Assembly: GCA_049291695.1 (NCBI GenBank) | Contig: JBATPX010000217.1 | Location: 30,001-94,000 of the forward strand | DNA length: 64,000 nucleotides | DNA from: Defluviicoccus sp. | GTDB lineage: Bacteria; Pseudomonadota; Alphaproteobacteria; Rhodospirillales; Defluviicoccaceae | Reading direction: 5' to 3' | Shown here: positions 1 through 64,000 of the stretch, in pieces | Position numbering within the stretch: the first letter of the stretch is position 1 | Layout: every line of letters starts with the position of its first letter | Position numbers and translations under genes: made by a program | Notes under the pieces: model-generated | The model's input: the letters and a program-made list of their open reading frames with translations, nothing else | What the model was told of the DNA's origin: nothing | Databases searched by the model: none

Positions 1-2829
1 CGCGGCGCGCGCGAGCACAACCTGCGCAACGTCGACGTCGAAATTCCGCGCGACAGCCTGACGGTGATCACCGGGCTGTCGGGGTCGGGCAAGTCGTCGC
101 TGGCGTTTGATACCATCTATGCCGAGGGACAGCGGCGCTACGTCGAATCGCTGTCCGCTTACGCGCGGCAGTTTCTGGAATTGATGCAGAAGCCGGACGT
201 CGATTCGATCGAGGGCCTGTCGCCTGCGATCTCGATCGAGCAGAAGACGACATCGCGCAACCCGCGCTCCACCGTCGCCACCGTCACCGAGATCTACGAT
301 TACATGCGCCTTCTTTGGGCGCGCGTCGGCGTCCCGCATTCGCCCGCGACCGGCCTGCCGATCGAGAGCCAGACGGTGAGCCAAATGGTTGACAGGATCG
401 TCGAGCTGCCCGAGGGCACTCGGCTGCTGCTGCTGGCGCCGATCGCCCGCGGCCGCAAGGGCGAGTATCGCAAGGAGCTGCAGGACTTACAAAAGCGGGG
501 CTTCCAGCGGGTCAAGGTCGACGGCACGCTGTACGAAATCGATCAGGTGCCGTCCCTCAATAAACGTCTCAATCATACGATTGAGGCCGTCATCGACCGT
601 GTCGTCGTGCGCGAGGGTCTCGCCAACCGGTTGGCCGACAGCGTCGAGACCGCCTTGGCCTTGAGCGACGGCTTGCTCTACGCCGAAAACGCCGATACGG
701 CTGAGCGACTGACGTTTTCCGCCAAGTTCGCGTGCCCGGTGTCCGGCTTCACCATTGCCGAGATCGAGCCCAGGCTGTTCTCCTTCAACAGCCCGTTCGG
801 CGCCTGCCCGGCCTGCGACGGCCTCGGCACCGAGATGTTCTTCGATCCCGGTCTGGTGGTTCCCAACGACAGGGTGTCGCTGGCGGAAGGCGCGATCGCA
901 CCGTGGGCCAACAGCACCTCTCGCTACTACCGGCAGACGCTCGAAGCGCTCGCCCAGCATTTCGGCTTCGACCTCGAAGCGCCGTTCAAAAAGCTGACGG
1001 AGAAGATCTGCCACATCATCCTCTACGGCTCCGACGGCGAGGCGGTCAGCTTCCAGTATCACGACGGCGTGCGATCGTACGAGATTGCCAAGTCCTTCGA
1101 GGGCGTCATCCCGAACATGGAGCGGCGCTGGAAGGAGACCGATTCGGCCTGGGTGCGCGACGAACTCGCCCGCTTCCAGACCATCACCCAGTGCGAAACC
1201 TGCGCCGGCAAGCGCCTGAAGCCGGAAGCGCTCGCGGTCAAGATTGCCGGCCGCGACATCAGTGACGTCAGCGATCTGTCGATCGAGGCGGCGGTCCTCT
1301 GGTTCGGCGCGCTGGATGGCGCCCTCAAGCCGCAGCAGCGCGATATCGCGCGCCGCATCCTGCGCGAGATCAACGAGCGGCTGCACTTTCTGAAGAACGT
1401 CGGGCTCGGCTACCTCACCCTGTCGCGTGCATCGGGTACGCTTTCGGGCGGCGAGAGCCAGCGCATCCGGCTTGCCTCGCAGATCGGCTCCGGCCTGACC
1501 GGGGTTCTTTATGTGCTGGACGAGCCCTCAATCGGCCTGCACCAGCGCGACAACGACCGCCTGCTGGCGGCACTCAGGCGGTTGCGCGATCTCGGCAATA
1601 CCGTGATCGTGGTCGAACACGACGAGGACGCGATCCGAAGCGCCGATTACCTGATCGACATGGGGCCCGGCGCCGGCGTCCATGGCGGCCGGGTCGTCGC
1701 CCGCGGCACGCCGGAACAGGTGATGGCCAACCCCGGCAGCCTGACCGGCCAGTATCTCTCGGGCGTCCGCCAGATCCCGCTGCCGCGCCGCCGGCGCCCG
1801 GCTGCGGCCGACGCGATGCTGCGCGTCATCGGCGCCCGCGCCAACAACCTGCACAGCATCAGCGTCGACTTTCCGCTTGGCCTGTTCACGTGCGTCACCG
1901 GTGTTTCCGGCGGCGGCAAGTCGAGCCTCGTCATTGATACGCTCTATCGCGCGCTGGCGCGGCGGCTCAACGGCGCCCGCGAGGTCCCCGGCACGCACGA
2001 GCGCATCGAGGGCATCGAGCGCATCGACAAAGTGGTCGATATCGATCAGTCGCCGATCGGTCGCACGCCGCGCTCCAATCCCGCCACATACACCGGCGCC
2101 TTTACGCCGGTCCGCGACTGGTTCGCCGAACTGCCCGAGGCCAAGACGCGCGGCTATCGGCCGGGGCGGTTCTCCTTCAACGTTAGGGGCGGCCGCTGCG
2201 AAGCATGCCAGGGCGACGGCGTCATCAAGATCGAGATGCACTTTCTGCCCGATGTCTACGTCGAGTGCGATACCTGCAAGGGCAAACGCTACAATCGGGA
2301 AACCCTTGAGATTGGGTTCCGCGGCAAGTCGATCGCTGATGTGCTCGACATGACGGTCGAGGAAGCGGTCGAGTTCTTCAAGGCGGTGCCGGCGATCCGC
2401 GACAAGCTGCAGACGCTGGCGCGCGTCGGTCTGGGCTACATCCACTTGGGCCAGCAGGCGACGACACTCTCCGGCGGCGAGGCGCAGCGGGTCAAGCTGG
2501 CGAAGGAGCTCTCCCGCCGCGCCACCGGCAAGACGGTTTACATTCTCGATGAGCCGACGACGGGATTGCACTTCGAGGATGTCAGCCGGCTCCTGGAAGT
2601 CCTGCAGGCGCTCGTCGAGCAGGGGAACACCGTCATCGTCATCGAGCACAACCTTGAAGTGATCAAGACCGCCGATTGGATCATCGATCTCGGGCCCGAC
2701 GGCGGCGACAAAGGCGGCCGAGTGGTCACATGCGGCACGCCCGAAGCGGTCGCCGGGGTGGCGGAGAGCTATACGGGCCAATATCTCGCCCAGTCGCTCG
2801 GCAGCGCCCGCCGCCGGCGGACGGCCTAA
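1..2829 (+). CDS. uvrA: Excinuclease ABC subunit A (UvrA), 5'-truncated by the window edge
   Basis: Frame 1 is open from nt 1 ([58 protein letters not shown]). Two ABC modules (Walker [10 protein letters not shown] and GVSGGGKSS, two LSGGE signatures). CxxC zinc-finger pairs (CPACDG; [14 protein letters not shown]). Stop TAA 2827-2829. Confidence 0.97.
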
Positions 2830-2846
2830 GGCGGGCCCAAGAAGCG

Positions 2847-4220
2847 ATGGGTGAACCGCGCGCCCGCCGCGCAGTCCACGTCATCGGCGGCGGCCTCGCC
2901 GGAAGTGAGGCTGCCTGGCAGCTTGTGCGCGCCGGCATTCCCGTCGTCCTGCACGAGATGCGCCCGCTCACGCCGACGCCGGCGCACCGAACCGGCCAAC
3001 TGGCCGAACTCGTCTGCTCCAACTCCTTTCGCTCCGACGATGCCGAGACGAGCGCGATCGGTCTCCTGCACGCGGAGATGCGAAAGCTCGGCTCCCTGGT
3101 TCTGCAAGCCGCCGATGCGTCGCGCGTTCCTGCCGGTGCGGCGCTCGCCGTCGACCGGGAGCTGTTCAGCACGCGGGTTGAGGAAGCGCTATTGAGCCAT
3201 CCGCTGTTGACCTTTAAGCGGGAGGAGGTAAGCGAACTGCCGGCCGCCGATTGGCCGCATGTTATTATCGCCACCGGGCCGCTGACCGCGCCCGCGCTCG
3301 CCGCCTCCCTGCAAGCGGTCACCGGCGAAGGCGCGCTCGCCTTTTTCGATGCGATCGCCCCGATCGTGACCCGCGACAGCGTCAATTTCTCGATCGCCTG
3401 GTTCCAGTCCCGCTACGACAAGGGCGAGGGCCGGGACTACATCAACTGCCCCTTGAGCAGGCCCCAATACGACGCGTTCGTCGCCGCGTTGCAGGCGGCG
3501 GACACGGTGCCGTTCCATGACTGGGAGCGCGACACACCCTATTTCGAGGGGTGCCTGCCGATCGAGGTGATGGCGGCGCGCGGCCTCGAAACGCTCGCGC
3601 ATGGGCCGATGAAGCCGGTCGGCTTGCGCAATCCGCATGACGGCGACAAGCGGCCGTATGCGGTGGTGCAGCTGCGGCAGGACAACGCGCAAGGAAGCCT
3701 CTACAACATGGTCGGCTTCCAGACCAAGATGAGGCATGCCGAGCAGGTCCGCCTGTTGCGCACCATTCCCGGCCTCGAGAACGCCGCGTTCGTCCGCTTG
3801 GGCGGCATTCACCGCAACACCTTCGTGAACAGCCCACGCGTGCTGGATTCGACCCTGCGCTTAACCGCGCGACCGCAGGTGCGGCTTGCCGGCCAGATCA
3901 CCGGCTGCGAAGGCTATGTCGAGAGTGCCGCGGTCGGGCTGTTGGCGGGACTCTTCACGGCGGCTGAGATCGGCGGGGGCGTGATGCCGCCGCCGCCGCG
4001 CACGACCGCGCTCGGTGCTCTCCTGCAGCATCTGGTCGCCGATGCGGTGGCCGACGTGTTTCAGCCGATGAACGTCAATTTCGGCCTGTTCCCGGCGCTT
4101 CCACCCAGCGGCACGGACAAGCGTCCGCCGGCCGGCCGGGACCGCAAGCGGCTCCTCGCCGCGCGCGCGCTCGCCGATCTGGCAATCTGGTCGCAGCGCG
4201 TGGCGATAACGGTGGGCTAG
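2847..4220 (+). CDS. trmFO: Methylenetetrahydrofolate--tRNA-(uracil-5-)-methyltransferase TrmFO (Gid)
   Basis: FAD-binding GxGxxG ([17 protein letters not shown]) and family-typical blocks ([33 protein letters not shown]). ATG 2847 is preferred because the ORF-track extension from 2676 overlaps uvrA and is Arg-rich junk. Confidence 0.9.
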
Positions 4221-4705
4221 CTGCTTTCGCAGGCGTTGAAGCCGTGGCGGACAGGAATCCACGGCTTTTCGACCAGCTTGGAAAAGCTCTCCGGCGCCGT
4301 CTCGAACGCCTCGTAGAAGATATCCCAGGTGAAGTAGCAGTAGCCGTAGCCGATGTTCTGGCTGCGCTTGGACGCATCGTTGGCCAGATTGGTTACGAAC
4401 TCGTTGAGCTTGTCGGTTCCCTTGACGCCGTGAATGCGCTGGAACAAGCCGATCAGATGGCTGCCCTCTTCCTGCAGCTGCGGTTGAAACCTCGTCACGA
4501 ACTGGTTGTACTGCTCTCCTTGGCCGCAGCTCAGCGCACCGATGAGCAGTTCCGTCTGCAGCACGCGCGTGTCGAGCGCGAGCTTTTCGCTGTTGGAAAC
4601 ACAAGGGTTAGGCTTTGCAGCCTTGACCGCCGCGGCGCCGGCAGGGGCGGCGAGTGCAGCGGCGCAAACAAGAGCGAAAACGCCGAACGTGGAACGACGA
4701 AGCAT
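4217..4705 (-). CDS. Hypothetical secreted protein (signal peptide, conserved Cys)
   Basis: [24 protein letters not shown] looks like a Sec signal. Balanced composition after it. ATG at 4705 chosen over the upstream start. Its stop overlaps the trmFO stop (CTAG). No family recognised. Confidence 0.5.
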
Positions 4706-5071
4706 GTGAACAACCCACTTGAAGCCATGACCGGGAAGGCAACGCAACGCTGCACGCTTGTGCCATCACGCTTGCGCCCACACAAGCATGCCGCAATGGC
4801 ATTGCTTGCAAAGTAACGATATTTCTAGCGCAGGCTCTGTTAAGCGACCGTGAACGCCAAGCCGTCCATGCCCACCGCACCGAGGACACTCGCGAGTACC
4901 ACGTTTCACGTTCGATTGCCATGGCGTGCCGGCTACCCGCGCGCAGGTCGGCCGAGGCCGGACCGCAGTTGTGACGAAACCGCTGCAGCGACTTGGAGAT
5001 TTGCAGTTTGAGGTGCGGCCGTCGCTGGACAATGCGCGCCGTGAGCGATACCGTCCGCCGCCTTTGAGGTT

Positions 5072-5599
5072 TTGAACATCGCGGAGAATCGGCCATTGAT
5101 GAAGGCAACCGCGCGCACTGCCCGGCACCAGGGGGTCTCTACAGGCTGGGGCGCTTGGTTGTGGCGCGCCGCCGCCGCGGTCGGTGTCGCTGCCGTCATC
5201 GGCACGGGTGTGGCTGATCGCGTCCCGGTCCTGGGCAACGTGCTCGTTGGCGGGCTGCTGGTCGTCGGGCCGGCCGCCGCTGCCGAAGAATCCGCCGCCC
5301 GGGCGACACAGCGGTTGTTCGAAGCGGTGCACAGCAACGACCTTGCTGCGGCACGGGCCAGTGTGGCCGCCGGCGCCGACCTGGAGGCGACGGATCGGTG
5401 GGGCCTCACCGCGCTCGAACTTGCGATCGACAAGGGCTACTACGAAATCGCCCATTTCCTCACCGCCGCCCGCAGCGCGCGGCGTTCGCAGCGGCCAGGG
5501 ACACCGCAGCCTGCGGAAGCCGCGCGCTCCGCCCTCCCTGCGCCCGGCACTGCAGCCACCCCGGGCCTGTCAGACCGCCGCTACCCGCCTCGCACCTAA
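5072..5599 (+). CDS. Ankyrin-repeat protein with N-terminal hydrophobic segment
   Basis: ANK-like repeat LFEAVHSNDLAAARASVAAGADLEATDRWGLTALELAIDKGYYEIAHFL. Hydrophobic stretch VGVAAVIGTG..LVGGLLVVG. Pro-rich tail. Alternative start ATG 5099. Confidence 0.55.
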   Translation: MNIAENRPLMKATARTARHQGVSTGWGAWLWRAAAAVGVAAVIGTGVADRVPVLGNVLVGGLLVVGPAAAAEESAARATQRLFEAVHSNDLAAARASVAAGADLEATDRWGLTALELAIDKGYYEIAHFLTAARSARRSQRPGTPQPAEAARSALPAPGTAATPGLSDRRYPPRT

Positions 5600-6480
5600 T
5601 ACCGGCCGCGCGCGTGGTTGACGGCTGCCGCGATCATGCGCAACGGCGCCCGGCGGTGCAACCGAACGGCGAAGGGGTCGTTTCCGGCACGCTTCAGCTC
5701 GTTGAGGTGCCCCTCGGCGTACGTGGCCCACAACAGCACCGGCAATGCCCGCTTTGAAACCACTGCGCGGCGGTCGCGCGCCGCCGCCAGATGCTGCCGT
5801 GCCGTCGCCGCCACTATGCCGACGGCGGTGCGCAGCTGCGGGCGCGCCGATTCCCGGATCGAATCCGCCTGCGTGAGTGCGGCGGCCTGTGCCACCGCCT
5901 GCGGCACGACCAGCGTTCGCGCCCGCGCATCCGCAGGCAGCTCCCGCAACAGCCCGGCGAGCGCCCAGCCGACGCTGACCTCCTGCGCTGCCAGCCGCTC
6001 TTCTCGGCCGCCGCAGGCGAGCACCGTCAGCGCCAGTGCGGCTATTCCGGCCGTCGTTTCCTGCACGTGGCCGATCAGCGCCGCCATGTCCGGCAGCGCC
6101 TCGTCGGCCAGTTCCCGGTCGCGCGCAGCCAACAGGGGGGCGAACGCGCCCTGCGGGAGGTCGTAGCGACGGATCGCGTCGCTCAATGCCACGGCGACCG
6201 GATGGCCGGAACAACGTCCGGCGTAGATCGCGTCGATTGCATCCCGCCACCACTGCACCCGCATCAAGCCGACAAGCGGCTCGCGTACGCGGGTGCGGAT
6301 CCGCGACAGCTCCAGGTCAAGCGCATAGAGCGCCGCGAGTGCCGTGCGCACCTCGGCCGGTGCAAAAAGGCTGCACAGAAAGCGTTCCTTGTCGAACGAG
6401 CGGACCTGATCGATGCAATAGGCGGCCGAACCGTCGATCGGCGCTTCAGACTTGCGCTCGCCTGTACTAAACAGACACAT
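5596..6480 (-). CDS. Squalene/phytoene synthase family protein (NDUFAF6-like), Asp-rich motif not evident
   Basis: Family blocks FLCSLFAP..RTALAALYALDLELSRIR and LMRVQWWRDAIDAIY. LDLELS sits where YAFCRxxDDxxD is expected. ATG 6480 chosen (MCLFSTGE). Confidence 0.65.
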   Translation of the reverse strand: MCLFSTGERKSEAPIDGSAAYCIDQVRSFDKERFLCSLFAPAEVRTALAALYALDLELSRIRTRVREPLVGLMRVQWWRDAIDAIYAGRCSGHPVAVALSDAIRRYDLPQGAFAPLLAARDRELADEALPDMAALIGHVQETTAGIAALALTVLACGGREERLAAQEVSVGWALAGLLRELPADARARTLVVPQAVAQAAALTQADSIRESARPQLRTAVGIVAATARQHLAAARDRRAVVSKRALPVLLWATYAEGHLNELKRAGNDPFAVRLHRRAPLRMIAAAVNHARGRY

Positions 6481-6553
6481 CCATCCACTTCCGACCGGCG
6501 GCGCCGCTGGGGGGACGACCATACGACGCAGAGCCGATCCGGATTTCTCGCTG

Positions 6554-7354
6554 ATGCCTTGGCTGTTCCCGGCGCGACTGCGGCCGCACGTCACCGCGTT
6601 TGGCCGTTTTGTTCGCCTCGCCCACGGGATTGCTCACAACGCCTTCCTCAGCCACGAGGAGCGCCTGCATCACCTCGCCACGCTTGACGCCGCAATCGGC
6701 GGCGATGAGGCCGAGCCGCCGGAATTCCCGGGTGCCGAGCCGATCTGCGCGGCGCTGCGTGCCAGCCTGCGCACAAGCGGGGTCGCCGATACGCATGTGC
6801 GCCGCATCCTGCAGGCGCTGCGCCGTGATGTCGAGGGAGGTGCCAACAGGAGCTGGGGCGACCTTCTCGTTTACTCCCAGTTCGCCGCGGCGCCGATCGG
6901 CCGGCACATGCTGGACCTGGTGGGCGAAGACAGCCGTTCCTACCGGCCCGCCTCCGATGCGCTGTGCGCGGCGCTCGGCATTCTCAAGCAATTGCGCGAC
7001 TTCCGCGAGCCGACACTGCACGACAACCGCCATTGGGTCCCCGAAATCTTCCTTGCCGATGCGTTCATCACCCATGAGCATTTGGGGGCTCTGAGGGCGA
7101 AGGGACAGACCCGGGCGGTGCTGGATCGCATTCTTGACGGGATCGAGCAGCTCCTGAATGCGGCCGAACCGCTGCCGCGCCACGTGCGATCGTGGCGGCT
7201 GCGCAGCCATATCCGCGTCGTCCAGTGCCGGGCGCGCGGCCTCGTTGCCTGCTTCCGCGATAACGACCCGCTTGATGCGCGCGTCGGCCTGACGTGGTGG
7301 CAGCGTCAGGTCTGCCTGGGTGCGGGCCTGATCCGCGGCCTCGTCAATACCTGA
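6554..7354 (+). CDS. HpnC-like squalene synthase family protein with substituted first Asp-rich motif
   Basis: PWLFPARLRPHVTAFGRFVRLAHGIAHNAFLSHEERLHHL aligns by eye to the HpnC N-terminal block (..FPVAS.L.P.R....AFY.F.R.ADDIAD...). AHGIAH replaces ADDIAD. Homology seems to continue upstream (DFSL), so the true start may be ATG 6452, which would overlap the divergent gene by 29 nt. Confidence 0.6.
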   Translation: MPWLFPARLRPHVTAFGRFVRLAHGIAHNAFLSHEERLHHLATLDAAIGGDEAEPPEFPGAEPICAALRASLRTSGVADTHVRRILQALRRDVEGGANRSWGDLLVYSQFAAAPIGRHMLDLVGEDSRSYRPASDALCAALGILKQLRDFREPTLHDNRHWVPEIFLADAFITHEHLGALRAKGQTRAVLDRILDGIEQLLNAAEPLPRHVRSWRLRSHIRVVQCRARGLVACFRDNDPLDARVGLTWWQRQVCLGAGLIRGLVNT

Positions 7355-7473
7355 TGCGGCTGTCGTAACGACTACCCGCGGCACGAGGGGCCGCGGCGAA
7401 CGTCCCTTTTCATCGTGCCGGCGAAACCCTATGTTGCCGACTATTAACCACGGTTGGATGGGGATGCAGGACC

Positions 7474-8079
7474 ATGGCTTTCGAACTTCCGCCGCTGCCG
7501 TTCGCGAAGGACGCGCTGGCGCCGCACATTTCGGCGAACACGCTCGACTTCCATCACGGCAAGCATCACAACGCCTACGTCACCAATCTCAACGCGCTGA
7601 CCAAGGATACGCCGCTTGCGAACGAAACGCTGGAAGGTGTGATCCACGCCGCTGCCGGCGACGCCAGCAAGGCCGGTATCTTCAATAACGCTGCGCAGGT
7701 GTGGAACCACACGTTCTACTGGAACTGCATGAAGCCCGGCGGCGGAGGACAGCCGTCGGCCGTGCTTGCAAGCGCGCTTGCAAGTGCTTTCGGTTCGTTC
7801 GAGAAGTTCAAGGACGAGTTCAAGAACGCCTGCGTCACTCAGTTCGGCAGCGGGTGGGGTTGGCTGGTCGCAGCTGACGGTGCACTTAAAATCACCAAGA
7901 CCGCCAACGCCGACCTGCCGCTGGCGCATGGGCAGACCGCACTCCTGACCTGCGACGTTTGGGAGCATGCCTACTACCTCGACTACCAGAACCGGCGCCC
8001 CGATTACGTCCAGGTGTTTCTCGATCACCTCGTCAATTGGGATTTCGTCGCTGAGAACCTGAGCAAAGCCAAGTCCTGA
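7474..8079 (+). CDS. sodB: Fe/Mn superoxide dismutase
   Basis: MAFELPPLPFAKDALAPHISANTLDFHHGKHHNAYV and the C-terminal DVWEHAYYLDYQNRRPDY metal-ligand motif. Confidence 0.95.
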   Translation: MAFELPPLPFAKDALAPHISANTLDFHHGKHHNAYVTNLNALTKDTPLANETLEGVIHAAAGDASKAGIFNNAAQVWNHTFYWNCMKPGGGGQPSAVLASALASAFGSFEKFKDEFKNACVTQFGSGWGWLVAADGALKITKTANADLPLAHGQTALLTCDVWEHAYYLDYQNRRPDYVQVFLDHLVNWDFVAENLSKAKS

Positions 8080-8099
8080 CGGCACGCTGTTGAGTCCGT

Positions 8100-8133
8100 G
8101 CGAGGGGGCTGGTGCAGCGCCGTCTCCCCTCGC
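8100..8133. terminator. Hairpin between convergent sodB and the Mth938-like gene
   Basis: GCGAGGGG (8100-8107) pairs with CCCCTCGC (8126-8133) across an 18-nt loop. No U-tract. Confidence 0.25.
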
Positions 8134-8137
8134 GCGT

Positions 8138-8524
8138 TCACTCGACCGCAATCAGGGCTGCGATGACGGCGCGCTCATCCGCGAGCAGCAGGTTCCACGT
8201 GCGGCAGGCTGCAGCGGTTGTCATCCATTCGAGACCGGCACCGGCAGCACGAACGGCTTGCGCAATCTCCTTAGGCGGTGGCAGGTAACGCGGCCCGCAC
8301 CCCACCAACAGCATCTCGACGGTGCTGCCGCGCACAAACATGCCGCGCAAGCTTTCGAGGCTGATGTCGCCGGCACCGGGGACGTACCACGGCTCGGCGC
8401 ACTGCGGGTGAAGGATCAGCGGGCCTTCGTAGCGCTTGCCGGCGACCGTGAAGCCGCCTCGGCCGTACCTTTGGATGACCTGCGGGATCCCCGCGGCGGG
8501 CGTCCGCGGCTCACTGTCCGCCAT
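8138..8524 (-). CDS. Mth938/DUF498 domain protein (NDUFAF3-like)
   Basis: 128 aa with RYGRGGFTVAGKRYEGPLIL...VEMLLVGCG...LEWMTTAAACRTWNLL, the pattern I associate with the Mth938 fold. Lies directly downstream of secF, as is common in alphaproteobacteria. Confidence 0.7.
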   Translation of the reverse strand: MADSEPRTPAAGIPQVIQRYGRGGFTVAGKRYEGPLILHPQCAEPWYVPGAGDISLESLRGMFVRGSTVEMLLVGCGPRYLPPPKEIAQAVRAAGAGLEWMTTAAACRTWNLLLADERAVIAALIAVE

Positions 8525-8530
8525 TCGCCC

Positions 8531-9481
8531 TCACGGCTGCTGCTGCTCCGTCGTCTCCGCTGCGCTTTCGCCGGCGAGCGTGCTCTGGCGAACGTTGAGG
8601 TACAACAGGAGCGGCACGGCAACGCAGACGGACGAATACGTGCCGATGACAATGCCCCAGATCATGGCGAAGCTGAACCCGCGCAGAACCTCGCCGCCAA
8701 GGAAATAGAGAGATAGAAGAGTGAACAGTGTTGTCGTGCCGGTCAGGATCGTCCGCGACAAGGTCTGATTGACGGACAGGTCGATCAGCTGCGGCATCGC
8801 CATCGTCTTGTACTTGCGCAAGTTCTCGCGCACGCGGTCGAAGACGACGACCGTATCGTTGATCGAATAGCCGGCAATGGTCATGATCGCAGCCACGATC
8901 GTCAGGTTGAATTCGTAGCCGAGAACAGAGAATATTCCCGCCGTGGCGATGACGTCGTGGAGCAGGGAAACGACGCCGCAGACCCCGAACTGCCATTCGA
9001 AGCGGAACCAGATGTAGACGAGGATGGCCAGCAGCGCCGCCGTGACCGCGTAAAGGGCGTCGCGAAGCAATTCGGCGCCGACCTGCGGGCCGACGAATTC
9101 GACCCGGCGATACTGCACCCCAGCACCCAAGGCCTCCTTGACGGCACCGACGGCGCGCTGCTGTGCGTCCTCGGTTCCTTCCTGCTTCGGGATCCGGATC
9201 AGGACCGTATCGGCGCTGCCGAATTCCTGCAGGCTTACCTCGCCGAAGCCAAGGCCGCCCAGCGTTTGCCGCATGCTGCCGAGATCGGCCGGTCCCGCCA
9301 TGCGCACTTCGAGGAGCATGCCGCCCTGGAAGTCAATGCCGAAGTTGAGGCCACGGACCACCAGCGACAGCAGCGAACCGATGATCAGAATGCCCGAAAT
9401 GACTAAATAAGCCCGTCGCCAGGCCATGAACGGCAGGCGCGGGGTTTCGGGGAAGAATCGGATGCCGCGAAACATGGTCAC
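8531..9481 (-). CDS. secF: Protein translocase subunit SecF
   Basis: 316 aa. N-terminal LNFGIDFQGG, six predicted TM segments, abuts the secD stop. Confidence 0.95.
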   Translation of the reverse strand: MTMFRGIRFFPETPRLPFMAWRRAYLVISGILIIGSLLSLVVRGLNFGIDFQGGMLLEVRMAGPADLGSMRQTLGGLGFGEVSLQEFGSADTVLIRIPKQEGTEDAQQRAVGAVKEALGAGVQYRRVEFVGPQVGAELLRDALYAVTAALLAILVYIWFRFEWQFGVCGVVSLLHDVIATAGIFSVLGYEFNLTIVAAIMTIAGYSINDTVVVFDRVRENLRKYKTMAMPQLIDLSVNQTLSRTILTGTTTLFTLLSLYFLGGEVLRGFSFAMIWGIVIGTYSSVCVAVPLLLYLNVRQSTLAGESAAETTEQQQP

Positions 9482-11047
9482 TCAGATCGGCAGCAGGGTG
9501 GGCCGGGCCCGGTTGAGCCAGGTCGCGACAAGCAGGCGGGTGACCGTCAACGCGGTGAACATCGACGTCACGATGCCGATCGACAGCGTGACGCCGAACC
9601 CGCGCACCGGGCCGGAGCCGAGGAAATACAACAACAGGCCGGCGAACAGTGTCGTCAGGTTGGAATCAACGATCGTCGTCAATGCGCGCGAAAACCCTGC
9701 CTCGATCGCGGAGATGATCGGTTTGCCGAGTGACGACTCCTCCCGGATGTGCTCGAAGATGAGAACGTTGGCGTCGACCGCCATGCCGATGGTGAGCACG
9801 ATGCCGGCGATGCCGGGCAGGGTCAGCGTCGCCTGCAGGAGCGAGAGCAGGGCGATGATCAAGATCATGTTGAAGACCAGCGCCACCACCGCGAACAGCC
9901 CGAACAGGCCGTAGGCCGCGATCATGAACACCGCAACCAGGATCAGGCCAACGACGCTCGCAACCTTGCCGGCGGCGATCGAGTCCGCACCCAGCGCCGG
10001 GCCGACCGTCCGCTCTTCGAGGATGGAAAGCGGGGCCGGCAGCGCGCCCGCGCGCAACAGAAGTGCCAGGTCGCGGGCTTCGGCGACACTGAAACTGCCG
10101 GTGATGATGCCGCTGCCGCCCAGGATCGGTTCGCGGATGCGCGGCGCGCTGATCACCTCGCCGTCGAGCACGATCGCCAGCAGCTTGCCGACGTTTTGCG
10201 TCGTGACGTCGCCGAATCGCTTGCCGCCGGCGGTATCGAAGCGGAAGGAGACGACCGGTTCGCCATCCTGAAACGTCGGCTGCGCATCGACCAGATTCTC
10301 GCCGCTGACGACGACCCGCTTGCGGACGGCGATGCGCCGCTGCGCGTCAGCAGTGCCGCGCGCTTCGCGCATCGGCAGCAGCGTGGTTCCGACCGGAGCC
10401 TGGCCGCCGGTGACGCCCTGGTCATCGACGAGGTGAAAGGTCATCTTCGCCGTCTTGCCGATCAGCGCCTTGATGCGCTCGGGATCATCGACACCGGGCA
10501 GCTGGACGAGCACGCGGTCGCTGCCCTGGCGCTGGATCGAGGGCTCGCGCACGCCGGTGGCGTCTATCCGGCGGCGGATGATCTCGATCGACTGCTCGAC
10601 CGCCGCCGTCTGGCGCTGCCGCATCCCCTCCTCGGACAGCCGCAGCGTGATCCGCCCGCCATCGCCGACGTTCACCACGAGGTCGCGGTCGCTCTCGGCG
10701 ATGAGCCGGCGCGCTTCCTCGACGCGGGTCCCCTCGCGAATGGTCACGGAAGCCTCGGCGGCGGCCGCGCCCAAGCCCTCGTACGGGATGCGCGCACCCC
10801 GCAGCAGCTCGCGGGCGGCGTCAACGACGCTGTCCATCCGCTCGCGGATCAGGGCGGCCGTATCCACCTGCATCAGGATATGCGATCCCCCTTGCAGATC
10901 GAGGCCGAGGTTGAGCTGACGGTCGCCAACCCACGCGGGCAGCGTCTGCACCCGTTCCGCGGAAATGAGGTTAACGGCGGCCAGCGCCGTCCCGAGGACG
11001 ACGACGGCAGCGATGACAAGAATCTTCCATTTCGGGAAGCGGACCAT
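9482..11047 (-). CDS. secD: Protein translocase subunit SecD
   Basis: 521 aa. LNLGLDLQGGSHILMQVD periplasmic-domain motif and a C-terminal 6-TM SecD/F core. Confidence 0.95.
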   Translation of the reverse strand: MVRFPKWKILVIAAVVVLGTALAAVNLISAERVQTLPAWVGDRQLNLGLDLQGGSHILMQVDTAALIRERMDSVVDAARELLRGARIPYEGLGAAAAEASVTIREGTRVEEARRLIAESDRDLVVNVGDGGRITLRLSEEGMRQRQTAAVEQSIEIIRRRIDATGVREPSIQRQGSDRVLVQLPGVDDPERIKALIGKTAKMTFHLVDDQGVTGGQAPVGTTLLPMREARGTADAQRRIAVRKRVVVSGENLVDAQPTFQDGEPVVSFRFDTAGGKRFGDVTTQNVGKLLAIVLDGEVISAPRIREPILGGSGIITGSFSVAEARDLALLLRAGALPAPLSILEERTVGPALGADSIAAGKVASVVGLILVAVFMIAAYGLFGLFAVVALVFNMILIIALLSLLQATLTLPGIAGIVLTIGMAVDANVLIFEHIREESSLGKPIISAIEAGFSRALTTIVDSNLTTLFAGLLLYFLGSGPVRGFGVTLSIGIVTSMFTALTVTRLLVATWLNRARPTLLPI

Positions 11048-11071
11048 CGGTGCGGCCTGGCTGCGGACGGA

Positions 11072-11503
11072 TTAGTCCGATTTGCCGCCCAGCATCTTCT
11101 TGAACTTGGCGCCGATGCCTTCCTGCTGGGCCGGTTCCGCCGCCGGCGCGGCCGGATCCTGGCCTTCGGTCCTTGCCGGCGCGCCAGGCTCGACCTTCGC
11201 GACGACGCTCGAGATCAGGTGCCGTTGCACCCGGACGCGCACGCCCTCGGCGATCTCCAGCTGCACCTCGTTGTCGTCGATCACCTTGACCACCGTGCCG
11301 ACGATGCCGCCGCCGGTGACGATCTTATCGCCGCGCCGGATAGCGCCCAGCATTGCCTTGTGTTCTTTCATTTTCTTCTGCTGCGGCCGGATCAGCAGAA
11401 AATAGAAGACGACGAAGATGAGGATGATCGGCAGGAAAGCTTCAAGGGCACCCGGTCCGGCGGCTCCCGTGCCTGCCTGCGCGAAGGCCGGCGAAACAAA
11501 CAT
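11072..11503 (-). CDS. yajC: Preprotein translocase subunit YajC (with extended acidic/Pro-rich C-terminus)
   Basis: MFVSPAFAQ..FLPIILIFVVFYFLLIRPQQKKMKEHKAMLGAIRRGDKIVTGGGIVGTV. ATG at 11503; the upstream extension in the ORF track is Arg-rich and implausible. Confidence 0.9.
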   Translation of the reverse strand: MFVSPAFAQAGTGAAGPGALEAFLPIILIFVVFYFLLIRPQQKKMKEHKAMLGAIRRGDKIVTGGGIVGTVVKVIDDNEVQLEIAEGVRVRVQRHLISSVVAKVEPGAPARTEGQDPAAPAAEPAQQEGIGAKFKKMLGGKSD

Positions 11504-11664
11504 CGAAGTCTCCTTGAAAAGGGGGCGTCGCTTGCGTCGAGGGCGGACTATAACCGGCGCCGTGGCGCTTGCAACCCATAAGGCGGACCGCTCCTGCGCC
11601 GCCCGAAGGCGCGCGTGGCGCCCGTTGGCTGTGACCAGATGCGTGATTGCGGAGTTAGGAGTGC

Positions 11665-12528
11665 ATGCACACGACCGATCTCGCCCCCCTTCTGCGGCGC
11701 TTGGCCGACGCGCTTGAGCGTCTGGCACCGCCGCTGCCCGCCGATGCCGGCCTTGACGACGGCGATGCCTTCGTCTGGAATCCGGCCGCGTCCGGCCTGC
11801 GCGCGGTCGCGAGCGTCAACCGGCTGGATTTGCGCCTGTTGCAGGGCATCGAGCAGCAGGCCGTGACTCTGCTCGCCAACACCAGACGCTTTGCCGAAGG
11901 CCTGCCCGCCAACAACGCGCTGTTGTGGGGCGCGCGCGGCACCGGCAAGAGCTCGCTGGTCAAAGCCATTCACGGCCATATCAACGCCGAACAGCCGCGC
12001 GCGCTGGCGCTGGTCGAGATCCACCGCGAAGACATCGCCTCGCTTCCCGATCTGTTGTTGCGCCTGCGGGCGAGTGAGCGCCGCTGCCTGTTGTTCTGCG
12101 ACGATCTGTCGTTCGACGGCCGCGACGCGTCGTATAAGTCGTTGAAAGCGGTGCTCGAAGGCGGGATCGAGGGCCGGCCGGAGAACGTCGTCTTCTATGC
12201 GACGTCCAATCGCCGCCACCTGATGCCGCGCGAGATGATCGACAACGAACGCGCAACGGCGGTCAATCGCGGCGAGGCGATCGAGGAGAAGATCTCGCTC
12301 TCCGACCGCTTCGGCCTCTGGCTCGGCTTCCACAGCTTCGATCAGGCGACCTACCTCGCGATCGTGCGCGCCTACGTCTGCCACTACGGCCTTGCGGTGG
12401 CCGATGACCTTGTGGCGGCGGAAGCGATCGCCTGGGCGCAGGCCCGCGGCGCCCGCTCGGGCCGCGTCGCCTGGCAATTCATCCAGGACTTAGCGGGCCG
12501 CCTGGGGTGCGGGATGGGTGGGGGGTAG
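11665..12528 (+). CDS. DUF815-type AAA ATPase
   Basis: Walker A GARGTGKSS, Walker B LLFCDDLSF, and the FYATSNRRHL block typical of DUF815. Divergent from yajC. Confidence 0.75.
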   Translation: MHTTDLAPLLRRLADALERLAPPLPADAGLDDGDAFVWNPAASGLRAVASVNRLDLRLLQGIEQQAVTLLANTRRFAEGLPANNALLWGARGTGKSSLVKAIHGHINAEQPRALALVEIHREDIASLPDLLLRLRASERRCLLFCDDLSFDGRDASYKSLKAVLEGGIEGRPENVVFYATSNRRHLMPREMIDNERATAVNRGEAIEEKISLSDRFGLWLGFHSFDQATYLAIVRAYVCHYGLAVADDLVAAEAIAWAQARGARSGRVAWQFIQDLAGRLGCGMGGG

Positions 12529-12625
12529 GGGGCGCGGGCGAACCATGCGGGCGCAAAACCTCGTTTGATCTCCGCAGTCGAGAACAAGTATCGTATCCTT
12601 CTCTGCGTTTGAGGAGTGAGATTGC

Positions 12626-14038
12626 ATGCCGACAGGCAGCAGCGTTACCGGCCCCAAGGGATCGGCACTGGCCCTCCCCCCGGCGACCACGCTGGCGGAG
12701 ATCCCAGCGCAGACGACGCTCGAGCCCTTGGAGAGTGGCGATCCCCGCTACGTCGATATCAACCGCGGTCTCGGCACGAGAGATCTGAGGAGGATGCGGG
12801 TGTGCCTGGAACAATCCGATGCCAACGCCAACCGCTATGCGAAAATCGCGTTCACCGGCCACCGTGGCTGCGGCAAGTCGACGGAACTCCTGCGGATGGA
12901 GCACGAGATCAGCGATCGCTTCACCTGCCTGCACCTCTACGTTGATGAGACCCTAATTCGGGACTGTCAGTACAGCGATCTCCTGCTCTGGCTCGCGCAC
13001 AGTCTGGTCGAGAAGGCTGAGGAACTGGGACTGAGAGCGCCACCGGGGTTGGTCAAGGATGTGGCCGATTGGTTCGCGGAGAAGACACTTGATGACGTAA
13101 AGACGGTCAAGCATGAGATCGAACTCGAAGCGACAGCCGAAGCCAAGGCGGGCGCCGGCGCTTTCGGCGTCGCGCTCAAGCTGTTGGCGCGCATCCGGGC
13201 GCGCGTGCAGGGCAACGTCGAGCAGCGGCAGACCATCAGGCTGAGATTACAGAGCTACGGCGTAGAGCTGATCGAGCGCGTCAACAGCCTGCTCGACTGG
13301 TTCCAGCAAGCCCTCGTCGATGCTCGCTGGGGGCCCGAACTGCTGATCGTCCAGGACAACCTCGACCGGCTGCCGGTCGACGTCGGCCGCCACCTGTTCT
13401 TCGATCACGGCGAGCTCTTGAAGCAGTTGCGGGCACACATGATCTTCACGCATCCGATCGCGATGGTGCTCGCCCCGTACCGTATCGGTGCCGTATTCGA
13501 CAACTGCTACACCATGCCGATGGTGAAGGTGCGGCACCGGGACGGCAGCCCCTGCGACGACGGCCTCAATGCTCTGATCGATCTGGTTGGCCGGCGGGTC
13601 GCGATCGATCGGGTGTTCACGGAAGAAGCTGTTGCGCGCTCGCTTGCCGCCCGGTCTGGCGGTAGTGTCCGTGACCTGTTGCGGCTGGTGACCAGCGCCC
13701 AGCAGGAAGCGCGCCTCGACGGCAAGACGCAGATCGACCAGGCAAGCGCGGATGAAGCGGTCAAGCGCCTGCGCCTCGATTTCGAACGGCTGCTCGTGCC
13801 AAGCGATGTCTATTTCCCGCTTCTGGCGCAGATCCACAGGACCAAGGACCTGACGCTCGCCGGTGGAACCGCCGCTGCTGCCAGTACGGCACAGGACGCA
13901 CGGGAATTCTTCAGCCAGCTTCTCTTTAACGGCAGCGTTCTTGAGTACAACGGCGATCGCAACTGGTACGATGTCCATCCGGTAATCCTGGACATCGAGG
14001 CCTTTCAACGTGCCCTCACGAGTGCCCGAGCCGGCTGA
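12626..14038 (+). CDS. KAP/STAND-like P-loop NTPase (no sensor repeats, no effector domain recognised)
   Basis: SD GAGGAG lies 9 nt before ATG 12626. Walker A GHRGCGKST (aa 78-86). About 150 aa of helical insert. Walker B-like LLIVQDNLDRL (aa 239-249, reminiscent of the KAP DDLDR signature). GGSVRDLL sensor-2/lid-like motif (aa 345-352). Confidence 0.7.
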   Translation: MPTGSSVTGPKGSALALPPATTLAEIPAQTTLEPLESGDPRYVDINRGLGTRDLRRMRVCLEQSDANANRYAKIAFTGHRGCGKSTELLRMEHEISDRFTCLHLYVDETLIRDCQYSDLLLWLAHSLVEKAEELGLRAPPGLVKDVADWFAEKTLDDVKTVKHEIELEATAEAKAGAGAFGVALKLLARIRARVQGNVEQRQTIRLRLQSYGVELIERVNSLLDWFQQALVDARWGPELLIVQDNLDRLPVDVGRHLFFDHGELLKQLRAHMIFTHPIAMVLAPYRIGAVFDNCYTMPMVKVRHRDGSPCDDGLNALIDLVGRRVAIDRVFTEEAVARSLAARSGGSVRDLLRLVTSAQQEARLDGKTQIDQASADEAVKRLRLDFERLLVPSDVYFPLLAQIHRTKDLTLAGGTAAAASTAQDAREFFSQLLFNGSVLEYNGDRNWYDVHPVILDIEAFQRALTSARAG

Positions 14039-15266
14039 GCCATCGGTTACCGCGGCCATTGATGCAAGTCCGGATCCGCACGACCGGGAATTGCGCGGGG
14101 TAGCGCTTGCTCTCAGCGATGGGAGCGGTTTTCGCCTCGCCATCGCCACCTTCGGTGATACCGGGATCCGCGACGTCCTCATCGATCGTCTGACGGCAAG
14201 GCTTGCCGCCGACGGCGTGACACTCACGCGCCTTGATGTCGCGTCCCTGGTGCCCCCTGATGAGCGGGAGGCGCGCCAGGAGTTCAGCTTGCTCGCCGCA
14301 CTGCGCGACCATTGCGCAGGACTGACAGCGGCGCAACAAGGGGCGAAAATTGCCATCTCGGTGGTCGGCCTGGAGCACTTCATCTCCGAGTTCAGCGACG
14401 GCGGCCTGGACGTGCTCGCGACCGCCAACCTGCAGCGGGAGCTGTTTCCCAAGGCCTGCCCGGTGCCGGTGGTGCTCTGGCTGCCACCGTGGGCGACGAC
14501 GCTGCTGGCTCAAAAAGCACCGGATCTGTGGCACTGGCGGACTGCGACCTTCGACTTTCCCGGCGGCGGCGCCCCGCCATCGGCCCTCACCGCGTGGCCG
14601 GAGCTGACGCGCGAGGAGTGGTGGCGGCCGGTCGATGGCGAGCGACTGGGGGAACTAACCGAGGAGCTGGAGGCACTGCGGAGGTCCGAGGGCGGGGAGG
14701 ACTCACCCCGCGCCCGTGCGTATGCGGCGCGTCTGCGCGTGCGTCTCGCCGACGCCCGTTATTCGCGAGGCACTTGGGATGAGGCGCTGTCCCTGCTGGT
14801 GGAAGCGCGCGAGGCCTACGAGCGCTTGGGCGACATGCGCTCGCGCGCGGTGACGATGGGCCAGATCGCGGACATTCTGCAAGCGCGCGGTCAGCTGGAC
14901 GAGGCGCTGCGCATTCGCAAGGAGGAGCAACTCCCCGTTTACGAGCGCTTGGGTGACGTGCGGGAGCGCGCGGTGACGATGGGCCAGATCGCGGACATTC
15001 TGCAAGCGCGCGGTCAGCTGGACGAGGCGCTGCGGATCCGGATGGAGGAGCAACTGCCGGTCTACGAGCGCTTGGGTGACGTGCGGGAGTTGCTTGTCGG
15101 CCGGGCGAATCTGGCGCAAATGCTTCTCATTCGCAACACCAAGGACGATCGCCCGGAGGCGCACCGGCTGCTGTGCCTGGCGCTGGCCGACGCCCGACGG
15201 CTGGGCCTGCCCGAAGCCGCACAGATCGAACGGCTACTGACCGACGCTGGCCTTGCATGCAATTGA
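14010..15266 (+). CDS. Degenerate NTPase-like N-domain fused to TPR repeats (partner of the preceding NTPase)
   Basis: The GTG start overlaps the upstream stop by 29 nt; alternative in-frame starts are GTG 14022 and TTG 14091. The N-terminal ~180 aa show a strand/helix alternation with FGDTGIRD and VVGLEH at the positions where Walker A and B would be, and no GK[ST]. C-terminal 41-aa TPR units: YERLGDxRxRAVTMGQIADILQARGQLDEALRIRxEEQLPV. Confidence 0.75.
   Translation: MPSRVPEPAEPSVTAAIDASPDPHDRELRGVALALSDGSGFRLAIATFGDTGIRDVLIDRLTARLAADGVTLTRLDVASLVPPDEREARQEFSLLAALRDHCAGLTAAQQGAKIAISVVGLEHFISEFSDGGLDVLATANLQRELFPKACPVPVVLWLPPWATTLLAQKAPDLWHWRTATFDFPGGGAPPSALTAWPELTREEWWRPVDGERLGELTEELEALRRSEGGEDSPRARAYAARLRVRLADARYSRGTWDEALSLLVEAREAYERLGDMRSRAVTMGQIADILQARGQLDEALRIRKEEQLPVYERLGDVRERAVTMGQIADILQARGQLDEALRIRMEEQLPVYERLGDVRELLVGRANLAQMLLIRNTKDDRPEAHRLLCLALADARRLGLPEAAQIERLLTDAGLACN
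14817..15090 (+). repeat. 123-bp tandem repeat (2 full copies + 27-nt partial) encoding TPR units
   Basis: Copies at 14817-14939 and 14940-15062, partial copy from 15063. By eye about 12 mismatches per 123 nt, with a perfectly identical core of about 69 nt (gcgcgcggtgacgatgggccagatcgcggacattctgcaagcgcgcggtcagctggacgaggcgctgcg). Confidence 0.9.
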
Positions 15267-15275
15267 AAGCCACGC

Positions 15276-15298
15276 GCGGAAGCGTCAGCAGCTTCCGC
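15276..15298. terminator. Hairpin between convergent TPR gene and RHH gene
   Basis: GCGGAAGC-gtcagca-GCTTCCGC, 10 nt after the 15266 stop. A second short GCTCC/GGAGC hairpin follows. No U-tract. Confidence 0.35.
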
Positions 15299-15392
15299 TA
15301 GGGTGCGGATGCGGGGGCTCCTCCCGGGGAGCGCCGACGCGTTATCTAAACGGCGACCGCCCCGCCGCTCGCGCTTCGCGTCCGCCCCCCCG

Positions 15393-15866
15393 CTAATGCC
15401 GCCAGTCGTCGCCGGGGGTCAGGGCGGCGTCGAGGAAGTTGGCGACCGCGTTCTGCAGCAGGCTCTGCACGCTGACGCCCCACAGCCGCGCGATGTTGCG
15501 CAGTTGGCGGTGGGACTCGGGCCGCAAGCGAAAGCTCAAGCGTTTCCAGTCTTCCTCCCGGCCCCCGTCGATCGCTGCCGGCGTCAATGGCGGCGGTGCC
15601 GACAGTGCCTCGCGTGGATACTCCTCCGTGCTGTCCGCGCCCCAAGGCGTCTCGCCGATCGGGACCGGCGGCGGTGCCACGATCGCGCCCGGCGGCAGCG
15701 CGCCGGTGACCCGCCGTTGGATGAGGAAGCCAAGCGGTGATGAGGCGCCCGCCTCGACGCCCGCGCGCGGATCGCGCACCGGCACGCCGGCGGGAATAGC
15801 TTCGCCCTTCTTGGCGAACAGGCTCTCGCGCCCGCTGCGGGCGCGCGGGGCTCTCGTCATGTTCAT
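15393..15866 (-). CDS. Ribbon-helix-helix (ParG/CopG-like) protein with long disordered N-terminus
   Basis: C-terminal DWKRLSFRLRPESHRQLRNIARLWGVSVQSLLQNAVANFL fits the RHH strand-helix-helix pattern. Basic N-terminal tail MNMTRAPRARSGR. The start lies 1 nt after the ParA stop. Confidence 0.6.
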   Translation of the reverse strand: MNMTRAPRARSGRESLFAKKGEAIPAGVPVRDPRAGVEAGASSPLGFLIQRRVTGALPPGAIVAPPPVPIGETPWGADSTEEYPREALSAPPPLTPAAIDGGREEDWKRLSFRLRPESHRQLRNIARLWGVSVQSLLQNAVANFLDAALTPGDDWRH

Positions 15867-15867
15867 G

Positions 15868-16644
15868 TCAGCCTGCCACGGCCACCGGTGGCGTCGACTT
15901 GCGGCGGCCAAAGGCGGCGCGCTTCTGGTACACGCCGGTGCCGAGCGTCGCGCGGCCGGCCGGCTTGTCGATGCGGGCGTAGATGTAGTTCCACAAATCC
16001 GCCACCTCGAGCGCGGCCGCGGTGCCGGGCTGCGTCTCGACCACGGTCAGGCCGTGGATCATGCTGGTCGCATAAATGGTCCTGTGCGCGATGCAGACCG
16101 GCGCCACCGTGCCGTGCTGGGAGAGCGCGATCGCGGTATCGCTTGTGATCCGGGCCCTGGGCGTCGCGTCGCTGACGACGAAGATCAAGGGCTTCATCTG
16201 GCTGTCGATGATATCGACCGTCGCTCCGACCGCCCGCAGATCGTGCGGCGAGGGCTTGGTCGGCACCACAACCATGTCGGCGAAGGCGACAATGCGGCGG
16301 ATGGTATCGGTCACCGCCGGCGGCGTATCGATGAAAACAAGCCGGATGCCGCTCCGCTCCAACTGGTCCAGGTCCTCGTGCAGGTAGTCGACCTGCGCCT
16401 TCATGAACACCGGCGCGTCCGCCGAGCGCGCATTCCACCACTGCGCCAGGCTGCCCTGCGGATCGGTATCGACGAGCGCGACCGGGCCGCAGCCGGTCAG
16501 CTCCGCCTGCACGGCAAGATGCCCGCACAGCGTGGTCTTGCCGGATCCGCCCTTCTGCGAGGAGAACACGACGACGCGAAGGCCGCGCGTGTTCTCGCCG
16601 GCGGCGGACGAGCTTTCGTTCCCGACCGGTTGAGACGTCAGCAT
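15868..16644 (-). CDS. ParA/MinD-family partition-type ATPase (orphan)
   Basis: Deviant Walker A VFSSQKGGSGKTT, VALVDTDPQGS, Walker B LVFIDTPP. ATG 16644 chosen (MLTSQP). Confidence 0.85.
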   Translation of the reverse strand: MLTSQPVGNESSSAAGENTRGLRVVVFSSQKGGSGKTTLCGHLAVQAELTGCGPVALVDTDPQGSLAQWWNARSADAPVFMKAQVDYLHEDLDQLERSGIRLVFIDTPPAVTDTIRRIVAFADMVVVPTKPSPHDLRAVGATVDIIDSQMKPLIFVVSDATPRARITSDTAIALSQHGTVAPVCIAHRTIYATSMIHGLTVVETQPGTAAALEVADLWNYIYARIDKPAGRATLGTGVYQKRAAFGRRKSTPPVAVAG

Positions 16645-16844
16645 GCTCCACTCCCTGCCGAACCGCCAACCCGTTGCTCGCGGTGCTGGCGGAAAAGAGC
16701 TCGATGTCGCGTCGCAAGTATCCGGCCAGGGCGGCGGCGCTGGTGCGTGTCCGGGACGATTTTCATCAAGCACAACCCGAACCGCATCCGGCGACACGCC
16801 AAGCCGCCGTGCACTGGAAGAAATAAACCGAAAACCTGCACCGC

Positions 16845-16965
16845 GTTTATATAGCATAGGACGTCCCAGCAGACGAATTATAATATTCTATACTTATATA
16901 TGCTGAAATAGCTGGAAATTGCTCTTAATTAATTGCATATTTTCGCGCATTAATCTCTTTACGAA
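16845..16965. promoter_or_regulatory. Strongly AT-rich spacer with short direct and palindromic repeats (candidate divergent promoter / centromere-like site)
   Basis: Visibly AT-rich in a GC-rich context. GAAATAGCT (16905-16913) and GAAATTGCT (16915-16923) repeat at a 10-bp period. TTAATTAA and ATTAAT palindromes follow. Confidence 0.35.
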
Positions 16966-17219
16966 CCCGGCTCCGGCCGGCCGCGGCTCGCGCGGTGCCG
17001 TGGCCGCACCCACAACCGATAGGAGAGCATCGGTGCGGCCGCCGCGGCCTGCTGCGACCGCGGGGAAGCGCGCACTGAATGTTTCGCCGGCATGACAGCG
17101 GCAAAAGTGCGCTGCGGCCGCGGTTTCATTGCCCGCCGCCGCCAAGACCCTCGTTGCCAATGCGAGTCCGCTCGTGTATTTGGGGCAAAGCGCTAGCCCA
17201 AGAGCGGGGAGATTCAGGT

Positions 17220-18167
17220 ATGAGAGTCACGAGGACGGTTAAGAAGATTCTTGATAACTATGAAAGCGACAATCCGGGCACCAAAGCCAATCTGGCACGG
17301 ATGCTTTCCACAGGCCGCCTCGGCGGCACCGGGAAGATGGTCATTCTGCCGGTTGATCAAGGCTTTGAGCATGGTCCGGCGCGCAGTTTCGGCCCCAATC
17401 CGGCCGGTTACGATCCGCTCTATCATGCCCAACTGGCGATCGATGCTGGTCTGAATGCCTATGCATCGGTGCTCGGCATGATTGAGCAGGTGGCAGACAG
17501 CTTGGCAGGGCAGATCCCGTTCATCCTCAAGATGAACAGCTCGAATTCGCTGGCTCGTAATAAGGAAGCACCGACCCAGGCCATCACCGCATCGGTCGAC
17601 GATGCGATCCGGCTCGGGTGCGCCGCGATCGGCTACACCATCTATCCGGCATCCGATGCCGCATTCGACATGATGGAAGACCTGCGCGAGCTGACCGCCG
17701 AGGCGAAGGCCAAGGGGCTTGCCGTCGTCGTGTGGTCGTACCCGCGCGGCGGTGCGCTGTCGAAGGACGGCGAGCTGTCGATTGACGTTGGCGCGTATGC
17801 GGCGCACATGGCGGCTCTGCTCGGTGCCCACGTTATCAAGGTCAAGCTGCCGAGCAACTTCCTTGAGCAGGGCGAGGCGAAGAAGGTCTACGAGGCGCAG
17901 AAGATCGACATTTCGACCCAGGCGGCGCGGGTCAAGCACGTCATGCAGGCGGCTTTCGCCGGCCGGCGCATCGTTGTGTTCTCGGGCGGCGCTATGAAGG
18001 GTGCGGATGCCGTCTATCAGGATGCGCAGGACATCTTCGACGGCGGCGGCAACGGCCAGATCATCGGCCGCAACACCTTCCAGCGGCCGCGCGAGGATGC
18101 TCTGGCAATGCTTGATCGCATCATCAACATCTTCCTCGGCAAAGTTCGTCAGGGCGAGGGCAAGTAG
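17220..18167 (+). CDS. fbaB: Class I fructose-bisphosphate aldolase (DhnA/FbaB type)
   Basis: MRVTRTVKKILDNYESDNPGTKANLARML..KMVILPVDQGFEHGP..IKVKLP. ATG 17220 follows the GGGGAGA SD. Confidence 0.8.
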   Translation: MRVTRTVKKILDNYESDNPGTKANLARMLSTGRLGGTGKMVILPVDQGFEHGPARSFGPNPAGYDPLYHAQLAIDAGLNAYASVLGMIEQVADSLAGQIPFILKMNSSNSLARNKEAPTQAITASVDDAIRLGCAAIGYTIYPASDAAFDMMEDLRELTAEAKAKGLAVVVWSYPRGGALSKDGELSIDVGAYAAHMAALLGAHVIKVKLPSNFLEQGEAKKVYEAQKIDISTQAARVKHVMQAAFAGRRIVVFSGGAMKGADAVYQDAQDIFDGGGNGQIIGRNTFQRPREDALAMLDRIINIFLGKVRQGEGK

Positions 18168-18204
18168 CCCCTAACACGGTGAGGCCGCCGTCGGGGACGC
18201 GGCA

Positions 18205-18849
18205 ATGCCGCCCAACTGCCGGCTGTATCTGATCACGCCGCCGCGCTTGGACGCGGCGGCGTTTTCATCTGTCATGGCGCAGGCGCTCGATGCCGGTGAC
18301 GTCGCCGCCGTGCAACTGCGGTTGAAAGACGCTGCGGACGACGACATTCGTCACACGTGCGACGTTCTGCGCCCCGTCGTTCAGGCGCGCGACGCAGCCT
18401 TCCTCCTCAACGACCGCGCCGATCTCGCCGCCGAGACGGGCTGCGACGGCGTCCATATCGGCCAGACCGACTGCCCCTACCGAACGGCGCGCCGCCTGGT
18501 GGGCGAGAACGGCATCGTCGGTGTCACGTGTCACGCCTCGCGCCACCTGGCCATCGAGGCCGCGGAGGCTGGCGCCGATTACGTGGCCTTCGGGGCCTTC
18601 TTCCCGACCGCAACCAAGGTTGCGCCGGCCGCAGCCGATCCGGAGATCCTAGAGTGGTGGTCGACGATGATGACGCTTCCCTGCGTCGCCATTGGCGGCC
18701 TTACGGTCGACAATTGTGCGCCCATCATCGAGGCGGGGGCCGATTTTCTCGCCGTCAGCGCGGGCGTGTGGGACCACCCCGCGGGCGCTGCGGCAGCCGT
18801 GCGAGCCTTTAACGCCACGATCGAACGGGTGCTCGAGCCGTCGCGCTGA
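18205..18849 (+). CDS. thiE: Thiamine-phosphate synthase
   Basis: [53 protein letters not shown] blocks. Confidence 0.85.
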
Positions 18850-18883
18850 GGCGGCAACGTGCCGCAGGCGCGCACACGGTTCC

Positions 18884-19741
18884 TCATACGGGCGCGGCGG
18901 CGGCCGTCAGCTGCTCGACCGCTCCTGCCGCCGCCGGCGCACCTTGCGCCGTGGCAGCCCGCGCGGCAGCACGATAGGCCGCCTCGACCACGGTTGCGCC
19001 GTACTTGCGCTCCAGCCGGCGGATCGTGAAATGCCCGCGCGCGATGTCCTGGAAATGCTTGAGGAAGAGGGTGTTGATGGCGGCGCCGGTGAGCGCGCCC
19101 ATGATCGGCACCATCTGCGCCGCTGCCTTGTCGGTGATGACGACGCCGAAGCGGGCAGCAATGCCGCGCACCAGATCGACGGCGCCGGGGAGGCTGGTGA
19201 CGCCTGTACCGGCCTTGGCAAGCTGGCTCGTCAGCGGCGTAAAGTGCAGCGCAAGCGCAAGGCGGACCTCGTAGTAGCCGATTTCGGCGTAGCGATCCTC
19301 CCCCGACCGCCCCCCCAGGGCAAACACCTCCAGACAAGCGAAGCGGGCGCCTGCAGAGCTCAGATCCTCGCCGTGGCTGCGGGCAATATCGGCAATTGAG
19401 CGTAGCATGATAAGTGTCGTCACCGGCAACTCGATCATCAGCGCCGGCAGGCCGAAATAGCCCCCCAATGAACCCGTCGTTACGACGGCCAGCCGATGCA
19501 AAGCGGCGTGACCGCGCCTGCCGGCTCGGGCGTCCAACGAGTCGAGCGCGACCAGGAACGTCTTGCCGATCGCCATTTCGGCCGCGGCGTGCACGCGGTC
19601 GTGCCAGTGCTGCGGCAGGTAACGCAGAACCTCCTCGATCGGTCTGCCGATCGTGTTGGCGAGGCGGGCGGCGAAGCTCGGATGTTCGAGCGCCTCGAAG
19701 GCCTGCCCCAGCTCCGCCTGTTCCGCTGCCGACATTACCAT
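18884..19741 (-). CDS. EcsC-family protein
   Basis: SFAARLANTIGRPIEEVLRYLP..TTLIMLRSIADIARSHGEDL..EIGYYEVRLALA pattern. ATG 19741 (MVMSAAEQ). Confidence 0.6.
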   Translation of the reverse strand: MVMSAAEQAELGQAFEALEHPSFAARLANTIGRPIEEVLRYLPQHWHDRVHAAAEMAIGKTFLVALDSLDARAGRRGHAALHRLAVVTTGSLGGYFGLPALMIELPVTTLIMLRSIADIARSHGEDLSSAGARFACLEVFALGGRSGEDRYAEIGYYEVRLALALHFTPLTSQLAKAGTGVTSLPGAVDLVRGIAARFGVVITDKAAAQMVPIMGALTGAAINTLFLKHFQDIARGHFTIRRLERKYGATVVEAAYRAAARAATAQGAPAAAGAVEQLTAAAAPV

Positions 19742-19772
19742 GGCACTGCCCGCAAGCTTGATGCTTCGAAGC

Positions 19773-20057
19773 TCAGATCCGGAAGTTCTCGGCGTAGTTC
19801 TTCGGCCGCAGCTGGCGCGGCTTCGAATCCTGGACTTGGTACTGAAGGCCATGCCGTTCCGCAAACGCCACCGCCTGCGCGCGCGTCTCGAACCACAGGC
19901 GGATCTGCTGCCGGGTGTCGCTGGAGCCGATCCAGCCCATCAGCGGATCGTGAAAGCGCGCCGACGACGACTCGAACTGGAGCAGCCATCGCTTGGTGTT
20001 GCCGCGCCCGGATTGCATCGTTGTCTTTGTCGGTTGAAAAATTCGTACCGTCGTCAC
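19773..20057 (-). CDS. ETC complex I subunit conserved-region protein (NDUFS4-like)
   Basis: 94 aa. VRIFQPTKTTMQSGRGNTKRWLLQFE...DPLMGWIGSSDT..QIRLWFETRAQAVAFAERHGL. GTG start preceded by GGAAGAGGTGG. Confidence 0.75.
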   Translation of the reverse strand: MTTVRIFQPTKTTMQSGRGNTKRWLLQFESSSARFHDPLMGWIGSSDTRQQIRLWFETRAQAVAFAERHGLQYQVQDSKPRQLRPKNYAENFRI

Positions 20058-20326
20058 GTCTGAACCACCTCTTCCGCGACGCCCACCGGCGCCTTGCGTT
20101 CGGTCGGTAAGATAGCCGCTCTATCGCTCCCTTGGAAGTCGCTGGCCAGCGAGTTCACGAGTGCGCAAAGCTTGCCGTTGCGTCAATGGCAGGGGCGGGC
20201 TTCAATACCGGACCGGGCAGACGTGCCGAAGCCGCCGCAACGCCGTGGCGAGACCCGAGCGGCAGGCGCGTCGGCCAACAGGGGCGGACACGCGGCATCG
20301 CGCCGTCGATCGCTTCCAGCGGGAGA

Positions 20327-21781
20327 ATGATGGCCGATCACATGGCAATGTTCTGGGCGGTCTTGCTTGCGACGGTCCAGGTCCTTTCGGCGGTCTTCGC
20401 GTCGGCGCACGCCGTTTTGCACAAGCGTGACGTTCGCGCCGCCATCGGTTGGGTCGGCCTGATCTGGCTGGTGCCCTTTTTCGGGTCGATTTTCTACGGG
20501 CTGTTCGGCATCAACCGCATCCGCCGACGCGCAAGCGATCTGCGTGGCCACGAGCCGCAGGTGCGCGCCACGCGCGGCGGACCCGCCGCCACACGTGCGG
20601 CCGTTGCCGGCGCCCTGCCCGAGGCGCATTCGCATTTCGCCGCCGTGGCGCGATTGCTCGATGCGATTGCGCCGTGCCCGCTGACGGCCGGCAACGCCTT
20701 CGACCCGCTGGTGGGCGGGACGGCTGCCTTTCAGGCCATGCTGGCGGCGATCGAACAGGCGGAGACGTCAATCGGCCTCTCGACCTACATTTTCGATGCC
20801 GACGCCCTTGGCCAAGCGTTTGCCGCGGCGCTTGGCCGCGCTCAAGCGCGCGGTGTTGCCGTACGGGTCCTCGTTGATGGCGTTGGCGTGCGCTACTCGC
20901 AGCCCTTGATCACGACACGGCTGGCGGCGCTCGGGGTGAGTGCGGCGGAGTTCCTGCCGACCCTGTTTCCTCTGCACCTGCCTTACGCCAACCTGCGCAA
21001 TCATCGCAAAATCCTGCTCATCGACGGGATCGTCGGCTTCACCGGCGGCATGAACATCCGCCGCGGCCACCTCGACGACGCCGCCACGGCGGAAGCAATC
21101 CAGGACGTCCACTTTTGTTTGCAGGGACCCGTCGTTCGCGATCTTGCCGCCACGTTCGCCGAAGATTGGCAGTTCGCGACCGGCGAGCGCCTGGCTGGCG
21201 CCGCTTGGTTTCCGGACCTGCAGGCCTGCGGGCCGGTCTTCGCGCGGGTCATCGCTGCCGGCCCCGACGAGGATTTCGAGCTTCTGCACTGGTCCATTCT
21301 GGCTGCGCTGTCCCAGGCCCGGCGCGCGGTCCGCATCGTCACCCCATATTTCCTGCCCGATCCAATTCTCGCCACGGCGCTGATCCTGGCGGCTTTGCGC
21401 GGTGTCACCGTCGAGATTGTCGTACCGGTCAAGAACAACCTGAGGCTCGTCCAGTGGGCCGTCTATGCCAAGATCGGCACACTGCTCAGCCGCGGCTGCC
21501 GAGTCTTTCTCAGCCCGCCGCCGTTCGATCACGCCAAACTGATGACAGTCGACGGCAGCTGGGCGCTCATCGGTTCGGCGAACTGGGATCCGCGCAGCCT
21601 GCGGTTGAACTTCGAGCTCGACGTCGAATGCTACGACGCTGATCTTGTTGAGACTCTGAACGGCTTGATCGACGCCCGGATCGCCGCCGCCACACCATTG
21701 ACGCTGGAGCGGCTGAACGCGCGCCCGTTGGCGGTCAAACTTCGCGATGCGACGGCGTGGCTCCTGTCGCCCTATCTGTGA
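20327..21781 (+). CDS. cls: Cardiolipin synthase (PLD superfamily)
   Basis: Two N-terminal TM helices. Two HKD motifs (NHRKILLIDG; DHAKLMTVDGSWALIGSANWD). ATG 20327 after the GGGAGA SD. Confidence 0.9.
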   Translation: MMADHMAMFWAVLLATVQVLSAVFASAHAVLHKRDVRAAIGWVGLIWLVPFFGSIFYGLFGINRIRRRASDLRGHEPQVRATRGGPAATRAAVAGALPEAHSHFAAVARLLDAIAPCPLTAGNAFDPLVGGTAAFQAMLAAIEQAETSIGLSTYIFDADALGQAFAAALGRAQARGVAVRVLVDGVGVRYSQPLITTRLAALGVSAAEFLPTLFPLHLPYANLRNHRKILLIDGIVGFTGGMNIRRGHLDDAATAEAIQDVHFCLQGPVVRDLAATFAEDWQFATGERLAGAAWFPDLQACGPVFARVIAAGPDEDFELLHWSILAALSQARRAVRIVTPYFLPDPILATALILAALRGVTVEIVVPVKNNLRLVQWAVYAKIGTLLSRGCRVFLSPPPFDHAKLMTVDGSWALIGSANWDPRSLRLNFELDVECYDADLVETLNGLIDARIAAATPLTLERLNARPLAVKLRDATAWLLSPYL

Positions 21782-21855
21782 ACGGCAGCAGAGCGAAGCC
21801 GGAGCCTGCGGTGCGCGAGAGCACCCTTGTACTCCGCGTTTCCCCCCTGGGGGCA

Positions 21856-21880
21856 GAGCCGGACCCTTGCGGTCCGGCTC
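21856..21880 (+). terminator. 10-bp stem hairpin downstream of cls
   Basis: GAGCCGGACC-cttgc-GGTCCGGCTC, about 75 nt after the cls stop. No U-tract. Confidence 0.3.
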
Positions 21881-22027
21881 GCCCCGTGAGGGAGTGCCAG
21901 GAGATGGGGGTGGGGAGCCCCTGACATCTGGACTTATAACAAATTCAGCCGCGTGGTGCTGTGATAATGCGCACTCGGTTAGCCCTCTCCCCGAAGCGCT
22001 GCCGGCCAACCGGCCGGCTCGGATCGC

Positions 22028-23338
22028 TTACTCGATGACGAAGCGCGAACCACCCAGCGTTCGCCCGGCTTCATCGACGACGACAACCCGCCACTCGCCC
22101 TTTTGATGCGGTAGAATCGTCTTGCGCGAGTTCGCCCGCCAGCGGTTGCTGGTGACCTGAAAGCGCATCGTGCCCTCCACCCGGCCACGGTAGATCCAGC
22201 GGTGCTCGACCTTGCGGCCCATGAGGCCGGTCAACTCGGTGAAGTAATGGAGCTGGCCGCGATCGACCTCGCGCAGGCTGACGCTTTCATCCAGCGTATT
22301 GACCGGCTCACGATTACGAATGGCGGTCGTCACCAGCGAGCGCGCGACGTTCCGGCTGCCCGCCACCGGCAGATCATCGTTCGCTTCCACGGACCGCGCC
22401 GGCAGCTCCCGTTGGGCGACCACCGGCTCCTCGTCAACCACCGGCTCCTCGTCAAATGAGGGCGGCGCGATCACCGGCTGCAATGGGGCGGCGACAATGG
22501 CGAGCGGATCGCCTGGGGATGATGGCGGCGGCGGCGGAATCCTCGCGTCAACGAGATCTTCATCCTCAACCGTTGGCGCGGCCTGACGCGCGCGCGGGAC
22601 GGGGCGCGGTACAGGCTGGGTCGTCTCTGGGGTGCGCTCTGGCTCTGAAGATGGCGTGATTGCCGGCGCTTGTGCCAGCGAAGCGGTGGTGGTCGGCGTG
22701 GCCGGTTCGGCCGGCGGCGGTGCGGCCGGGCCCGCGGCAGGCTCGACGGCGAGTGCGGCCGCAGGATTTTCTGGCGCGGCAGGGGCGGGTGCTGCAGGGG
22801 CAGGTGCGGCTGGGGGCGCGGTGCGGGCACCAGGGACCTGTTCGCCGTACTGGCCGTTCGCATTGCTGCCGGAGGCCGCCGGCCGGGTCGCTGCTGGTGC
22901 TGAAGCCTGGCCAGTCGCCTCCGCCGCCGATTTATGGCGCAATGCGCCACCCCGCAAGATCGCCTCCTTCGGCGCCTGCGACGGTTCCGGCGCGCCGGCA
23001 CCGGCTGGCGGCGCGGGCGCTGGCGGCAGCGCTGCCGCTTCGGATTCGATCACCGGCTTGGCGGCGACGCTGTCCTCGCTGCGACGGTCGTTCTCGACCG
23101 GATTTCCGAACCGCATCGACGGCCGGTCGATGAAGGCATCACCGAAACCGGAGGGAAGCTTGACCGGCTGACCGGCGTCGGTCGCGACCGGAGCGGTAAT
23201 CTGTGCGGTCTCGCGATGCCGGGTGCTGTCGGTGAACCACAGTGCGTAGCCCACACCGAGACAGAGAACGGCAATAAGAAAGACGGCCAAAGACCGCGAC
23301 TGTTGCGGTCGCTTCTTGCGAAACAAACGTCGGGCCAT
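22028..23338 (-). CDS. Membrane-anchored Pro/Ala-rich protein with C-terminal DUF2914-like domain
   Basis: N-terminal TM (LAVFLIAVLCLGVGYALWF). About 250 aa of P/A-rich low complexity. C-terminal LHYFTELTGLMGRKVEHRWIYRGRVEGTMRFQVTSNRWRANSRK. Confidence 0.6.
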   Translation of the reverse strand: MARRLFRKKRPQQSRSLAVFLIAVLCLGVGYALWFTDSTRHRETAQITAPVATDAGQPVKLPSGFGDAFIDRPSMRFGNPVENDRRSEDSVAAKPVIESEAAALPPAPAPPAGAGAPEPSQAPKEAILRGGALRHKSAAEATGQASAPAATRPAASGSNANGQYGEQVPGARTAPPAAPAPAAPAPAAPENPAAALAVEPAAGPAAPPPAEPATPTTTASLAQAPAITPSSEPERTPETTQPVPRPVPRARQAAPTVEDEDLVDARIPPPPPSSPGDPLAIVAAPLQPVIAPPSFDEEPVVDEEPVVAQRELPARSVEANDDLPVAGSRNVARSLVTTAIRNREPVNTLDESVSLREVDRGQLHYFTELTGLMGRKVEHRWIYRGRVEGTMRFQVTSNRWRANSRKTILPHQKGEWRVVVVDEAGRTLGGSRFVIE

Positions 23339-23629
23339 CGCACCTCTTGCTTTCGCCTTGCGGGTCTCCGCCAGGGCATCGTGGCAGGCCTCGCGGCATC
23401 TGCATTCCTTCTACGCGGTGTGCCGCGCCCTTGGCAACCCCGCAACGGGCGCTCAGATGAGTGCCGCCGGGCTGTAAGCGGGGAGCGGCTGAGGCGGGAG
23501 GCTGCCGGAACCGCGATCGGCCGGCTTCATGATCACGTGCAGCCATGATCTGGCGCGGCACGCCGTTAACCCTTTCTTCACACCTTAAGCGAAGAATCGA
23601 GACCGATACTGGACAAGGGGCACTCCCTG

Positions 23630-24394
23630 ATGGCACCGCTCAGCATCGCATTCGGCGCCACACCGCGCGAGCGCCTCGAGCCGCTGGGGTTGCGTCTGCC
23701 GACGCTCACCGGCACGTGCCAGCTTGAGGCCGGCTCATTCTTCGAGCCACCGTGCTTCATCCAAGCCCGGGTCGATCAGCCGACCCTGCTTGAGGTCGGG
23801 GCCTTTGCCTCGGTCAGCGGCGGCCAGATCGGCAAGGTGAGGATCGGCCGCTATTGCGCGATTGCACCCGATGTCCGCATCGGCGCGCACGAGCATCCGA
23901 CCCATTGGCTGACCTGCTCGCGCGTCGCCTACTATCCGGTCGTGCACGATTGGGATCGCTTCAGTCGTCCGGACCGGTACGAAGCGATCCGCGAGACCCA
24001 GCACCCCTTCGCCGCCAGCTGCCCGCTGACAACGCTCGGCCCCGACGTCTGGATCGGCCAAGGCGCATTCATCAAGGCCGGCATCACGCTTGGGCCCGGC
24101 GCGGTGGTAGCGGCGCGCTCGGTGGTCATCAAGGACGTACCGCCTTATGCCATCGTCGCCGGCATGCCGGCGAGCGTCAAGAAGTACCGCTTCGCGGACC
24201 GCATCATCGAGCACCTGCTTGAAGTCAACTGGTGGCGCTATTCCCTTTACGACTGTTACGATCTGCCGTTCGACAAGCCTGAGCAGGCGCTGGACACGAT
24301 CGAAGAGCGGGTGGCCGCGGGCACGCTGAGGCCCTATTGCCCGCGCGCCCTAAGTGCGGCCGACCTGCAGCAACTTTTCGCGGCGAATGCTTAA
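23630..24394 (+). CDS. Hexapeptide-repeat O-acetyltransferase (CatB/Vat-like)
   Basis: Left-handed beta-helix repeats (IGRYCAIAPDVRIGAH, VWIGQGAFIKAGITLGPGAVVAARSVVIKDVPPYAIVAGMPA). Confidence 0.75.
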   Translation: MAPLSIAFGATPRERLEPLGLRLPTLTGTCQLEAGSFFEPPCFIQARVDQPTLLEVGAFASVSGGQIGKVRIGRYCAIAPDVRIGAHEHPTHWLTCSRVAYYPVVHDWDRFSRPDRYEAIRETQHPFAASCPLTTLGPDVWIGQGAFIKAGITLGPGAVVAARSVVIKDVPPYAIVAGMPASVKKYRFADRIIEHLLEVNWWRYSLYDCYDLPFDKPEQALDTIEERVAAGTLRPYCPRALSAADLQQLFAANA

Positions 24395-24463
24395 GCGGCA
24401 GCGCGGAGCGAGCGCATTCGTGGGCACCTCTGAAGCATCTCCCCTTTCCCAACGAGCGAACTG

Positions 24464-25651
24464 ATGGCAGCCAGAACGAGAAAAATCCTGGTCATGATCC
24501 CCGCTGGGGAGGTTTACGATCACGACTGTGTCCGCTGGTACAAGGCCAGCGATACGCAACGTTCGATTGAACATTACCATAACATTGGTGATGCGTTTGT
24601 TTTCGACTCTTCGTTAAAACTACTTGATTATAATCATATCGACTCCCTTGAGATAAGCAAGTTCGATAACCGAAAAATTGATGTTTACAACTCGGAGTAT
24701 GATTACTGCTTTCTGAGAGGCTCCAACTATCTCAACCCCTCGACCAACTGGAGTCATGCGGCTGATATCATCGAGAAGCTGACAATCCCGGTGATCGCGT
24801 TCGGCATCGGCGCCCAGGCACCGAGCCAGGGCGCCCTTGAGTTATCGGAGGAAACGAAGCGGGTGATGCGGGCGATCGCGCACCGGTGCAGCACCATCGG
24901 CGTGCGCGGCGCGTTCACCGCCCAGACACTGTGGGACATGGGCGTCAAGAACATCCGTATCATCGGCTGCCCGACACTGTTCCGCCGCAACAATCCCGAG
25001 CTCCGCATCGACCTGCCGGCCCTGGCAGATGTGCGCACGATCGGTTTCACGGTGCGCCGCGAGGTTTCCGCCGCGTACGCGAAGGATGTCGAGAGCTATC
25101 TCGGCCGCCACCGGTCTATCATCGCCGATCTCGACAGCCACTATGACGTCAGGCTGATGGCGCAGGGTGAAGTCGAAGAAAAGAAGCTGGTGTTCGGCAC
25201 GCCCTTGCAGCGGGCACAGGCTCTCGTGCAGCTGACGCAGTCGCAGTGGTTTGCCGGGCCCGATGATCCTCTCGTCCGGCTCTACTGCACGCGACTGTTC
25301 TACTCGGACGTGGTTGCCGACTACGATTGCGTGACGCGGCTCCACGATCTCGTTCTTGGCTACCGGCTGCACGGCAATCTGATGGCGCTCGCGAACGGCG
25401 TGCCGGCGATTTACTTCACCTACGACAGCCGGACCGCCGAATTTGCCGAGACCTTTGCTATCCCGGCCTACGATGTGTTTTCGAACGAGCCGTTCGCTTT
25501 GGAAGCGTACTGGGATCAGAGCCGCTTCGAGCGGTTCAACCAAGCCTACTACCGCGGCTACCGGGAGATGCGAGCCTTTCTAACCGAGAACGGCCTTGCA
25601 CATAAGATGAAGGCGGATGCGCCGGTTCCGGAGGCGCGTCGTGCCGCCTGA
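24464..25651 (+). CDS. Polysaccharide pyruvyl transferase family protein
   Basis: NIGDAFVFDSSLKLL, LRGSNYLN, VRGAFTAQTL..IIGCPTLF, GYRLHGNLMALANGVPAIYFTYDSRTAEF: the pattern of the CsaB/WcaK/ExoV family. Confidence 0.75.
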   Translation: MAARTRKILVMIPAGEVYDHDCVRWYKASDTQRSIEHYHNIGDAFVFDSSLKLLDYNHIDSLEISKFDNRKIDVYNSEYDYCFLRGSNYLNPSTNWSHAADIIEKLTIPVIAFGIGAQAPSQGALELSEETKRVMRAIAHRCSTIGVRGAFTAQTLWDMGVKNIRIIGCPTLFRRNNPELRIDLPALADVRTIGFTVRREVSAAYAKDVESYLGRHRSIIADLDSHYDVRLMAQGEVEEKKLVFGTPLQRAQALVQLTQSQWFAGPDDPLVRLYCTRLFYSDVVADYDCVTRLHDLVLGYRLHGNLMALANGVPAIYFTYDSRTAEFAETFAIPAYDVFSNEPFALEAYWDQSRFERFNQAYYRGYREMRAFLTENGLAHKMKADAPVPEARRAA

Positions 25652-26417
25652 ACCTGTTGTCGACGGCGAGCCGGGCACCCCAACCGCGCCCGTGGCGCTC
25701 GTGGCGCCTCCTTCGATCGCCGGCTACATCGATGCGGTCAAGGGCCTCAAGGTCTCCGGCTGGGCCTGGAACCGCGCCGACCCTGCGGCCGCCCTCGAGA
25801 TCGAGATCCGCCGTGACGGCAAGGTGGCGGCCCTCGGCCGTGCCGATAAGTTCCGCGCTGACCTGGAGAAGGCCGGCGTCGGCGATGGCCGTCATGCGTT
25901 CGAGATCATGCTGGAAACGCCGATCGCCCCGGGGGAAGGTCACGCCATCGAGGCGTTTGCAATTTGCCCCGGCCTCGCACGACCCGCGCCGTTGGTCAAT
26001 CGCACCGGTGCCGCGCCTGGCAGTGAGCGGGGGGGCGCTCCGGCGATGCCCGCAGAGTTCCGCCAGTGGGTTGATCAAGTCGCCAGCGTGCAACGAACTT
26101 TCGAGGCGACGGTGCGTTCGGTCATCGGTGATGTTCGAGCGGCCGAAGCGCGCGCAACCCGCCGCCCGGCGGCGGAGCTGCAGGCACTGACGGCTGCGGT
26201 CGAGAGCCTGCACGGTGCCGTCGGCGAGATCGCCAGGCAACTGCAAGGGCTCGAAGTGTTTCAGGCGCGCTTCGACGGCCTCGCGGCCACGCTTGAACAG
26301 GCCGATGCGCAACGGACCAAAGCAGCGCCCGCCGACCAGCGGCTGGTCATCGCCGTCGCCGGTGTGGCCGCCCTCTCGCTGCTTTCACTGGTGATGGGGA
26401 TCTGGGCCATCCTCTGA
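25617..26417 (+). CDS. Hypothetical tail-anchored protein (N-terminal beta-rich domain, coiled-coil, C-terminal TM)
   Basis: GYIDAVKGLKVSGWAWN..EIRRDGKVAALGRADKFRADLEKAGVGDGRHAFEI, then a helical region, then the C-terminal hydrophobic LVIAVAGVAALSLLSLVMGIWAIL. Start ATG 25617 (overlaps the upstream gene) or GTG 25641. Confidence 0.55.
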   Translation: MRRFRRRVVPPEPVVDGEPGTPTAPVALVAPPSIAGYIDAVKGLKVSGWAWNRADPAAALEIEIRRDGKVAALGRADKFRADLEKAGVGDGRHAFEIMLETPIAPGEGHAIEAFAICPGLARPAPLVNRTGAAPGSERGGAPAMPAEFRQWVDQVASVQRTFEATVRSVIGDVRAAEARATRRPAAELQALTAAVESLHGAVGEIARQLQGLEVFQARFDGLAATLEQADAQRTKAAPADQRLVIAVAGVAALSLLSLVMGIWAIL

Positions 26418-26460
26418 GACGCCTGCCGCTGCCCGCGCGGGCATTGCTGGTCAGAGCCGC

Positions 26461-27828
26461 TCATCGCTCGCGCAGGGCGTGCCGCATCCGCTCGGTAAGG
26501 GGCTCGACGAAGTAGTCAATCGCCCGCCGCTCACCGGTGTTGATCATGACCTCCACCGGCATGCCGGGCGAAAGACGGGCCCCCTCGTTCATCGCCAACG
26601 ACTCCGCCAGCAGTTTGAGGCGAACCGTGAAGTAGGGCTCGCCGGTCCGAGCGTCCGCCAGCTTGTCGGCAGAAACATAGCTCAGCACGCCGCCGATGAC
26701 GGGCGCGTTTGATCGCTTGTAGGCCGTGAGCCGTGCCTCCGCCGGCAAGCCGGGATGCAGGCGTTCAATGTCGACCGGGCTGACACGGGCTTCCACGATC
26801 ATCTCGTCGTCCACCGGAACGATGTCCATCAAGGCTTGGCCCGGCCCGATTACGCCACCTGGGGTGACGACGCGCAGATCGACGACGATGCCGTCCTGCG
26901 GTGCCGTCACCGAGCGGCGTTCGCGGATGTCGCGGGCGGCGCGGATGCGCTCGCTCAGGTCTTTCTCAAGCTTCTGGGCATCGGCGATGCCGCGTGCGAT
27001 CTCGGCCAGGCGGGTCTGCTCGAGGTTGGCGATCTCCTGCATCGTGCCGGCGATTGCAGCGTTGGCGCGGCCGACCTGATTGGCAAGCTCGCCCTGGCGA
27101 CCTTTGAGTTCTGCCACCGTCCGCTTCAGCTCCAGCATCCGCGGGCGCCGTTCATAGCCCTTGTTCAGCAAGTAGACGACGCCTGCGAGCTCTTCTTCGT
27201 ACAGTCTCAGCCGCTCGCTCGTCGCCGCCAGCTCCGCCTCGGCGCCGGCGATCTCCCGGCGTGACTGCTCAATCCGTTGTTCAAGGACCGCCTGCGCGCT
27301 GTCGTGGGCCTGCCAGCGGACGTGGAACAGGCGGCTCTGTCCCGCCAGCAGCGCCGCTGCGTGCGGGTCATGGGCTGTCCCTGCCAGCGCCGAGGGTTCC
27401 TCCATCTCGCGCGAACCCGCCTGTTCGGTGCGCAGACGGGCGAGCTCGGCGGAAGTTGCCAGGGCTTGTGCGGTGAGCTGGCTGAGCTGGGCCTCCGCTT
27501 GCGTCGCATCGAGGAGCGCCACCGGTTGGCCCATCCGCACGCGGTCGCCCTCGTGCACCAGCATCTCGCTGAGAATGCCGCCTTCGAGGTGCTGGATGGT
27601 CTTGCGGTGACTGTCAACGATCACCGTCCCGGCGGCGATGACTGCCGAGTCCAGGTGCGCCAGCAGTGACCAGCCGAGGAAGCCGCCAAAGCAGGACGCA
27701 ATCGCAAGCGTGCCGGCAATCACGGTCCCGCGCAGCGATGGCTCCGTTTCGTCCTCATGGGTGCCGGCGTTGGCAGCGCCCGCATTGAGGAACTTGCCTG
27801 GCAATAAACGCAACGATATCGCGGTCAT
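26461..27828 (-). CDS. Type I secretion membrane-fusion protein (HlyD family)
   Basis: 455 aa. N-terminal TM, long coiled-coil, HlyD-type C-terminal barrel. Start lies 2 nt after the ABC gene stop. Confidence 0.9.
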   Translation of the reverse strand: MTAISLRLLPGKFLNAGAANAGTHEDETEPSLRGTVIAGTLAIASCFGGFLGWSLLAHLDSAVIAAGTVIVDSHRKTIQHLEGGILSEMLVHEGDRVRMGQPVALLDATQAEAQLSQLTAQALATSAELARLRTEQAGSREMEEPSALAGTAHDPHAAALLAGQSRLFHVRWQAHDSAQAVLEQRIEQSRREIAGAEAELAATSERLRLYEEELAGVVYLLNKGYERRPRMLELKRTVAELKGRQGELANQVGRANAAIAGTMQEIANLEQTRLAEIARGIADAQKLEKDLSERIRAARDIRERRSVTAPQDGIVVDLRVVTPGGVIGPGQALMDIVPVDDEMIVEARVSPVDIERLHPGLPAEARLTAYKRSNAPVIGGVLSYVSADKLADARTGEPYFTVRLKLLAESLAMNEGARLSPGMPVEVMINTGERRAIDYFVEPLTERMRHALRER

Positions 27829-27830
27829 GG

Positions 27831-29579
27831 TCAGGCCGTCGCCGTCAGCGGCAAGCGGGCGACGCTGGCGCGGGTTGCGCTGCGCCGCGGTGCGGGAGCC
27901 GCATAGTCCTTGACCACCTCCTGGCGCGGCCCGATCCGCTCGATGCGACCTTCTCGCAGGACCAGGAGCCGGTCGGCCGTCGCGACCACCGAGGTGCGTT
28001 GAGCGACGATCACGACCGTCGTTCCGGTGCGCCGCGCCTGCTCGATCGCGACCAGCAGTGCGTCTTCGCCTTGCGCGTCCATGCTGGAGTTTGGCTCGTC
28101 GAGAACCAGCAGGCGAGGCCCGCCGAACAGCGCGCGCGCCAGCGCGATCCGCTGGCGCTGGCCGCCGCTCAGCACGAACGCCCCTTCGCCGATCATGGTC
28201 TCGTACCCGCGCGGCAGGCGGCCGATCATCTCGTGGACGCCGGCAGCCTTGGCGGCCTTGATCACGTCCGCGAGTTCCGCGTCCGCAAAGCGGCCGATGT
28301 TGTCGCGGACGGTGCCCTCCAGCAGCACGGCATTCTGCGGGAGATAGCCGACGGCACGGCCGAAGCTTGTCCGCTCCCAGGCGTAGACGTCATGCCCGTC
28401 AAGGTAGATGCCGCCGGCGCTCGGCTTCCATACCCCGACCAGGAGCCGGGCCAGTGTCGATTTGCCGGCACCGGATGGGCCGATGATGCCCAGCACCTCA
28501 CCCGGGTTGAGGCTGAAGCTGATGCTTTTCAACAGGGCCTGATCACTGCCGGGCGGGATGAAGGAAAGCCGCTCGATGACCACGGCGCCTTCGGTTGCGA
28601 CGGCCGGCACCTCAAGCCGGTCGGAGACATGGCTGGCCAGCAACTGCCGCAGCCGGGCGAAGGCGCCGAAGGCGAGGCACCACTGGCGCCATCCCTGGAT
28701 CAGCTGATCGAACGGCTGCAGCAGCCGGCCGAGCATGATGGTGGCCGCCATCATGCTGCCGGCGGAGACCTCGTGATTGATCAACAGCGTGGCCCCTGTG
28801 CCGAGCATTGCAACCTGCACCATCATCCGCAGCGAGCGGGCAACGGCGCCGATCGCCTTGGCGGCAGTGTTGCCGGCGCCCACCAACATCAGGGCCCGAT
28901 CCTGGCCGCGCCGCCAGCGGCTGGCGATCGCAGCGCGCATGCCAAGCGCTTCGATGAGTTCGGCATTGCGGATCGCGGCGCCGACTTCGACGTGGGAGCG
29001 CACGGCGGCATCGTTGGCGGACGCTTGCGGACGCCTGGCCACATATTCCATGGCGATGCTGAGGCTGATCAGGACCGTGATCGCGATGACGCCAACGACG
29101 CCATAAGTGGGATGCAACACGAACAGCAGCAGCAGGAACAGCGGCGAGACGAGGGCATCGAACGGCAAGGCGACGGGTCCGCCGGTGACGAACTGGCGCA
29201 ACTCATGGACGTCGCGCATCGCATCTGTCGCGCCCGCGGATCCGCTGCGTAGCGACTGCGCGACTGCTGCTTGCAGCACAGGGGCACCCAGCTGGCGCGC
29301 CAGCCGTTCGCCGACGATCACGAAAACGCGCGCGCGGATGTATTCCAGCAGACCCAGGAAGCCGAGGCCGACCACCGCCAGCAGCGTCAACGCGATCAGC
29401 GTATCGAGGCTGCGGCCCGGCACGACACGGTCGTAGACCTGCAGCATGTAGAGCGGCAGGATCAGGTGGAGGAAGCTGATGAAGGTGCCGAGCACGCCGG
29501 CGTAGAGCACGCCCGCACGCGTTCGCTTGAGTGCGCTCTGCAGGACCGGACTGACCGTCGCTCGCGTCGTCGCCGCCAT
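27831..29579 (-). CDS. Type I secretion ABC transporter permease/ATPase (PrtD/AprD type, no C39 domain)
   Basis: 582 aa. 6-TM N-domain, Walker A GPSGAGKST, signature LSGGQRQRIALARAL, Walker B LLVLDEPNS. Confidence 0.92.
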   Translation of the reverse strand: MAATTRATVSPVLQSALKRTRAGVLYAGVLGTFISFLHLILPLYMLQVYDRVVPGRSLDTLIALTLLAVVGLGFLGLLEYIRARVFVIVGERLARQLGAPVLQAAVAQSLRSGSAGATDAMRDVHELRQFVTGGPVALPFDALVSPLFLLLLFVLHPTYGVVGVIAITVLISLSIAMEYVARRPQASANDAAVRSHVEVGAAIRNAELIEALGMRAAIASRWRRGQDRALMLVGAGNTAAKAIGAVARSLRMMVQVAMLGTGATLLINHEVSAGSMMAATIMLGRLLQPFDQLIQGWRQWCLAFGAFARLRQLLASHVSDRLEVPAVATEGAVVIERLSFIPPGSDQALLKSISFSLNPGEVLGIIGPSGAGKSTLARLLVGVWKPSAGGIYLDGHDVYAWERTSFGRAVGYLPQNAVLLEGTVRDNIGRFADAELADVIKAAKAAGVHEMIGRLPRGYETMIGEGAFVLSGGQRQRIALARALFGGPRLLVLDEPNSSMDAQGEDALLVAIEQARRTGTTVVIVAQRTSVVATADRLLVLREGRIERIGPRQEVVKDYAAPAPRRSATRASVARLPLTATA

Positions 29580-29585
29580 TGGAGG

Positions 29586-30887
29586 CTACTCGGCCGCGAG
29601 GGCGCTGAGTGTCACATCCGGCCGGCGGCCTTGCGTCTCGAACAGGCTTCGAAACAGCGCGTGGTGCTGCTGAGCCGCGTCCTCGGCACTGACCGGCTTG
29701 CGGATGCGCCCGCGCAGGCGCTCCCACAGCTCCGGCGTGGACAGCGCAAGGGTGATCCGGTCGACCAGGCTTTCGGCGCTGCCGGCGCGGAAATGAAGGC
29801 CGTCAACGGTGTTGCGCACCTTTTCCGCCATGCCGCCGATGTCGCTGCAGAGGATCGGCCGGCCATGCAGGAAAGCCTCCTGGATGACCACCGGCGAGTT
29901 CTCCCACCATGTCGACGGAATGATGACCCAATCGATATCGCGCATCAGGACTGGCAGATCCGGGCTGCGGTAGCTGCCGAAAAAGCGCACGCGGCGGCCG
30001 GCGGCGGCGACGAGGCGCCTGAACTCCTGCTGAAACGCTTCCGGCTGTACTTCCAGGTTGCCGCCGTAGACGTTGAGGATGGCGTCGTTTCCCCAGATGT
30101 TTGCCGGAATGCGGACGATCGCTTCCAGCAGCACCTTAATGCCCTTGAACTGGTTCAGCTGACCGAAATAGGCGAAGTGGCTGCGCCTGCTGCGGGGGCC
30201 TGCGAGCGGCCGCGGCGGCGCGATCTCGCCGATGTCGAGGCCGTTCTCCAGCATCACCATTTTCTCGCGTGGCAGTCCCCAGCTCACATAGCGCTCGATG
30301 AGAAACCGGCTCGGCGAGACAAACATGTCCACCTGATCGAAGAACGAGCGAAGGAACAATTCCCGCCGCATGAACTGGGCCGGCGAAATGCCCGGAAAGC
30401 AGACATTGCATTCACCGGGGGTGGCACGCCGGCACAACTGGCCCCCCCTGGCTTTGATCATCTGACCGTGATTGTTGCAGATCGACAGATACTCATGCAG
30501 CGTAAAGACGATCTTTGCTTCGGGCAGCGTCTCCCGGATCACGCGGATCGCCTCAACGCCGAAACCCAGCACGTGATGCAGGTTGACGACATCCGGTCTG
30601 ACGTCGCTGAGGAAACGGCTGAAATCGCGGCTCAGGTTGCCGAGGTCGCGATTGGAGAGGCGGTAGTAGTCATAGTCGTTGGCGTAGAACAGCGTTTCGC
30701 GCGCGTTCTGACGCAGGCTCATGAAGGGCGTATCGCGGTGCCGGCTGATCGGCGGCCCGACGCGGGCGAGATAATGCGCCTCGCAGCCGTCAAGCCGGTT
30801 CAGCCCTATGAAAAGATTGTAGGATGCAACCTCGGCGCCACCGATCGAGAACGCCGGATGGCCGTGCGACAGGATCAGGACCTTCAC
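29586..30887 (-). CDS. GT-B glycosyltransferase (GT4-like) with Cys4 insertion
   Basis: MKVLILSHGHPAFSIGGAEV... and the EX7E region VIIPSTWWENSPVVIQEAFLHGRPILCSDIGGMAEKV. CX14CX7CX2C at aa 137-163. GTG start after GGGGAG. Confidence 0.85.
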   Translation of the reverse strand: MKVLILSHGHPAFSIGGAEVASYNLFIGLNRLDGCEAHYLARVGPPISRHRDTPFMSLRQNARETLFYANDYDYYRLSNRDLGNLSRDFSRFLSDVRPDVVNLHHVLGFGVEAIRVIRETLPEAKIVFTLHEYLSICNNHGQMIKARGGQLCRRATPGECNVCFPGISPAQFMRRELFLRSFFDQVDMFVSPSRFLIERYVSWGLPREKMVMLENGLDIGEIAPPRPLAGPRSRRSHFAYFGQLNQFKGIKVLLEAIVRIPANIWGNDAILNVYGGNLEVQPEAFQQEFRRLVAAAGRRVRFFGSYRSPDLPVLMRDIDWVIIPSTWWENSPVVIQEAFLHGRPILCSDIGGMAEKVRNTVDGLHFRAGSAESLVDRITLALSTPELWERLRGRIRKPVSAEDAAQQHHALFRSLFETQGRRPDVTLSALAAE

Positions 30888-30915
30888 CTCTGGGCTCCCC
30901 TCGTTTCACGCGCGT

Positions 30916-33225
30916 TCAGTCGAGCAACGGAACGGTATCGGCCGGCGCGCGCCATTGACGCTCGAACGCCCAGCGATCGACCATTTGGCCGACGCGCAGC
31001 CAGTAGTCCGGCTCGGTCGTTTCGCTGCCGTCGTCGAGGGCATAGAGCCGGATATCCGGTACCCACGTGCACGTGCGGCCGTTGCCACGGACCTTAAGCG
31101 AGAAGTCGAGGCTCTTCAGTTCCGGGCCCACCAGCGCCCGCGAGAAGCCCTTGAGCTCCTCGAACAGGCTCCGCCGCACGAGACAGCACTCGGGCGCTGC
31201 CGCCGCAACGGCCATCGGCGCCCGCTCGGTCAGCCAGTCGGCCGGATAACCGGCGAGCCTGCCGGAGGAGGGGAGGGGCGCTGCGTTGGCATCGAGCCGC
31301 CGTCCGGCGAAGCGGATCGACTCATCCTCGTACATCAGCGTTGGACTGACCAAGCCGGGGCATTCGACGCGCGCCAGTTCCGCCGTCAGTCGCGATAGCC
31401 AGCCCGGCTCGCGCGAGAAAACCGAGGCCGAGAGAAACAGGAGCAATTCGGCATCGGCGTTCAGTGCGCCAAGCTCCATCGCTTCGAACGCGTCCATCCC
31501 GTCTGTGGTGACCACCAGCTTGCCGGAAAGCCCGTAGAAGGCTGCCTGGGCTTTCAGCGTTGCGGCCGATATCCCTGACGAAGCCGCCACCAGGATCAGT
31601 TCGGCGGCGCGAAAATCGGGATCGGTGGCGAGGCAGGCGAAGTTGACATCGATATCGCGATAGGCGGGCGGCACCGGCATGATGACGGACAGGCCGGGCT
31701 TCGGCCGCGGCTGACCGAACGCGATCGGTGCGCACGGGGTCTGCGGCGCTGCCCGCCGGTCAGCCAGCGCGGAGACGGCCGGACCCAGGTGCTGGCTGAT
31801 GATCCGCTCCAGGTTCGGATCGTCCAGGCTGACGCCGGCGAGCAACCGGCGGACGATCAGGCTCGGATCGTCTTCGGCAAACGCGATCGGCAGGAAGGCG
31901 CATGCCTCATCCTTGGTGACGAGCTCGAGATAGAAGTGCTCGTCCGCTGCCACCGGTGTCGTGCGCGGAACGAAGGCGAGAAAGCCGTGACGGTGGTCCG
32001 TGTTGGCCATGAGCGGCGCTATCTGCGGATCGGCCTCAAAGCCTTGCGAAACATCCGGCCGCGGCAGGCGCGCCCAGATCGGGTGCAACCGCGCATAGAA
32101 AGTGGCCGTGCTTTTCAGGAGTGCCAGCCACACCCGCTGGCCGGGGTCGAGCAGCCAGCCGCTGACGAAAATCCCGTGCCCGTCAAGCCGCAGCGCAACG
32201 TCGCAGGCGATCCGCACCGGCTCGGCAAATGTGGAGACCGTTTCGTGGCCGGGAAATCGCGGCCGGACCACCCGCTTCAGCGCCTGCAAGACCGGCGGCG
32301 GGCCGTCCAGCTTCGGCATCATATCCTTGAGCTGCGCAACGCTGGCGGTGTTATCGAGGTAGATCGCTTGCGTGTTGACGACGTCGAGGTGCAAGTACTC
32401 GTCACCACTGCGAAAGTGGATCGTCCGCAGTGTCGCCAAGTCCCGGATGCTGGTGTCCTTGCTGTAACCGATGATGCCCTTCGCGGTATTGAGGAGGTCG
32501 GCGCGCTCGAACGTCGCGACGGCAAGGTTCCGGACCTCGAAGTGGTCGGTCACGATCTCGACCTCGATCACTCCGGCGCGCAGGTGGCCGGACCAACCCT
32601 GGACCAGGAGCCCGCCGTACTCCGAACCGCCGAGGATCTCGAGGAAGCCGTCGTGGCGCGAAATGGCTGCCAGAATTGTGAGCATGAATTGGTGGTTGCG
32701 GGTGGAGTCGCCGCCGAACGCACGGTCTGACAGCGTCTCCTTGAGGAAATCGTAGATCTGCGCCATCGGCGCGCCCGCGCTCGCCAGCTGAGCGACGAGC
32801 GCCCGGCTGTCGATCTCGATCCGCTGGACGGGCGGCAAGACCAGTTTCGCGCCGCTCTCCTCCACGTCGAGTTCGAGTGGCATGGCCTGCGCGCGAAACA
32901 CCTGCTCGACCGCAAGGGCAGCGACGAAAGGGCTCATGCCTTCTTGACCGTCGCCCACGGGCGCCCAGGCGAAACAGCGCCAGTCACCCGCGGCATCGCC
33001 TCCGCCGGCAGCACAGCGGACCTTGGCTGCTGCCGGGGGCAGCGCGGCCATGCGGCCGAAAACGAGCATGCAGCGTGTATCGAGGACGAAGCCAAGCACC
33101 AACTCGGCTTTTGCGGCGATGGGGGTCGCTTCCGCTGCGGCAGTTGCGGCTGGCCGGTCGTCGTTTGGATCGGCTCGAACGAGCGTGTCTCCGGTCATCG
33201 GGTTTGCCTGCTCCATCGCGATCAC
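30916..33225 (-). CDS. Large two-part protein: ~510-aa N-terminal region of unknown function + C-terminal GT-A (GT2-like) domain with non-canonical DxD (SAS)
   Basis: GT-A layout from about aa 512 (LSVIMPVPP..AELILVAASSG..LGALNADAELLLFLSASVFSREPGWL..CCLVRRSLFEELKGF..LDFSLKVR). S599-A-S601 sits where DxD is expected. The GTG start overlaps the upstream stop (GTGA). Confidence 0.7.
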   Translation of the reverse strand: MIAMEQANPMTGDTLVRADPNDDRPAATAAAEATPIAAKAELVLGFVLDTRCMLVFGRMAALPPAAAKVRCAAGGGDAAGDWRCFAWAPVGDGQEGMSPFVAALAVEQVFRAQAMPLELDVEESGAKLVLPPVQRIEIDSRALVAQLASAGAPMAQIYDFLKETLSDRAFGGDSTRNHQFMLTILAAISRHDGFLEILGGSEYGGLLVQGWSGHLRAGVIEVEIVTDHFEVRNLAVATFERADLLNTAKGIIGYSKDTSIRDLATLRTIHFRSGDEYLHLDVVNTQAIYLDNTASVAQLKDMMPKLDGPPPVLQALKRVVRPRFPGHETVSTFAEPVRIACDVALRLDGHGIFVSGWLLDPGQRVWLALLKSTATFYARLHPIWARLPRPDVSQGFEADPQIAPLMANTDHRHGFLAFVPRTTPVAADEHFYLELVTKDEACAFLPIAFAEDDPSLIVRRLLAGVSLDDPNLERIISQHLGPAVSALADRRAAPQTPCAPIAFGQPRPKPGLSVIMPVPPAYRDIDVNFACLATDPDFRAAELILVAASSGISAATLKAQAAFYGLSGKLVVTTDGMDAFEAMELGALNADAELLLFLSASVFSREPGWLSRLTAELARVECPGLVSPTLMYEDESIRFAGRRLDANAAPLPSSGRLAGYPADWLTERAPMAVAAAAPECCLVRRSLFEELKGFSRALVGPELKSLDFSLKVRGNGRTCTWVPDIRLYALDDGSETTEPDYWLRVGQMVDRWAFERQWRAPADTVPLLD

Positions 33226-34484
33226 GCCGCGTCCTTTCGCCGCATCAGCTCTCGATAGAGCGCAAGATGCTCCTGGGCCGTGTCTTCAAGGGTGGGCACG
33301 ACCGGGCGGCGATCATGCAGGTCCTGCCACAGCTCGGGTTCGCTCGCCGCGCGCGCCATTGTCTGCGCCAGATCCGCCGCATCACCGGCCCGGAAATGCA
33401 GGCCGTCGTGCCCCGCCTGGACCGCTTCCGCCATGCCGCCCAGGTCGGAACAGATGACCGGCCGCCCATGGCGGAACGCTTCCAGGATGACGAGCGGCAG
33501 GTTCTCCCACCAGACCGAGGGCACCACGACCCAGTCCACCGCCGCCAGAAGCGTGGGCAGCTCCCCGCGCTGATAGGGGCCGTGGTGGGTGGCGACCGGA
33601 GCCGCCGCAGCGAGCGCTTCGGCAAAGGCCTGACGAAATGCCGGCGGCTGGAAGCCGAGGCCGCCATGGATCTGCAAGGCCAAGTCACTGCCAGCTGCGG
33701 CCAGGCGGCGGGCGGCCTCGAGAGCCACCAGCGTGCCCTTGTGCGGTGCAATGTTGCCGAACAACCCAAAGGTTCGCCGATGCCGGAGGCCGCCGCTCGC
33801 GAGGGGTGCATCCTCGGCCGGGACCGCGTTGGCAATGACCTGGATTCGCTCCGGTGCGAGGCCCCAGTCGACGTACCGCTCACGCAGGAACGCACTCGGC
33901 GCAATGAACTGATCGACCAGCGCAAGCTGGCAGTTCAGCCGCAGCCGCCGCAAGGCATGTCGCGTGGCCGCCGTTTCCGGAAGGCACCGGTGGCAGGCAT
34001 CAGGGGATGGGTGGCGGCACAAGATGCCTTCAGGGCGGGTCAGCATGAGACCATCGTTGGCGCAGATCAGGTGGTAATCATGCAGCGTCATCACGATCCG
34101 CGCCTGGGGCGCGTGCCGGCGGATCAGGACCAAGGCTTCCAGGCCGACCAGGGACAGGTGGTGCAGGTGGACGATCTCCGGCCTGAACGAGCGCAACAGC
34201 TCGGACAAGGCGCGCGAGAACGCCGTGAGCTCGGTTTGTGCAAGCATCAGCCGATCGAAGCGGCCAACGCACACCAGCGCCTCATCCCCGCCCGGCCCGA
34301 TTGCCTGCAGCACGGCGTCTGAGCGCAGCTGCCGATGCAGCGGAGTCGCGCAGCCGAGGAAGAACGGCTCCGCCTGGCCACTGGCCCGCATCGCGCGGAA
34401 GAGGTCGTACGCGAAGATCTCCGTGCCGCCCGGGTGCAACGCGGGGTGACCGTGGCAGAGATAAAGGACGCGGGCGCTGGTCAT
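33222..34484 (-). CDS. GT-B glycosyltransferase (GT4-like), paralog of 29586-30887
   Basis: VLYLCHGHPALHPGGTEI... and VVVPSVWWENLPLVILEAFRHGRPVICSDLGGMAEAV. The same CX14CX7CX2C at aa 141-167. ATGA overlap with the upstream gene. Confidence 0.85.
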   Translation of the reverse strand: MTSARVLYLCHGHPALHPGGTEIFAYDLFRAMRASGQAEPFFLGCATPLHRQLRSDAVLQAIGPGGDEALVCVGRFDRLMLAQTELTAFSRALSELLRSFRPEIVHLHHLSLVGLEALVLIRRHAPQARIVMTLHDYHLICANDGLMLTRPEGILCRHPSPDACHRCLPETAATRHALRRLRLNCQLALVDQFIAPSAFLRERYVDWGLAPERIQVIANAVPAEDAPLASGGLRHRRTFGLFGNIAPHKGTLVALEAARRLAAAGSDLALQIHGGLGFQPPAFRQAFAEALAAAAPVATHHGPYQRGELPTLLAAVDWVVVPSVWWENLPLVILEAFRHGRPVICSDLGGMAEAVQAGHDGLHFRAGDAADLAQTMARAASEPELWQDLHDRRPVVPTLEDTAQEHLALYRELMRRKDAA

Positions 34485-36763
34485 GCTGCCCTCTTTCGCG
34501 GACGCGAGGGGCGAAGCCGTGCCTTGGCGACCGCCGTCGCTGGCCGTCGCGGTTGGTCGTCGGCGCCCGCGCCCATTGCCTCGATCAAGGAACGCCAGCG
34601 GGCTTCGAACAGGCGCCCGTCAAGTGCACGCGCGAGCGTGGCGTTCGCGGCGGCCGCGGGATCGTCGGCGTGCAACGCGATGACGTACGGTTCCGCCACG
34701 ACGCTGACGTGACCGCCCGCTTTCCACACCCGCGCCGAAAAATCGGCATCGCGATGGAACGGGCCGAGGTAGTCCAGCGCAAAGCCGCCAACCGCCTCGA
34801 ACAGCGCGCGCGATAGCGCGAGGCAACCGGTCGCGGCGATCGGCGCGGCAGCGGCCTTCATCCGGGCCGGATAGTCGCGCGGGAAGCCGGCAAAGCGGTT
34901 GCGGATCGCCCAGCGGCCGGTCGTGTCCAGACCCGCATCGGCGCCGGCGGTCGCGATCGAGCCATCGTGGTAGAGTGTCGGTGCCGCCACCAGCGAACGC
35001 TCGGGTCCGACCGCCAGTGCATGCAGGAGCGCGTCGAGCCAGATGGCAGCTTCCGGGATGACGCCCTCACCATGGAAGGCGAGCACCGGCGCGGCGATGA
35101 GCGATGCGGCAACGTTGAGGCCGCTTGCGCAGGGGGCATCGCCTGGCATCACGACCAGCCGGTGGCCACCGCCGTAGCACGCCTGCAGGTCGGCAAGACC
35201 GGCGGCGACCGCGGCCTCCTTGTCCGGGCAGCTCAGCACATAGACGATCTCAACGCCGTCGCGTTCCGGCATGGTGGCGAACAGGCCGGCGTGCGCGGCA
35301 AGAAAATCAGGATCATCGCCGACCGGGATGACGACACCGGCCCGGGGCTCACCCGGCACGGTGCCGAACGCCAGCACCGTGCGCGGGGCAACGGCCGCCG
35401 TGCGAGAGTCGATCAGCGCGCGGACGGCAGGCTCGATGCAGGCGGCGACGGCCGCGGGGACGGCAGGCGCCCGCACTGGTGTCGTCACGATGGCATCGAG
35501 GGCGGCGGTACCGCGGAGCGGACCCGGGCCTTCGCCGATCTCGATCGCGTGTCCGGAGCGCAGAACGAGGCTGATCTGGCAGGGAGCGTCGGGCCTGCAA
35601 GCGTCCTGAACCGGGAAAAACACCGCAAGGCCGCGGCTGCCGTGGGGCGTGCCTGCCGGCGGCAGAAGAAGGGCGCCCTCGTTGATCGGCACTGTCAGCT
35701 GCCCGCTGAGGCTTGCGGTTGCGATTGCGCCGACAAGATCGTGCGGATCGTTCAGCCACGCCTGAACAAGAAGCCCCGCAGGGGTGGCAATGGCTTGGTT
35801 CAGCCCGGCGGCCAGCGCCTTCGATCGGCTCACGCTGGCCGGTGCGGCCGGCGGCGCCAGGGCCTCCAACTCGTGGATCAGCCGCTGTGCGGCCGCCGAC
35901 CGGTCATTCTCCATCTGCGTGAGGGCTGCGAACAGACACCAGCGAGCGGCCCGGGACAACTGGTCAGGGTGCGCCAGCCAGTCGAGGACGGATGGCACGG
36001 CCAATCCGTCGACAATACCGTTTCGCCAGGCGAGACCGCCCGTACCGAAGATCAGGAGGTTGGTCGGCGCCGCCTGGCTGACGCCCGCCTCGAGGAGAAC
36101 AGCGACGCGCTGGAGGCCTGCCGGCAGGCCAGGGTCGGTGCAGGCGACGGGCGTGCCGATCGGCAGCGCGATCGCATTCTCGCCGATTGCGACCGCGCTT
36201 AACTGCTGCCCAAGCCGCTTCGGTGTTAAGCATTCACACAGGACGTAGCCGTCCAGGACGCGGGCGCGCGGCGCGATGGGCTGGGCCTTGAGCTTGAGCT
36301 CGCTTAACAATTCCCGGCAGCAGGCCACATAATCGGCGTTGTGGCTGAGTTGCAGGACCGCAGGGCAGTTCGCCACGAGGAAGCGGACGCCCGCAATCCG
36401 CTGTGGCGTATCAAGGCCGGCCAGCAGGCGTGCGGCGTCGAAGGGAAGCGGCTCCCCGCGCCAGCACTCCTCCTCGCGCGCGATTACGCGGCCGTCAACG
36501 TCGCGGACGGCGAGCCCCGCCGGATCGAGCGGTGCGCCGTGATGGACGAGGGCGAGCAAGGTCCGGCTTCCTTGCCCGGCCAGGGACAGGCGCGTGGTGA
36601 TGAACCGGGTGCGAAACGGCACGCCGCCGTTCATCGCCACGAGCCGCGTCCGCGGCGGTACCCCTGCCGTATCCCACACCAAGAGCAGCGCTGCCCGCGT
36701 CAATTGAAACACCTGCAGCGCTGCTGGCGGTGAGGCGCCGGCCATACTGTTGCTGGGGGCCAT
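34481..36763 (-). CDS. Large two-part protein, paralog of 30916-33225: unknown N-terminal region + GT-A-like domain with non-canonical DxD (HGE)
   Basis: GT-A layout from about aa 476 (GVVIPVGDD..VEIVYVLSCPD..APVLAFHGEGVIPEAAIWL..CLALSRALFEAVGGF..RDADFSARVWKAGG). H564-G-E566 sits at the DxD position. SD AAGAGGA lies 7 nt before ATG 36763. Confidence 0.7.
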   Translation of the reverse strand: MAPSNSMAGASPPAALQVFQLTRAALLLVWDTAGVPPRTRLVAMNGGVPFRTRFITTRLSLAGQGSRTLLALVHHGAPLDPAGLAVRDVDGRVIAREEECWRGEPLPFDAARLLAGLDTPQRIAGVRFLVANCPAVLQLSHNADYVACCRELLSELKLKAQPIAPRARVLDGYVLCECLTPKRLGQQLSAVAIGENAIALPIGTPVACTDPGLPAGLQRVAVLLEAGVSQAAPTNLLIFGTGGLAWRNGIVDGLAVPSVLDWLAHPDQLSRAARWCLFAALTQMENDRSAAAQRLIHELEALAPPAAPASVSRSKALAAGLNQAIATPAGLLVQAWLNDPHDLVGAIATASLSGQLTVPINEGALLLPPAGTPHGSRGLAVFFPVQDACRPDAPCQISLVLRSGHAIEIGEGPGPLRGTAALDAIVTTPVRAPAVPAAVAACIEPAVRALIDSRTAAVAPRTVLAFGTVPGEPRAGVVIPVGDDPDFLAAHAGLFATMPERDGVEIVYVLSCPDKEAAVAAGLADLQACYGGGHRLVVMPGDAPCASGLNVAASLIAAPVLAFHGEGVIPEAAIWLDALLHALAVGPERSLVAAPTLYHDGSIATAGADAGLDTTGRWAIRNRFAGFPRDYPARMKAAAAPIAATGCLALSRALFEAVGGFALDYLGPFHRDADFSARVWKAGGHVSVVAEPYVIALHADDPAAAANATLARALDGRLFEARWRSLIEAMGAGADDQPRRPATAVAKARLRPSRPRKRAA

Positions 36764-36843
36764 TACGAGGTCCTCTTAAGGGGCTTCCCGCCGTTCCCTC
36801 GTGCAGCCGCAAGCGATCCGGCGGCAGAAGGGGAGTATCGGCG

Positions 36844-37635
36844 CTAAACCACCATAATGAACTTGCCCGGGTCAGCCTGCAGATCGTCAACCGACACACC
36901 GACCAGCGTCACCGTATCGTCGCCGAAGGTGAGAACGGTGCTGTCGCCCTCTTCGGTTGCCAGCGCCGCCACGTCGGCGGCGGAGCTTACGTCGAGGCCA
37001 TTGATATTCTTGGCGATGCGCAGCGTATCTTCGTCCGAGTGGAAGTCGAGGATGATGTCGCTGCCGCCGCCGCCGTTGAAGATGAACAGGTCTTCGCCGC
37101 TGCCGCCGCGCAGGATGTCGTCACCAACACCCCCGGACAGGACATCGTTGCCGGCGCCGCCGATCAACATGTCATCGCCCGCCTCACCGAACAGTTTGTC
37201 GTTCCCGGCGCCGCCCAGGAGGACGTCGTCGCCTGCACCGGCACTCAGCAGGTCATCGCCGGATCCCCCCTCCATCATGTCGTCGCCGGCATTGCCGTGC
37301 AGGACGTCGTTCCCCGCCCCGCCGGAAAGAGCGTCATCACCGTCGCCGGCCACCAGCCTGTCGGCACCGGAGCCGCCCTTGAGCATGTCGTCACCCGAAC
37401 CGCCGAGCAGCAGGTCGTCGCCGGAACCGCCCTGAAGCAGGTCATCGCCGCTGAGGCCGGTCAGCACGTCGTTGCCGCTGCCGCCCTCGATGGTATCGCT
37501 GCCGTCTTGGCCGAACAGCCGGTCATCACCGGCCTTGCCGTTGATCTGGTCATTGCCCGCTCCACCTGCGGCGACGTCGGCGCCGGAGGAACCCTTGATC
37601 ACGTCGTCAAACGCCGAGCCTGGAATTGTAGCCAC
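36844..37635 (-). CDS. Small RTX (hemolysin-type calcium-binding repeat) protein, probable T1SS substrate
   Basis: About 16 consecutive GGxGxDxUx nonapeptides (GGSGNDVLT, GGSGDDLLL, GGAGNDVLH ...). No N-terminal signal peptide. C-terminal non-repeat tail ending DDLQADPGKFIMVV. GTG 37635 with SD GGGAGG (37641-37646) is preferred over the TTG at 37731 used in the ORF track. Confidence 0.9.
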   Translation of the reverse strand: MATIPGSAFDDVIKGSSGADVAAGGAGNDQINGKAGDDRLFGQDGSDTIEGGSGNDVLTGLSGDDLLQGGSGDDLLLGGSGDDMLKGGSGADRLVAGDGDDALSGGAGNDVLHGNAGDDMMEGGSGDDLLSAGAGDDVLLGGAGNDKLFGEAGDDMLIGGAGNDVLSGGVGDDILRGGSGEDLFIFNGGGGSDIILDFHSDEDTLRIAKNINGLDVSSAADVAALATEEGDSTVLTFGDDTVTLVGVSVDDLQADPGKFIMVV

Positions 37636-37646
37636 GGTCACCTCCC

Positions 37647-37812
37647 GATTGGATCTGTCCTGAGGAATGGCGCCCGTCTTGCACCCCGCGGCTTTGTAAT
37701 TGAAAGACGAGGTGGCTGTCAAAATAAACAAAAGTAAGTAAAAAAGCTCTCTTGTCCGCTGACGTTATGGATAAGTATATTCATATTCGCTTTAACATTG
37801 GTGAAAAATTGC
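37647..37812 (-). promoter_or_regulatory. AT-rich leader/promoter region upstream of the RTX-GT-T1SS operon
   Basis: Visibly AT-rich stretch (aaaataaacaaaagtaagtaaaaaagc ... gataagtatattcatattcgctttaacattggtgaaaaatt) immediately 5' of the first operon gene. No specific -35/-10 assigned. Confidence 0.35.
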
Positions 37813-37814
37813 GT

Positions 37815-37991
37815 GGATCTCGATCTCTCCGCCGTCTCACGACCAGGGGGCACAATCTGCGCACGGGACTGGCCCTCGAATGGCGGATGCGTGGCCAGCG
37901 CCCGTTCGTTTTCACCAACCTCAAGACCGGCGCCGGTCTTGACGCCGTCGCCGCCTTCATCCTGAAGGCCGGCGGTCTGTCCCCGCGCTGA
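37815..37991 (+). pseudogene. ureG: 3' remnant of urease accessory GTPase gene ureG
   Basis: The last ~35 codons (37884-37991) read RMRGQRPFVFTNLKTGAGLDAVAAFILKAGGL, matching the UreG C-terminus (..RMRG.RP..FTNLK.G.GL..I.AF....G.L). No P-loop, no upstream UreG sequence, and no ureF/E. Upstream of 37884 any similarity is only in another frame (VDLDLSAV). The 5' boundary is approximate. Confidence 0.6.
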
Positions 37992-38018
37992 ACTCCGCCC
38001 AAGCCGGCCGGAGCCGGG

Positions 38019-38047
38019 GTGTCACGGAACATTCATCTGCCATGGTC
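38019..38047 (+). promoter_or_regulatory. Possible Pho-box-like direct repeats upstream of the phosphonate transporter genes
   Basis: GTGTCAC-ggaa-CATTCAT-ctgc-CATGGTC at an 11-bp period. The first two units match CTGTCA(T/C) at 6/7 and 5/7 by eye. About 100 nt before ATG 38145. Confidence 0.2.
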
Positions 38048-38144
38048 GGACTTCTCGTCTAGAAAGGCGCGCCAAAGCGTTACCGGGCGGGTGCATCGTC
38101 GTCCGCTTGGCCGAAAAACGACATCGAGAATAGGGAGCCGCGAA

Positions 38145-39191
38145 ATGGCCGCGCTGCGTCGCACTGTGCTTGCATGTTCTGCCGCTTTCTTGACCGCCGC
38201 AACGGCGTTGGTCGCCGATCGGCCGGCCGGCGCGGCGGAGATGCTGACCGTCTACACCGCCTTCGAGAACGAGCAACTCGCCCCCTACAAGAAGGCGTTC
38301 GAGGCGGCGCACCCGGATATCCAAATCCAGTGGGTGCGGGACTCGACCGGCATCGTCACCGCGCGGCTGCTGGCGGAGAAGGCGAAACCGCAGGCGGACG
38401 TGATCTGGGGCTTGGCGGCCTCCAGCCTGCTGCTTCTCGACCGCGACGGCCTGCTCGAAGGGTACGCGCCCGCGGGCGTCGAGAACCTGAAGCCGAAGTT
38501 CCGCAGTTCGAAGAACCCGCCGACCTGGGTTGGCAACGACGCGTGGATGAGCGCGGTTTGCTACAACACCATCGAGGCCAGCAAGAAGGGCCTGCCGAAG
38601 CCTTCGAGCTGGGACGACCTCCTCAACCCCGCCTACAAGGGTCAGCTGGTGATGCCCAATCCGGCATCCTCGGGCACCGGCTTTCTCACCGTGTCGGGCT
38701 GGCTGCAGCAGATGGGCGAGCCCCAGGGCTGGGCCTACATGGACAAGCTGAACGAGAACATCGCCGCCTATACACATTCCGGCTCCAAGCCGTGCAAGCA
38801 GGCCGCTGCCGGCGAATACCCGCTCGGCATCTCGATCGAGTACACCGGCGCCTCGCTCAAAACCAAGGGCGCGCCTATTGATGTCATACTGCCGCAGCCC
38901 GGCTCCGGTTGGGACATGGAGGCGACGGCGATCGTTAAGGGTACCGACCAGCCGGCTGCTGCGAAAAAGCTGGCCGACTTTGCCGCCAGCAAGGCCGCGA
39001 ACGAGCTCTACAACACGTTCTACGCGGTCGTGGCTTACCAGGGCATGACCCAGGATATCCCCAATTACCCGGCGAACGCCGAAGCAATGATGATGCCCAA
39101 CAACGACTTCGAGTGGGCGGCGCTCAACCGGGAGCGCATCCTGGCCGAGTGGACGAAGCGCTACGACTCCAAGTCCGAACCGAAAAAATAG
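38145..39191 (+). CDS. phnS: ABC transporter periplasmic substrate-binding protein, 2-aminoethylphosphonate (PhnS-like) type
   Basis: Signal peptide MAALRRTVLACSAAFLTAATALVA. Fe3+/AEP-type SBP blocks (LTVYTAFENEQL, NPASSGTGFL). Operon context with phnW and phnX. Confidence 0.75.
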   Translation: MAALRRTVLACSAAFLTAATALVADRPAGAAEMLTVYTAFENEQLAPYKKAFEAAHPDIQIQWVRDSTGIVTARLLAEKAKPQADVIWGLAASSLLLLDRDGLLEGYAPAGVENLKPKFRSSKNPPTWVGNDAWMSAVCYNTIEASKKGLPKPSSWDDLLNPAYKGQLVMPNPASSGTGFLTVSGWLQQMGEPQGWAYMDKLNENIAAYTHSGSKPCKQAAAGEYPLGISIEYTGASLKTKGAPIDVILPQPGSGWDMEATAIVKGTDQPAAAKKLADFAASKAANELYNTFYAVVAYQGMTQDIPNYPANAEAMMMPNNDFEWAALNRERILAEWTKRYDSKSEPKK

Positions 39192-39194
39192 CAT

Positions 39195-40385
39195 GTGGGC
39201 GATCGAATGCCGGGCGTGCCAGGCGCGCCCGGCGCCGCTCATGACGGGACAGCGATCGTGAATGCGGAGCAGGCTCAGGCGGCTGCGGCGGGGCAGGGCG
39301 CAGGCTCGCCCTATCTCAGGATCGAACAGCTCGGCAAGCGGTTTGGCAGCTTCGAGGCGCTCAAGAACGTCTCGCTCGTCATCAACGAAGGCGAGTTCGT
39401 TTGCTTCCTCGGCCCTTCGGGGTGCGGCAAGACCACCTTGCTAAGGGCGATCGCCGGGCTCGATCCGCAGACGTCCGGAACAATCGAGCAGGCAGGGCGC
39501 GACATTTCGGCGCTGCCGCCGTCGCAGCGGGACTTCGGTATCGTTTTTCAGTCATACGCCCTGTTTCCCAACCTGACGGTGATCAAGAACGTCGCCTACG
39601 GCTTGGAGAACCGGAAGATGCGCCGCGACGAGGCGCGCAAGCGTGCCGTCGGGCTTCTTGAGATGGTCGGCCTCGCCGATCAGGCCGAAAAATTTCCGGC
39701 CCAGCTCTCAGGCGGCCAGCAGCAGCGCGTCGCGCTTGCGCGCGCGCTCGCGACATCGCCCGGCATGCTTCTGCTGGACGAGCCGTTGAGTGCGCTCGAT
39801 GCCAAGGTCCGGCTGCACCTGCGCAAGGAAATCAAGGATCTGCAGCGTCGGCTCAACATCACCACGATCATGGTGACGCACGATCAGGAAGAGGCGCTGA
39901 CCATGGCCGACCGGATCGTGGTGATGAAGGCGGGCGTGATCGAGCAGGTCGGCACGGCGGACGAGATTTATGGCGATCCGGTGAATCCGTTCGTCGCCGA
40001 CTTCATCGGCACGATGAACTTCCTGCCGGGAACGCTGATTGACCGGCAGCATGTGCGCCTTGGGCGTGTCGACGTGCAGTATGCGGGCGGACTGCAGGGG
40101 CTGGCGCCAGGGTCCCGGGTGACCGTTTGCGTGCGGCCTGAGGATGTCGAGATCGGCGATGGCGCCGCCGGGACGGCGGACAATCACATGGACGCACGGG
40201 TCGCCGAGCTCGACTTCATCGGCAACTTCTTCCGCGCCCGCCTGGCACCCGATTGTCTCGAAGGGATGATCCTCGCCGCCGACCTGCCAACGCCTCTGGT
40301 CCGCAGCCGCCAGGTAAGGTGCGGCAACTCGATCCGCATCGCGCTGCCGAGCCAACGGCTGCGTGTCTACCCTGCCGTGTCATGA
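39195..40385 (+). CDS. phnT: ABC transporter ATP-binding protein (PhnT-like)
   Basis: Walker [37 protein letters not shown]-terminal regulatory/TOBE-like domain. Start GTG 39195 or ATG 39207. Confidence 0.85.
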
Positions 40386-42112
40386 CGGCGTCGGGTGTTG
40401 GTGCCGAGGCCGCAACCCTGGGCGCACCGGCGGTAGGGGGAGGGGGCTCCGGCCGGGTGGCTGGGGAGCGGCTCATCATGGCGGGCGGGCTCGCGGCGCT
40501 GGCCGCTTTCCTGCTCATCTTCGTTGCATTCCCGCTTTATGCGCTGTTGTCGAAGAGCTTTGAGGATCGAACCGGCGCCTTCATCGGGCTTGCCAACTAT
40601 GCCGCCTATTTCACCAATCCGGCGTTGTTCCAGTCGATCGGCAACAGCCTGTTCATTTCGATCGTGTCGACCGTCATCACGACCACGATCGCCTTCCTGT
40701 TCGCCTACGGCCTCAGCCGCACCTGCATGCCGGCCAAGGGGCTGTTCCGCGCGATCGCGTCGATCCCGATCCTGGCGCCGTCGCTGCTGCCGGCGATCTC
40801 GCTGGTCTACCTGTTCGGCAACCAGGGGTTGATCAAGGATTGGCTGTTCGGCGCCAGCATCTACGGGCCGATCGGCATCGTCACCGGCATGATCATTTTC
40901 ACCCTGCCGCACGCGATCATGATCCTCTACACCGCGATGTCGCTCGCGGATTCCAGGCTCTACGAAGCGGCGCAAGTGCTGGGCGCCGGCCCGGTGCGGA
41001 CGTTCTTCACCGTCACCCTTCCAGGGATCCGGTACGGTCTGGTCAGCACCATACTGGTGGTGTTCACGCTGGTGATCACGGACTTCGGCGTGCCGAAGGT
41101 GATCGGCGGCCGCTACAACGTGCTCGCGACCGATGTCTACAAGCAGGTGGTCGGCCAGCAGAACTTCGAGATGGGCGCCGTCGTCGGCATGGTCCTGTTG
41201 ACGCCGGCGCTGCTTGCGTTCGTCGTCGACCGCTGGGCCCAGCGCCGGCAGTCGGCAAGTCTGTCGGCCCGCGCCGTGCCGCTGGTGCCGAAACCGAACC
41301 GGGTCACGGATGGGGTCTATCTCGCGATCTGTGGCCTGATCAGCTTGTTTTTGCTGGGTATCCTCGGCGTTTCGGCCTACGCCTCGTTCGTCAAGTTCTG
41401 GCCCTACGACCTCGGCCTGACACTCGCCAACTACGACTTCTCGGTCGTCGATGCCGACGGCTGGAAGTCGTTCTTCAACTCGCTCAAGATGTCGGCGCTG
41501 ACGGCGATCATCGGCAGCACGGTGGTGTTTGCCGGCGCCTACCTGGTCGAGAAGGGGCGTGGCGCCGCGTGGCTGCGCTCGGGCGTTCACCTCCTCGCGA
41601 TGGTGCCGTTGGCGGTGCCGGGCCTCGTGCTCGGCATTTCCTATATCTTTTTCTTCAACGCGCCGTGGAATCCGCTCAACTTCCTGGTCGGCACCATGGC
41701 CATCCTTGTCTTGTCGACCGTCGTGCACTTCTACACGGTGAGCCATCTGACCGCGGTGACCGCGCTCAAACAGATCGATCCTGAGTTCGAGAGCGTCTCC
41801 GCATCGCTGAAGGTGCCGTTTTATCGGACATTCTGGCGCGTCACGGTGCCGGTCTGCCTGCCCACCATCCTCGACATCGGGCTTTACTTGTTCGTCAACG
41901 CCATGACGACGGTCTCCGCGGTGGTGTTCTTGTTCTCCTCGGACACCCGGCCGGCGGCGGTGGCGGTGCTGGCGATGGACGATGCCGGCAGTGTTGCCGC
42001 GGCCGCCGCGATGGCGATGCTGATCGTCTACACCTCGGCCACGGTCCGCTTCCTGCACACGCTTGCCTCCCAGGCGCTGACCCGGCGTACCCAGGCTTGG
42101 CGGCGGCGCTGA
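40382..42112 (+). CDS. Fused two-domain ABC transporter permease (PhnU/PhnV-like)
   Basis: About 576 aa with 12 predicted TM segments in two repeated halves. ATGA overlap with the ATPase gene stop. Confidence 0.8.
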   Translation: MTASGVGAEAATLGAPAVGGGGSGRVAGERLIMAGGLAALAAFLLIFVAFPLYALLSKSFEDRTGAFIGLANYAAYFTNPALFQSIGNSLFISIVSTVITTTIAFLFAYGLSRTCMPAKGLFRAIASIPILAPSLLPAISLVYLFGNQGLIKDWLFGASIYGPIGIVTGMIIFTLPHAIMILYTAMSLADSRLYEAAQVLGAGPVRTFFTVTLPGIRYGLVSTILVVFTLVITDFGVPKVIGGRYNVLATDVYKQVVGQQNFEMGAVVGMVLLTPALLAFVVDRWAQRRQSASLSARAVPLVPKPNRVTDGVYLAICGLISLFLLGILGVSAYASFVKFWPYDLGLTLANYDFSVVDADGWKSFFNSLKMSALTAIIGSTVVFAGAYLVEKGRGAAWLRSGVHLLAMVPLAVPGLVLGISYIFFFNAPWNPLNFLVGTMAILVLSTVVHFYTVSHLTAVTALKQIDPEFESVSASLKVPFYRTFWRVTVPVCLPTILDIGLYLFVNAMTTVSAVVFLFSSDTRPAAVAVLAMDDAGSVAAAAAMAMLIVYTSATVRFLHTLASQALTRRTQAWRRR

Positions 42113-42116
42113 GCCG

Positions 42117-43286
42117 GTGATGACCGACACGAGTATCCCTGCCGTGGCCGACGTGCCAATCCTGCTCACCCCCGGGCCGCTGACCACCTCGGCCACGGTC
42201 AAACAGGCGATGCTGCGCGATTGGGGCTCACGCGATGCCGCGTTCATTGCCCTCAATCGGCGCATCCGCGAGCGGCTGCTGGATCTTGCGGACGCCGGCG
42301 AGACGCACGTCTGCGTGCCGGTTCAGGGGTCGGGCACGTTCGCCGTAGAAGCGACCATCGGCACCCTGGTACCGCGCGACGGCCGGCTGCTGGTGCTGGT
42401 CAATGGTGCCTACGGCCGGCGGATGGTGCGCATCGCCGAGGTCATCAGCCGCGCCGTTACGTCGCTGAGCTGGCCTGAGGACGAGGCGGTGGACGCGCAA
42501 GCCCTCGATCGGGCGCTCGCGGCAGATCCGGCAATCACTCATGTCGCCGTCGTCCACTGCGAGACGACATCCGGCATCCTCAATCCGCTGCAAGAGGTTG
42601 CGGACGTCTGCGCCCGTCACCGGCGGCCGCTTCTCATCGATGCGATGAGCAGCTTCGGCGCGTTGCCGATCGACGCCCGGGTGACGGTATTTTCGGGCCT
42701 GATGGCGAGTGCCAACAAGTGCCTTGAAGGCGTGCCGGGCGTCGGCTTCGCGCTGATCCGCCGTGAGGCGCTGGCGGCAACCAAAGGCAACGCGCCTTCG
42801 TTGAGCCTCGATCTCTACGATCAATGGCGGGGATTGGAGGCCAACGGCCAATGGCGCTTCACCCCGCCGACGCACGTGCTTGCGGCCTTCGACCAGGCAC
42901 TTGACGAACACGCGGCCGAGGGCGGCGTCGTGGGCCGCGGTGCCCGCTACCGCCGCAATCACCAGCTCCTTGTCGAGGGGATGAGTGCGCTCGGCTTCGC
43001 GATGCTGGTGCCGCCGCCGCTGCAGGCGCCGATCATCGTCACCTTCCTGATGCCGGCCGATCCGCGTTTTGTTTTCGCTGAATTCTACGACCGGCTGCGG
43101 GAAAAGGGCTTCGCGATCTACCCCGGCAAGCTGACCGTGGCGGAGAGCTTCCGCATCGGCTGCATCGGCCGCATCGGCGAGGCGGAGATCCGCGCTGCGC
43201 TTGCTGCCATCGGCGAGACGATGCGCGAGATGGACGTCGCGTCGGGCGCGCCGGCGCCGGGAGGCCAGGCGGGGAGGCAGGCATGA
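42117..43286 (+). CDS. phnW: 2-aminoethylphosphonate--pyruvate transaminase
   Basis: ILLTPGPLTTSATVKQAMLRDWGSRD..VPVQGSGTFAVEA..class V aminotransferase layout. Adjacent to phnX. Confidence 0.9.
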   Translation: MMTDTSIPAVADVPILLTPGPLTTSATVKQAMLRDWGSRDAAFIALNRRIRERLLDLADAGETHVCVPVQGSGTFAVEATIGTLVPRDGRLLVLVNGAYGRRMVRIAEVISRAVTSLSWPEDEAVDAQALDRALAADPAITHVAVVHCETTSGILNPLQEVADVCARHRRPLLIDAMSSFGALPIDARVTVFSGLMASANKCLEGVPGVGFALIRREALAATKGNAPSLSLDLYDQWRGLEANGQWRFTPPTHVLAAFDQALDEHAAEGGVVGRGARYRRNHQLLVEGMSALGFAMLVPPPLQAPIIVTFLMPADPRFVFAEFYDRLREKGFAIYPGKLTVAESFRIGCIGRIGEAEIRAALAAIGETMREMDVASGAPAPGGQAGRQA

Positions 43287-44113
43287 GCGGGGTGAGCCGC
43301 CGCAGCTATCGCGGACCGCTGAAGGCCGCCGTGCTCGACTGGGCCGGTACTGTCGTCGACTTCGGCTGTCAGGCGCCGGCGGCCACCTTCATCGAAGCGT
43401 TCGCCGCCGAAGGTGTCGCGATCAGCATCGATCAAGCGCGGGCGACGATGGGCATGGCCAAGCGCGACCATATCAAGGCGATCACCACGATGCCCGACGT
43501 CGCTGCGGCTTGGCAGGCGCAGCACGGGCGCCCGGCCGGCGAGGACGATATCGATCGCCTGTACGACGCCTTTCTTCCGCTGCAGCTGACCGCCGTTCGC
43601 CGTCACGCGCGGCTGATCCCCGGTGCGCTTGACGCTGTCGAGGCCATGCGGGCGCGCGGCCTCACGATCGGCACCACCACCGGCTATCCGCGCGCGGTGA
43701 TGGCCGTCGTCGCTGCCGAGGCCGAGGCTCAGGGCTACCGGCCGGACTGCGTGATCGCCGCCGAGGATGCGCCACTTGGCCGGCCGTCGCCGTTTCCGGC
43801 GCTTGCGGCACTCGCCCGGCTCGGCATCTATCCGGTCGAGGCCGTGGTCAAGATCGGCGATACCGTGGTCGATATCCAAGAGGGGCTGAACGGCGGCATG
43901 TGGTCGGTGGGGATCACGGTCACGGGCAACGAAGTCGGCCTGACGGAGGCCGAATGGTGGGCACTGGACGAGGAGTCCCGTTCCGAGCGACGGGATGCGG
44001 CCGCAGACAAACTGCGTCGAGCGGGCGCCCACTACGTTGTCGACTCGGTTGGCGATGTCTTGCGTGTCCTTGACGTGATCAACCGGCGGCTCGCCCGCGG
44101 TGACAAGCCTTGA
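43283..44113 (+). CDS. phnX: Phosphonoacetaldehyde hydrolase (phosphonatase)
   Basis: HAD motif I LKAAVLDWAGTVVDFGC, the MGMAKRDHI block containing the Schiff-base Lys region, KIGDTVVDIQEGLNGGMW. ATGA overlap with phnW. Confidence 0.9.
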   Translation: MSGVSRRSYRGPLKAAVLDWAGTVVDFGCQAPAATFIEAFAAEGVAISIDQARATMGMAKRDHIKAITTMPDVAAAWQAQHGRPAGEDDIDRLYDAFLPLQLTAVRRHARLIPGALDAVEAMRARGLTIGTTTGYPRAVMAVVAAEAEAQGYRPDCVIAAEDAPLGRPSPFPALAALARLGIYPVEAVVKIGDTVVDIQEGLNGGMWSVGITVTGNEVGLTEAEWWALDEESRSERRDAAADKLRRAGAHYVVDSVGDVLRVLDVINRRLARGDKP

Positions 44114-45492
44114 GCGGCGGCTTCATCGCCAGCGAGGGTGACGTCAACCTCGGATCCGAACGCGCCCGCTGGCAGGAAATGTCCCTTGGCGAGGCCGGCC
44201 GCCGGCTCGTCGCGCGCGACCAAGCGGTGTTCGTCCGCCAATCGCTCTCCAGCCCCTGCCTCGCGGCAATCCGGCGTGCCGAAGGCATCTGGATCGAGGA
44301 TGCGGATGGCCGTCGGTACATGGACTTCCATGGCAACAGCGCCCATCACGTCGGTTACGCGCACCCGCACGTCATCGCAGCCATCCATCGGCAACTCGAC
44401 GCGCTCTCGTTCGCACCGCGGCGGTTCACCTGCGAGCCGGCCATTGCGCTGGCCGAACGGTTGCTGCGCCTCGCACCTGCCGGCTTCGGCAAGGTGCTGT
44501 TTGCGCCGGGCGGTTCGGAGGCGATCGAGATTGCGCTCAAGCTCGCCCGCGTTGCCACCGGCCGGCACCGGACGTTGTCGTTCTGGGACTCCTTTCACGG
44601 CGCCGGTTATGGCGCCGCCAGCGTCGGTGGCGAGGCTCTGTTTCGCGACGGCCGGCTTGGGCCGCTGCTGCCGGGCGATGCTCATGTGCCACCGTTCGCG
44701 TGCTTCCGCTGCCCGTTCGGCTTTCCGTCGCCAAGCGGCGCCCCCGATCTCGACCGCTGCCGGATGGCGTGCGCGAGCACGGCCCAGTACACGCTCGAGC
44801 GGGAGGCTGACATCGCAGCCCTGGTGGCGGAGCCGATTCGCGCCGTGCCTTACCTGCCACCGCCCGGCTTCTGGCCACGCGTCGGGGCAGCTGCGCGCTC
44901 CGTTGGCGCACTCGTCGTCTTCGATGAAATCCCGACCGGGCTCGGCAAGACTGGCCGCCTGTTCGCGTTCGAGCACACCGGCGTTACGCCGGACATCCTG
45001 GTGCTCGGCAAGGCACTGGGCGGCGGCGTGCTGCCGTTGGCGGCGGTGCTGGTGCCGTCCGGCCTCGACGTCGCGCCGGAGCTGGCACTCGGCCACTACA
45101 CGCATGAGAAGAATCCGGTGCTGGCGGCAGCCGCGCTTGCCACCCTTGACGTCATCGAAAATGAGGGTCTGGTCGAGAATGCGGCGATGCTAGGCCGTTA
45201 CGCGCTCGCCCGCTTGGCCGAGATCGCGGCCGGCCGGCGCTGCATCGGCGAGGTGCGCGGCCAGGGCCTTCTCATCGGCATCGAGCTGGTGAGCGCGGAC
45301 GGTGCACCGGCGCCGCAGCTCGCCGAGCGGGTTCTGTACCACGCGCTCGCGCGGGGCTTGGGCTTCAAGCTCACGATGCGGAGCGTGCTGACGCTCTCGC
45401 CGCCCTTGATCATCCGCCGCAGCGAGCTCGACAAGGCCCTCGATATCTTGAGCGAAAGCCTCGATGCCGCTGCGGCCGAAGGCGTCTCGTAA
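44110..45492 (+). CDS. Class-III PLP-dependent (aspartate aminotransferase family) enzyme; candidate PbfA-like
   Basis: GIWIEDADGRRYMDFHGNSAHHVGYAHP..FAPGGSEAIEIALKLAR..VFDEIPTGLGKTG..ILVLGKALGGG. The TTG start overlaps the phnX stop; alternative ATG at 44179. Confidence 0.85.
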   Translation: MSGGFIASEGDVNLGSERARWQEMSLGEAGRRLVARDQAVFVRQSLSSPCLAAIRRAEGIWIEDADGRRYMDFHGNSAHHVGYAHPHVIAAIHRQLDALSFAPRRFTCEPAIALAERLLRLAPAGFGKVLFAPGGSEAIEIALKLARVATGRHRTLSFWDSFHGAGYGAASVGGEALFRDGRLGPLLPGDAHVPPFACFRCPFGFPSPSGAPDLDRCRMACASTAQYTLEREADIAALVAEPIRAVPYLPPPGFWPRVGAAARSVGALVVFDEIPTGLGKTGRLFAFEHTGVTPDILVLGKALGGGVLPLAAVLVPSGLDVAPELALGHYTHEKNPVLAAAALATLDVIENEGLVENAAMLGRYALARLAEIAAGRRCIGEVRGQGLLIGIELVSADGAPAPQLAERVLYHALARGLGFKLTMRSVLTLSPPLIIRRSELDKALDILSESLDAAAAEGVS

Positions 45493-45515
45493 CGGCGCTG
45501 GGATGGTGTCCCTGA

Positions 45516-48500
45516 TCAGCGTCCGCTGGCGCTTTCGGCTTCAGTCCTGGCGGGAACCGCAACCCGCAGGAACAGGCTGTACATGACTGGCGCGACCCCC
45601 AGCGTCAGCACGGTGCCGATCAAGAGACCGAAGGCGATGACCACGGCCAAGCTGAAGAACAACGGATCCCTCCAAACGATCAGCGGCAGAAGGCCGGGAA
45701 TGGTGGTCACCGTGGTGATCAGGATCGGCCGGAAGCGGGAGACCGACGCCGCGATGATGGCGGCATAGGGGTCCAGGCCGGCCCGCCGCTGGGTCTCGAT
45801 GTTGTCGATCAGCACGATCCCGTTGTTGGTGATGATGCCGGCGAGGCTGATCAGGCCCAGAAGCGACATGAAGCCGAACGGGGCGCCAACGACGAGCAGA
45901 CCGATGACCGAACCCGCAAATGCCATCGGGATGGTCAACAGGATAATCGCGGCGCGCCGGAACGAGTTGAACTGCCACACCATAATCAGCACGATGAGAA
46001 AACCGGCGATCGGGAAATTGGCGGTCAGGTTGCTCTGTGCAGTGGCCGCACTTTCCAGCTCGCCGCCGAATTCCCAGCGGTAGCCAGCCGGCAGGTCCAA
46101 ACCTTCGATTGCCGGCAACACTTCCTCAGTGAGTTGCCCGGCCTTGAGGTGAAGGTGCTTGGCCTGGACGGTGACGGTGCGTTCCAGATTGCGCCGGTTG
46201 ATCCGATAGGGATCCCAGGTGCTGCGAAGCTCGGCAACCTGCCGTAATGGGACGAAGGTGCCCAGTGAGGCCGAATAGACATCGAGATCGAGAATGGCGG
46301 AAAGCTGATTGCGCTCGGCTTCCGTACCGCGCAAGACGATGGGAATCACGGCGTCGCCTTCCCGGTACTCGGTGACCGTGCCGCCGCTGACGAAGGCGTT
46401 CAGCGCGGCGGCGACATCCGCGGACGTAACGCCGGCCCGGCGCGCCCGCGTCTGGTCAATCTCAACCGCCAGCGTCAGCACCCGGTTCTGCCAGTCCTGC
46501 TCGATTTCGATGGTGCCGGGAACAGCGCGGAATGCCGCCATCAACTGCTCTGCTTTGGCCATCAGTACAGTCTCGTCCTGGCCGCTGATCCGGATCTCCA
46601 CCAGCCCGGCCTCGGTTGGCCCGAACCACATCGCCTTGACCTTGCCGCGCGCCTCGGGGAACTGCGTGTCGATGTAGGCCCGGGTTCGCGCGACCAGAGC
46701 GGGCACGTCAAGGTTGGAGGCCGTTTCCACCAGCACAAAGGCCGCGTGGGGATCGGGGTTGATTGGCGAAAGCGAGAGAAAGAACCGCGGTCCACCGCTG
46801 CCGACGTAGGCGATGGTCTTGGTCACCTCGGGATTGGTGGAGTCGTTCCCGAGCCAGTCGGTAATGGCCTGGACAACGCGGGTCGTCTCATCGACGTGGG
46901 CACCGGCCTGCAGATCGACGTAGACGAGAAACTGGTTGCGATCGTTGGCCGGAAAGAACTCCTTGACGACAAAGCGCCCGGCGAAGACGGTGCCGACCAG
47001 GCAGGCAACGACGACGGCGATACAAAGGGGACGCCGGCGCAGCAGCGATTCAAGGAATTGCCGATAACGCCGATAGAATGCGGAATCGTAGGGATCGACC
47101 TTCCCGCCGCCGCTGGCTTGCGGGCGGGCGGTCATGAACCAGCAGCTCAGCGTCGGGGTCATGTACATCGACATGAACCACGAGCCGAGCAGGACCAGGA
47201 TCACCACTTGGCCCAGTGACAGCGTGTATTCGCCGACGCTGCCGATGGCGAGGGCGATCGGCATGAAGGCGAAGATCGTCGACAGCGTGGAGGTCAAGAG
47301 CGGCAGTCCAAGCTCCTTGCCGGTGGCGATCGCCGCCGCCTTGCGATCCTCGCCGGCCTCGATCCGGTTGCGGATGCCCTCGGCGACGACGATCGCGTTG
47401 TCGACCATCATGCCAAGCGCGATGATCATGGTGGCGATCGACATCCGTTGGAGCTCGACGCCCAACAAGGACATGCCCACCAGACCCAGAAGCATGGTCA
47501 CCGGGATGAAGGCACCGACGATCAAGCCGGTGCGCACGCCGAGGAAAAGGACGACAACGACGGTCACGATGACGAGCGTCTGGCCAAGGTTGCTGATGGC
47601 GCCGTTGACCGCCCGTTCAACCAGGTCTGGCTGGAAGGTCGCAAAGTCGAGGGCCAGGCCAACCGGCAGGGTTTGCTCGATTTCGTGGATTTTCTGCGTC
47701 AGCCGCTGTCCGAACTCGACAGCGTTGGTGCCGTCCAGGATCGAAACACTCAAGACGATCGCCGGATGGCCGTTGAAGAACACCGGTCGGTCGGCCGGAT
47801 CGACGAAATCGCGGCGAACCTCAACGATATCCTTGAGCGGGATGCTCCCCCCGGTGCCCGGTACGGGGATCAACACCGCCGCGATGTCATCCACGCTGGC
47901 GAATGTGCCGGAGGGCTCGATAATCAGGTTCTGGCCGTCGGCGTTGATCACGCCCCCTGGCAACAGGACGTTCTGCGCGCGCAGCGTTTCGAACAACACG
48001 GCGGGCGGAATGCCGAGACGCGCCAGCCGGGCGCTCGACACTTCCAGAAAGACCCGCTCGGCCTGAATGCCGAAGACGTTGATCTGCTGCACGCCTCCGA
48101 GACCGTCCAACTGCTGGCGGACGTTGCGAGCGACCCTGCGCATTTCCTCGAGCGTGAAGCCGTCGCTCCAAAGTGCTACAGTGGCAACCGCCGTCAGTCC
48201 GAATTCGTCGTTGACGAATGGCCCCAAGGTGCCTGTCGGAAGAATCCGCGCGACGTCGCCCATCCGGTTGCGCAGGTCCTGCCAGATCCGAGAAAAATCC
48301 TCTGCATTCACTTCGTCGGCCAGCTCGACATGAATGGTGGCCGCACCGCTGCGGCTGTACGACCAGATATCGTCGACTTCGCCGATCTCACGGATCTTTT
48401 CTTCGACTGTGCGAGTGATGAGGTCTTCGACCTCATAGACATCCATGCCGGGATTGAAGACAGTGACGATCGCTTCCCTGATCTCGATCGAGGGGTCCTC

Positions 48501-48611
48501 TTGACGCGGGTAATCCAAGAAGATCAGCAGCCCGATCAGCGGGATGCCAATCAGGAACAGAATCGTGATCCTGTTCGTTTCGATCGCAAACTCGGTGATC
48601 TTGCCCAGCAT
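45516..48611 (-). CDS. RND efflux transporter permease (AcrB/HAE family)
   Basis: 1031 aa, 12-TM RND architecture with two large periplasmic loops. Typical blocks (VDNAIVVAE, ITNNGIVLID). Confidence 0.93.
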   Translation of the reverse strand: MLGKITEFAIETNRITILFLIGIPLIGLLIFLDYPRQEDPSIEIREAIVTVFNPGMDVYEVEDLITRTVEEKIREIGEVDDIWSYSRSGAATIHVELADEVNAEDFSRIWQDLRNRMGDVARILPTGTLGPFVNDEFGLTAVATVALWSDGFTLEEMRRVARNVRQQLDGLGGVQQINVFGIQAERVFLEVSSARLARLGIPPAVLFETLRAQNVLLPGGVINADGQNLIIEPSGTFASVDDIAAVLIPVPGTGGSIPLKDIVEVRRDFVDPADRPVFFNGHPAIVLSVSILDGTNAVEFGQRLTQKIHEIEQTLPVGLALDFATFQPDLVERAVNGAISNLGQTLVIVTVVVVLFLGVRTGLIVGAFIPVTMLLGLVGMSLLGVELQRMSIATMIIALGMMVDNAIVVAEGIRNRIEAGEDRKAAAIATGKELGLPLLTSTLSTIFAFMPIALAIGSVGEYTLSLGQVVILVLLGSWFMSMYMTPTLSCWFMTARPQASGGGKVDPYDSAFYRRYRQFLESLLRRRPLCIAVVVACLVGTVFAGRFVVKEFFPANDRNQFLVYVDLQAGAHVDETTRVVQAITDWLGNDSTNPEVTKTIAYVGSGGPRFFLSLSPINPDPHAAFVLVETASNLDVPALVARTRAYIDTQFPEARGKVKAMWFGPTEAGLVEIRISGQDETVLMAKAEQLMAAFRAVPGTIEIEQDWQNRVLTLAVEIDQTRARRAGVTSADVAAALNAFVSGGTVTEYREGDAVIPIVLRGTEAERNQLSAILDLDVYSASLGTFVPLRQVAELRSTWDPYRINRRNLERTVTVQAKHLHLKAGQLTEEVLPAIEGLDLPAGYRWEFGGELESAATAQSNLTANFPIAGFLIVLIMVWQFNSFRRAAIILLTIPMAFAGSVIGLLVVGAPFGFMSLLGLISLAGIITNNGIVLIDNIETQRRAGLDPYAAIIAASVSRFRPILITTVTTIPGLLPLIVWRDPLFFSLAVVIAFGLLIGTVLTLGVAPVMYSLFLRVAVPARTEAESASGR

Positions 48612-48647
48612 GTTGCCTCGCGATCGGGTTTATGGAGGTGCGCCGTC

Positions 48648-49745
48648 TCAGCTTCCGCGGTCAGGCGCCAGGAGGGCTACCCTCTGGCCGTCCGCCAGAA
48701 AGCTGATCCCGGCCGAAGCCAGCCTTTCCCCGATCATGATACCGGTGACGGCAACCACGTTGCCGCGCGTAGCCTGTGCCGTTTTCACTGCCCTCCGGTT
48801 CACCGTTGACGTCTTCGGATCGTAGACGAAGACGAACCCCTCCCCCGGCTGCTCGCTCGGTGCGACGGCCGACAAGGGGACGAAGAACCCGACGTCGGTC
48901 GCGCCGTGCGCGAGCGTCAACGATGCCTCGGCCGTCATCCCTGGACGCAGCAAGGGCGGCGGATCGGTCAGCGCCGCGCGCACCGGAAAAACGGTCCCGG
49001 CGCCGGCGGCGCTGCCAATCTCGGTAATCAGCGCCGCCAGCGGCTCTGCCATCTGAGGGGTCTGGACTTGCACCGGCATGCCAAGCGTAATTTCGCCGAT
49101 GACCGTTTCCGGAACGCCGAATTCTGCCTCCAGGCCACCTTCGGCATCGATCTGAAAAACCATCTGCCCGGCCCGCACTTCGACGAAAGGATCGACAGCG
49201 CGGATCGCGATCGAGCCTGCGAACGGCGCTGCAAGCGTCGTGTTGGCGAGGTCCCGTCTCGCCAGATCAAGTCGGGCGACGGTGTAATCGATCCGGCTCG
49301 ATGCCGCCCGATAGTCCCGCTCGGCATTGTCGAAGCGGACCCTCGCAACCCAGCCCTGACGATACAGCGTCCGCTGACGCTCGAACTCCGCCCGCATGTT
49401 GGCGAGATAGGCGCGGGCTCGCGCCAGGTCCGCCTCCGCCGCCCGGACGTCCAAACGGTACGGCGCCTGATCGAGAATGGCGAGCACGTCGCCCGTCGCG
49501 ACGCGGTCGCCTTGGCTGACCCGCACCTCGCGAACATTGCCGCCGACCTGGAAGCTGAGCTGCGCGGTGTCGCTCGGCTGAATTACCGCGGAGAAGCGCC
49601 GGACCTGGCCGCTCGCGACTTCGGTGACGGTAAAAGTCCGGATGGGCCGGACCTGTTCCGGGATGTCCGGCGGTTCCGCCTCACAGCCGGACAGGGCGCC
49701 GGCGATGGCAACACCAAGGAGGATAGACTTGACGGCCGGCCACAT
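48648..49745 (-). CDS. RND efflux periplasmic adaptor (MFP) lipoprotein
   Basis: Lipobox LSGC after MWPAVKSILLGVAIAGA. HlyD_D23-like barrel-sandwich and coiled-coil hairpin. Confidence 0.88.
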   Translation of the reverse strand: MWPAVKSILLGVAIAGALSGCEAEPPDIPEQVRPIRTFTVTEVASGQVRRFSAVIQPSDTAQLSFQVGGNVREVRVSQGDRVATGDVLAILDQAPYRLDVRAAEADLARARAYLANMRAEFERQRTLYRQGWVARVRFDNAERDYRAASSRIDYTVARLDLARRDLANTTLAAPFAGSIAIRAVDPFVEVRAGQMVFQIDAEGGLEAEFGVPETVIGEITLGMPVQVQTPQMAEPLAALITEIGSAAGAGTVFPVRAALTDPPPLLRPGMTAEASLTLAHGATDVGFFVPLSAVAPSEQPGEGFVFVYDPKTSTVNRRAVKTAQATRGNVVAVTGIMIGERLASAGISFLADGQRVALLAPDRGS

Positions 49746-49808
49746 CGGCACTTCTCCTTTCCTCGTCCCGGACACCATGCGGTGCCGCGAAGTGCACGCC
49801 AGCGGCTT

Positions 49809-51008
49809 CTACAGCGCGGCGAACACCGCGATCCAGACAAAGTTGACGATATCGATGAAAAAGCCGCATGCCAGCGGCACGATGACGAACGCACGTGGGG
49901 CGCGACCGTATTGCTTGGCGACGGCGGTCATGATCGCCATCGTCGTTCCCGTCGATCCAAGGGACATGCCGGCGAACCCGCTCGCCATCACCGCCGCGTC
50001 GTAGTCTCGGCCCATCACCCGGTACACGCAGAAACAGGCGTAGAGCGTCGCTAACAGCGCTTGGACCGCGATGGTAACGACGAGGAAGCCGAGCATGCCT
50101 TGCGTCGTCCACAACTGCATACTCATCAAGGTCATGGTGTAGAACAGGCCGAGACAGACGTCGGCAACCATCGAAAGCCATTGATCACTGCCGTGCCAGT
50201 CGACCTTCGGCGCCATCCGCGGCATCACATTGCCGAGCACGAGGCCGGCGAGAAGGCACGTGACGTACAGCGGCAACTCGATGCCGAGCGCGGCAAGCCC
50301 CCAGATCAGGAGTTGGCCGATGATGATCGTGATGTGGATGCGCAGCAGTGCCAGCATGAAGGCGCGGTAATCCAGCTGCGGCGACGCCACGTCGCGGGAA
50401 ATCCCGACGTCCAGGTCGGCACTCTGGCCCGGGCTTGCCAAGCGGTGGTGACGGATGAGAAATCGGGCGATTGGGCCGCCAATGCAGCACGCGGCGATCA
50501 GTCCCGCCATGGTGGCGCCGAGGCCGAAGCGCGATACATGCTCCAGTCCGAACCGTTCTTCAAACAGGGGCGCCCAGGCGATCGTGGTGCCTGCGCGGCC
50601 CATCAGCGCCATCGAGCCCGCGACGATGCCGAGTTTCGGGTGATGGTCGAAGGCGATGGCGATGGCCATGCCGACGCCGTTCTGCACCACGATGAAGACC
50701 GTAGCGAGAAGGACGAGCAGAAATAAAGGCCGTCTGCTGGAAAAGATCTCGCTGATAATAGATCGCAGACCAAGTGCCGAAAAAAAATAAGCGAGAAACA
50801 AATCTCGCCTTGTAATATCGAACGTAATTTCCAGGTCAAAAGAGTAGTATATGAGCGTGATGATGATGGCGGTGGCGAAACCGCCGACGACCGATTCCGG
50901 AATGCTGAATTCCCGAAACGGTCTGACCCGGCTCACGATCGCGCTGCCGATGAAGAAGACGCACATCGCAATCGTCATGGTGACGAACGTATCGGCCTGC
51001 ACGGTCAT
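49809..51008 (-). CDS. gltS: Sodium/glutamate symporter
   Basis: MTVQADTFVTMTIAMCVFFIGSAIVSRV..FSIPESVVGG..GltS-type 10-12 TM layout. ATG 51008 chosen. Confidence 0.85.
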   Translation of the reverse strand: MTVQADTFVTMTIAMCVFFIGSAIVSRVRPFREFSIPESVVGGFATAIIITLIYYSFDLEITFDITRRDLFLAYFFSALGLRSIISEIFSSRRPLFLLVLLATVFIVVQNGVGMAIAIAFDHHPKLGIVAGSMALMGRAGTTIAWAPLFEERFGLEHVSRFGLGATMAGLIAACCIGGPIARFLIRHHRLASPGQSADLDVGISRDVASPQLDYRAFMLALLRIHITIIIGQLLIWGLAALGIELPLYVTCLLAGLVLGNVMPRMAPKVDWHGSDQWLSMVADVCLGLFYTMTLMSMQLWTTQGMLGFLVVTIAVQALLATLYACFCVYRVMGRDYDAAVMASGFAGMSLGSTGTTMAIMTAVAKQYGRAPRAFVIVPLACGFFIDIVNFVWIAVFAAL

Positions 51009-51153
51009 CGCGGGAGGATGTGGCGTCACCAGCCAGCCGATGGTTTGCGGCAAAGCGCGCTCGTTCCGGTCGCCCCACCCGCGCGCGGGTGGGGCTGCGG
51101 CACGTCACACTGCCTCGCTCGAGTGGTTCGCTGCCAATCGCAGATCTTCATCC

Positions 51154-51173
51154 GATGGTTAAATTAAACCATC
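51154..51173. promoter_or_regulatory. 20-bp palindrome in AT-rich spacer upstream of gltS
   Basis: GATGGTT-aaatta-AACCATC, about 146 nt upstream of the gltS start. Candidate operator; no regulator gene nearby. Confidence 0.2.
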
Positions 51174-51236
51174 AAATCAACAAGTTAGTGGATCGACCGC
51201 GCTGATGATTGGGATACAAGCCTCAGATCCGATCCG

Positions 51237-51638
51237 CTAGCGACCCTGCTGCCGGCGCCATTCGTCGAACTGGCGCTGTTCTTCGATCTGGCGGCGGGTT
51301 TCCTCCTGCTGCAAGGTGCGTTGACGCTCGAACTCGAGCTGCCTGCGCATGTTGGCATCGGCGGTCGCCTGGGCGTCGCTCTGCCGGCGCTGCTCCGCCT
51401 GGCGGTCCAGCGTCATGTTGCCGGCAAGCCCGCCTGCAGCGGCGCCGAGCAGCATGCCCGACGTGCTTGAACCGAACAGGGCCCGGCTGGCGCCGGCACC
51501 GGCGGCGGCACCCCCAACCGTACCGATGCCCGGCGAGGCAGTTCCATCGCCGGCGCAGCCGGCCAGCACCAAGGCGAACAGCCCCGCGATTGCCGTCAGG
51601 GCTAAGCGATTGGGGGCAGTGGCGCTCTGATTAGACAT
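51237..51638 (-). CDS. Lipoprotein with glycine-zipper segment and charged coiled-coil tail
   Basis: Lipobox LAGC (MSNQSATAPNRLALTAIAGLFALVLAGC). G/A-rich zipper GGAAAGAGA..LLGAAAGGLAG. Q/R/E-rich C-terminus. Confidence 0.5.
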   Translation of the reverse strand: MSNQSATAPNRLALTAIAGLFALVLAGCAGDGTASPGIGTVGGAAAGAGASRALFGSSTSGMLLGAAAGGLAGNMTLDRQAEQRRQSDAQATADANMRRQLEFERQRTLQQEETRRQIEEQRQFDEWRRQQGR

Positions 51639-51642
51639 CGTC

Positions 51643-52149
51643 TCACTCGCCCACTTCGGCCGCGACTGCATCACGCATCTCCTTGAACGAGAGGTATCCG
51701 TCCTTGTCCTTATCGGCCTCGTTGAAGGCCCGCGACTTGTGCGCCATGACCTCTTTAAACGAAAGTCTGCCGTCGCCGTTTTTATCCACCCGCGCGAACC
51801 GTGCCGGGTCGTGGGCCTCTAGCTCGCCGGATGTCAGCGTCCCGCTGCGGTCCGCGTCCAGGCCGCTGAACCCGGCCGCCGCATCGCGGGCCAGTTCGGC
51901 CTCGCTGATCTTGTCATCGCCATCCGTATCGGCGGCGTCGAAGGCGAAATCCTCCGCAGCCGCGCCGTAGGCTTCGATGGCTGAACGCGGCTGCTGCGCG
52001 AGGCCGGGACCGACCCCTGCAACCGCGATCAGCGCGGCACCGAACGCCGATGCGAGAATGACTCGCCCCACCCGGGCCCGGATCGATCTCCTGGGGCTCC
52101 GCTGCTCCACGCAGAGGCGCCAACGCTCGTCTGCGTCAAATTCCGTCAT
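51643..52149 (-). CDS. Secreted EF-hand calcium-binding protein
   Basis: Four EF-hand loops (DTDGDDKISEAE, DADRSGTLTSGE, DKNGDGRLSFKE, DKDKDGYLSFKE) after a hydrophobic signal-like segment. Confidence 0.65.
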   Translation of the reverse strand: MTEFDADERWRLCVEQRSPRRSIRARVGRVILASAFGAALIAVAGVGPGLAQQPRSAIEAYGAAAEDFAFDAADTDGDDKISEAELARDAAAGFSGLDADRSGTLTSGELEAHDPARFARVDKNGDGRLSFKEVMAHKSRAFNEADKDKDGYLSFKEMRDAVAAEVGE

Positions 52150-52240
52150 GATCGCCCATCCCTATCCTTGTGCCGAGGTGCGGGTCCGCTTGAGGAAGCA
52201 CGACCGAGGCTAGCACGCGCCTAAAGCGAAGAGAAGCGCG

Positions 52241-53266
52241 TTATTGCCGGGCTTCGCGTGCAATTTCGGGTGGCGGACCCCAGCGAAGAACGGCCGTCGC
52301 CGGCCCGTCCATTTCGAGCCCCTGGGCGATGGCTGAGCCGCTGGAGGCGTCGGCAACGAAGGCAAGTCGGGTCCTGCGGTTGAGCACCGGCGGCCGAAGC
52401 CACTCGAAGGCGCCGTCCAGCGCGTCCGCGACGGAGCGCAGGCTTGCGACACGCTCGGCATTGTCATGCCCGCGCGCACGACCGGGCCCGGCCGTTGCCT
52501 GCCAAGCGTTGGCAGCGCAGGCATCTCCCTCGATCACGTGCGCGCATTCCGGCTGCCGCTCGATCACGCAAGCCTCATCGGCGGCGAGCCCGGCAAGGAT
52601 ATAGATCGCCGGCAGCGCGATCGGGGTCTCCACGAGCAGCGCTTTGGCCTCGGCAAAGGTGCGCGCGCGCTCGAAGACCTGTCGCAACAGATGCGCTGCC
52701 GTCAGATGCGGCCGGTCCCAGACGTGCAGGCGGGTAACCAGCCAATCAAGCGGATAGAAGCCGACCGGCTTTTGCATCGGCGCCTGATTGAGGGCAGCAG
52801 CGAACCGCCGTGGCGCCACCGCCTGGAGCACGCCGGTGTACCCCGGCCACGTCATCGTCAACCACGGCCCGGCCGCGCCATCGACGACCGCGGCGATGAC
52901 ATGCCGGCCGAGCCCGCGGTCCGGCCAGTCAAGCACACGTGTCAGCTGCGCCGAGCGGCCGTCGGGCGACGGTCCTGCCCGCGAGGTGCAGCCCCATTCG
53001 TAGCTGACGTTGAGAAAGTACGCGCCCGGCCGGCCGATCCGCGCCGCGATGCGATCGACCTCCGCAAGATAGGGTTCGTGCCAGCGTTCCAGCCAGCGCC
53101 GCGAGAGCGCATCGGCGGCCCGGATCGCAAACCCGGGAAAGCGCCTGCTGCCTTCGTCCAGCAGCGCATTTGCCCGCTCGAATGCGTGAACAAGCGTCTC
53201 GAACGGCCAGTCCGCGCCAACCTGGAGCAGCGGGATCTCAGGCAAGGGCTGATGTCGGCCCGTCAT
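52241..53266 (-). CDS. Ntn-hydrolase-like protein (acid ceramidase/NAAA / choloylglycine hydrolase-like)
   Basis: YEWGCTS (candidate nucleophile Cys), RVLDWP..GLG, TWPGYTGVLQAVAPRRFAAALNQA resemble linear-amide C-N hydrolases. ATG 53266 lies 6 nt after SD AAGAGG. Confidence 0.5.
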   Translation of the reverse strand: MTGRHQPLPEIPLLQVGADWPFETLVHAFERANALLDEGSRRFPGFAIRAADALSRRWLERWHEPYLAEVDRIAARIGRPGAYFLNVSYEWGCTSRAGPSPDGRSAQLTRVLDWPDRGLGRHVIAAVVDGAAGPWLTMTWPGYTGVLQAVAPRRFAAALNQAPMQKPVGFYPLDWLVTRLHVWDRPHLTAAHLLRQVFERARTFAEAKALLVETPIALPAIYILAGLAADEACVIERQPECAHVIEGDACAANAWQATAGPGRARGHDNAERVASLRSVADALDGAFEWLRPPVLNRRTRLAFVADASSGSAIAQGLEMDGPATAVLRWGPPPEIAREARQ

Positions 53267-53272
53267 CACCTA

Positions 53273-53310
53273 CCTCTTATTCGGCAGCCGGCCTCTTATT
53301 CGGCAGCCGG
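53273..53310. repeat. Perfect 19-bp tandem duplication (CCTCTTATTCGGCAGCCGG x2)
   Basis: Copies at 53273-53291 and 53292-53310. On the minus strand each copy reads CCGGCTGCCGAATAAGAGG, which carries a TAA and an AAGAGG SD. Confidence 0.95.
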
Positions 53311-53430
53311 GCCTCCGGAGGCGGCAACGAGCTGCGAATAGCGCTCGAGCAGACCTTCGATCTCCAGCCGCTGCGCCCGGATGTAATCGACATGGAGGCG
53401 GCCCAAGCGGCGGAACGGTGTGCCGCTCAT
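53296..53430 (-). CDS. Possible unannotated 44-aa ORF, translationally coupled (ATGA) to the upstream lipoprotein gene
   Basis: MSGTPFRRLGRLHVDYIRAQRLEIEGLLERYSQLVAASGGPAAE. Below the 60-aa cut-off of the ORF track. Its ATG overlaps the stop of 53427-53753, and its stop lies in the distal repeat copy. Confidence 0.3.
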   Translation of the reverse strand: MSGTPFRRLGRLHVDYIRAQRLEIEGLLERYSQLVAASGGPAAE

Positions 53431-53753
53431 TGGTCGGCCTCCGGCGCCTGCTCAGCCGTCGGATGATCGGCGGGCGCCTCGTTTTCCGCGTCTGCCTCTG
53501 CCGGCACGGCGGGGACCGATCCGCCTGCCGGCCTGGTGCCCGGAAACCGCCGTTCGCACGCGCTCACCGAGCGAAATCGGACGCACTCCTGCCATTGTCG
53601 GTCGAGGCGCTCGCGGTGGGCCGGCGTCAGCGGGACCGTCACACGCATGTTCCTCTCGCCGGTGCTGGGCTCGATCGTCTTTTCGCATCCCGCGGCAAGG
53701 CCGACCGTGACCAACGCACCGACAGTCATCCCGAGCCGCATCCGTAAGCGCAT
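53427..53753 (-). CDS. Small lipoprotein
   Basis: MRLRMRLGMTVGALVTVGLAAGC lipobox. Acidic Ala/Glu-rich C-terminus. Start uncertain (several in-frame Met codons). Confidence 0.45.
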   Translation of the reverse strand: MRLRMRLGMTVGALVTVGLAAGCEKTIEPSTGERNMRVTVPLTPAHRERLDRQWQECVRFRSVSACERRFPGTRPAGGSVPAVPAEADAENEAPADHPTAEQAPEADQ

Positions 53754-54057
53754 CCCGCAATCCGTTCGTGTCATCAAGCCGCCGCTCGCTCCAAAAAACC
53801 GGAAGAGTCCACAGCGCTGACGGAGAGCGCCGCGCCCACCCATTTCTGCCGCACGCCTCGAGCGGCAGGTTGCCACGATTGACCGCTAAACGACCGATTA
53901 TTCTTGTTGCAGAGCTATCAAAGGCACGCCGTTTCCCGGCAGCAAGAACATTGTGTATCCGAGCCTGCGGAGGTGTTCAAGCTGACTTCGCCCGCCGCCG
54001 CCTGTCCGGTTTGGTTGCGGGGGCATGCGGCGGGCAAGTGCCGGCCGTGGCTGCGGA

Positions 54058-54762
54058 TCAGACGGCGAGATACATCCGGCTGATCGCGCGATCGCCGGCA
54101 AGATCTGCCATTGTTCCCTCGAAGCGGATTCGGCCCTTCTCGATAATGGAGACGCGGTCACTGATTGCGCGCGCAAGGCGCAGGTTCTGCTCCGACAGCA
54201 AAATGCTAAGGCCCTGCTGCTTCAAGGTGAGGATGGCCTGTCCCAGCTGCTCGACGATCAAGGGCGCCAGGCCTTCCGACGGCTCGTCCAACATCAGCGT
54301 TGCCGGGTTGCCCATCAGCGTGCGCGCGATCGTCAACATCTGTTGCTCACCGCCGGAAATCTCGCCTGCCGTTCGTGCGCTGATCTGGCCGAGATTGGGG
54401 AACAGCCGGAACAGGCTTTTTTCAGTCCACGAAGGCGCGCCGGGCCGCGGCGGCTGCCGGCCGACGAGGAGGTTCTCGGCAACGGTGAGCTCGGTAAAGA
54501 TGCGGCGGTCCTCCGGCACGTAGCCGAGACCGGCGCGGGCGATTTGCGGCGTCGGCGCATGCGTGATGTCGCGGCCGTCGAAAACGATCCGCCCAGAGCG
54601 CCGTTCCACCAGGCCGACAATGCTTTTCAGCGTCGTCGATTTACCGGCGCCGTTGCGCCCCAAGAGCGCCACGACCTCGCCGCGCTCCACCTTGAGGCTG
54701 ATGTCGAACAGGATCTGGGCGCGGCCGTAGAAGGCGCTGAGCTTGTGGACTTCCAGCCTCAT
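54058..54762 (-). CDS. livF: Branched-chain amino acid-type ABC transporter ATP-binding protein (LivF-like)
   Basis: GRNGAGKSTTLKSIVGL, ISGGEQQMLTIARTLM, LMLDEPSEGLAP. Confidence 0.9.
   Translation of the reverse strand: MRLEVHKLSAFYGRAQILFDISLKVERGEVVALLGRNGAGKSTTLKSIVGLVERRSGRIVFDGRDITHAPTPQIARAGLGYVPEDRRIFTELTVAENLLVGRQPPRPGAPSWTEKSLFRLFPNLGQISARTAGEISGGEQQMLTIARTLMGNPATLMLDEPSEGLAPLIVEQLGQAILTLKQQGLSILLSEQNLRLARAISDRVSIIEKGRIRFEGTMADLAGDRAISRMYLAV

Positions 54763-64000: not shown

Follow-up and report, generated by a model that had tools for sequence, protein, structure and literature searches.

Within a 64,000-nt stretch of a Defluviicoccus sp. contig (the window, to which all coordinates refer), two overlapping genes encode a stand-alone ATPase and a partner protein that carries tetratricopeptide repeats (TPRs) behind a conserved N-terminal domain (N-domain). 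On balance, we take the pair to be a horizontally mobile, NLR-like two-component conflict module, probably directed against phages or mobile elements. All genes and motifs described below lie on the forward strand.

A predicted nucleotide-switch ATPase and its relatives

Gene 1 (12626..14038) is an ORF of 470 aa that starts with ATG at 12626 and ends with TGA at 14036-14038; a Shine-Dalgarno-like GAGGAG (12611..12616), read from the sequence, lies 9 nt 5' of the start. The AlphaFold2 model (pLDDT 89, pTM 0.88) shows a Cdc6/Orc1-like AAA+ base followed by a lid and a winged helix, and the best Foldseek matches were Cdc6/Orc1 2qby_A (5e-8), 1fnn, 2v1u, RuvB, SSO1545 and TnsC. The motifs named in an earlier note on this DNA (GHRGCGKST, LLIVQDNLDRL and GGSVRDLL) are all present, and 54 orthologues show little or no variation at their core positions. 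In the Walker A P-loop (GHRGCGKST, aa 78-86; 12857..12883), which is common to gene 1 and its paralogues at 25% identity, G78, R80, G81, G83, K84 and T86 are invariant among the 54. The Walker B strand and its motif LLIVQDNLDR (aa 239-248; 13340..13369; the full LLIVQDNLDRL string covers aa 239-249) have a NACHT-like D-x-h-D pattern, in which N245 is invariant in both alignments (19 and 54 orthologues), D247 is invariant in the 19 and nearly so in the 54, and D244 is nearly invariant; a paralogue fused to a vWA domain has DGLDR at this place. The lid (aa 311-389; 13556..13792), which gave weak Pfam AAA_lid_4 and AAA_assoc_2 matches, holds the sensor-2-type motif SGGSVRDLLRL (aa 344-354, with GGSVRDLL at aa 345-352), where G345, G346, R349, D350 and R353 do not vary among the 54 orthologues. 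The C-terminal winged-helix domain (aa 393-469; 13802..14032; modelled helix 393-435, strands 438-441 and 447-450) contains a WYDVHP motif, with D449 and H451 invariant in both alignments and W447 invariant in the 19 and nearly invariant in the 54 orthologues; in distant paralogues the His is replaced by Asn. No conserved Arg occurs between the sensor-1 strand and β5 in either alignment, so that an arginine finger was not found there.

Between β2 and the Walker B strand, the model places a soluble helical insert (aa 108-232; 12947..13321). Its helical nature agrees with the earlier note, while its length is about 125 aa in the model and not about 150 aa. The insert has no transmembrane segment (median maximal 19-aa Kyte-Doolittle window 1.38 across the family), and a G-aromatic-aromatic-x-S-L-x-LLARLKS motif is conserved at its tip. 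Gene 1 has 427 homologues of about 450-470 aa; its homologues range over 445-490 aa and lack repeats, as the earlier note had said of gene 1 itself. Gene 1 has no dedicated Pfam family, and the curated STAND models (NACHT, NB-ARC, nSTAND1-6) gave no match to it at E<=1; a weak nSTAND5 match appeared in only 1 of the 54 orthologues. The KAP family PF07693 likewise was not matched by gene 1 at E<=1, was matched by 18/54 orthologues at E<=0.01, and its gathering score (20 bits) was passed by the paralogues L085 (24.8 bits) and L086 (34.4 bits). With its motifs intact, gene 1 belongs to the nucleotide-switch ATPases of the Cdc6/Orc-STAND-KAP assemblage.

The NACHT Walker B motif is DGxDE, and Leipe et al. 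reportedly described in 2004 that a STAND Walker B is followed by an extra conserved acidic residue (hhhhD[DG]xxD/E). Gene 1 shows this arrangement (LLIVQD244-N245-L-D247-R); a second acidic residue is thus found in its D-N-L-D as in the NACHT D-G-x-D-E. STAND proteins also have GxP in the helical domain and a conserved His of MHD type in the winged helix. The lid of gene 1 carries SGGSxRD with a Cdc6-like sensor-2 Arg and not GxP, and WYDVH451P does not vary among orthologues but has Asn for His in paralogues. With STAND/NLR-like proteins such as Avs and bNACHT, gene 1 shares the domain set of the Cdc6/Orc clade (P-loop domain, helical lid, winged helix), and the pair as a whole shares the missing arginine finger, a TPR-type repeat sensor and a patchy, mobile distribution. 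Unlike these single-polypeptide proteins, the pair keeps its NTPase and repeat sensor on two polypeptides, no Pfam STAND model was matched at threshold, gene 1 has no N-terminal effector and has a sensor-2 arginine (GGSxRD) instead of GxP, and the sensor protein bears an extra undescribed N-domain. KAP NTPases (PifA, Kidins220; PF07693) resemble gene 1 in the large insert between Walker A and B, but they have transmembrane helices in the NTPase domain, whereas the insert of gene 1 is soluble; gene 1 also has an obligate separate partner instead of a fused C-terminal effector region. KAP proteins have been connected with phage exclusion, and in experiments KAP NTPases joined to effector regions of unknown kind conferred protection against phage (PMC12632615). 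Archaeal Cdc6/Orc1 and RuvB are likewise built from an AAA+ base, a lid and a winged helix, and the helical elaboration after β2 sits at the position of the initiator-specific motif. However, identity is 10-17%, TM-scores reach only 0.35-0.5 and the insert has 125 aa; in contrast to Cdc6/Orc1, gene 1 lacks the box VII arginine and a replication context and is accessory, mobile and TPR-paired.

The nSTAND2, iSTAND and iSTAND2 systems (Kaur et al. 2020, 2021) also combine an active NTPase with a second constant module on another protein; they fall into the same conflict-system class as the one proposed here and are, like the pair, enriched in multicellular prokaryotes. In the two-gene nSTAND2 system, the NTP-binding motifs are gone from one of the STAND modules (PMC8195603). 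Unlike there, the N-domain of gene 2 is not demonstrably STAND, and the partners are TPR, WD40, NACHT and nSTAND1, not GT4 or HEPN. The inactive-STAND plus TPR precedent that the earlier note had invoked does not carry over, since the iSTAND of Kaur et al. 2020 (PMC7159879) belongs to a MoxR-vWA ternary system; the pair differs from such iSTAND/VMAP systems by having no MoxR-vWA and no third conserved gene in 80 loci. A gene-1-like domain does form the C-terminal module of the vWA protein in one VMAP-MoxR-vWA system (L086 only), and the C-terminal position of the vWA component in such systems has been read as effector (PMC7159879). Effector-associated domains and constant components (EAD, EACC; Kaur et al.) are further parallels as small constant N-terminal domains of diverse sensors tied to a constant partner gene. 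Unlike the homotypic EAD-EAD coupling, the coupling of the N-domain to the ATPase would be heterotypic, and the N-domain is an α/β domain of ~160 aa.

The partner protein and its N-terminal domain

Gene 2 (14010..15266) encodes 418 aa, namely an N-terminal putative coupling domain, a linker and a TPR array (AlphaFold2 pLDDT 88.7), and both ORFs have the lengths and positions reported before. Besides the GTG start at 14010, a second in-frame GTG at 14022 would give the 414-aa form found in the public collection; depending on the start, gene 1 is overlapped by 29 nt or 17 nt, and the 29 nt given in the earlier note hold for the first start.

The TPR array (aa 210-412; 14637..15245) is of the kinesin-light-chain type with 41-aa units, as had been recognised, and has only about three full units. 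It matched TPR_12 (E 2.8e-11; 43.9 bits vs a 30.1-bit cut-off) and dominates the whole-chain Foldseek matches to the TPRs of KLC1, KLC2 and LGN (E 7.6e-7 for KLC1/KLC2), while TPR_MalT-type matches occur among the homologues. A near-identical tandem repeat of 123 nt (41 aa) lies within it (14816..15089; TRF 2.2 copies, 91% matches; also repeat-search family D1). Relatives are usually 500-650 aa long with more TPR units, and the close relative L081 has one unit fewer, so the repeat number varies even among close relatives; the array of this lineage is unusually short, which may lower its capacity to sense. Divergence is faster in gene 2 than in gene 1 (identity of 74% and 73% vs 85%), and both are under purifying selection, with dN/dS of 0.20 for gene 1 (vs L081) and 0.22-0.25 for gene 2. 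The array thus appears to be fast-evolving in the manner of a sensor, behind a conserved N-domain.

The N-domain (aa 25-183; 14082..14558) is confidently modelled by AlphaFold2 as five β-α units. The strand/helix alternation noted earlier is borne out, and FGDTGIRD falls at the β1/α1 junction and VVGLEH at the end of β3. The degenerate NTPase proposed from these positions is not: profile searches show no relation to AAA+ or P-loop families, and the β1-α1 connection, where an ASCE-type fold has its P-loop, has only 2-3 residues in the model, so the degenerate P-loop reading is not supported. Across 323 sequences, conservation centres on N140-x-x-R143-E (14427..14441), with N140 and R143 in 323/323, and on A170-P-D172-x-W-x-W-R177 (14517..14540), with D172 at 100%, A170 at 99%, W176 at 95%, W174 at 91% and R177 at 85%; none of the invariant residues is Glu, His, Lys, Ser or Cys. 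The N-domain profile matched no Pfam family and no PDB chain, and an EAD2 match (1 of 25 members, E 0.004) was at chance level. As far as databases go, this appears to be an undescribed domain of ~160 aa. It is widespread, with homologues in 5903 clusters (50% identity) at E<=1e-3 among 1.84 billion representatives.

In all 150 matches listed, the N-domain was N-terminal. What follows it varies: a TPR array follows on gene 2 in 67/74 homologues scanned, while elsewhere the N-domain heads NNH1-NACHT(-LRR) proteins, one nSTAND1 protein with two tandem N-domain copies (both kinds having a gene-1-type ATPase gene 5'), and giant WD40 proteins, also with TPR plus WD40, paired with gene 1 paralogues at 25% identity. 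Across hundreds of species, the gene for a gene-1-type ATPase always directly precedes the one for the N-domain, regardless of the C-terminal architecture. These observations suggest that it behaves as a coupling domain, and its place before complete NACHT and nSTAND1 modules points to the effector or adaptor slot of a STAND protein and not to the engine. For the same reason, the idea that gene 2 supplies the missing half of a split STAND protein, as the earlier note had it, is not supported.

Pairing, distribution and genomic slot

Relatives of gene 1 were found in at least 577 species representatives, and the pair occurs in Planctomycetota, Cyanobacteria, Acidobacteriota, Chloroflexota, Alphaproteobacteria and Methanothrix, with enrichment in Cyanobacteria, Planctomycetota, Chloroflexota and Methanothrix; one Nostoc MAG has two copies (L060, L079). 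A homologue of the gene 2 N-domain lies directly 3' of gene 1 in 73/80 loci, far beyond chance, and the remaining 7 have little or no sequence 3' of gene 1. In 69 of 72 loci, the gene 2 frame offers a start no further 3' than the stop of gene 1, so the genes overlap or abut. None of the 80 neighbourhoods contributed a third conserved gene; gene 1 and gene 2 alone are kept. The survey therefore bears out the two-gene module of an active STAND/KAP-like P-loop ATPase and a TPR partner suggested previously, and the pair appears to be self-contained.

In the window, the pair is the only content of a variable cassette slot (12552..15382) between a DUF815 ATPase gene and a gene for a 172-aa RHH-like protein. 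Blastn homology to the sister contigs L088 and L091 stops at 12524/12551 and resumes at 15383-15386, and the sister genomes, in which DUF815 is ~90% identical and synteny is the same, have clean breakpoints at the slot. It holds HEC-01A/B, an ABC-ATPase/TOPRIM pair, in L091/L092 (PADLOC, E 5e-159 and 7e-60), a 79-aa antitoxin-like Unstab_antitox ORF in L088-L090 and other genes in L093. The accessory position proposed earlier was thus corroborated by precise replacement, once by the PADLOC candidate system HEC-01, although the ParA/RHH genes that had been counted into the islet belong to the conserved backbone of the sister genomes. The pair is also not a fixed neighbour of yajC/DUF815, as relatives with 65% and 59% identity are found in unrelated genomic contexts, even within one order. 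The pair moves as a unit, and its slot is one of swap-in and swap-out. In the original assay, HEC-01 failed to protect (10.1101/2024.01.29.577857).

Pfam, NCBIfam and PADLOC all failed to find an effector domain in either protein, in line with the earlier note. Neither protein matches a system model of PADLOC-DB v2.0.0, where gene 1 matched only VakA (E 0.021, 15 residues) and gene 2 only a generic TPR model (4.7e-6). No relatives turned up in phage or IMG/VR collections, and plasmids carried distant paralogues only. Neighbourhoods consist mostly of ordinary genes, and the scattered PADLOC matches in 132 neighbour ORFs are a raw count without background comparison.

Proposed function and alternatives

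Because the pair moves between very different microbes and its slot is filled by a candidate anti-virus system in sister genomes, it is probably an uncharacterised immune-type module. In such a module, the repeat array would sense a ligand, and the ATPase would dock on the N-domain and be activated by it. The Asn, Arg and Asp that are invariant in the N-domain may make good what the ATPase site lacks, since its Walker B reads D-N where D-E is usual and it brings no arginine finger. Once a ligand is bound, the ATPase would be licensed to assemble in an ATP-dependent manner. As no other gene is conserved, the ATPase would be the output, possibly using its winged helix and helical insert to bind nucleic acid or some other target in the cell and thereby arresting the invader or the cell. 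A bolder version, which we offer tentatively and consider rather unlikely, is a prokaryotic "sensor plus helper" immune circuit, in which the N-domain, as a coupling and activating domain of a new class, plugs varied receptors (TPR arrays alone, giant WD40 proteins, full NACHT-LRR and nSTAND1 NLRs) into one dedicated KAP/STAND-like ATPase, a non-enzymatic executioner that would assemble on nucleic acid or some other target and whose site is completed in trans by the Asn/Arg/Asp residues. That circuit might, in an equally speculative analogy, be the bacterial and archaeal counterpart of plant paired sensor/helper NLRs.

An unlikely alternative to the immune reading is a non-immune signalling pair, a split MalT/AfsR-type regulator whose TPR protein senses a ligand of cellular or environmental origin and whose winged helix regulates transcription or housekeeping, for example development in bacteria of filamentous or complex form. 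The winged helix and Cdc6/Orc-like fold of gene 1, the TPR_MalT-type matches, the enrichment in the four groups named above and the mostly ordinary neighbours would fit such a regulator, and non-defence STAND clades are common (PMC13581612). Yet no neighbouring target genes are conserved, and contexts are unrelated even inside one order; moreover, the pair is polymorphic in presence and absence in a slot that otherwise holds a defence candidate or an antitoxin-like gene, the repeats of gene 2 are near-identical and variable in number, the N-domain is fused to NACHT-LRR and nSTAND1 proteins, and one VMAP ternary system contains a gene-1-like domain.

The remaining two alternatives concern the N-domain itself. 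It is improbable that it acts as an effector, perhaps an enzyme, with its three invariant polar residues as catalytic site and gene 1 as ATP-dependent regulator or chaperone. The complete conservation of N140, R143 and D172, flanked by conserved Trp, and the N-terminal slot, which holds effectors in Avs/bNACHT proteins (PMC13581612), speak for a catalytic role, as does gene 1 being the more conserved, "constant" partner; but Pfam and PDB profile searches revealed no similarity to any known enzyme family, the invariant residues include none of the Glu, His, Lys, Ser or Cys that are usual in hydrolases, gene-1-like domains occur without the N-domain at effector positions of other proteins, and two tandem N-domains in one protein are more typical of adaptors. 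Very doubtful, too, is a split STAND forming a heteromeric ring of active and inactive NTPases, with the N-domain as an eroded P-loop domain co-assembling with gene 1. Five β-α units are the right size for this, a G-x-E is conserved after β3, R177 lies between α4 and β5, by positional analogy the place of an AAA+ arginine finger, which gene 1 does not conserve, and the nSTAND2 pair is a precedent (PMC8195603). Against these stand the N-domain profile without PDB or Pfam match, an hhalign probability <3% for the nucleotide-binding domain of gene 1 and for DUF815 in a comparison whose positive control was also weak, the 2-3-residue β1-α1 link, the absence of a lid or winged helix after the N-domain, and its adaptor-like occurrence, once in tandem, before complete NACHT and nSTAND1 modules.

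Should the favoured immune module be right, a widespread family (at least 577 species representatives, with ~5,900 N-domain clusters at 50% identity) would join the NLR-like proteins of prokaryotes. Its organisation would be unusual, in that nucleotide switch and receptor are separate proteins joined by an undescribed domain; as the pair has no conventional effector, it would kill or arrest by a new mechanism. Since the N-domain lies beside the ATPase irrespective of receptor type, it can be used directly to look for further receptors, and it allows a test for sensor/helper NLR logic outside eukaryotes. The DUF815|RHH-ParA slot, for its part, is a natural experiment in cassette exchange among Defluviicoccus-related Rhodospirillales.

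Gene 1 and the overlapping start of gene 2

ORF calling in the window recovered two co-directional genes at exactly the positions that the earlier note had assigned to them. Gene 1 (12626-14038, forward strand) encodes 470 aa from an ATG start, with its TGA at 14036-14038, and GAGGAG could be read in the sequence 9 nt upstream of the ATG. Gene 2 (14010-15266, forward strand) encodes 418 aa from a GTG start, which gives the 29-nt overlap described earlier; a second in-frame GTG at 14022, used for the 414-aa product in the public protein collection, would reduce this overlap to 17 nt. The GC content of the pair (0.63-0.68) is the same as in the remainder of the window, and scanning for sigma-70 promoters and intrinsic terminators yielded nothing useful. 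A perfect 8-bp hairpin, GCGGAAGC-gtcagca-GCTTCCGC, lies at 15276-15298, 10 nt past the gene 2 stop; the terminator scan passed over it because it has no T-run.

The AlphaFold2 model of gene 1 is confident (pLDDT 89, pTM 0.88) and reveals an AAA+ alpha/beta core, in which beta1 (aa 73-78), the Walker A helix (84-94) and beta2 (100-105) are followed by an all-helical insert (108-232), the Walker B strand (239-244), the sensor-1 strand (271-277) and beta5 (293-297). A helical lid with SGGSVRDLLRL (311-389) and a C-terminal winged helix ending in WYDVHP (393-469) complete the chain. The insert, previously put at about 150 aa, measures about 125 aa in this model, while the quoted motifs are all present with core residues invariant or nearly so in alignments of 19 and 54 orthologues: G78, R80, G81, G83, K84 and T86 in Walker A; D244, N245 and D247 in the Walker B region; and G345, G346, R349, D350 and R353 in the lid. 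Classical AAA+ proteins carry a catalytic Glu where gene 1 has the invariant N245. The Walker B of gene 1 reads hhhhQ-D-N-L-D-R, with the conserved D247 two residues on, a D-N-L-D pattern that we take to resemble the D-G-x-D-E of NACHT proteins; one gene 1 paralogue has DGLDR at this position. Because the stretch from the sensor-1 strand to beta5 has no conserved Arg, gene 1 lacks the box VII arginine finger.

In a Foldseek search of the PDB, the gene 1 model matched archaeal Cdc6/Orc1 best (2qby_A, 5e-8, then 1fnn and 2v1u), with RuvB, the archaeal ATPase SSO1545 (2fna), ORC, RFC and TnsC lower down, and phmmer and profile searches against PDB sequences gave only noise at the level of the P-loop or the lid. 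Pfam, NCBIfam and PADLOC gave gene 1 no more than generic AAA matches below threshold; among the 54 orthologues the Pfam matches were AAA_22 (41), AAA_16 (34), AAA_assoc_2 (21), KAP_NTPase (18), ORC-CDC6-like (9) and nSTAND5 (1), so the family has no dedicated model. A weak NCBIfam match led us to search the literature on Sll1717, where nothing was found. No transmembrane segment was detected in the insert, and therefore the membrane helices that define KAP NTPases at this place are missing. Gene 1 is thus a soluble, intact nucleotide-switch ATPase of the Cdc6/Orc-STAND-KAP assemblage. As the earlier note had supposed, neither protein contains a recognizable effector, for no nuclease, protease, TIR or pore model of Pfam, NCBIfam or PADLOC matched.

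The N-terminal domain of gene 2

Gene 2 matches Pfam TPR_12 (E 2.8e-11) and TPR_10, and its coding sequence holds a 123-nt tandem repeat of 2.2 copies with 91% DNA identity (14816-15089). Its AlphaFold2 model (pLDDT 88.7) has three parts: an N-domain of five beta-alpha units (aa 25-183), a low-confidence linker (184-209) and a TPR solenoid (210-412) that Foldseek matched to the TPRs of kinesin light chain and LGN. The protein is short here, with about 3 full TPR units, compared with the usual 500-650 aa of its homologues, 67 of 74 of which have the N-domain followed by TPRs; a Nostoc pair, for instance, has 8-9 repeats. Pfam, NCBIfam and PADLOC gave only TPR matches for gene 2 and none for the N-domain, whose profile also matched nothing among PDB sequences and Pfam; Foldseek with the whole model was swamped by the TPR array and is uninformative on this domain. 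EAD2 was considered as its identity and rejected, as 1 of 25 members matching at E 0.004 was taken as chance.

Against 1.84 billion representative proteins, the N-domain profile found 5,903 clusters at E<=1e-3, of which 2,680 reached E<=1e-10, and the domain is N-terminal in all 150 matches listed. Conservation over 323 sequences is complete for N140, R143 and D172 (100%) and high for A170 (99%), W176 (95%), W174 (91%) and R54 and R177 (85% each), which yields the signature NxxR[ED] ... APDxWxWR.

The N-domain had been proposed to be a degenerate NTPase, the eroded half of a split STAND protein, and several lines of evidence argue against this. In Schlesneria (L007, L017), the protein following gene 1 is built as N-domain-NNH1-NACHT(-LRR); at another homologous locus (L094), the gene for a gene-1-family ATPase (E 9e-42) shares 31 nt with that for a 1,193-aa protein, which has two tandem N-domains ahead of nSTAND1. 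The N-domain sits in the N-terminal effector or adaptor slot of STAND proteins, and since it can precede a complete NTPase, it is hard to see it as the remnant of one. In the predicted structure 2-3 residues join beta1 to alpha1, too few to form a P-loop. Profile comparison by hhalign of the N-domain with the gene 1 nucleotide-binding domain (with and without the insert) and with DUF815 returned no signal, a soft negative because the control of gene 1 against DUF815 reached a probability of only 28%.

The association of the domain with the ATPase extends to proteins with other repeats. Giant WD40 proteins (>1,900 and >1,800 aa) follow gene 1 paralogues of only 23-26% identity on megaplasmids of Cyanobacteria, and the first ~150 residues of these giants match the N-domain profile (E 5e-20). 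Depositors labeled the paralogues KAP family NTPase or ATP-binding protein. In one Nostoc locus (L067, 9280-11685), the gene 2 homologue runs in frame into Uma2 (PF05685), a putative restriction endonuclease; the Uma2 domain (aa 607-791, E 6.5e-30) is the sole enzymatic fusion to the sensor protein seen.

Gene-1-like domains also occur in other settings. Plasmid p057_J of Nostoc sp. C057 (L086, 967-6140) carries a complete VMAP (VMAP-M1 + VMAP-C)-MoxR-vWA ternary system, in which the vWA protein ends in a gene-1-like KAP_NTPase domain with intact Walker A; genes encoding HEAT-repeat and FGE-family proteins lie downstream. Kaur et al. (2020) read this C-terminal position of vWA proteins as an effector position (PMC7159879). 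Four STAND-like genes are clustered in L094 (395-9582), where a 956-aa protein has a gene-1-like ATPase as its C-terminal half (E 3e-42), preceded by another ATPase module.

A two-gene cassette in an exchangeable slot

A scan that sampled each species by a single genome found at least 577 stretches encoding a gene 1 relative; their sources are Planctomycetota, Alphaproteobacteria, Acidobacteriota, many filamentous Cyanobacteria, Chloroflexota, Verrucomicrobia, a Mycobacteriaceae MAG and the archaeon Methanothrix. The expected co-occurrence of the two genes was borne out: an N-domain homologue lies directly 3' of gene 1 on the same strand in 73 of 80 loci kept, the other 7 having little or no sequence after gene 1, and in 69 of 72 the gene 2 frame offers a start codon no later than the gene 1 stop. 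All-against-all clustering of neighbor ORFs found only gene 1 (80 loci) and gene 2 (75 loci) conserved and no third gene, the next clusters being antisense shadows or generic paralogous families (response regulators, ABC ATPases, kinases, cyclases). The pair is present twice in one Nostoc MAG (L060, L079), and searches of phage, IMG/VR and plasmid sequences gave no close relatives.

One related locus (L081, gene 1 85% identical) shares the context of the window, SOD-DUF498-secF-secD-yajC-DUF815-gene 1-gene 2, while relatives with 65% and, in Defluviicoccus vanus, 59% identity lie in unrelated contexts, so the pair is not a fixed neighbor of yajC/DUF815. Contigs with ~90% identical DUF815 keep the whole backbone (SOD ... 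yajC-DUF815, then 160-aa gene-ParA-DeoC/FBA-thiE-EcsC-NDUS4-PLD) and differ in the slot between its two halves. This slot (window ~12552-15382) holds genes 1 and 2 in the window and L081, a 79-aa Unstab_antitox ORF in three Rhodospirillales MAGs (L088-L090; L088 7861-8473), HEC-01A (E 5e-159) and HEC-01B (7e-60) in two Defluviicoccus sp. contigs (L091, L092; L091 5646-7525), and small ORFs, an HTH_3 gene and an unknown 1,004-aa protein in L093 (after 7915). HEC-01 is a PARIS-like ABC-ATPase/TOPRIM candidate defense pair that gave no protection in the original test (10.1101/2024.01.29.577857). Nucleotide homology with sister contigs L088 and L091 ends at 12524/12551 and returns at 15383-15386, breakpoints that flank just gene 1 and gene 2, and therefore the cassette comprises exactly two genes. 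In Defluviicoccus-related Rhodospirillales, the DUF815/RHH-like junction is a hotspot of cassette exchange, into which the pair moves as a unit. No convincing direct or inverted repeats or att-like sites flank the cassette, and no recombinase or repeat accounting for the exchange was found.

The idea of an accessory islet thus stands for the pair and fails for its surroundings. Two reverse-strand genes on the chromosome, one for a 172-aa product whose C terminus weakly resembles RHH antitoxins (15393-15911) and one for a ParA-type partition ATPase (15868-16857; NF041546, E 7.5e-48), are kept in L088-L092 whatever the slot content; they belong to the backbone and, being conserved in sister genomes lacking the pair, were rejected as parts of the module. 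The DUF815 AAA+ ATPase gene (11665-12528, forward strand; Pfam E 7.5e-102), divergently adjoining yajC-secD-secF and 70-90% identical in thousands of alphaproteobacterial sequences, is a core gene outside the module.

Between the window and L081, identity, dN/dS and dS were 92.5%, 0.13 and 0.33 for SecD; 88.5%, 0.14 and 0.43 for DUF815; 84.8%, 0.20 and 0.44 for gene 1; 74.5%, 0.22 and 0.71 for the N-domain; and 72.7%, 0.25 and 0.84 for the TPR region. With dN/dS at 0.20-0.25, both genes are maintained by selection. Gene 2 changes faster than gene 1, including repeat gain or loss (the L081 array is one 41-aa unit shorter), and recombination possibly adds to this. At synonymous sites gene 2 (dS 0.71-0.84; window 14010-15266 against L081 6630-7757) has diverged roughly twice as far as gene 1 and the backbone (0.33-0.44), suggesting that gene 2 alone was exchanged or recombined after the two genomes split.

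Proposed mode of action and relation to known systems

The pair combines an intact nucleotide switch bearing a winged helix with a repeat protein; the conserved N-domain of the latter and the switch are genetically inseparable. Analogy with the sensors of Avs and NLR proteins (PMC13581612) suggests that the gene 2 repeats bind a ligand. The N-domain would dock on the gene 1 ATPase and may control ATP hydrolysis or assembly in trans, because the ATPase has D-N in place of D-E and no arginine finger, and an Asn and an Arg of the N-domain are invariant. The ATPase itself would be the output, since no further gene is conserved, which fits the gene-1-like domains in effector positions elsewhere. 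Our best guess is that it would act against the invader or its host cell by binding nucleic acid with its winged helix and insert, in the way that Orc/Cdc6, TnsC or IstB assemblies bind it. ATP depletion was rejected as the output, as AAA+ turnover is, by an order-of-magnitude estimate, far below cellular ATP regeneration; so was unfoldase or threading activity, the Cdc6/Orc/STAND clade not being known to have pore loops. On balance we lean slightly toward a mobile, NLR-like two-component conflict module, and hold the specific steps of in-trans activation and an executioner ATPase to be less probable than this general model.

The pair shares its sensor-switch logic with NLR/STAND proteins but differs from STAND in having no STAND Pfam match, a split architecture, a sensor-2 Arg instead of GxP, and no effector. 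Gene 1 resembles KAP NTPases in its insert, with weak PF07693 similarity in 18 of the 54 orthologues, and differs in lacking membrane helices. Without MoxR/vWA, the pair is not one of the iSTAND/VMAP ternary systems; unlike the nSTAND2 pair (PMC8195603), it has no second STAND module and no GT4 or HEPN. CARD-NLR (LypABC; PMC13236601) and HEC-01 were each considered and excluded as the same system. The pair is absent from PADLOC v2, and a literature search of limited coverage found no description of it or of the N-domain; a STAND census of 589 clades (PMC13581612) may include gene 1 relatives such as the Defluviicoccus vanus protein on CP053923.1. The pair merits attention for its wide distribution, clean genetics, new domain and the effector question it poses, with defense as a candidate role only.

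Some of the 132 neighbor ORFs from ~20 other loci matched PADLOC models (SngA/B, HerA, MzaA, BrxD, LeoA/BC, mad2/3/8 and PDC-S03/S29), a result that is only suggestive. The flanks of one distant gene 1 paralogue carry HicAB, an integrase and a NACHT gene.

What the first reader, a model, noticed from the sequence alone, without database searches (positions are those of the whole stretch)
23630..37731. Compact RTX protein + glycosyltransferase + type I secretion cluster with acetyl- and pyruvyl-transferases but no canonical polysaccharide export or priming genes
Seen in sequence:
- Seven tightly packed minus-strand genes have start/stop overlaps or gaps of 2-28 nt.
- The order is small RTX protein (263 aa, no signal peptide) -> large GT-A-like protein -> GT4 -> large GT-A-like protein -> GT4 -> PrtD-type ABC -> HlyD-type MFP.
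- They converge on a hexapeptide acetyltransferase, a pyruvyl transferase and a tail-anchored protein.
- I see no Wzx/Wzy/Wzc/Wza, no ABC-2 exporter, no synthase, no undecaprenyl-phosphate priming transferase, no nucleotide-sugar genes and no TolC-like outer membrane factor in the window.

Established knowledge: the closest paradigm I know is the Sinorhizobium meliloti exp (wge/wgd) galactoglucan (EPS II) cluster. There a NodO-like RTX protein (ExpE1/WgeA) and a PrtDE-like T1SS (ExpD1/ExpD2) are needed to make an acetylated, pyruvylated disaccharide-repeat polymer. The mechanistic link between the T1SS or RTX protein and the glycan is unresolved there.

Inference: this could be a minimal exp-like system in which the T1SS and RTX protein are integral to glycan production or export. 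Alternatively, the enzymes could glycosylate the RTX protein before export. Either would be mechanistically novel.
Basis: partly seen in the sequence, partly recalled or inferred. Interest (0 to 1): 0.75.

Follow-up and report, generated by a model that had tools for sequence, protein, structure and literature searches.

The report
Compact galactoglucan-type EPS cluster with T1SS
This ten-gene block is a stripped-down relative of the Sinorhizobium meliloti "EPS II" slime-making genes, in which sugar-adding enzymes always travel with a small calcium-binding secreted protein and its dedicated export pump; the layout turns out to be common in Alphaproteobacteria, so it is a known kind of system whose export mechanism is still unsolved.

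Summary
Window 23630-37731 carries ten co-oriented or convergent genes: an acetyltransferase, a pyruvyl transferase and a tail-anchored protein on the + strand, facing HlyD-MFP, PrtD-ABC, GT4, a 769-aa protein, GT4, a 760-aa protein and an RTX protein on the - strand. No Wzx/Wzy/Wza/ABC-2/priming/TolC gene was found among the 50 window ORFs scanned.

The genes match, one to one and in order, S. medicae ExpD1, D2, E1, E2, E4, E5, E6 and E7. ExpA1-10, ExpC, ExpG, ExpE3 and ExpE8 are absent.

A genome scan found at least 573 relatives of the GT4 genes. In 75 loci from Azospirillum, Bosea, Microvirga, Amaricoccus, Paracoccus, Thalassospira and Defluviicoccus (92% identity) the same core sits next to the T1SS and RTX genes. 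None carries the expA operon. The compact form is therefore the norm.

The two big proteins are full-length paralogues. An AF2 model of the 769-aa one shows three Ig-like sandwiches plus a GT-A domain. The E6 family lacks a DxD motif. The window's E2 lacks motifs that are near-invariant elsewhere.

Verdict: a new variant of a known, mechanistically unresolved system, with moderate interest.

The parts
23630..24394 (+). Hexapeptide-repeat O-acetyltransferase (254 aa), Vat/CatB-like
   Evidence: Pfam Hexapep, 39 bits. The best NCBIfam hits are xenobiotic- or sugar-acetyltransferase families, all below their cutoffs. Orthologues (48-49% identity) follow the T1SS genes in 16 of 20 'type B' loci, so the gene belongs to the cluster.
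24464..25651 (+). Polysaccharide pyruvyl transferase (395 aa)
   Evidence: PF04230, 88.7 bits, full-length match. It is 59% identical to the pyruvyl transferase in the Azospirillum cluster and only 24% identical to S. medicae ExpA4/ExpA5.
25617..26417 (+). ExpE5/WgeE-like tail-anchored protein (266 aa): N-terminal conserved domain, a long middle region, and a C-terminal TM helix
   Evidence: No Pfam or NCBIfam family. The only hydrophobic segment is residues 241-266. It is 28-30% identical to the ExpE5 position in S. medicae and Azospirillum. The alignment of 22 orthologues has invariant G36 D39 G48 W49 P56 R80 D82 G89 G91 F95. The start may lie downstream of 25617, because the ORF overlaps the pyruvyl transferase gene by 35 nt.
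26461..27828 (-). HlyD-family T1SS membrane-fusion protein (455 aa), ExpD2/WgdB orthologue
   Evidence: TIGR01843, 380 bits against a cutoff of 208.65. It is 38% identical to S. medicae ExpD2 and 46% to the Azospirillum protein.
27831..29579 (-). PrtD-type T1SS ABC permease/ATPase (582 aa), ExpD1/WgdA orthologue
   Evidence: TIGR01842, 598 bits against a cutoff of 510. It is about 50% identical to S. medicae ExpD1. It is the only polytopic membrane protein of the cluster.
29586..30887 (-). GT4 glycosyltransferase (433 aa), ExpE7/WgeG orthologue
   Evidence: Pfam Glycos_transf_1 and Glyco_transf_4. It is 52% identical to S. medicae ExpE7, 60% to Azospirillum and 92% to a Defluviicoccus MAG. The EX7E motif (E329...E337) and four Cys (137, 152, 160, 163) are invariant.
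30916..33225 (-). ExpE6/WgeF-like 769-aa protein: three Ig-like beta-sandwiches plus a C-terminal GT-A-like domain lacking a DxD motif
   Evidence: No Pfam family. It is 28% identical to S. medicae ExpE6. The AF2 model has pLDDT 86, with sandwiches at 40-137, 190-282 and 338-446 and a GT-A domain at about 500-760. Foldseek finds GT27/GT2 enzymes at E of 1e-8. The N-terminal half matches only generic Ig folds. The DxD position reads LSxxV across the family.
33222..34484 (-). GT4 glycosyltransferase (420 aa), ExpE4/WgeD orthologue
   Evidence: Pfam GT4 families. It is 46% identical to S. medicae ExpE4 and 52% to Azospirillum. It is 39% identical to the other GT4.
34481..36763 (-). ExpE2/WgeB-like 760-aa protein, a full-length paralogue of the 769-aa protein, with divergent GT2 motifs
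   Evidence: It is 24% identical over 96% of its length to S. medicae ExpE2 and 29% over 97% to Azospirillum. The E2 and E6 profiles align over 686 columns with E of 8.6e-54. The E2 profile hits GT2/GT27 structures. The window copy reads VLSCPDK / HGEGVIP / YHDGSIATAG / PFHRDADFS, where 49 of 58 orthologues show the VLDSPE(Q/H/I) / NSD(V/I)(I/V)P / (F/Y)xDxS(L/I)QHAG / GD(Y/F)EDSD pattern, with 1-2 conservative substitutions in some, e.g. L005.
36844..37635 (-). ExpE1/WgeA-like RTX calcium-binding protein (263 aa from GTG 37635), the T1SS substrate
   Evidence: HemolysinCabind, 273 bits, 11 stretches. It is 51% identical to S. medicae ExpE1 and 87% to Defluviicoccus. It has no hydrophobic segment. 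The roughly 75-aa C-terminal domain is conserved. The N-terminus MATIPGSAFDD is conserved. A GGGAGG ribosome-binding site lies 5 nt upstream of the GTG.
37636..38018 (-). AT-rich intergenic region upstream of the RTX gene; presumed promoter and regulatory region of the seven-gene operon
   Evidence: Read directly: AT-rich between about 37700 and 37830, against 66% GC in the window. The consensus scan found no sigma-70-like site on the - strand, and Rfam found nothing. Its function is inferred only.

Best explanation
Proposal: the block is a compact orthologue of the Sinorhizobium meliloti wgd-wge (expD-expE) part of the galactoglucan (EPS II) system. It sits in a Defluviicoccus-like alphaproteobacterium.

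Subtype. It belongs to a subtype I call 'type B':
- There is no ExpE3 methyltransferase.
- The T1SS genes lie directly after the last GT4.
- An acetyltransferase is attached.
- The E2 protein is divergent.

How it most likely works:
1. (Inferred) An acidic hexose polymer carrying O-acetyl and pyruvyl-ketal groups is built on the cytoplasmic face of the inner membrane. The reasons are that every transferase is soluble and that acetyl-CoA and PEP are cytoplasmic donors.
2. (Inferred) The two GT4 enzymes, which keep an intact EX7E motif and are predicted to be retaining, do the catalysis. Each is paired with one of two paralogous 'three Ig-like sandwich plus GT-A' proteins.
3. (Inferred) The E6 paralogue lacks the nucleotide-binding Asp and the DxD motif in all lineages, so it probably acts as a scaffold. 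The window's E2 has also lost motifs that are near-invariant elsewhere, so it may be inactive or re-specialised.
4. (Inferred) The tail-anchored E5 protein is the only membrane tether apart from the exporter. It probably docks the complex.
5. (Shown for the S. meliloti orthologues, inferred here) The PrtD-type ABC protein and the HlyD adaptor, with an unlinked TolC, secrete the 263-aa RTX protein through its C-terminal signal. In S. meliloti this secretion is required for polymer to appear outside the cell.
6. (Inferred, about 45% likely) The same ABC/MFP/TolC conduit is also the route of the glycan, with RTX secretion coupled to it. The alternative (about 35%) is that the RTX protein acts only outside the cell and an unlinked exporter moves the glycan.
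For: - Orthology and order.
- T1SS identity: TIGR01842 and TIGR01843 score above their curated cutoffs.
- RTX protein: a conserved C-terminal domain.
- Conserved linkage: 75 loci carry E4+E6+E7. All 20 type-B loci carry D1, D2 and E1. Of 55 type-A loci, 48 carry D2 and 52 carry E1; the rest are cut by the 10-kb flank limit.
- No alternative exporter: no locus carries ExpA23, ExpA1 or ExpA6. Among 60 flank ORFs of 15 loci there is no recurrent Wzx, Wzy, Wza, ABC-2 or priming family.
- Membrane topology: no GT has a TM segment.
- Big proteins: GT-A fold and Ig-like domains; E2 and E6 are full-length paralogues; motif status.
- GT4 enzymes: invariant EX7E motif.
- Product chemistry: acetyl- and pyruvyl-transferases match the chemistry of EPS II, which is 6-O-acetyl-Glc and 4,6-pyruvyl-Gal with alternating alpha-1,3 and beta-1,3 links (PMC8227245).
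- S. meliloti genetics: PMC1403797, PMC3233446, PMC2912261.
Against: - Nothing here shows what polymer is made, or that any is made.
- In S. meliloti the wga operon is also required for high-molecular-weight EPS II (PMC3233446). Its products include the GT2-GT4 fusion WgaB and the dTDP-sugar enzymes. The window lacks it, so the compact cluster may need unlinked genes or may make a different product.
- The window's E2 has lost the motifs expected of the beta-glucosyltransferase, and the pyruvyl transferase is only 24% identical to ExpA4/5. The product need not be galactoglucan.
- The ABC protein scores as an ordinary protein-secreting PrtD. No PrtD-type T1SS has been shown to move a polysaccharide (my own knowledge).
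- No priming enzyme, lipid-carrier step or TolC gene was found in the window. Only 64 kb of a contig of at least 134 kb was seen.
Confidence: 0.75

Rival explanations
1. This is an RTX glycoprotein system. The GT4 and GT-A-like enzymes glycosylate the RTX protein in the cytoplasm, and the T1SS exports the glycoprotein. The 'EPS' is then either a protein-linked glycan or is released from the protein afterwards. The RTX protein leaves C-terminus first, so a chain attached near its invariant N-terminus would be towed out last.
For: - The RTX gene sits immediately upstream of the GT genes in every locus.
- The extreme N-terminus M-A-T-(I/L/V)-x-G-(G/S)-x-(F/Y)-x-(D/N) is near-invariant from Sinorhizobium to Paracoccus. 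It occurs once per locus, even where 2-4 RTX paralogues are present. The T1SS signal is C-terminal, so this conservation needs another explanation.
- The best fold matches of the GT-A domain are polypeptide GalNAc-transferases.
- No lipid-carrier priming enzyme is encoded in any of the loci sampled.
Against: - GT27 hits are the usual top PDB neighbours of any GT2-like domain, because many such structures have been solved. Sequence identity is only 14-18%.
- In the literature retrieved, WgeA is listed among the extracellular proteins of S. meliloti and EPS II is described as a polysaccharide, with no mention of a protein linkage (PMC2912261; PMC8227245). The primary paper (Moreira et al. 2000) was not available to check.
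- No conserved Ser/Thr-rich acceptor region exists beyond Thr3.
Confidence: 0.12
2. The RTX protein is purely an extracellular accessory. It could be a Ca2+-dependent organiser or anchor of the acidic polymer, or a feedback signal. The T1SS exports only protein. The glycan is primed and exported by unlinked housekeeping genes, for example a WecA-type primer plus an ABC-2 or other exporter elsewhere in the genome.
For: - The ABC and MFP proteins are canonical PrtD/HlyD-type protein exporters by curated thresholds.
- TolC is unlinked in S. meliloti too, so dependence on trans-acting envelope genes is already part of the system.
- In R. leguminosarum the PrsDE T1SS exports EPS-modifying proteins rather than EPS (reference in PMC1403797).
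Against: - Across 75 loci in many genera, no other exporter or primer is ever co-encoded. That is unusual for an EPS locus.
- S. meliloti expD and expE1 mutants lack EPS II altogether rather than making altered polymer (PMC1403797).
Confidence: 0.3
3. The T1SS/RTX genes and the glycosyltransferase genes are neighbours by accident and have unrelated functions.
For: Only that the RTX to E2 gap (80 nt) is longer than the other junctions.
Against: - The adjacency is conserved in 75 loci from distant alphaproteobacterial genera, in two different gene orders.
- The T1SS genes are in tight, same-strand succession with the GT genes here, with gaps of 6 and 2 nt.
- S. meliloti genetics link the two gene sets.
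Confidence: 0.02

Closest known systems
Sinorhizobium meliloti galactoglucan (EPS II) exp cluster: wgdAB (expD1/D2) plus wgeA-H (expE1-8)
   Same: - There are orthologues of ExpD1, D2, E1, E2, E4, E5, E6 and E7 at 24-52% identity and 73-97% coverage, in the same relative order E1-E2-E4-E6-E7.
- The RTX substrate has the same N-terminal motif and the same C-terminal domain.
- Both carry acetyl and pyruvyl decoration enzymes.
- TolC is unlinked in both.
   Different: - The window has no wga operon: WgaA (DUF6212), the WgaB GT2-GT4 fusion, ExpA6 and the dTDP-sugar genes ExpA7-10.
- It has no WgcA, no WggR regulator, no WgeC methyltransferase and no WgeH.
- The pyruvyl transferase is only 24% identical to ExpA4/5.
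- A hexapeptide acetyltransferase is added.
- The T1SS genes lie downstream of, not upstream of, the GT genes.
- E2 lacks the conserved GT2 motifs.
Uncharacterised 'type A' clusters of Azospirillum, Bosea, Microvirga, Skermanella and Thalassospira (e.g. A. argentinense plasmid p2, D3093_RS25800-25850)
   Same: - The same core is present, and a pyruvyl transferase 59% identical to the window's.
- Like the window, they lack the expA operon.
   Different: - They carry the E3 methyltransferase and a canonical E2.
- They often carry a secreted 431-aa protein (no Pfam family), galE and a MarR regulator.
- Their gene order is D1-D2-E1-E2-E3-E4-(E5)-E6-E7-Pyr.
Rhizobium leguminosarum PrsDE T1SS with NodO and Ply glycanases
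   Same: A PrtD/HlyD-type T1SS secretes RTX-type Ca-binding proteins that influence EPS (PMC1403797).
   Different: There the secreted proteins are glycanases and adhesins that act on EPS made by a Wzx/Wzy pathway. Here no such pathway is linked, and the secreted protein is a bare beta-roll with no enzyme domain.
ABC-transporter-dependent polysaccharide pathways (Wzm/Wzt O-antigens, KpsMT capsules) and T1SS-like glycoconjugate exporters (DevBCA-HgdD, NdvA/ChvA)
   Same: - Soluble or peripheral GTs are predicted to assemble and decorate the whole polymer in the cytoplasm before ABC-driven export.
- An MFP/TolC-type tripartite architecture is used by DevBCA for glycolipids (my own knowledge).
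   Different: - The ABC protein here is a fused PrtD-type half-transporter, not an ABC-2 (Wzm/KpsM) permease.
- A co-secreted RTX protein is part of the system.
- No primer enzyme is linked.
Two-subunit GT-A polymerases with one degenerate paralogue (e.g. the CHSY3-CHPF chondroitin synthase heterodimer, PDB 9o4g; K4CP, 2z86)
   Same: GT-A domains of E2/E6 match these by profile and by fold. One paralogue, E6, lacks catalytic motifs, which suggests an active/inactive pairing.
   Different: This is a resemblance of fold and logic only. Identity is 13-18%, the partners here are GT4 enzymes, and the N-terminal three Ig-like domains have no counterpart.

Membership tests
S. meliloti-type exp (wgd/wge) EPS II system | WgeA/ExpE1-type small RTX protein encoded next to the GT genes | tested here: met
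   51% identity to S. medicae ExpE1. It shares the N-terminal MAT(I/L)xGG motif and the C-terminal domain.
S. meliloti-type exp (wgd/wge) EPS II system | Dedicated PrtD/PrtE-type ABC plus MFP (WgdA/WgdB) in the cluster | tested here: met
   50% and 38% identity to ExpD1 and ExpD2. TIGR01842 and TIGR01843 score above their cutoffs.
S. meliloti-type exp (wgd/wge) EPS II system | WgeB-WgeD-WgeF-WgeG orthologues (big GT-A-like, GT4, big GT-A-like, GT4) in that order, plus WgeE | tested here: met
   E2 and E6 are full-length paralogues.
S. meliloti-type exp (wgd/wge) EPS II system | WgeB with canonical GT2 catalytic motifs (the predicted beta-glucosyltransferase) | tested here: not met
   The window E2 reads VLSCPDK / HGEGVIP / PFHRDADFS, where 49 of 58 orthologues show the VLDSPE(Q/H/I) / NSD(V/I)(I/V)P / GD(Y/F)EDSD pattern.
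S. meliloti-type exp (wgd/wge) EPS II system | wga (expA1-10) operon and wgcA, required for EPS II in S. meliloti | tested here: not met
   tblastn finds no hit in the window, apart from a distant pyruvyl transferase. These genes are also absent from all 75 related loci, with ExpC-like GTs present in 13 of them.
S. meliloti-type exp (wgd/wge) EPS II system | MarR-type activator WggR/ExpG in the cluster | tested here: not met
   Neither S. medicae ExpG nor the Azospirillum MarR finds a tblastn hit in the window.
S. meliloti-type exp (wgd/wge) EPS II system | Acetyl and pyruvyl decoration functions | tested here: met
   PF04230 pyruvyl transferase and Hexapep acetyltransferase. Orthology to the S. 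meliloti decorators is weak (24%) or absent.
S. meliloti-type exp (wgd/wge) EPS II system | The product is a Glc-Gal disaccharide-repeat galactoglucan, and the RTX protein and T1SS are required for its production | not testable with these tools
   This needs genetics and carbohydrate chemistry. No galE or nucleotide-sugar gene is present in the window.
Canonical type I secretion system (PrtDEF class) | ABC half-transporter without a C39 domain, plus an HlyD MFP, plus a substrate with RTX repeats and an uncleaved C-terminal signal | tested here: met
   The TIGR01842 match covers residues 18-557 of the 582, and Pfam finds only the ABC_membrane and ABC_tran domains, so no N-terminal C39 domain is present.
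Canonical type I secretion system (PrtDEF class) | TolC-family outer-membrane factor | tested here: not met
   No OEP/TolC family was found in any of the 50 window ORFs scanned. It is unlinked in S. meliloti as well, so this does not argue against a working T1SS.
Wzx/Wzy-dependent EPS pathway | Polyprenyl-P sugar-phosphate transferase, Wzx flippase, Wzy polymerase, Wzc/Wza | tested here: not met
   None is present in the window. None is recurrent in the flanks of 15 related loci.
Classical ABC-transporter-dependent pathway (Wzm/Wzt, KpsMT) | ABC-2 type permease with a separate ATPase | tested here: not met
   The only exporter in the cluster is a fused ABC_membrane plus ABC_tran protein of PrtD type.
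Synthase-dependent pathway (BcsA, Alg8, HAS type) | Polytopic membrane-embedded processive GT2 synthase | tested here: not met
   No GT in the cluster has a TM segment.

The most novel reading that the evidence does not exclude
The wgd/wge module is a self-contained, lipid-carrier-independent polysaccharide secretion machine in which the RTX protein is the vehicle.
- The glycan is started on, or docked to, the invariant N-terminus of the WgeA-like protein.
- It is built by a GT4 / pseudo-GT-A complex tethered by the tail-anchored E5 protein.
- The RTX protein threads C-terminus first through the PrtD/HlyD/TolC channel. Its Ca2+-driven folding outside the cell ratchets the attached chain out, after which the chain is released.

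If true, this would be a new, fourth-type route of bacterial polysaccharide export, used by hundreds of alphaproteobacterial species.
Probability: 0.12. Interest if true: 0.85.

Novelty: new variant of a known kind. Interest (0 to 1): 0.45.

Why it matters
The requirement of a T1SS and a bare RTX protein for EPS II production in S. meliloti has been unexplained since 2000.

This analysis shows that the S. meliloti cluster is the elaborate outlier. A core of about 10 genes (T1SS, RTX protein, two GT4 enzymes, two Ig-like/GT-A paralogues, a tail-anchored protein and decoration enzymes) recurs across many alphaproteobacterial genera with no other exporter or primer attached.

That has three practical consequences:
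- It defines a minimal gene set for heterologous reconstitution.
- It points to specific testable features: the invariant RTX N-terminus, the DxD-less E6, and the divergent E2 of the type-B subtype.
- It flags a large family with no Pfam model. The E6 profile finds 1,185 representatives of 50%-identity clusters at E of 1e-30 or better.

For the organism, a Defluviicoccus-like bacterium whose closest relatives in the scan are metagenome-assembled genomes, the cluster is a candidate determinant of an acetylated, pyruvylated matrix polymer.

Tried and rejected
1. Single-sequence searches of both big proteins against PDB sequences found nothing useful. Profiles were needed.
2. A fold search of the E6 N-terminal half returned only generic Ig/Fab matches with TM below 0.3. 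No specific function can be assigned to the three sandwiches.
3. I suspected that the E5 N-terminal domain is the same domain as the E6 sandwiches, because they share a GW..P..R.DL..G.G.H.F pattern. Profile-profile comparison gave E of 0.02 and probability 2% and, with a single sequence, E of 0.35. I treat this as inconclusive, not as a finding.
4. The promoter/terminator consensus scan was uninformative: 2 promoter-like sites against 1.2 expected, and fewer terminator-like sites than in the shuffles.
5. Rfam at gathering threshold found no family anywhere in the window.
6. I tried to extend the context beyond the window. The edge-gene product is not on record. The only other record of E6 is a 4.9-kb Logan contig. 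The rest of the genome (TolC, priming GT) could therefore not be examined.
7. The Azospirillum 431-aa secreted protein, ExpE8, ExpA1, ExpA6, ExpC and ExpE3 were searched against the window at E up to 1. Only spurious short hits came back.
8. The primary papers were not obtainable: Becker et al. 1997 (PMC178839) is not held, and Moreira et al. 2000 is not in the library. S. meliloti facts are therefore cited from reviews.
9. The idea that the GT27-like fold hits indicate protein O-glycosylation was considered and down-weighted. Such hits are generic for GT2-like GT-A domains.
10. The acetyltransferase's best NCBIfam hit is a phosphonate-metabolism hexapeptide family (115 bits against a cutoff of 202), and a phosphonate-type import cluster lies at 38-45 kb. 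I rejected a link between them, because acetyltransferase orthologues travel with the T1SS/GT genes in 16 of 20 type-B loci.

Full report
OBSERVATION

The ORF map and third-position GC support ten genes between 23630 and 37731.

Plus strand:
- A hexapeptide acetyltransferase (23630-24394).
- A polysaccharide pyruvyl transferase (24464-25651; PF04230, 88.7 bits).
- A 266-aa protein with no family, whose only hydrophobic stretch is its last 26 residues.

Minus strand, converging on these:
- A HlyD T1SS adaptor (TIGR01843, 380 bits).
- A PrtD-type ABC protein (TIGR01842, 598 bits).
- A GT4, a 769-aa protein, a second GT4 (39% identical to the first) and a 760-aa protein.
- An RTX protein with 11 nonapeptide stretches.

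Junctions are 4-nt overlaps or gaps of 2, 6 and 28 nt. The exception is an 80-nt gap after the RTX gene.

Pfam scans of 40 further ORFs across the window found only housekeeping or unrelated transport genes:
- uvrA, trmFO and two SQS_PSY ORFs.
- secDF-yajC, thiE and cardiolipin synthase.
- A phosphonate-type ABC importer with aminotransferases.
- An RND pump, gltS and a branched-chain amino-acid ABC system.

No Wzx, Wzy, Wzc, Wza, ABC-2, priming transferase, nucleotide-sugar enzyme or TolC was found.

WHAT IT IS

A tblastn search of the 760-aa protein against plasmids hit Azospirillum, Chelatococcus and Sinorhizobium megaplasmids. The Azospirillum argentinense p2 locus is annotated as follows:
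- T1SS ABC and HlyD.
- A calcium-binding protein.
- A glycosyltransferase, a SAM methyltransferase and a GT4.
- A 724-aa hypothetical protein, a second GT4 and a 431-aa hypothetical protein.
- A pyruvyl transferase and a 256-aa hypothetical protein.

I searched all ten window proteins against that locus and against the S. medicae pSMED01 exp region. This gave a one-to-one map:

| Window protein | S. medicae counterpart |
|---|---|
| RTX | ExpE1/WgeA |
| 760 aa | ExpE2/WgeB |
| GT4 at 33222 | ExpE4/WgeD |
| 266 aa | ExpE5/WgeE |
| 769 aa | ExpE6/WgeF |
| GT4 at 29586 | ExpE7/WgeG |
| ABC/MFP | ExpD1/D2 |

The window has no counterpart of ExpE3, ExpE8, ExpA1-10, ExpC or ExpG. Its pyruvyl transferase is only 24% identical to ExpA4/A5.

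HOW COMMON IT IS

The best is a Defluviicoccus MAG at 92% identity. The 760-aa protein's closest database relatives are labelled Rhodospirillales. The window therefore most likely comes from a Defluviicoccus-like alphaproteobacterium.

I annotated the 80 fetched loci by tblastn. Seventy-five carry E4+E6+E7.
- Fifty-five are 'type A': order D1-D2-E1-E2-E3-E4-(E5)-E6-E7-Pyr, with the methyltransferase present. They come from Sinorhizobium-like, Azospirillum, Bosea, Microvirga, Skermanella, Thalassospira, Chelatococcus and Kaistia genomes.
- Twenty are 'type B': order E1-(E2)-E4-E6-E7-D1-D2, usually followed by the acetyltransferase, with no methyltransferase. They come from Defluviicoccus, Amaricoccus, Paracoccus and Rhodovulum. 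The window is type B but, with its Defluviicoccus relative, keeps a type-A-like pyruvyl transferase (59% identical to Azospirillum's).

All type-B loci have D1, D2 and E1. In type A, 48 of 55 have D2 and 52 of 55 have E1; the remainder are cut by the 10-kb flank limit. None of the 75 has ExpA23, ExpA1 or ExpA6.

Sixty non-core flank ORFs from 15 diverse loci show no recurrent polysaccharide export or priming family. The most frequent families are importer ATPases, response regulators and TPR. The compact layout is therefore the norm, and the 22-gene S. meliloti cluster (PMC3233446) is the elaborated form.

THE PROTEINS

Only the ABC protein is polytopic. E5 is tail-anchored, and every transferase is soluble.

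The GT4s:
- They keep an invariant EX7E motif.
- They share four invariant cysteines.
- Their nearest solved relatives are ordinary GT4 enzymes: Alr3699, the 3c48/3c4q glycosyltransferases, a bacillosamine-lipid alpha-1,3-GalNAc transferase (8dvz) and PIM mannosyltransferases.

The two big proteins:
- They have no Pfam model.
- Family profiles hit GT2/GT27 structures over their last 280 residues or so.
- The E2 and E6 families align over 686 columns (E of 8.6e-54). The cluster is therefore a duplicated 'big protein + GT4' module.
- An AlphaFold2 model of the 769-aa protein (pLDDT 86) shows three beta-sandwiches, helical linkers and a C-terminal GT-A domain.
- Foldseek places the GT-A domain next to polypeptide GalNAc-transferases and other GT2-like enzymes (E about 1e-8).
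- The N-terminal half, remodelled alone (pLDDT 93), matches only generic Ig folds.
- The E6 profile finds 1,185 cluster representatives at E of 1e-30 or better and 11,579 at 1e-10 or better.

Motif analysis:
- Type-A E2 proteins carry near-invariant GT2 motifs: VLDSPEQ, NSDVIP, (F/Y)(E/D)DGSLQHAG, GDYEDSDLC and LYHLERRS.
- The E6 family lacks the first Asp and the DxD-equivalent everywhere (it reads LSxxV), but keeps YEDxS..AG and two later Asp residues.
- The window's E2, like other type-B E2s, reads VLSCPDK, HGEGVIP, YHDGSIATAG, PFHRDADFS and ALHADDPA. Some acidic residues survive nearby, so it is divergent rather than provably dead.
- E2 is also the fastest-evolving gene between the window and the Defluviicoccus MAG, at 76% identity against 87-92% for most others.

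The RTX protein:
- It is a bare beta-roll with a conserved C-terminal domain of about 75 aa.
- Its extreme N-terminus, M-A-T-(I/L/V)-x-G-(G/S)-x-(F/Y)-x-(D/N), is near-invariant. It is found in 40 of 41 orthologues and occurs exactly once per locus in 66 loci, even where several RTX paralogues are present.

MECHANISM

Shown for the S. meliloti orthologues:
- ExpE1 is secreted by ExpD1/D2, and TolC is needed.
- expD and expE1 mutants make no EPS II (PMC1403797; PMC2912261).
- EPS II is an alternating alpha-1,3/beta-1,3 Glc-Gal polymer with 6-O-acetyl and 4,6-pyruvyl groups (PMC8227245).

Inferred for the window:
- Soluble GT4 enzymes, each paired with an Ig-like/GT-A paralogue and tethered through E5, build and decorate an acidic polymer on the cytoplasmic side.
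- The T1SS secretes the RTX protein.
- Polymer export is coupled to that secretion.

No other exporter is ever linked in 75 loci. I therefore favour the ABC/MFP/TolC channel as the glycan route (about 45%) over an unlinked exporter with a purely extracellular role for the RTX protein (about 35%). A carrier or glycoprotein model stands at about 12%.

Arguments against the favoured view:
- The ABC protein is an unremarkable PrtD.
- wga genes are needed in S. meliloti.
- The product here is unknown. The loss of E2 motifs suggests it may differ from galactoglucan.

COMPARISON AND NOVELTY

The cluster meets the core membership features of the exp wgd/wge system. It fails three others: the wga/wgc genes, the WggR regulator and a canonical WgeB. 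It is not a Wzx/Wzy, ABC-2 or synthase system.

The field already treats EPS II as non-Wzx/Wzy, with ExpD1/D2 as transporters (preprint 10.64898/2026.08.21.746188).

In the literature I could search, I did not find any description of the following:
- The compact core as the widespread ancestral-looking form.
- The type-A/type-B split, with its correlated loss of the methyltransferase and of the E2 motifs.
- The DxD-less E6 family.
- The invariant RTX N-terminus.

I rate the finding a new variant of a known kind, interest 0.45. It does not overturn anything. It does turn a 25-year-old puzzle into a defined ten-gene reconstitution experiment.

Noticed in passing
window 36844-37635 (-); L001-L082 RTX genes: All WgeA/ExpE1-type RTX proteins begin with a near-invariant M-A-T-(I/L/V)-x-G-(G/S)-x-(F/Y)-x-(D/N). 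There is exactly one such ORF per locus, even where 2-4 RTX paralogues are present. The T1SS signal is C-terminal, so this N-terminus must serve another purpose, such as docking or modification.
   Followed up: partly
window 34481-36763 (-); compare L003, L004, L011, L013 with the other loci: Loss of the ExpE3 methyltransferase correlates with degeneration of otherwise near-invariant GT2 motifs in ExpE2/WgeB. L005 is an exception: its E2 is canonical but no E3 was found. This suggests that E2 and E3 act on the same sugar or step, and that type-B clusters make a different backbone.
   Followed up: partly
window 29586-30887 and 33222-34484 (-): Both GT4 paralogues, and their orthologues in Azospirillum and Sinorhizobium, share four invariant cysteines in the N-terminal Rossmann domain (C137, C152, C160, C163 in the 433-aa protein). 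This looks like a possible Zn-binding insertion, which to my knowledge is not a usual GT4 feature.
   Followed up: no
L002 22981-24276 (+) and orthologues in 46 of 75 loci: A 431-aa protein with a signal-peptide-like N-terminus and no Pfam family accompanies most clusters but is absent from the window. It might be a periplasmic or extracellular glycanase that sets chain length.
   Followed up: no
window 38019-45492 (+): Immediately to the right of the cluster lies a solute-binding protein, an ABC ATPase, a fused permease, a class-V aminotransferase, a HAD hydrolase and a class-III aminotransferase. This looks like a 2-aminoethylphosphonate-type uptake and degradation operon (PhnW/PhnX-like). 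It is unrelated to the EPS genes.
   Followed up: no
window 5596-6594 (-) and 6452-7354 (+): Two ORFs with squalene/phytoene-synthase domains lie on opposite strands, and their mechanical ORFs overlap by about 140 nt. At least one start is probably over-called. They may be HpnC/HpnD-like hopanoid genes.
   Followed up: no
window 12626-16857: A 470-aa ORF with no family, a TPR protein (14010-15266) and a ParA/MinD-like ATPase (15868-16857, -) sit between housekeeping genes. Their function is unknown. They are not linked to the EPS cluster in related loci.
   Followed up: no
window 22028-23338 (-): A DUF2914-domain protein (436 aa) lies directly left of the acetyltransferase on the opposite strand. 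I did not check whether it is conserved next to the cluster in the Defluviicoccus relatives, because L003 ends at the acetyltransferase.
   Followed up: no
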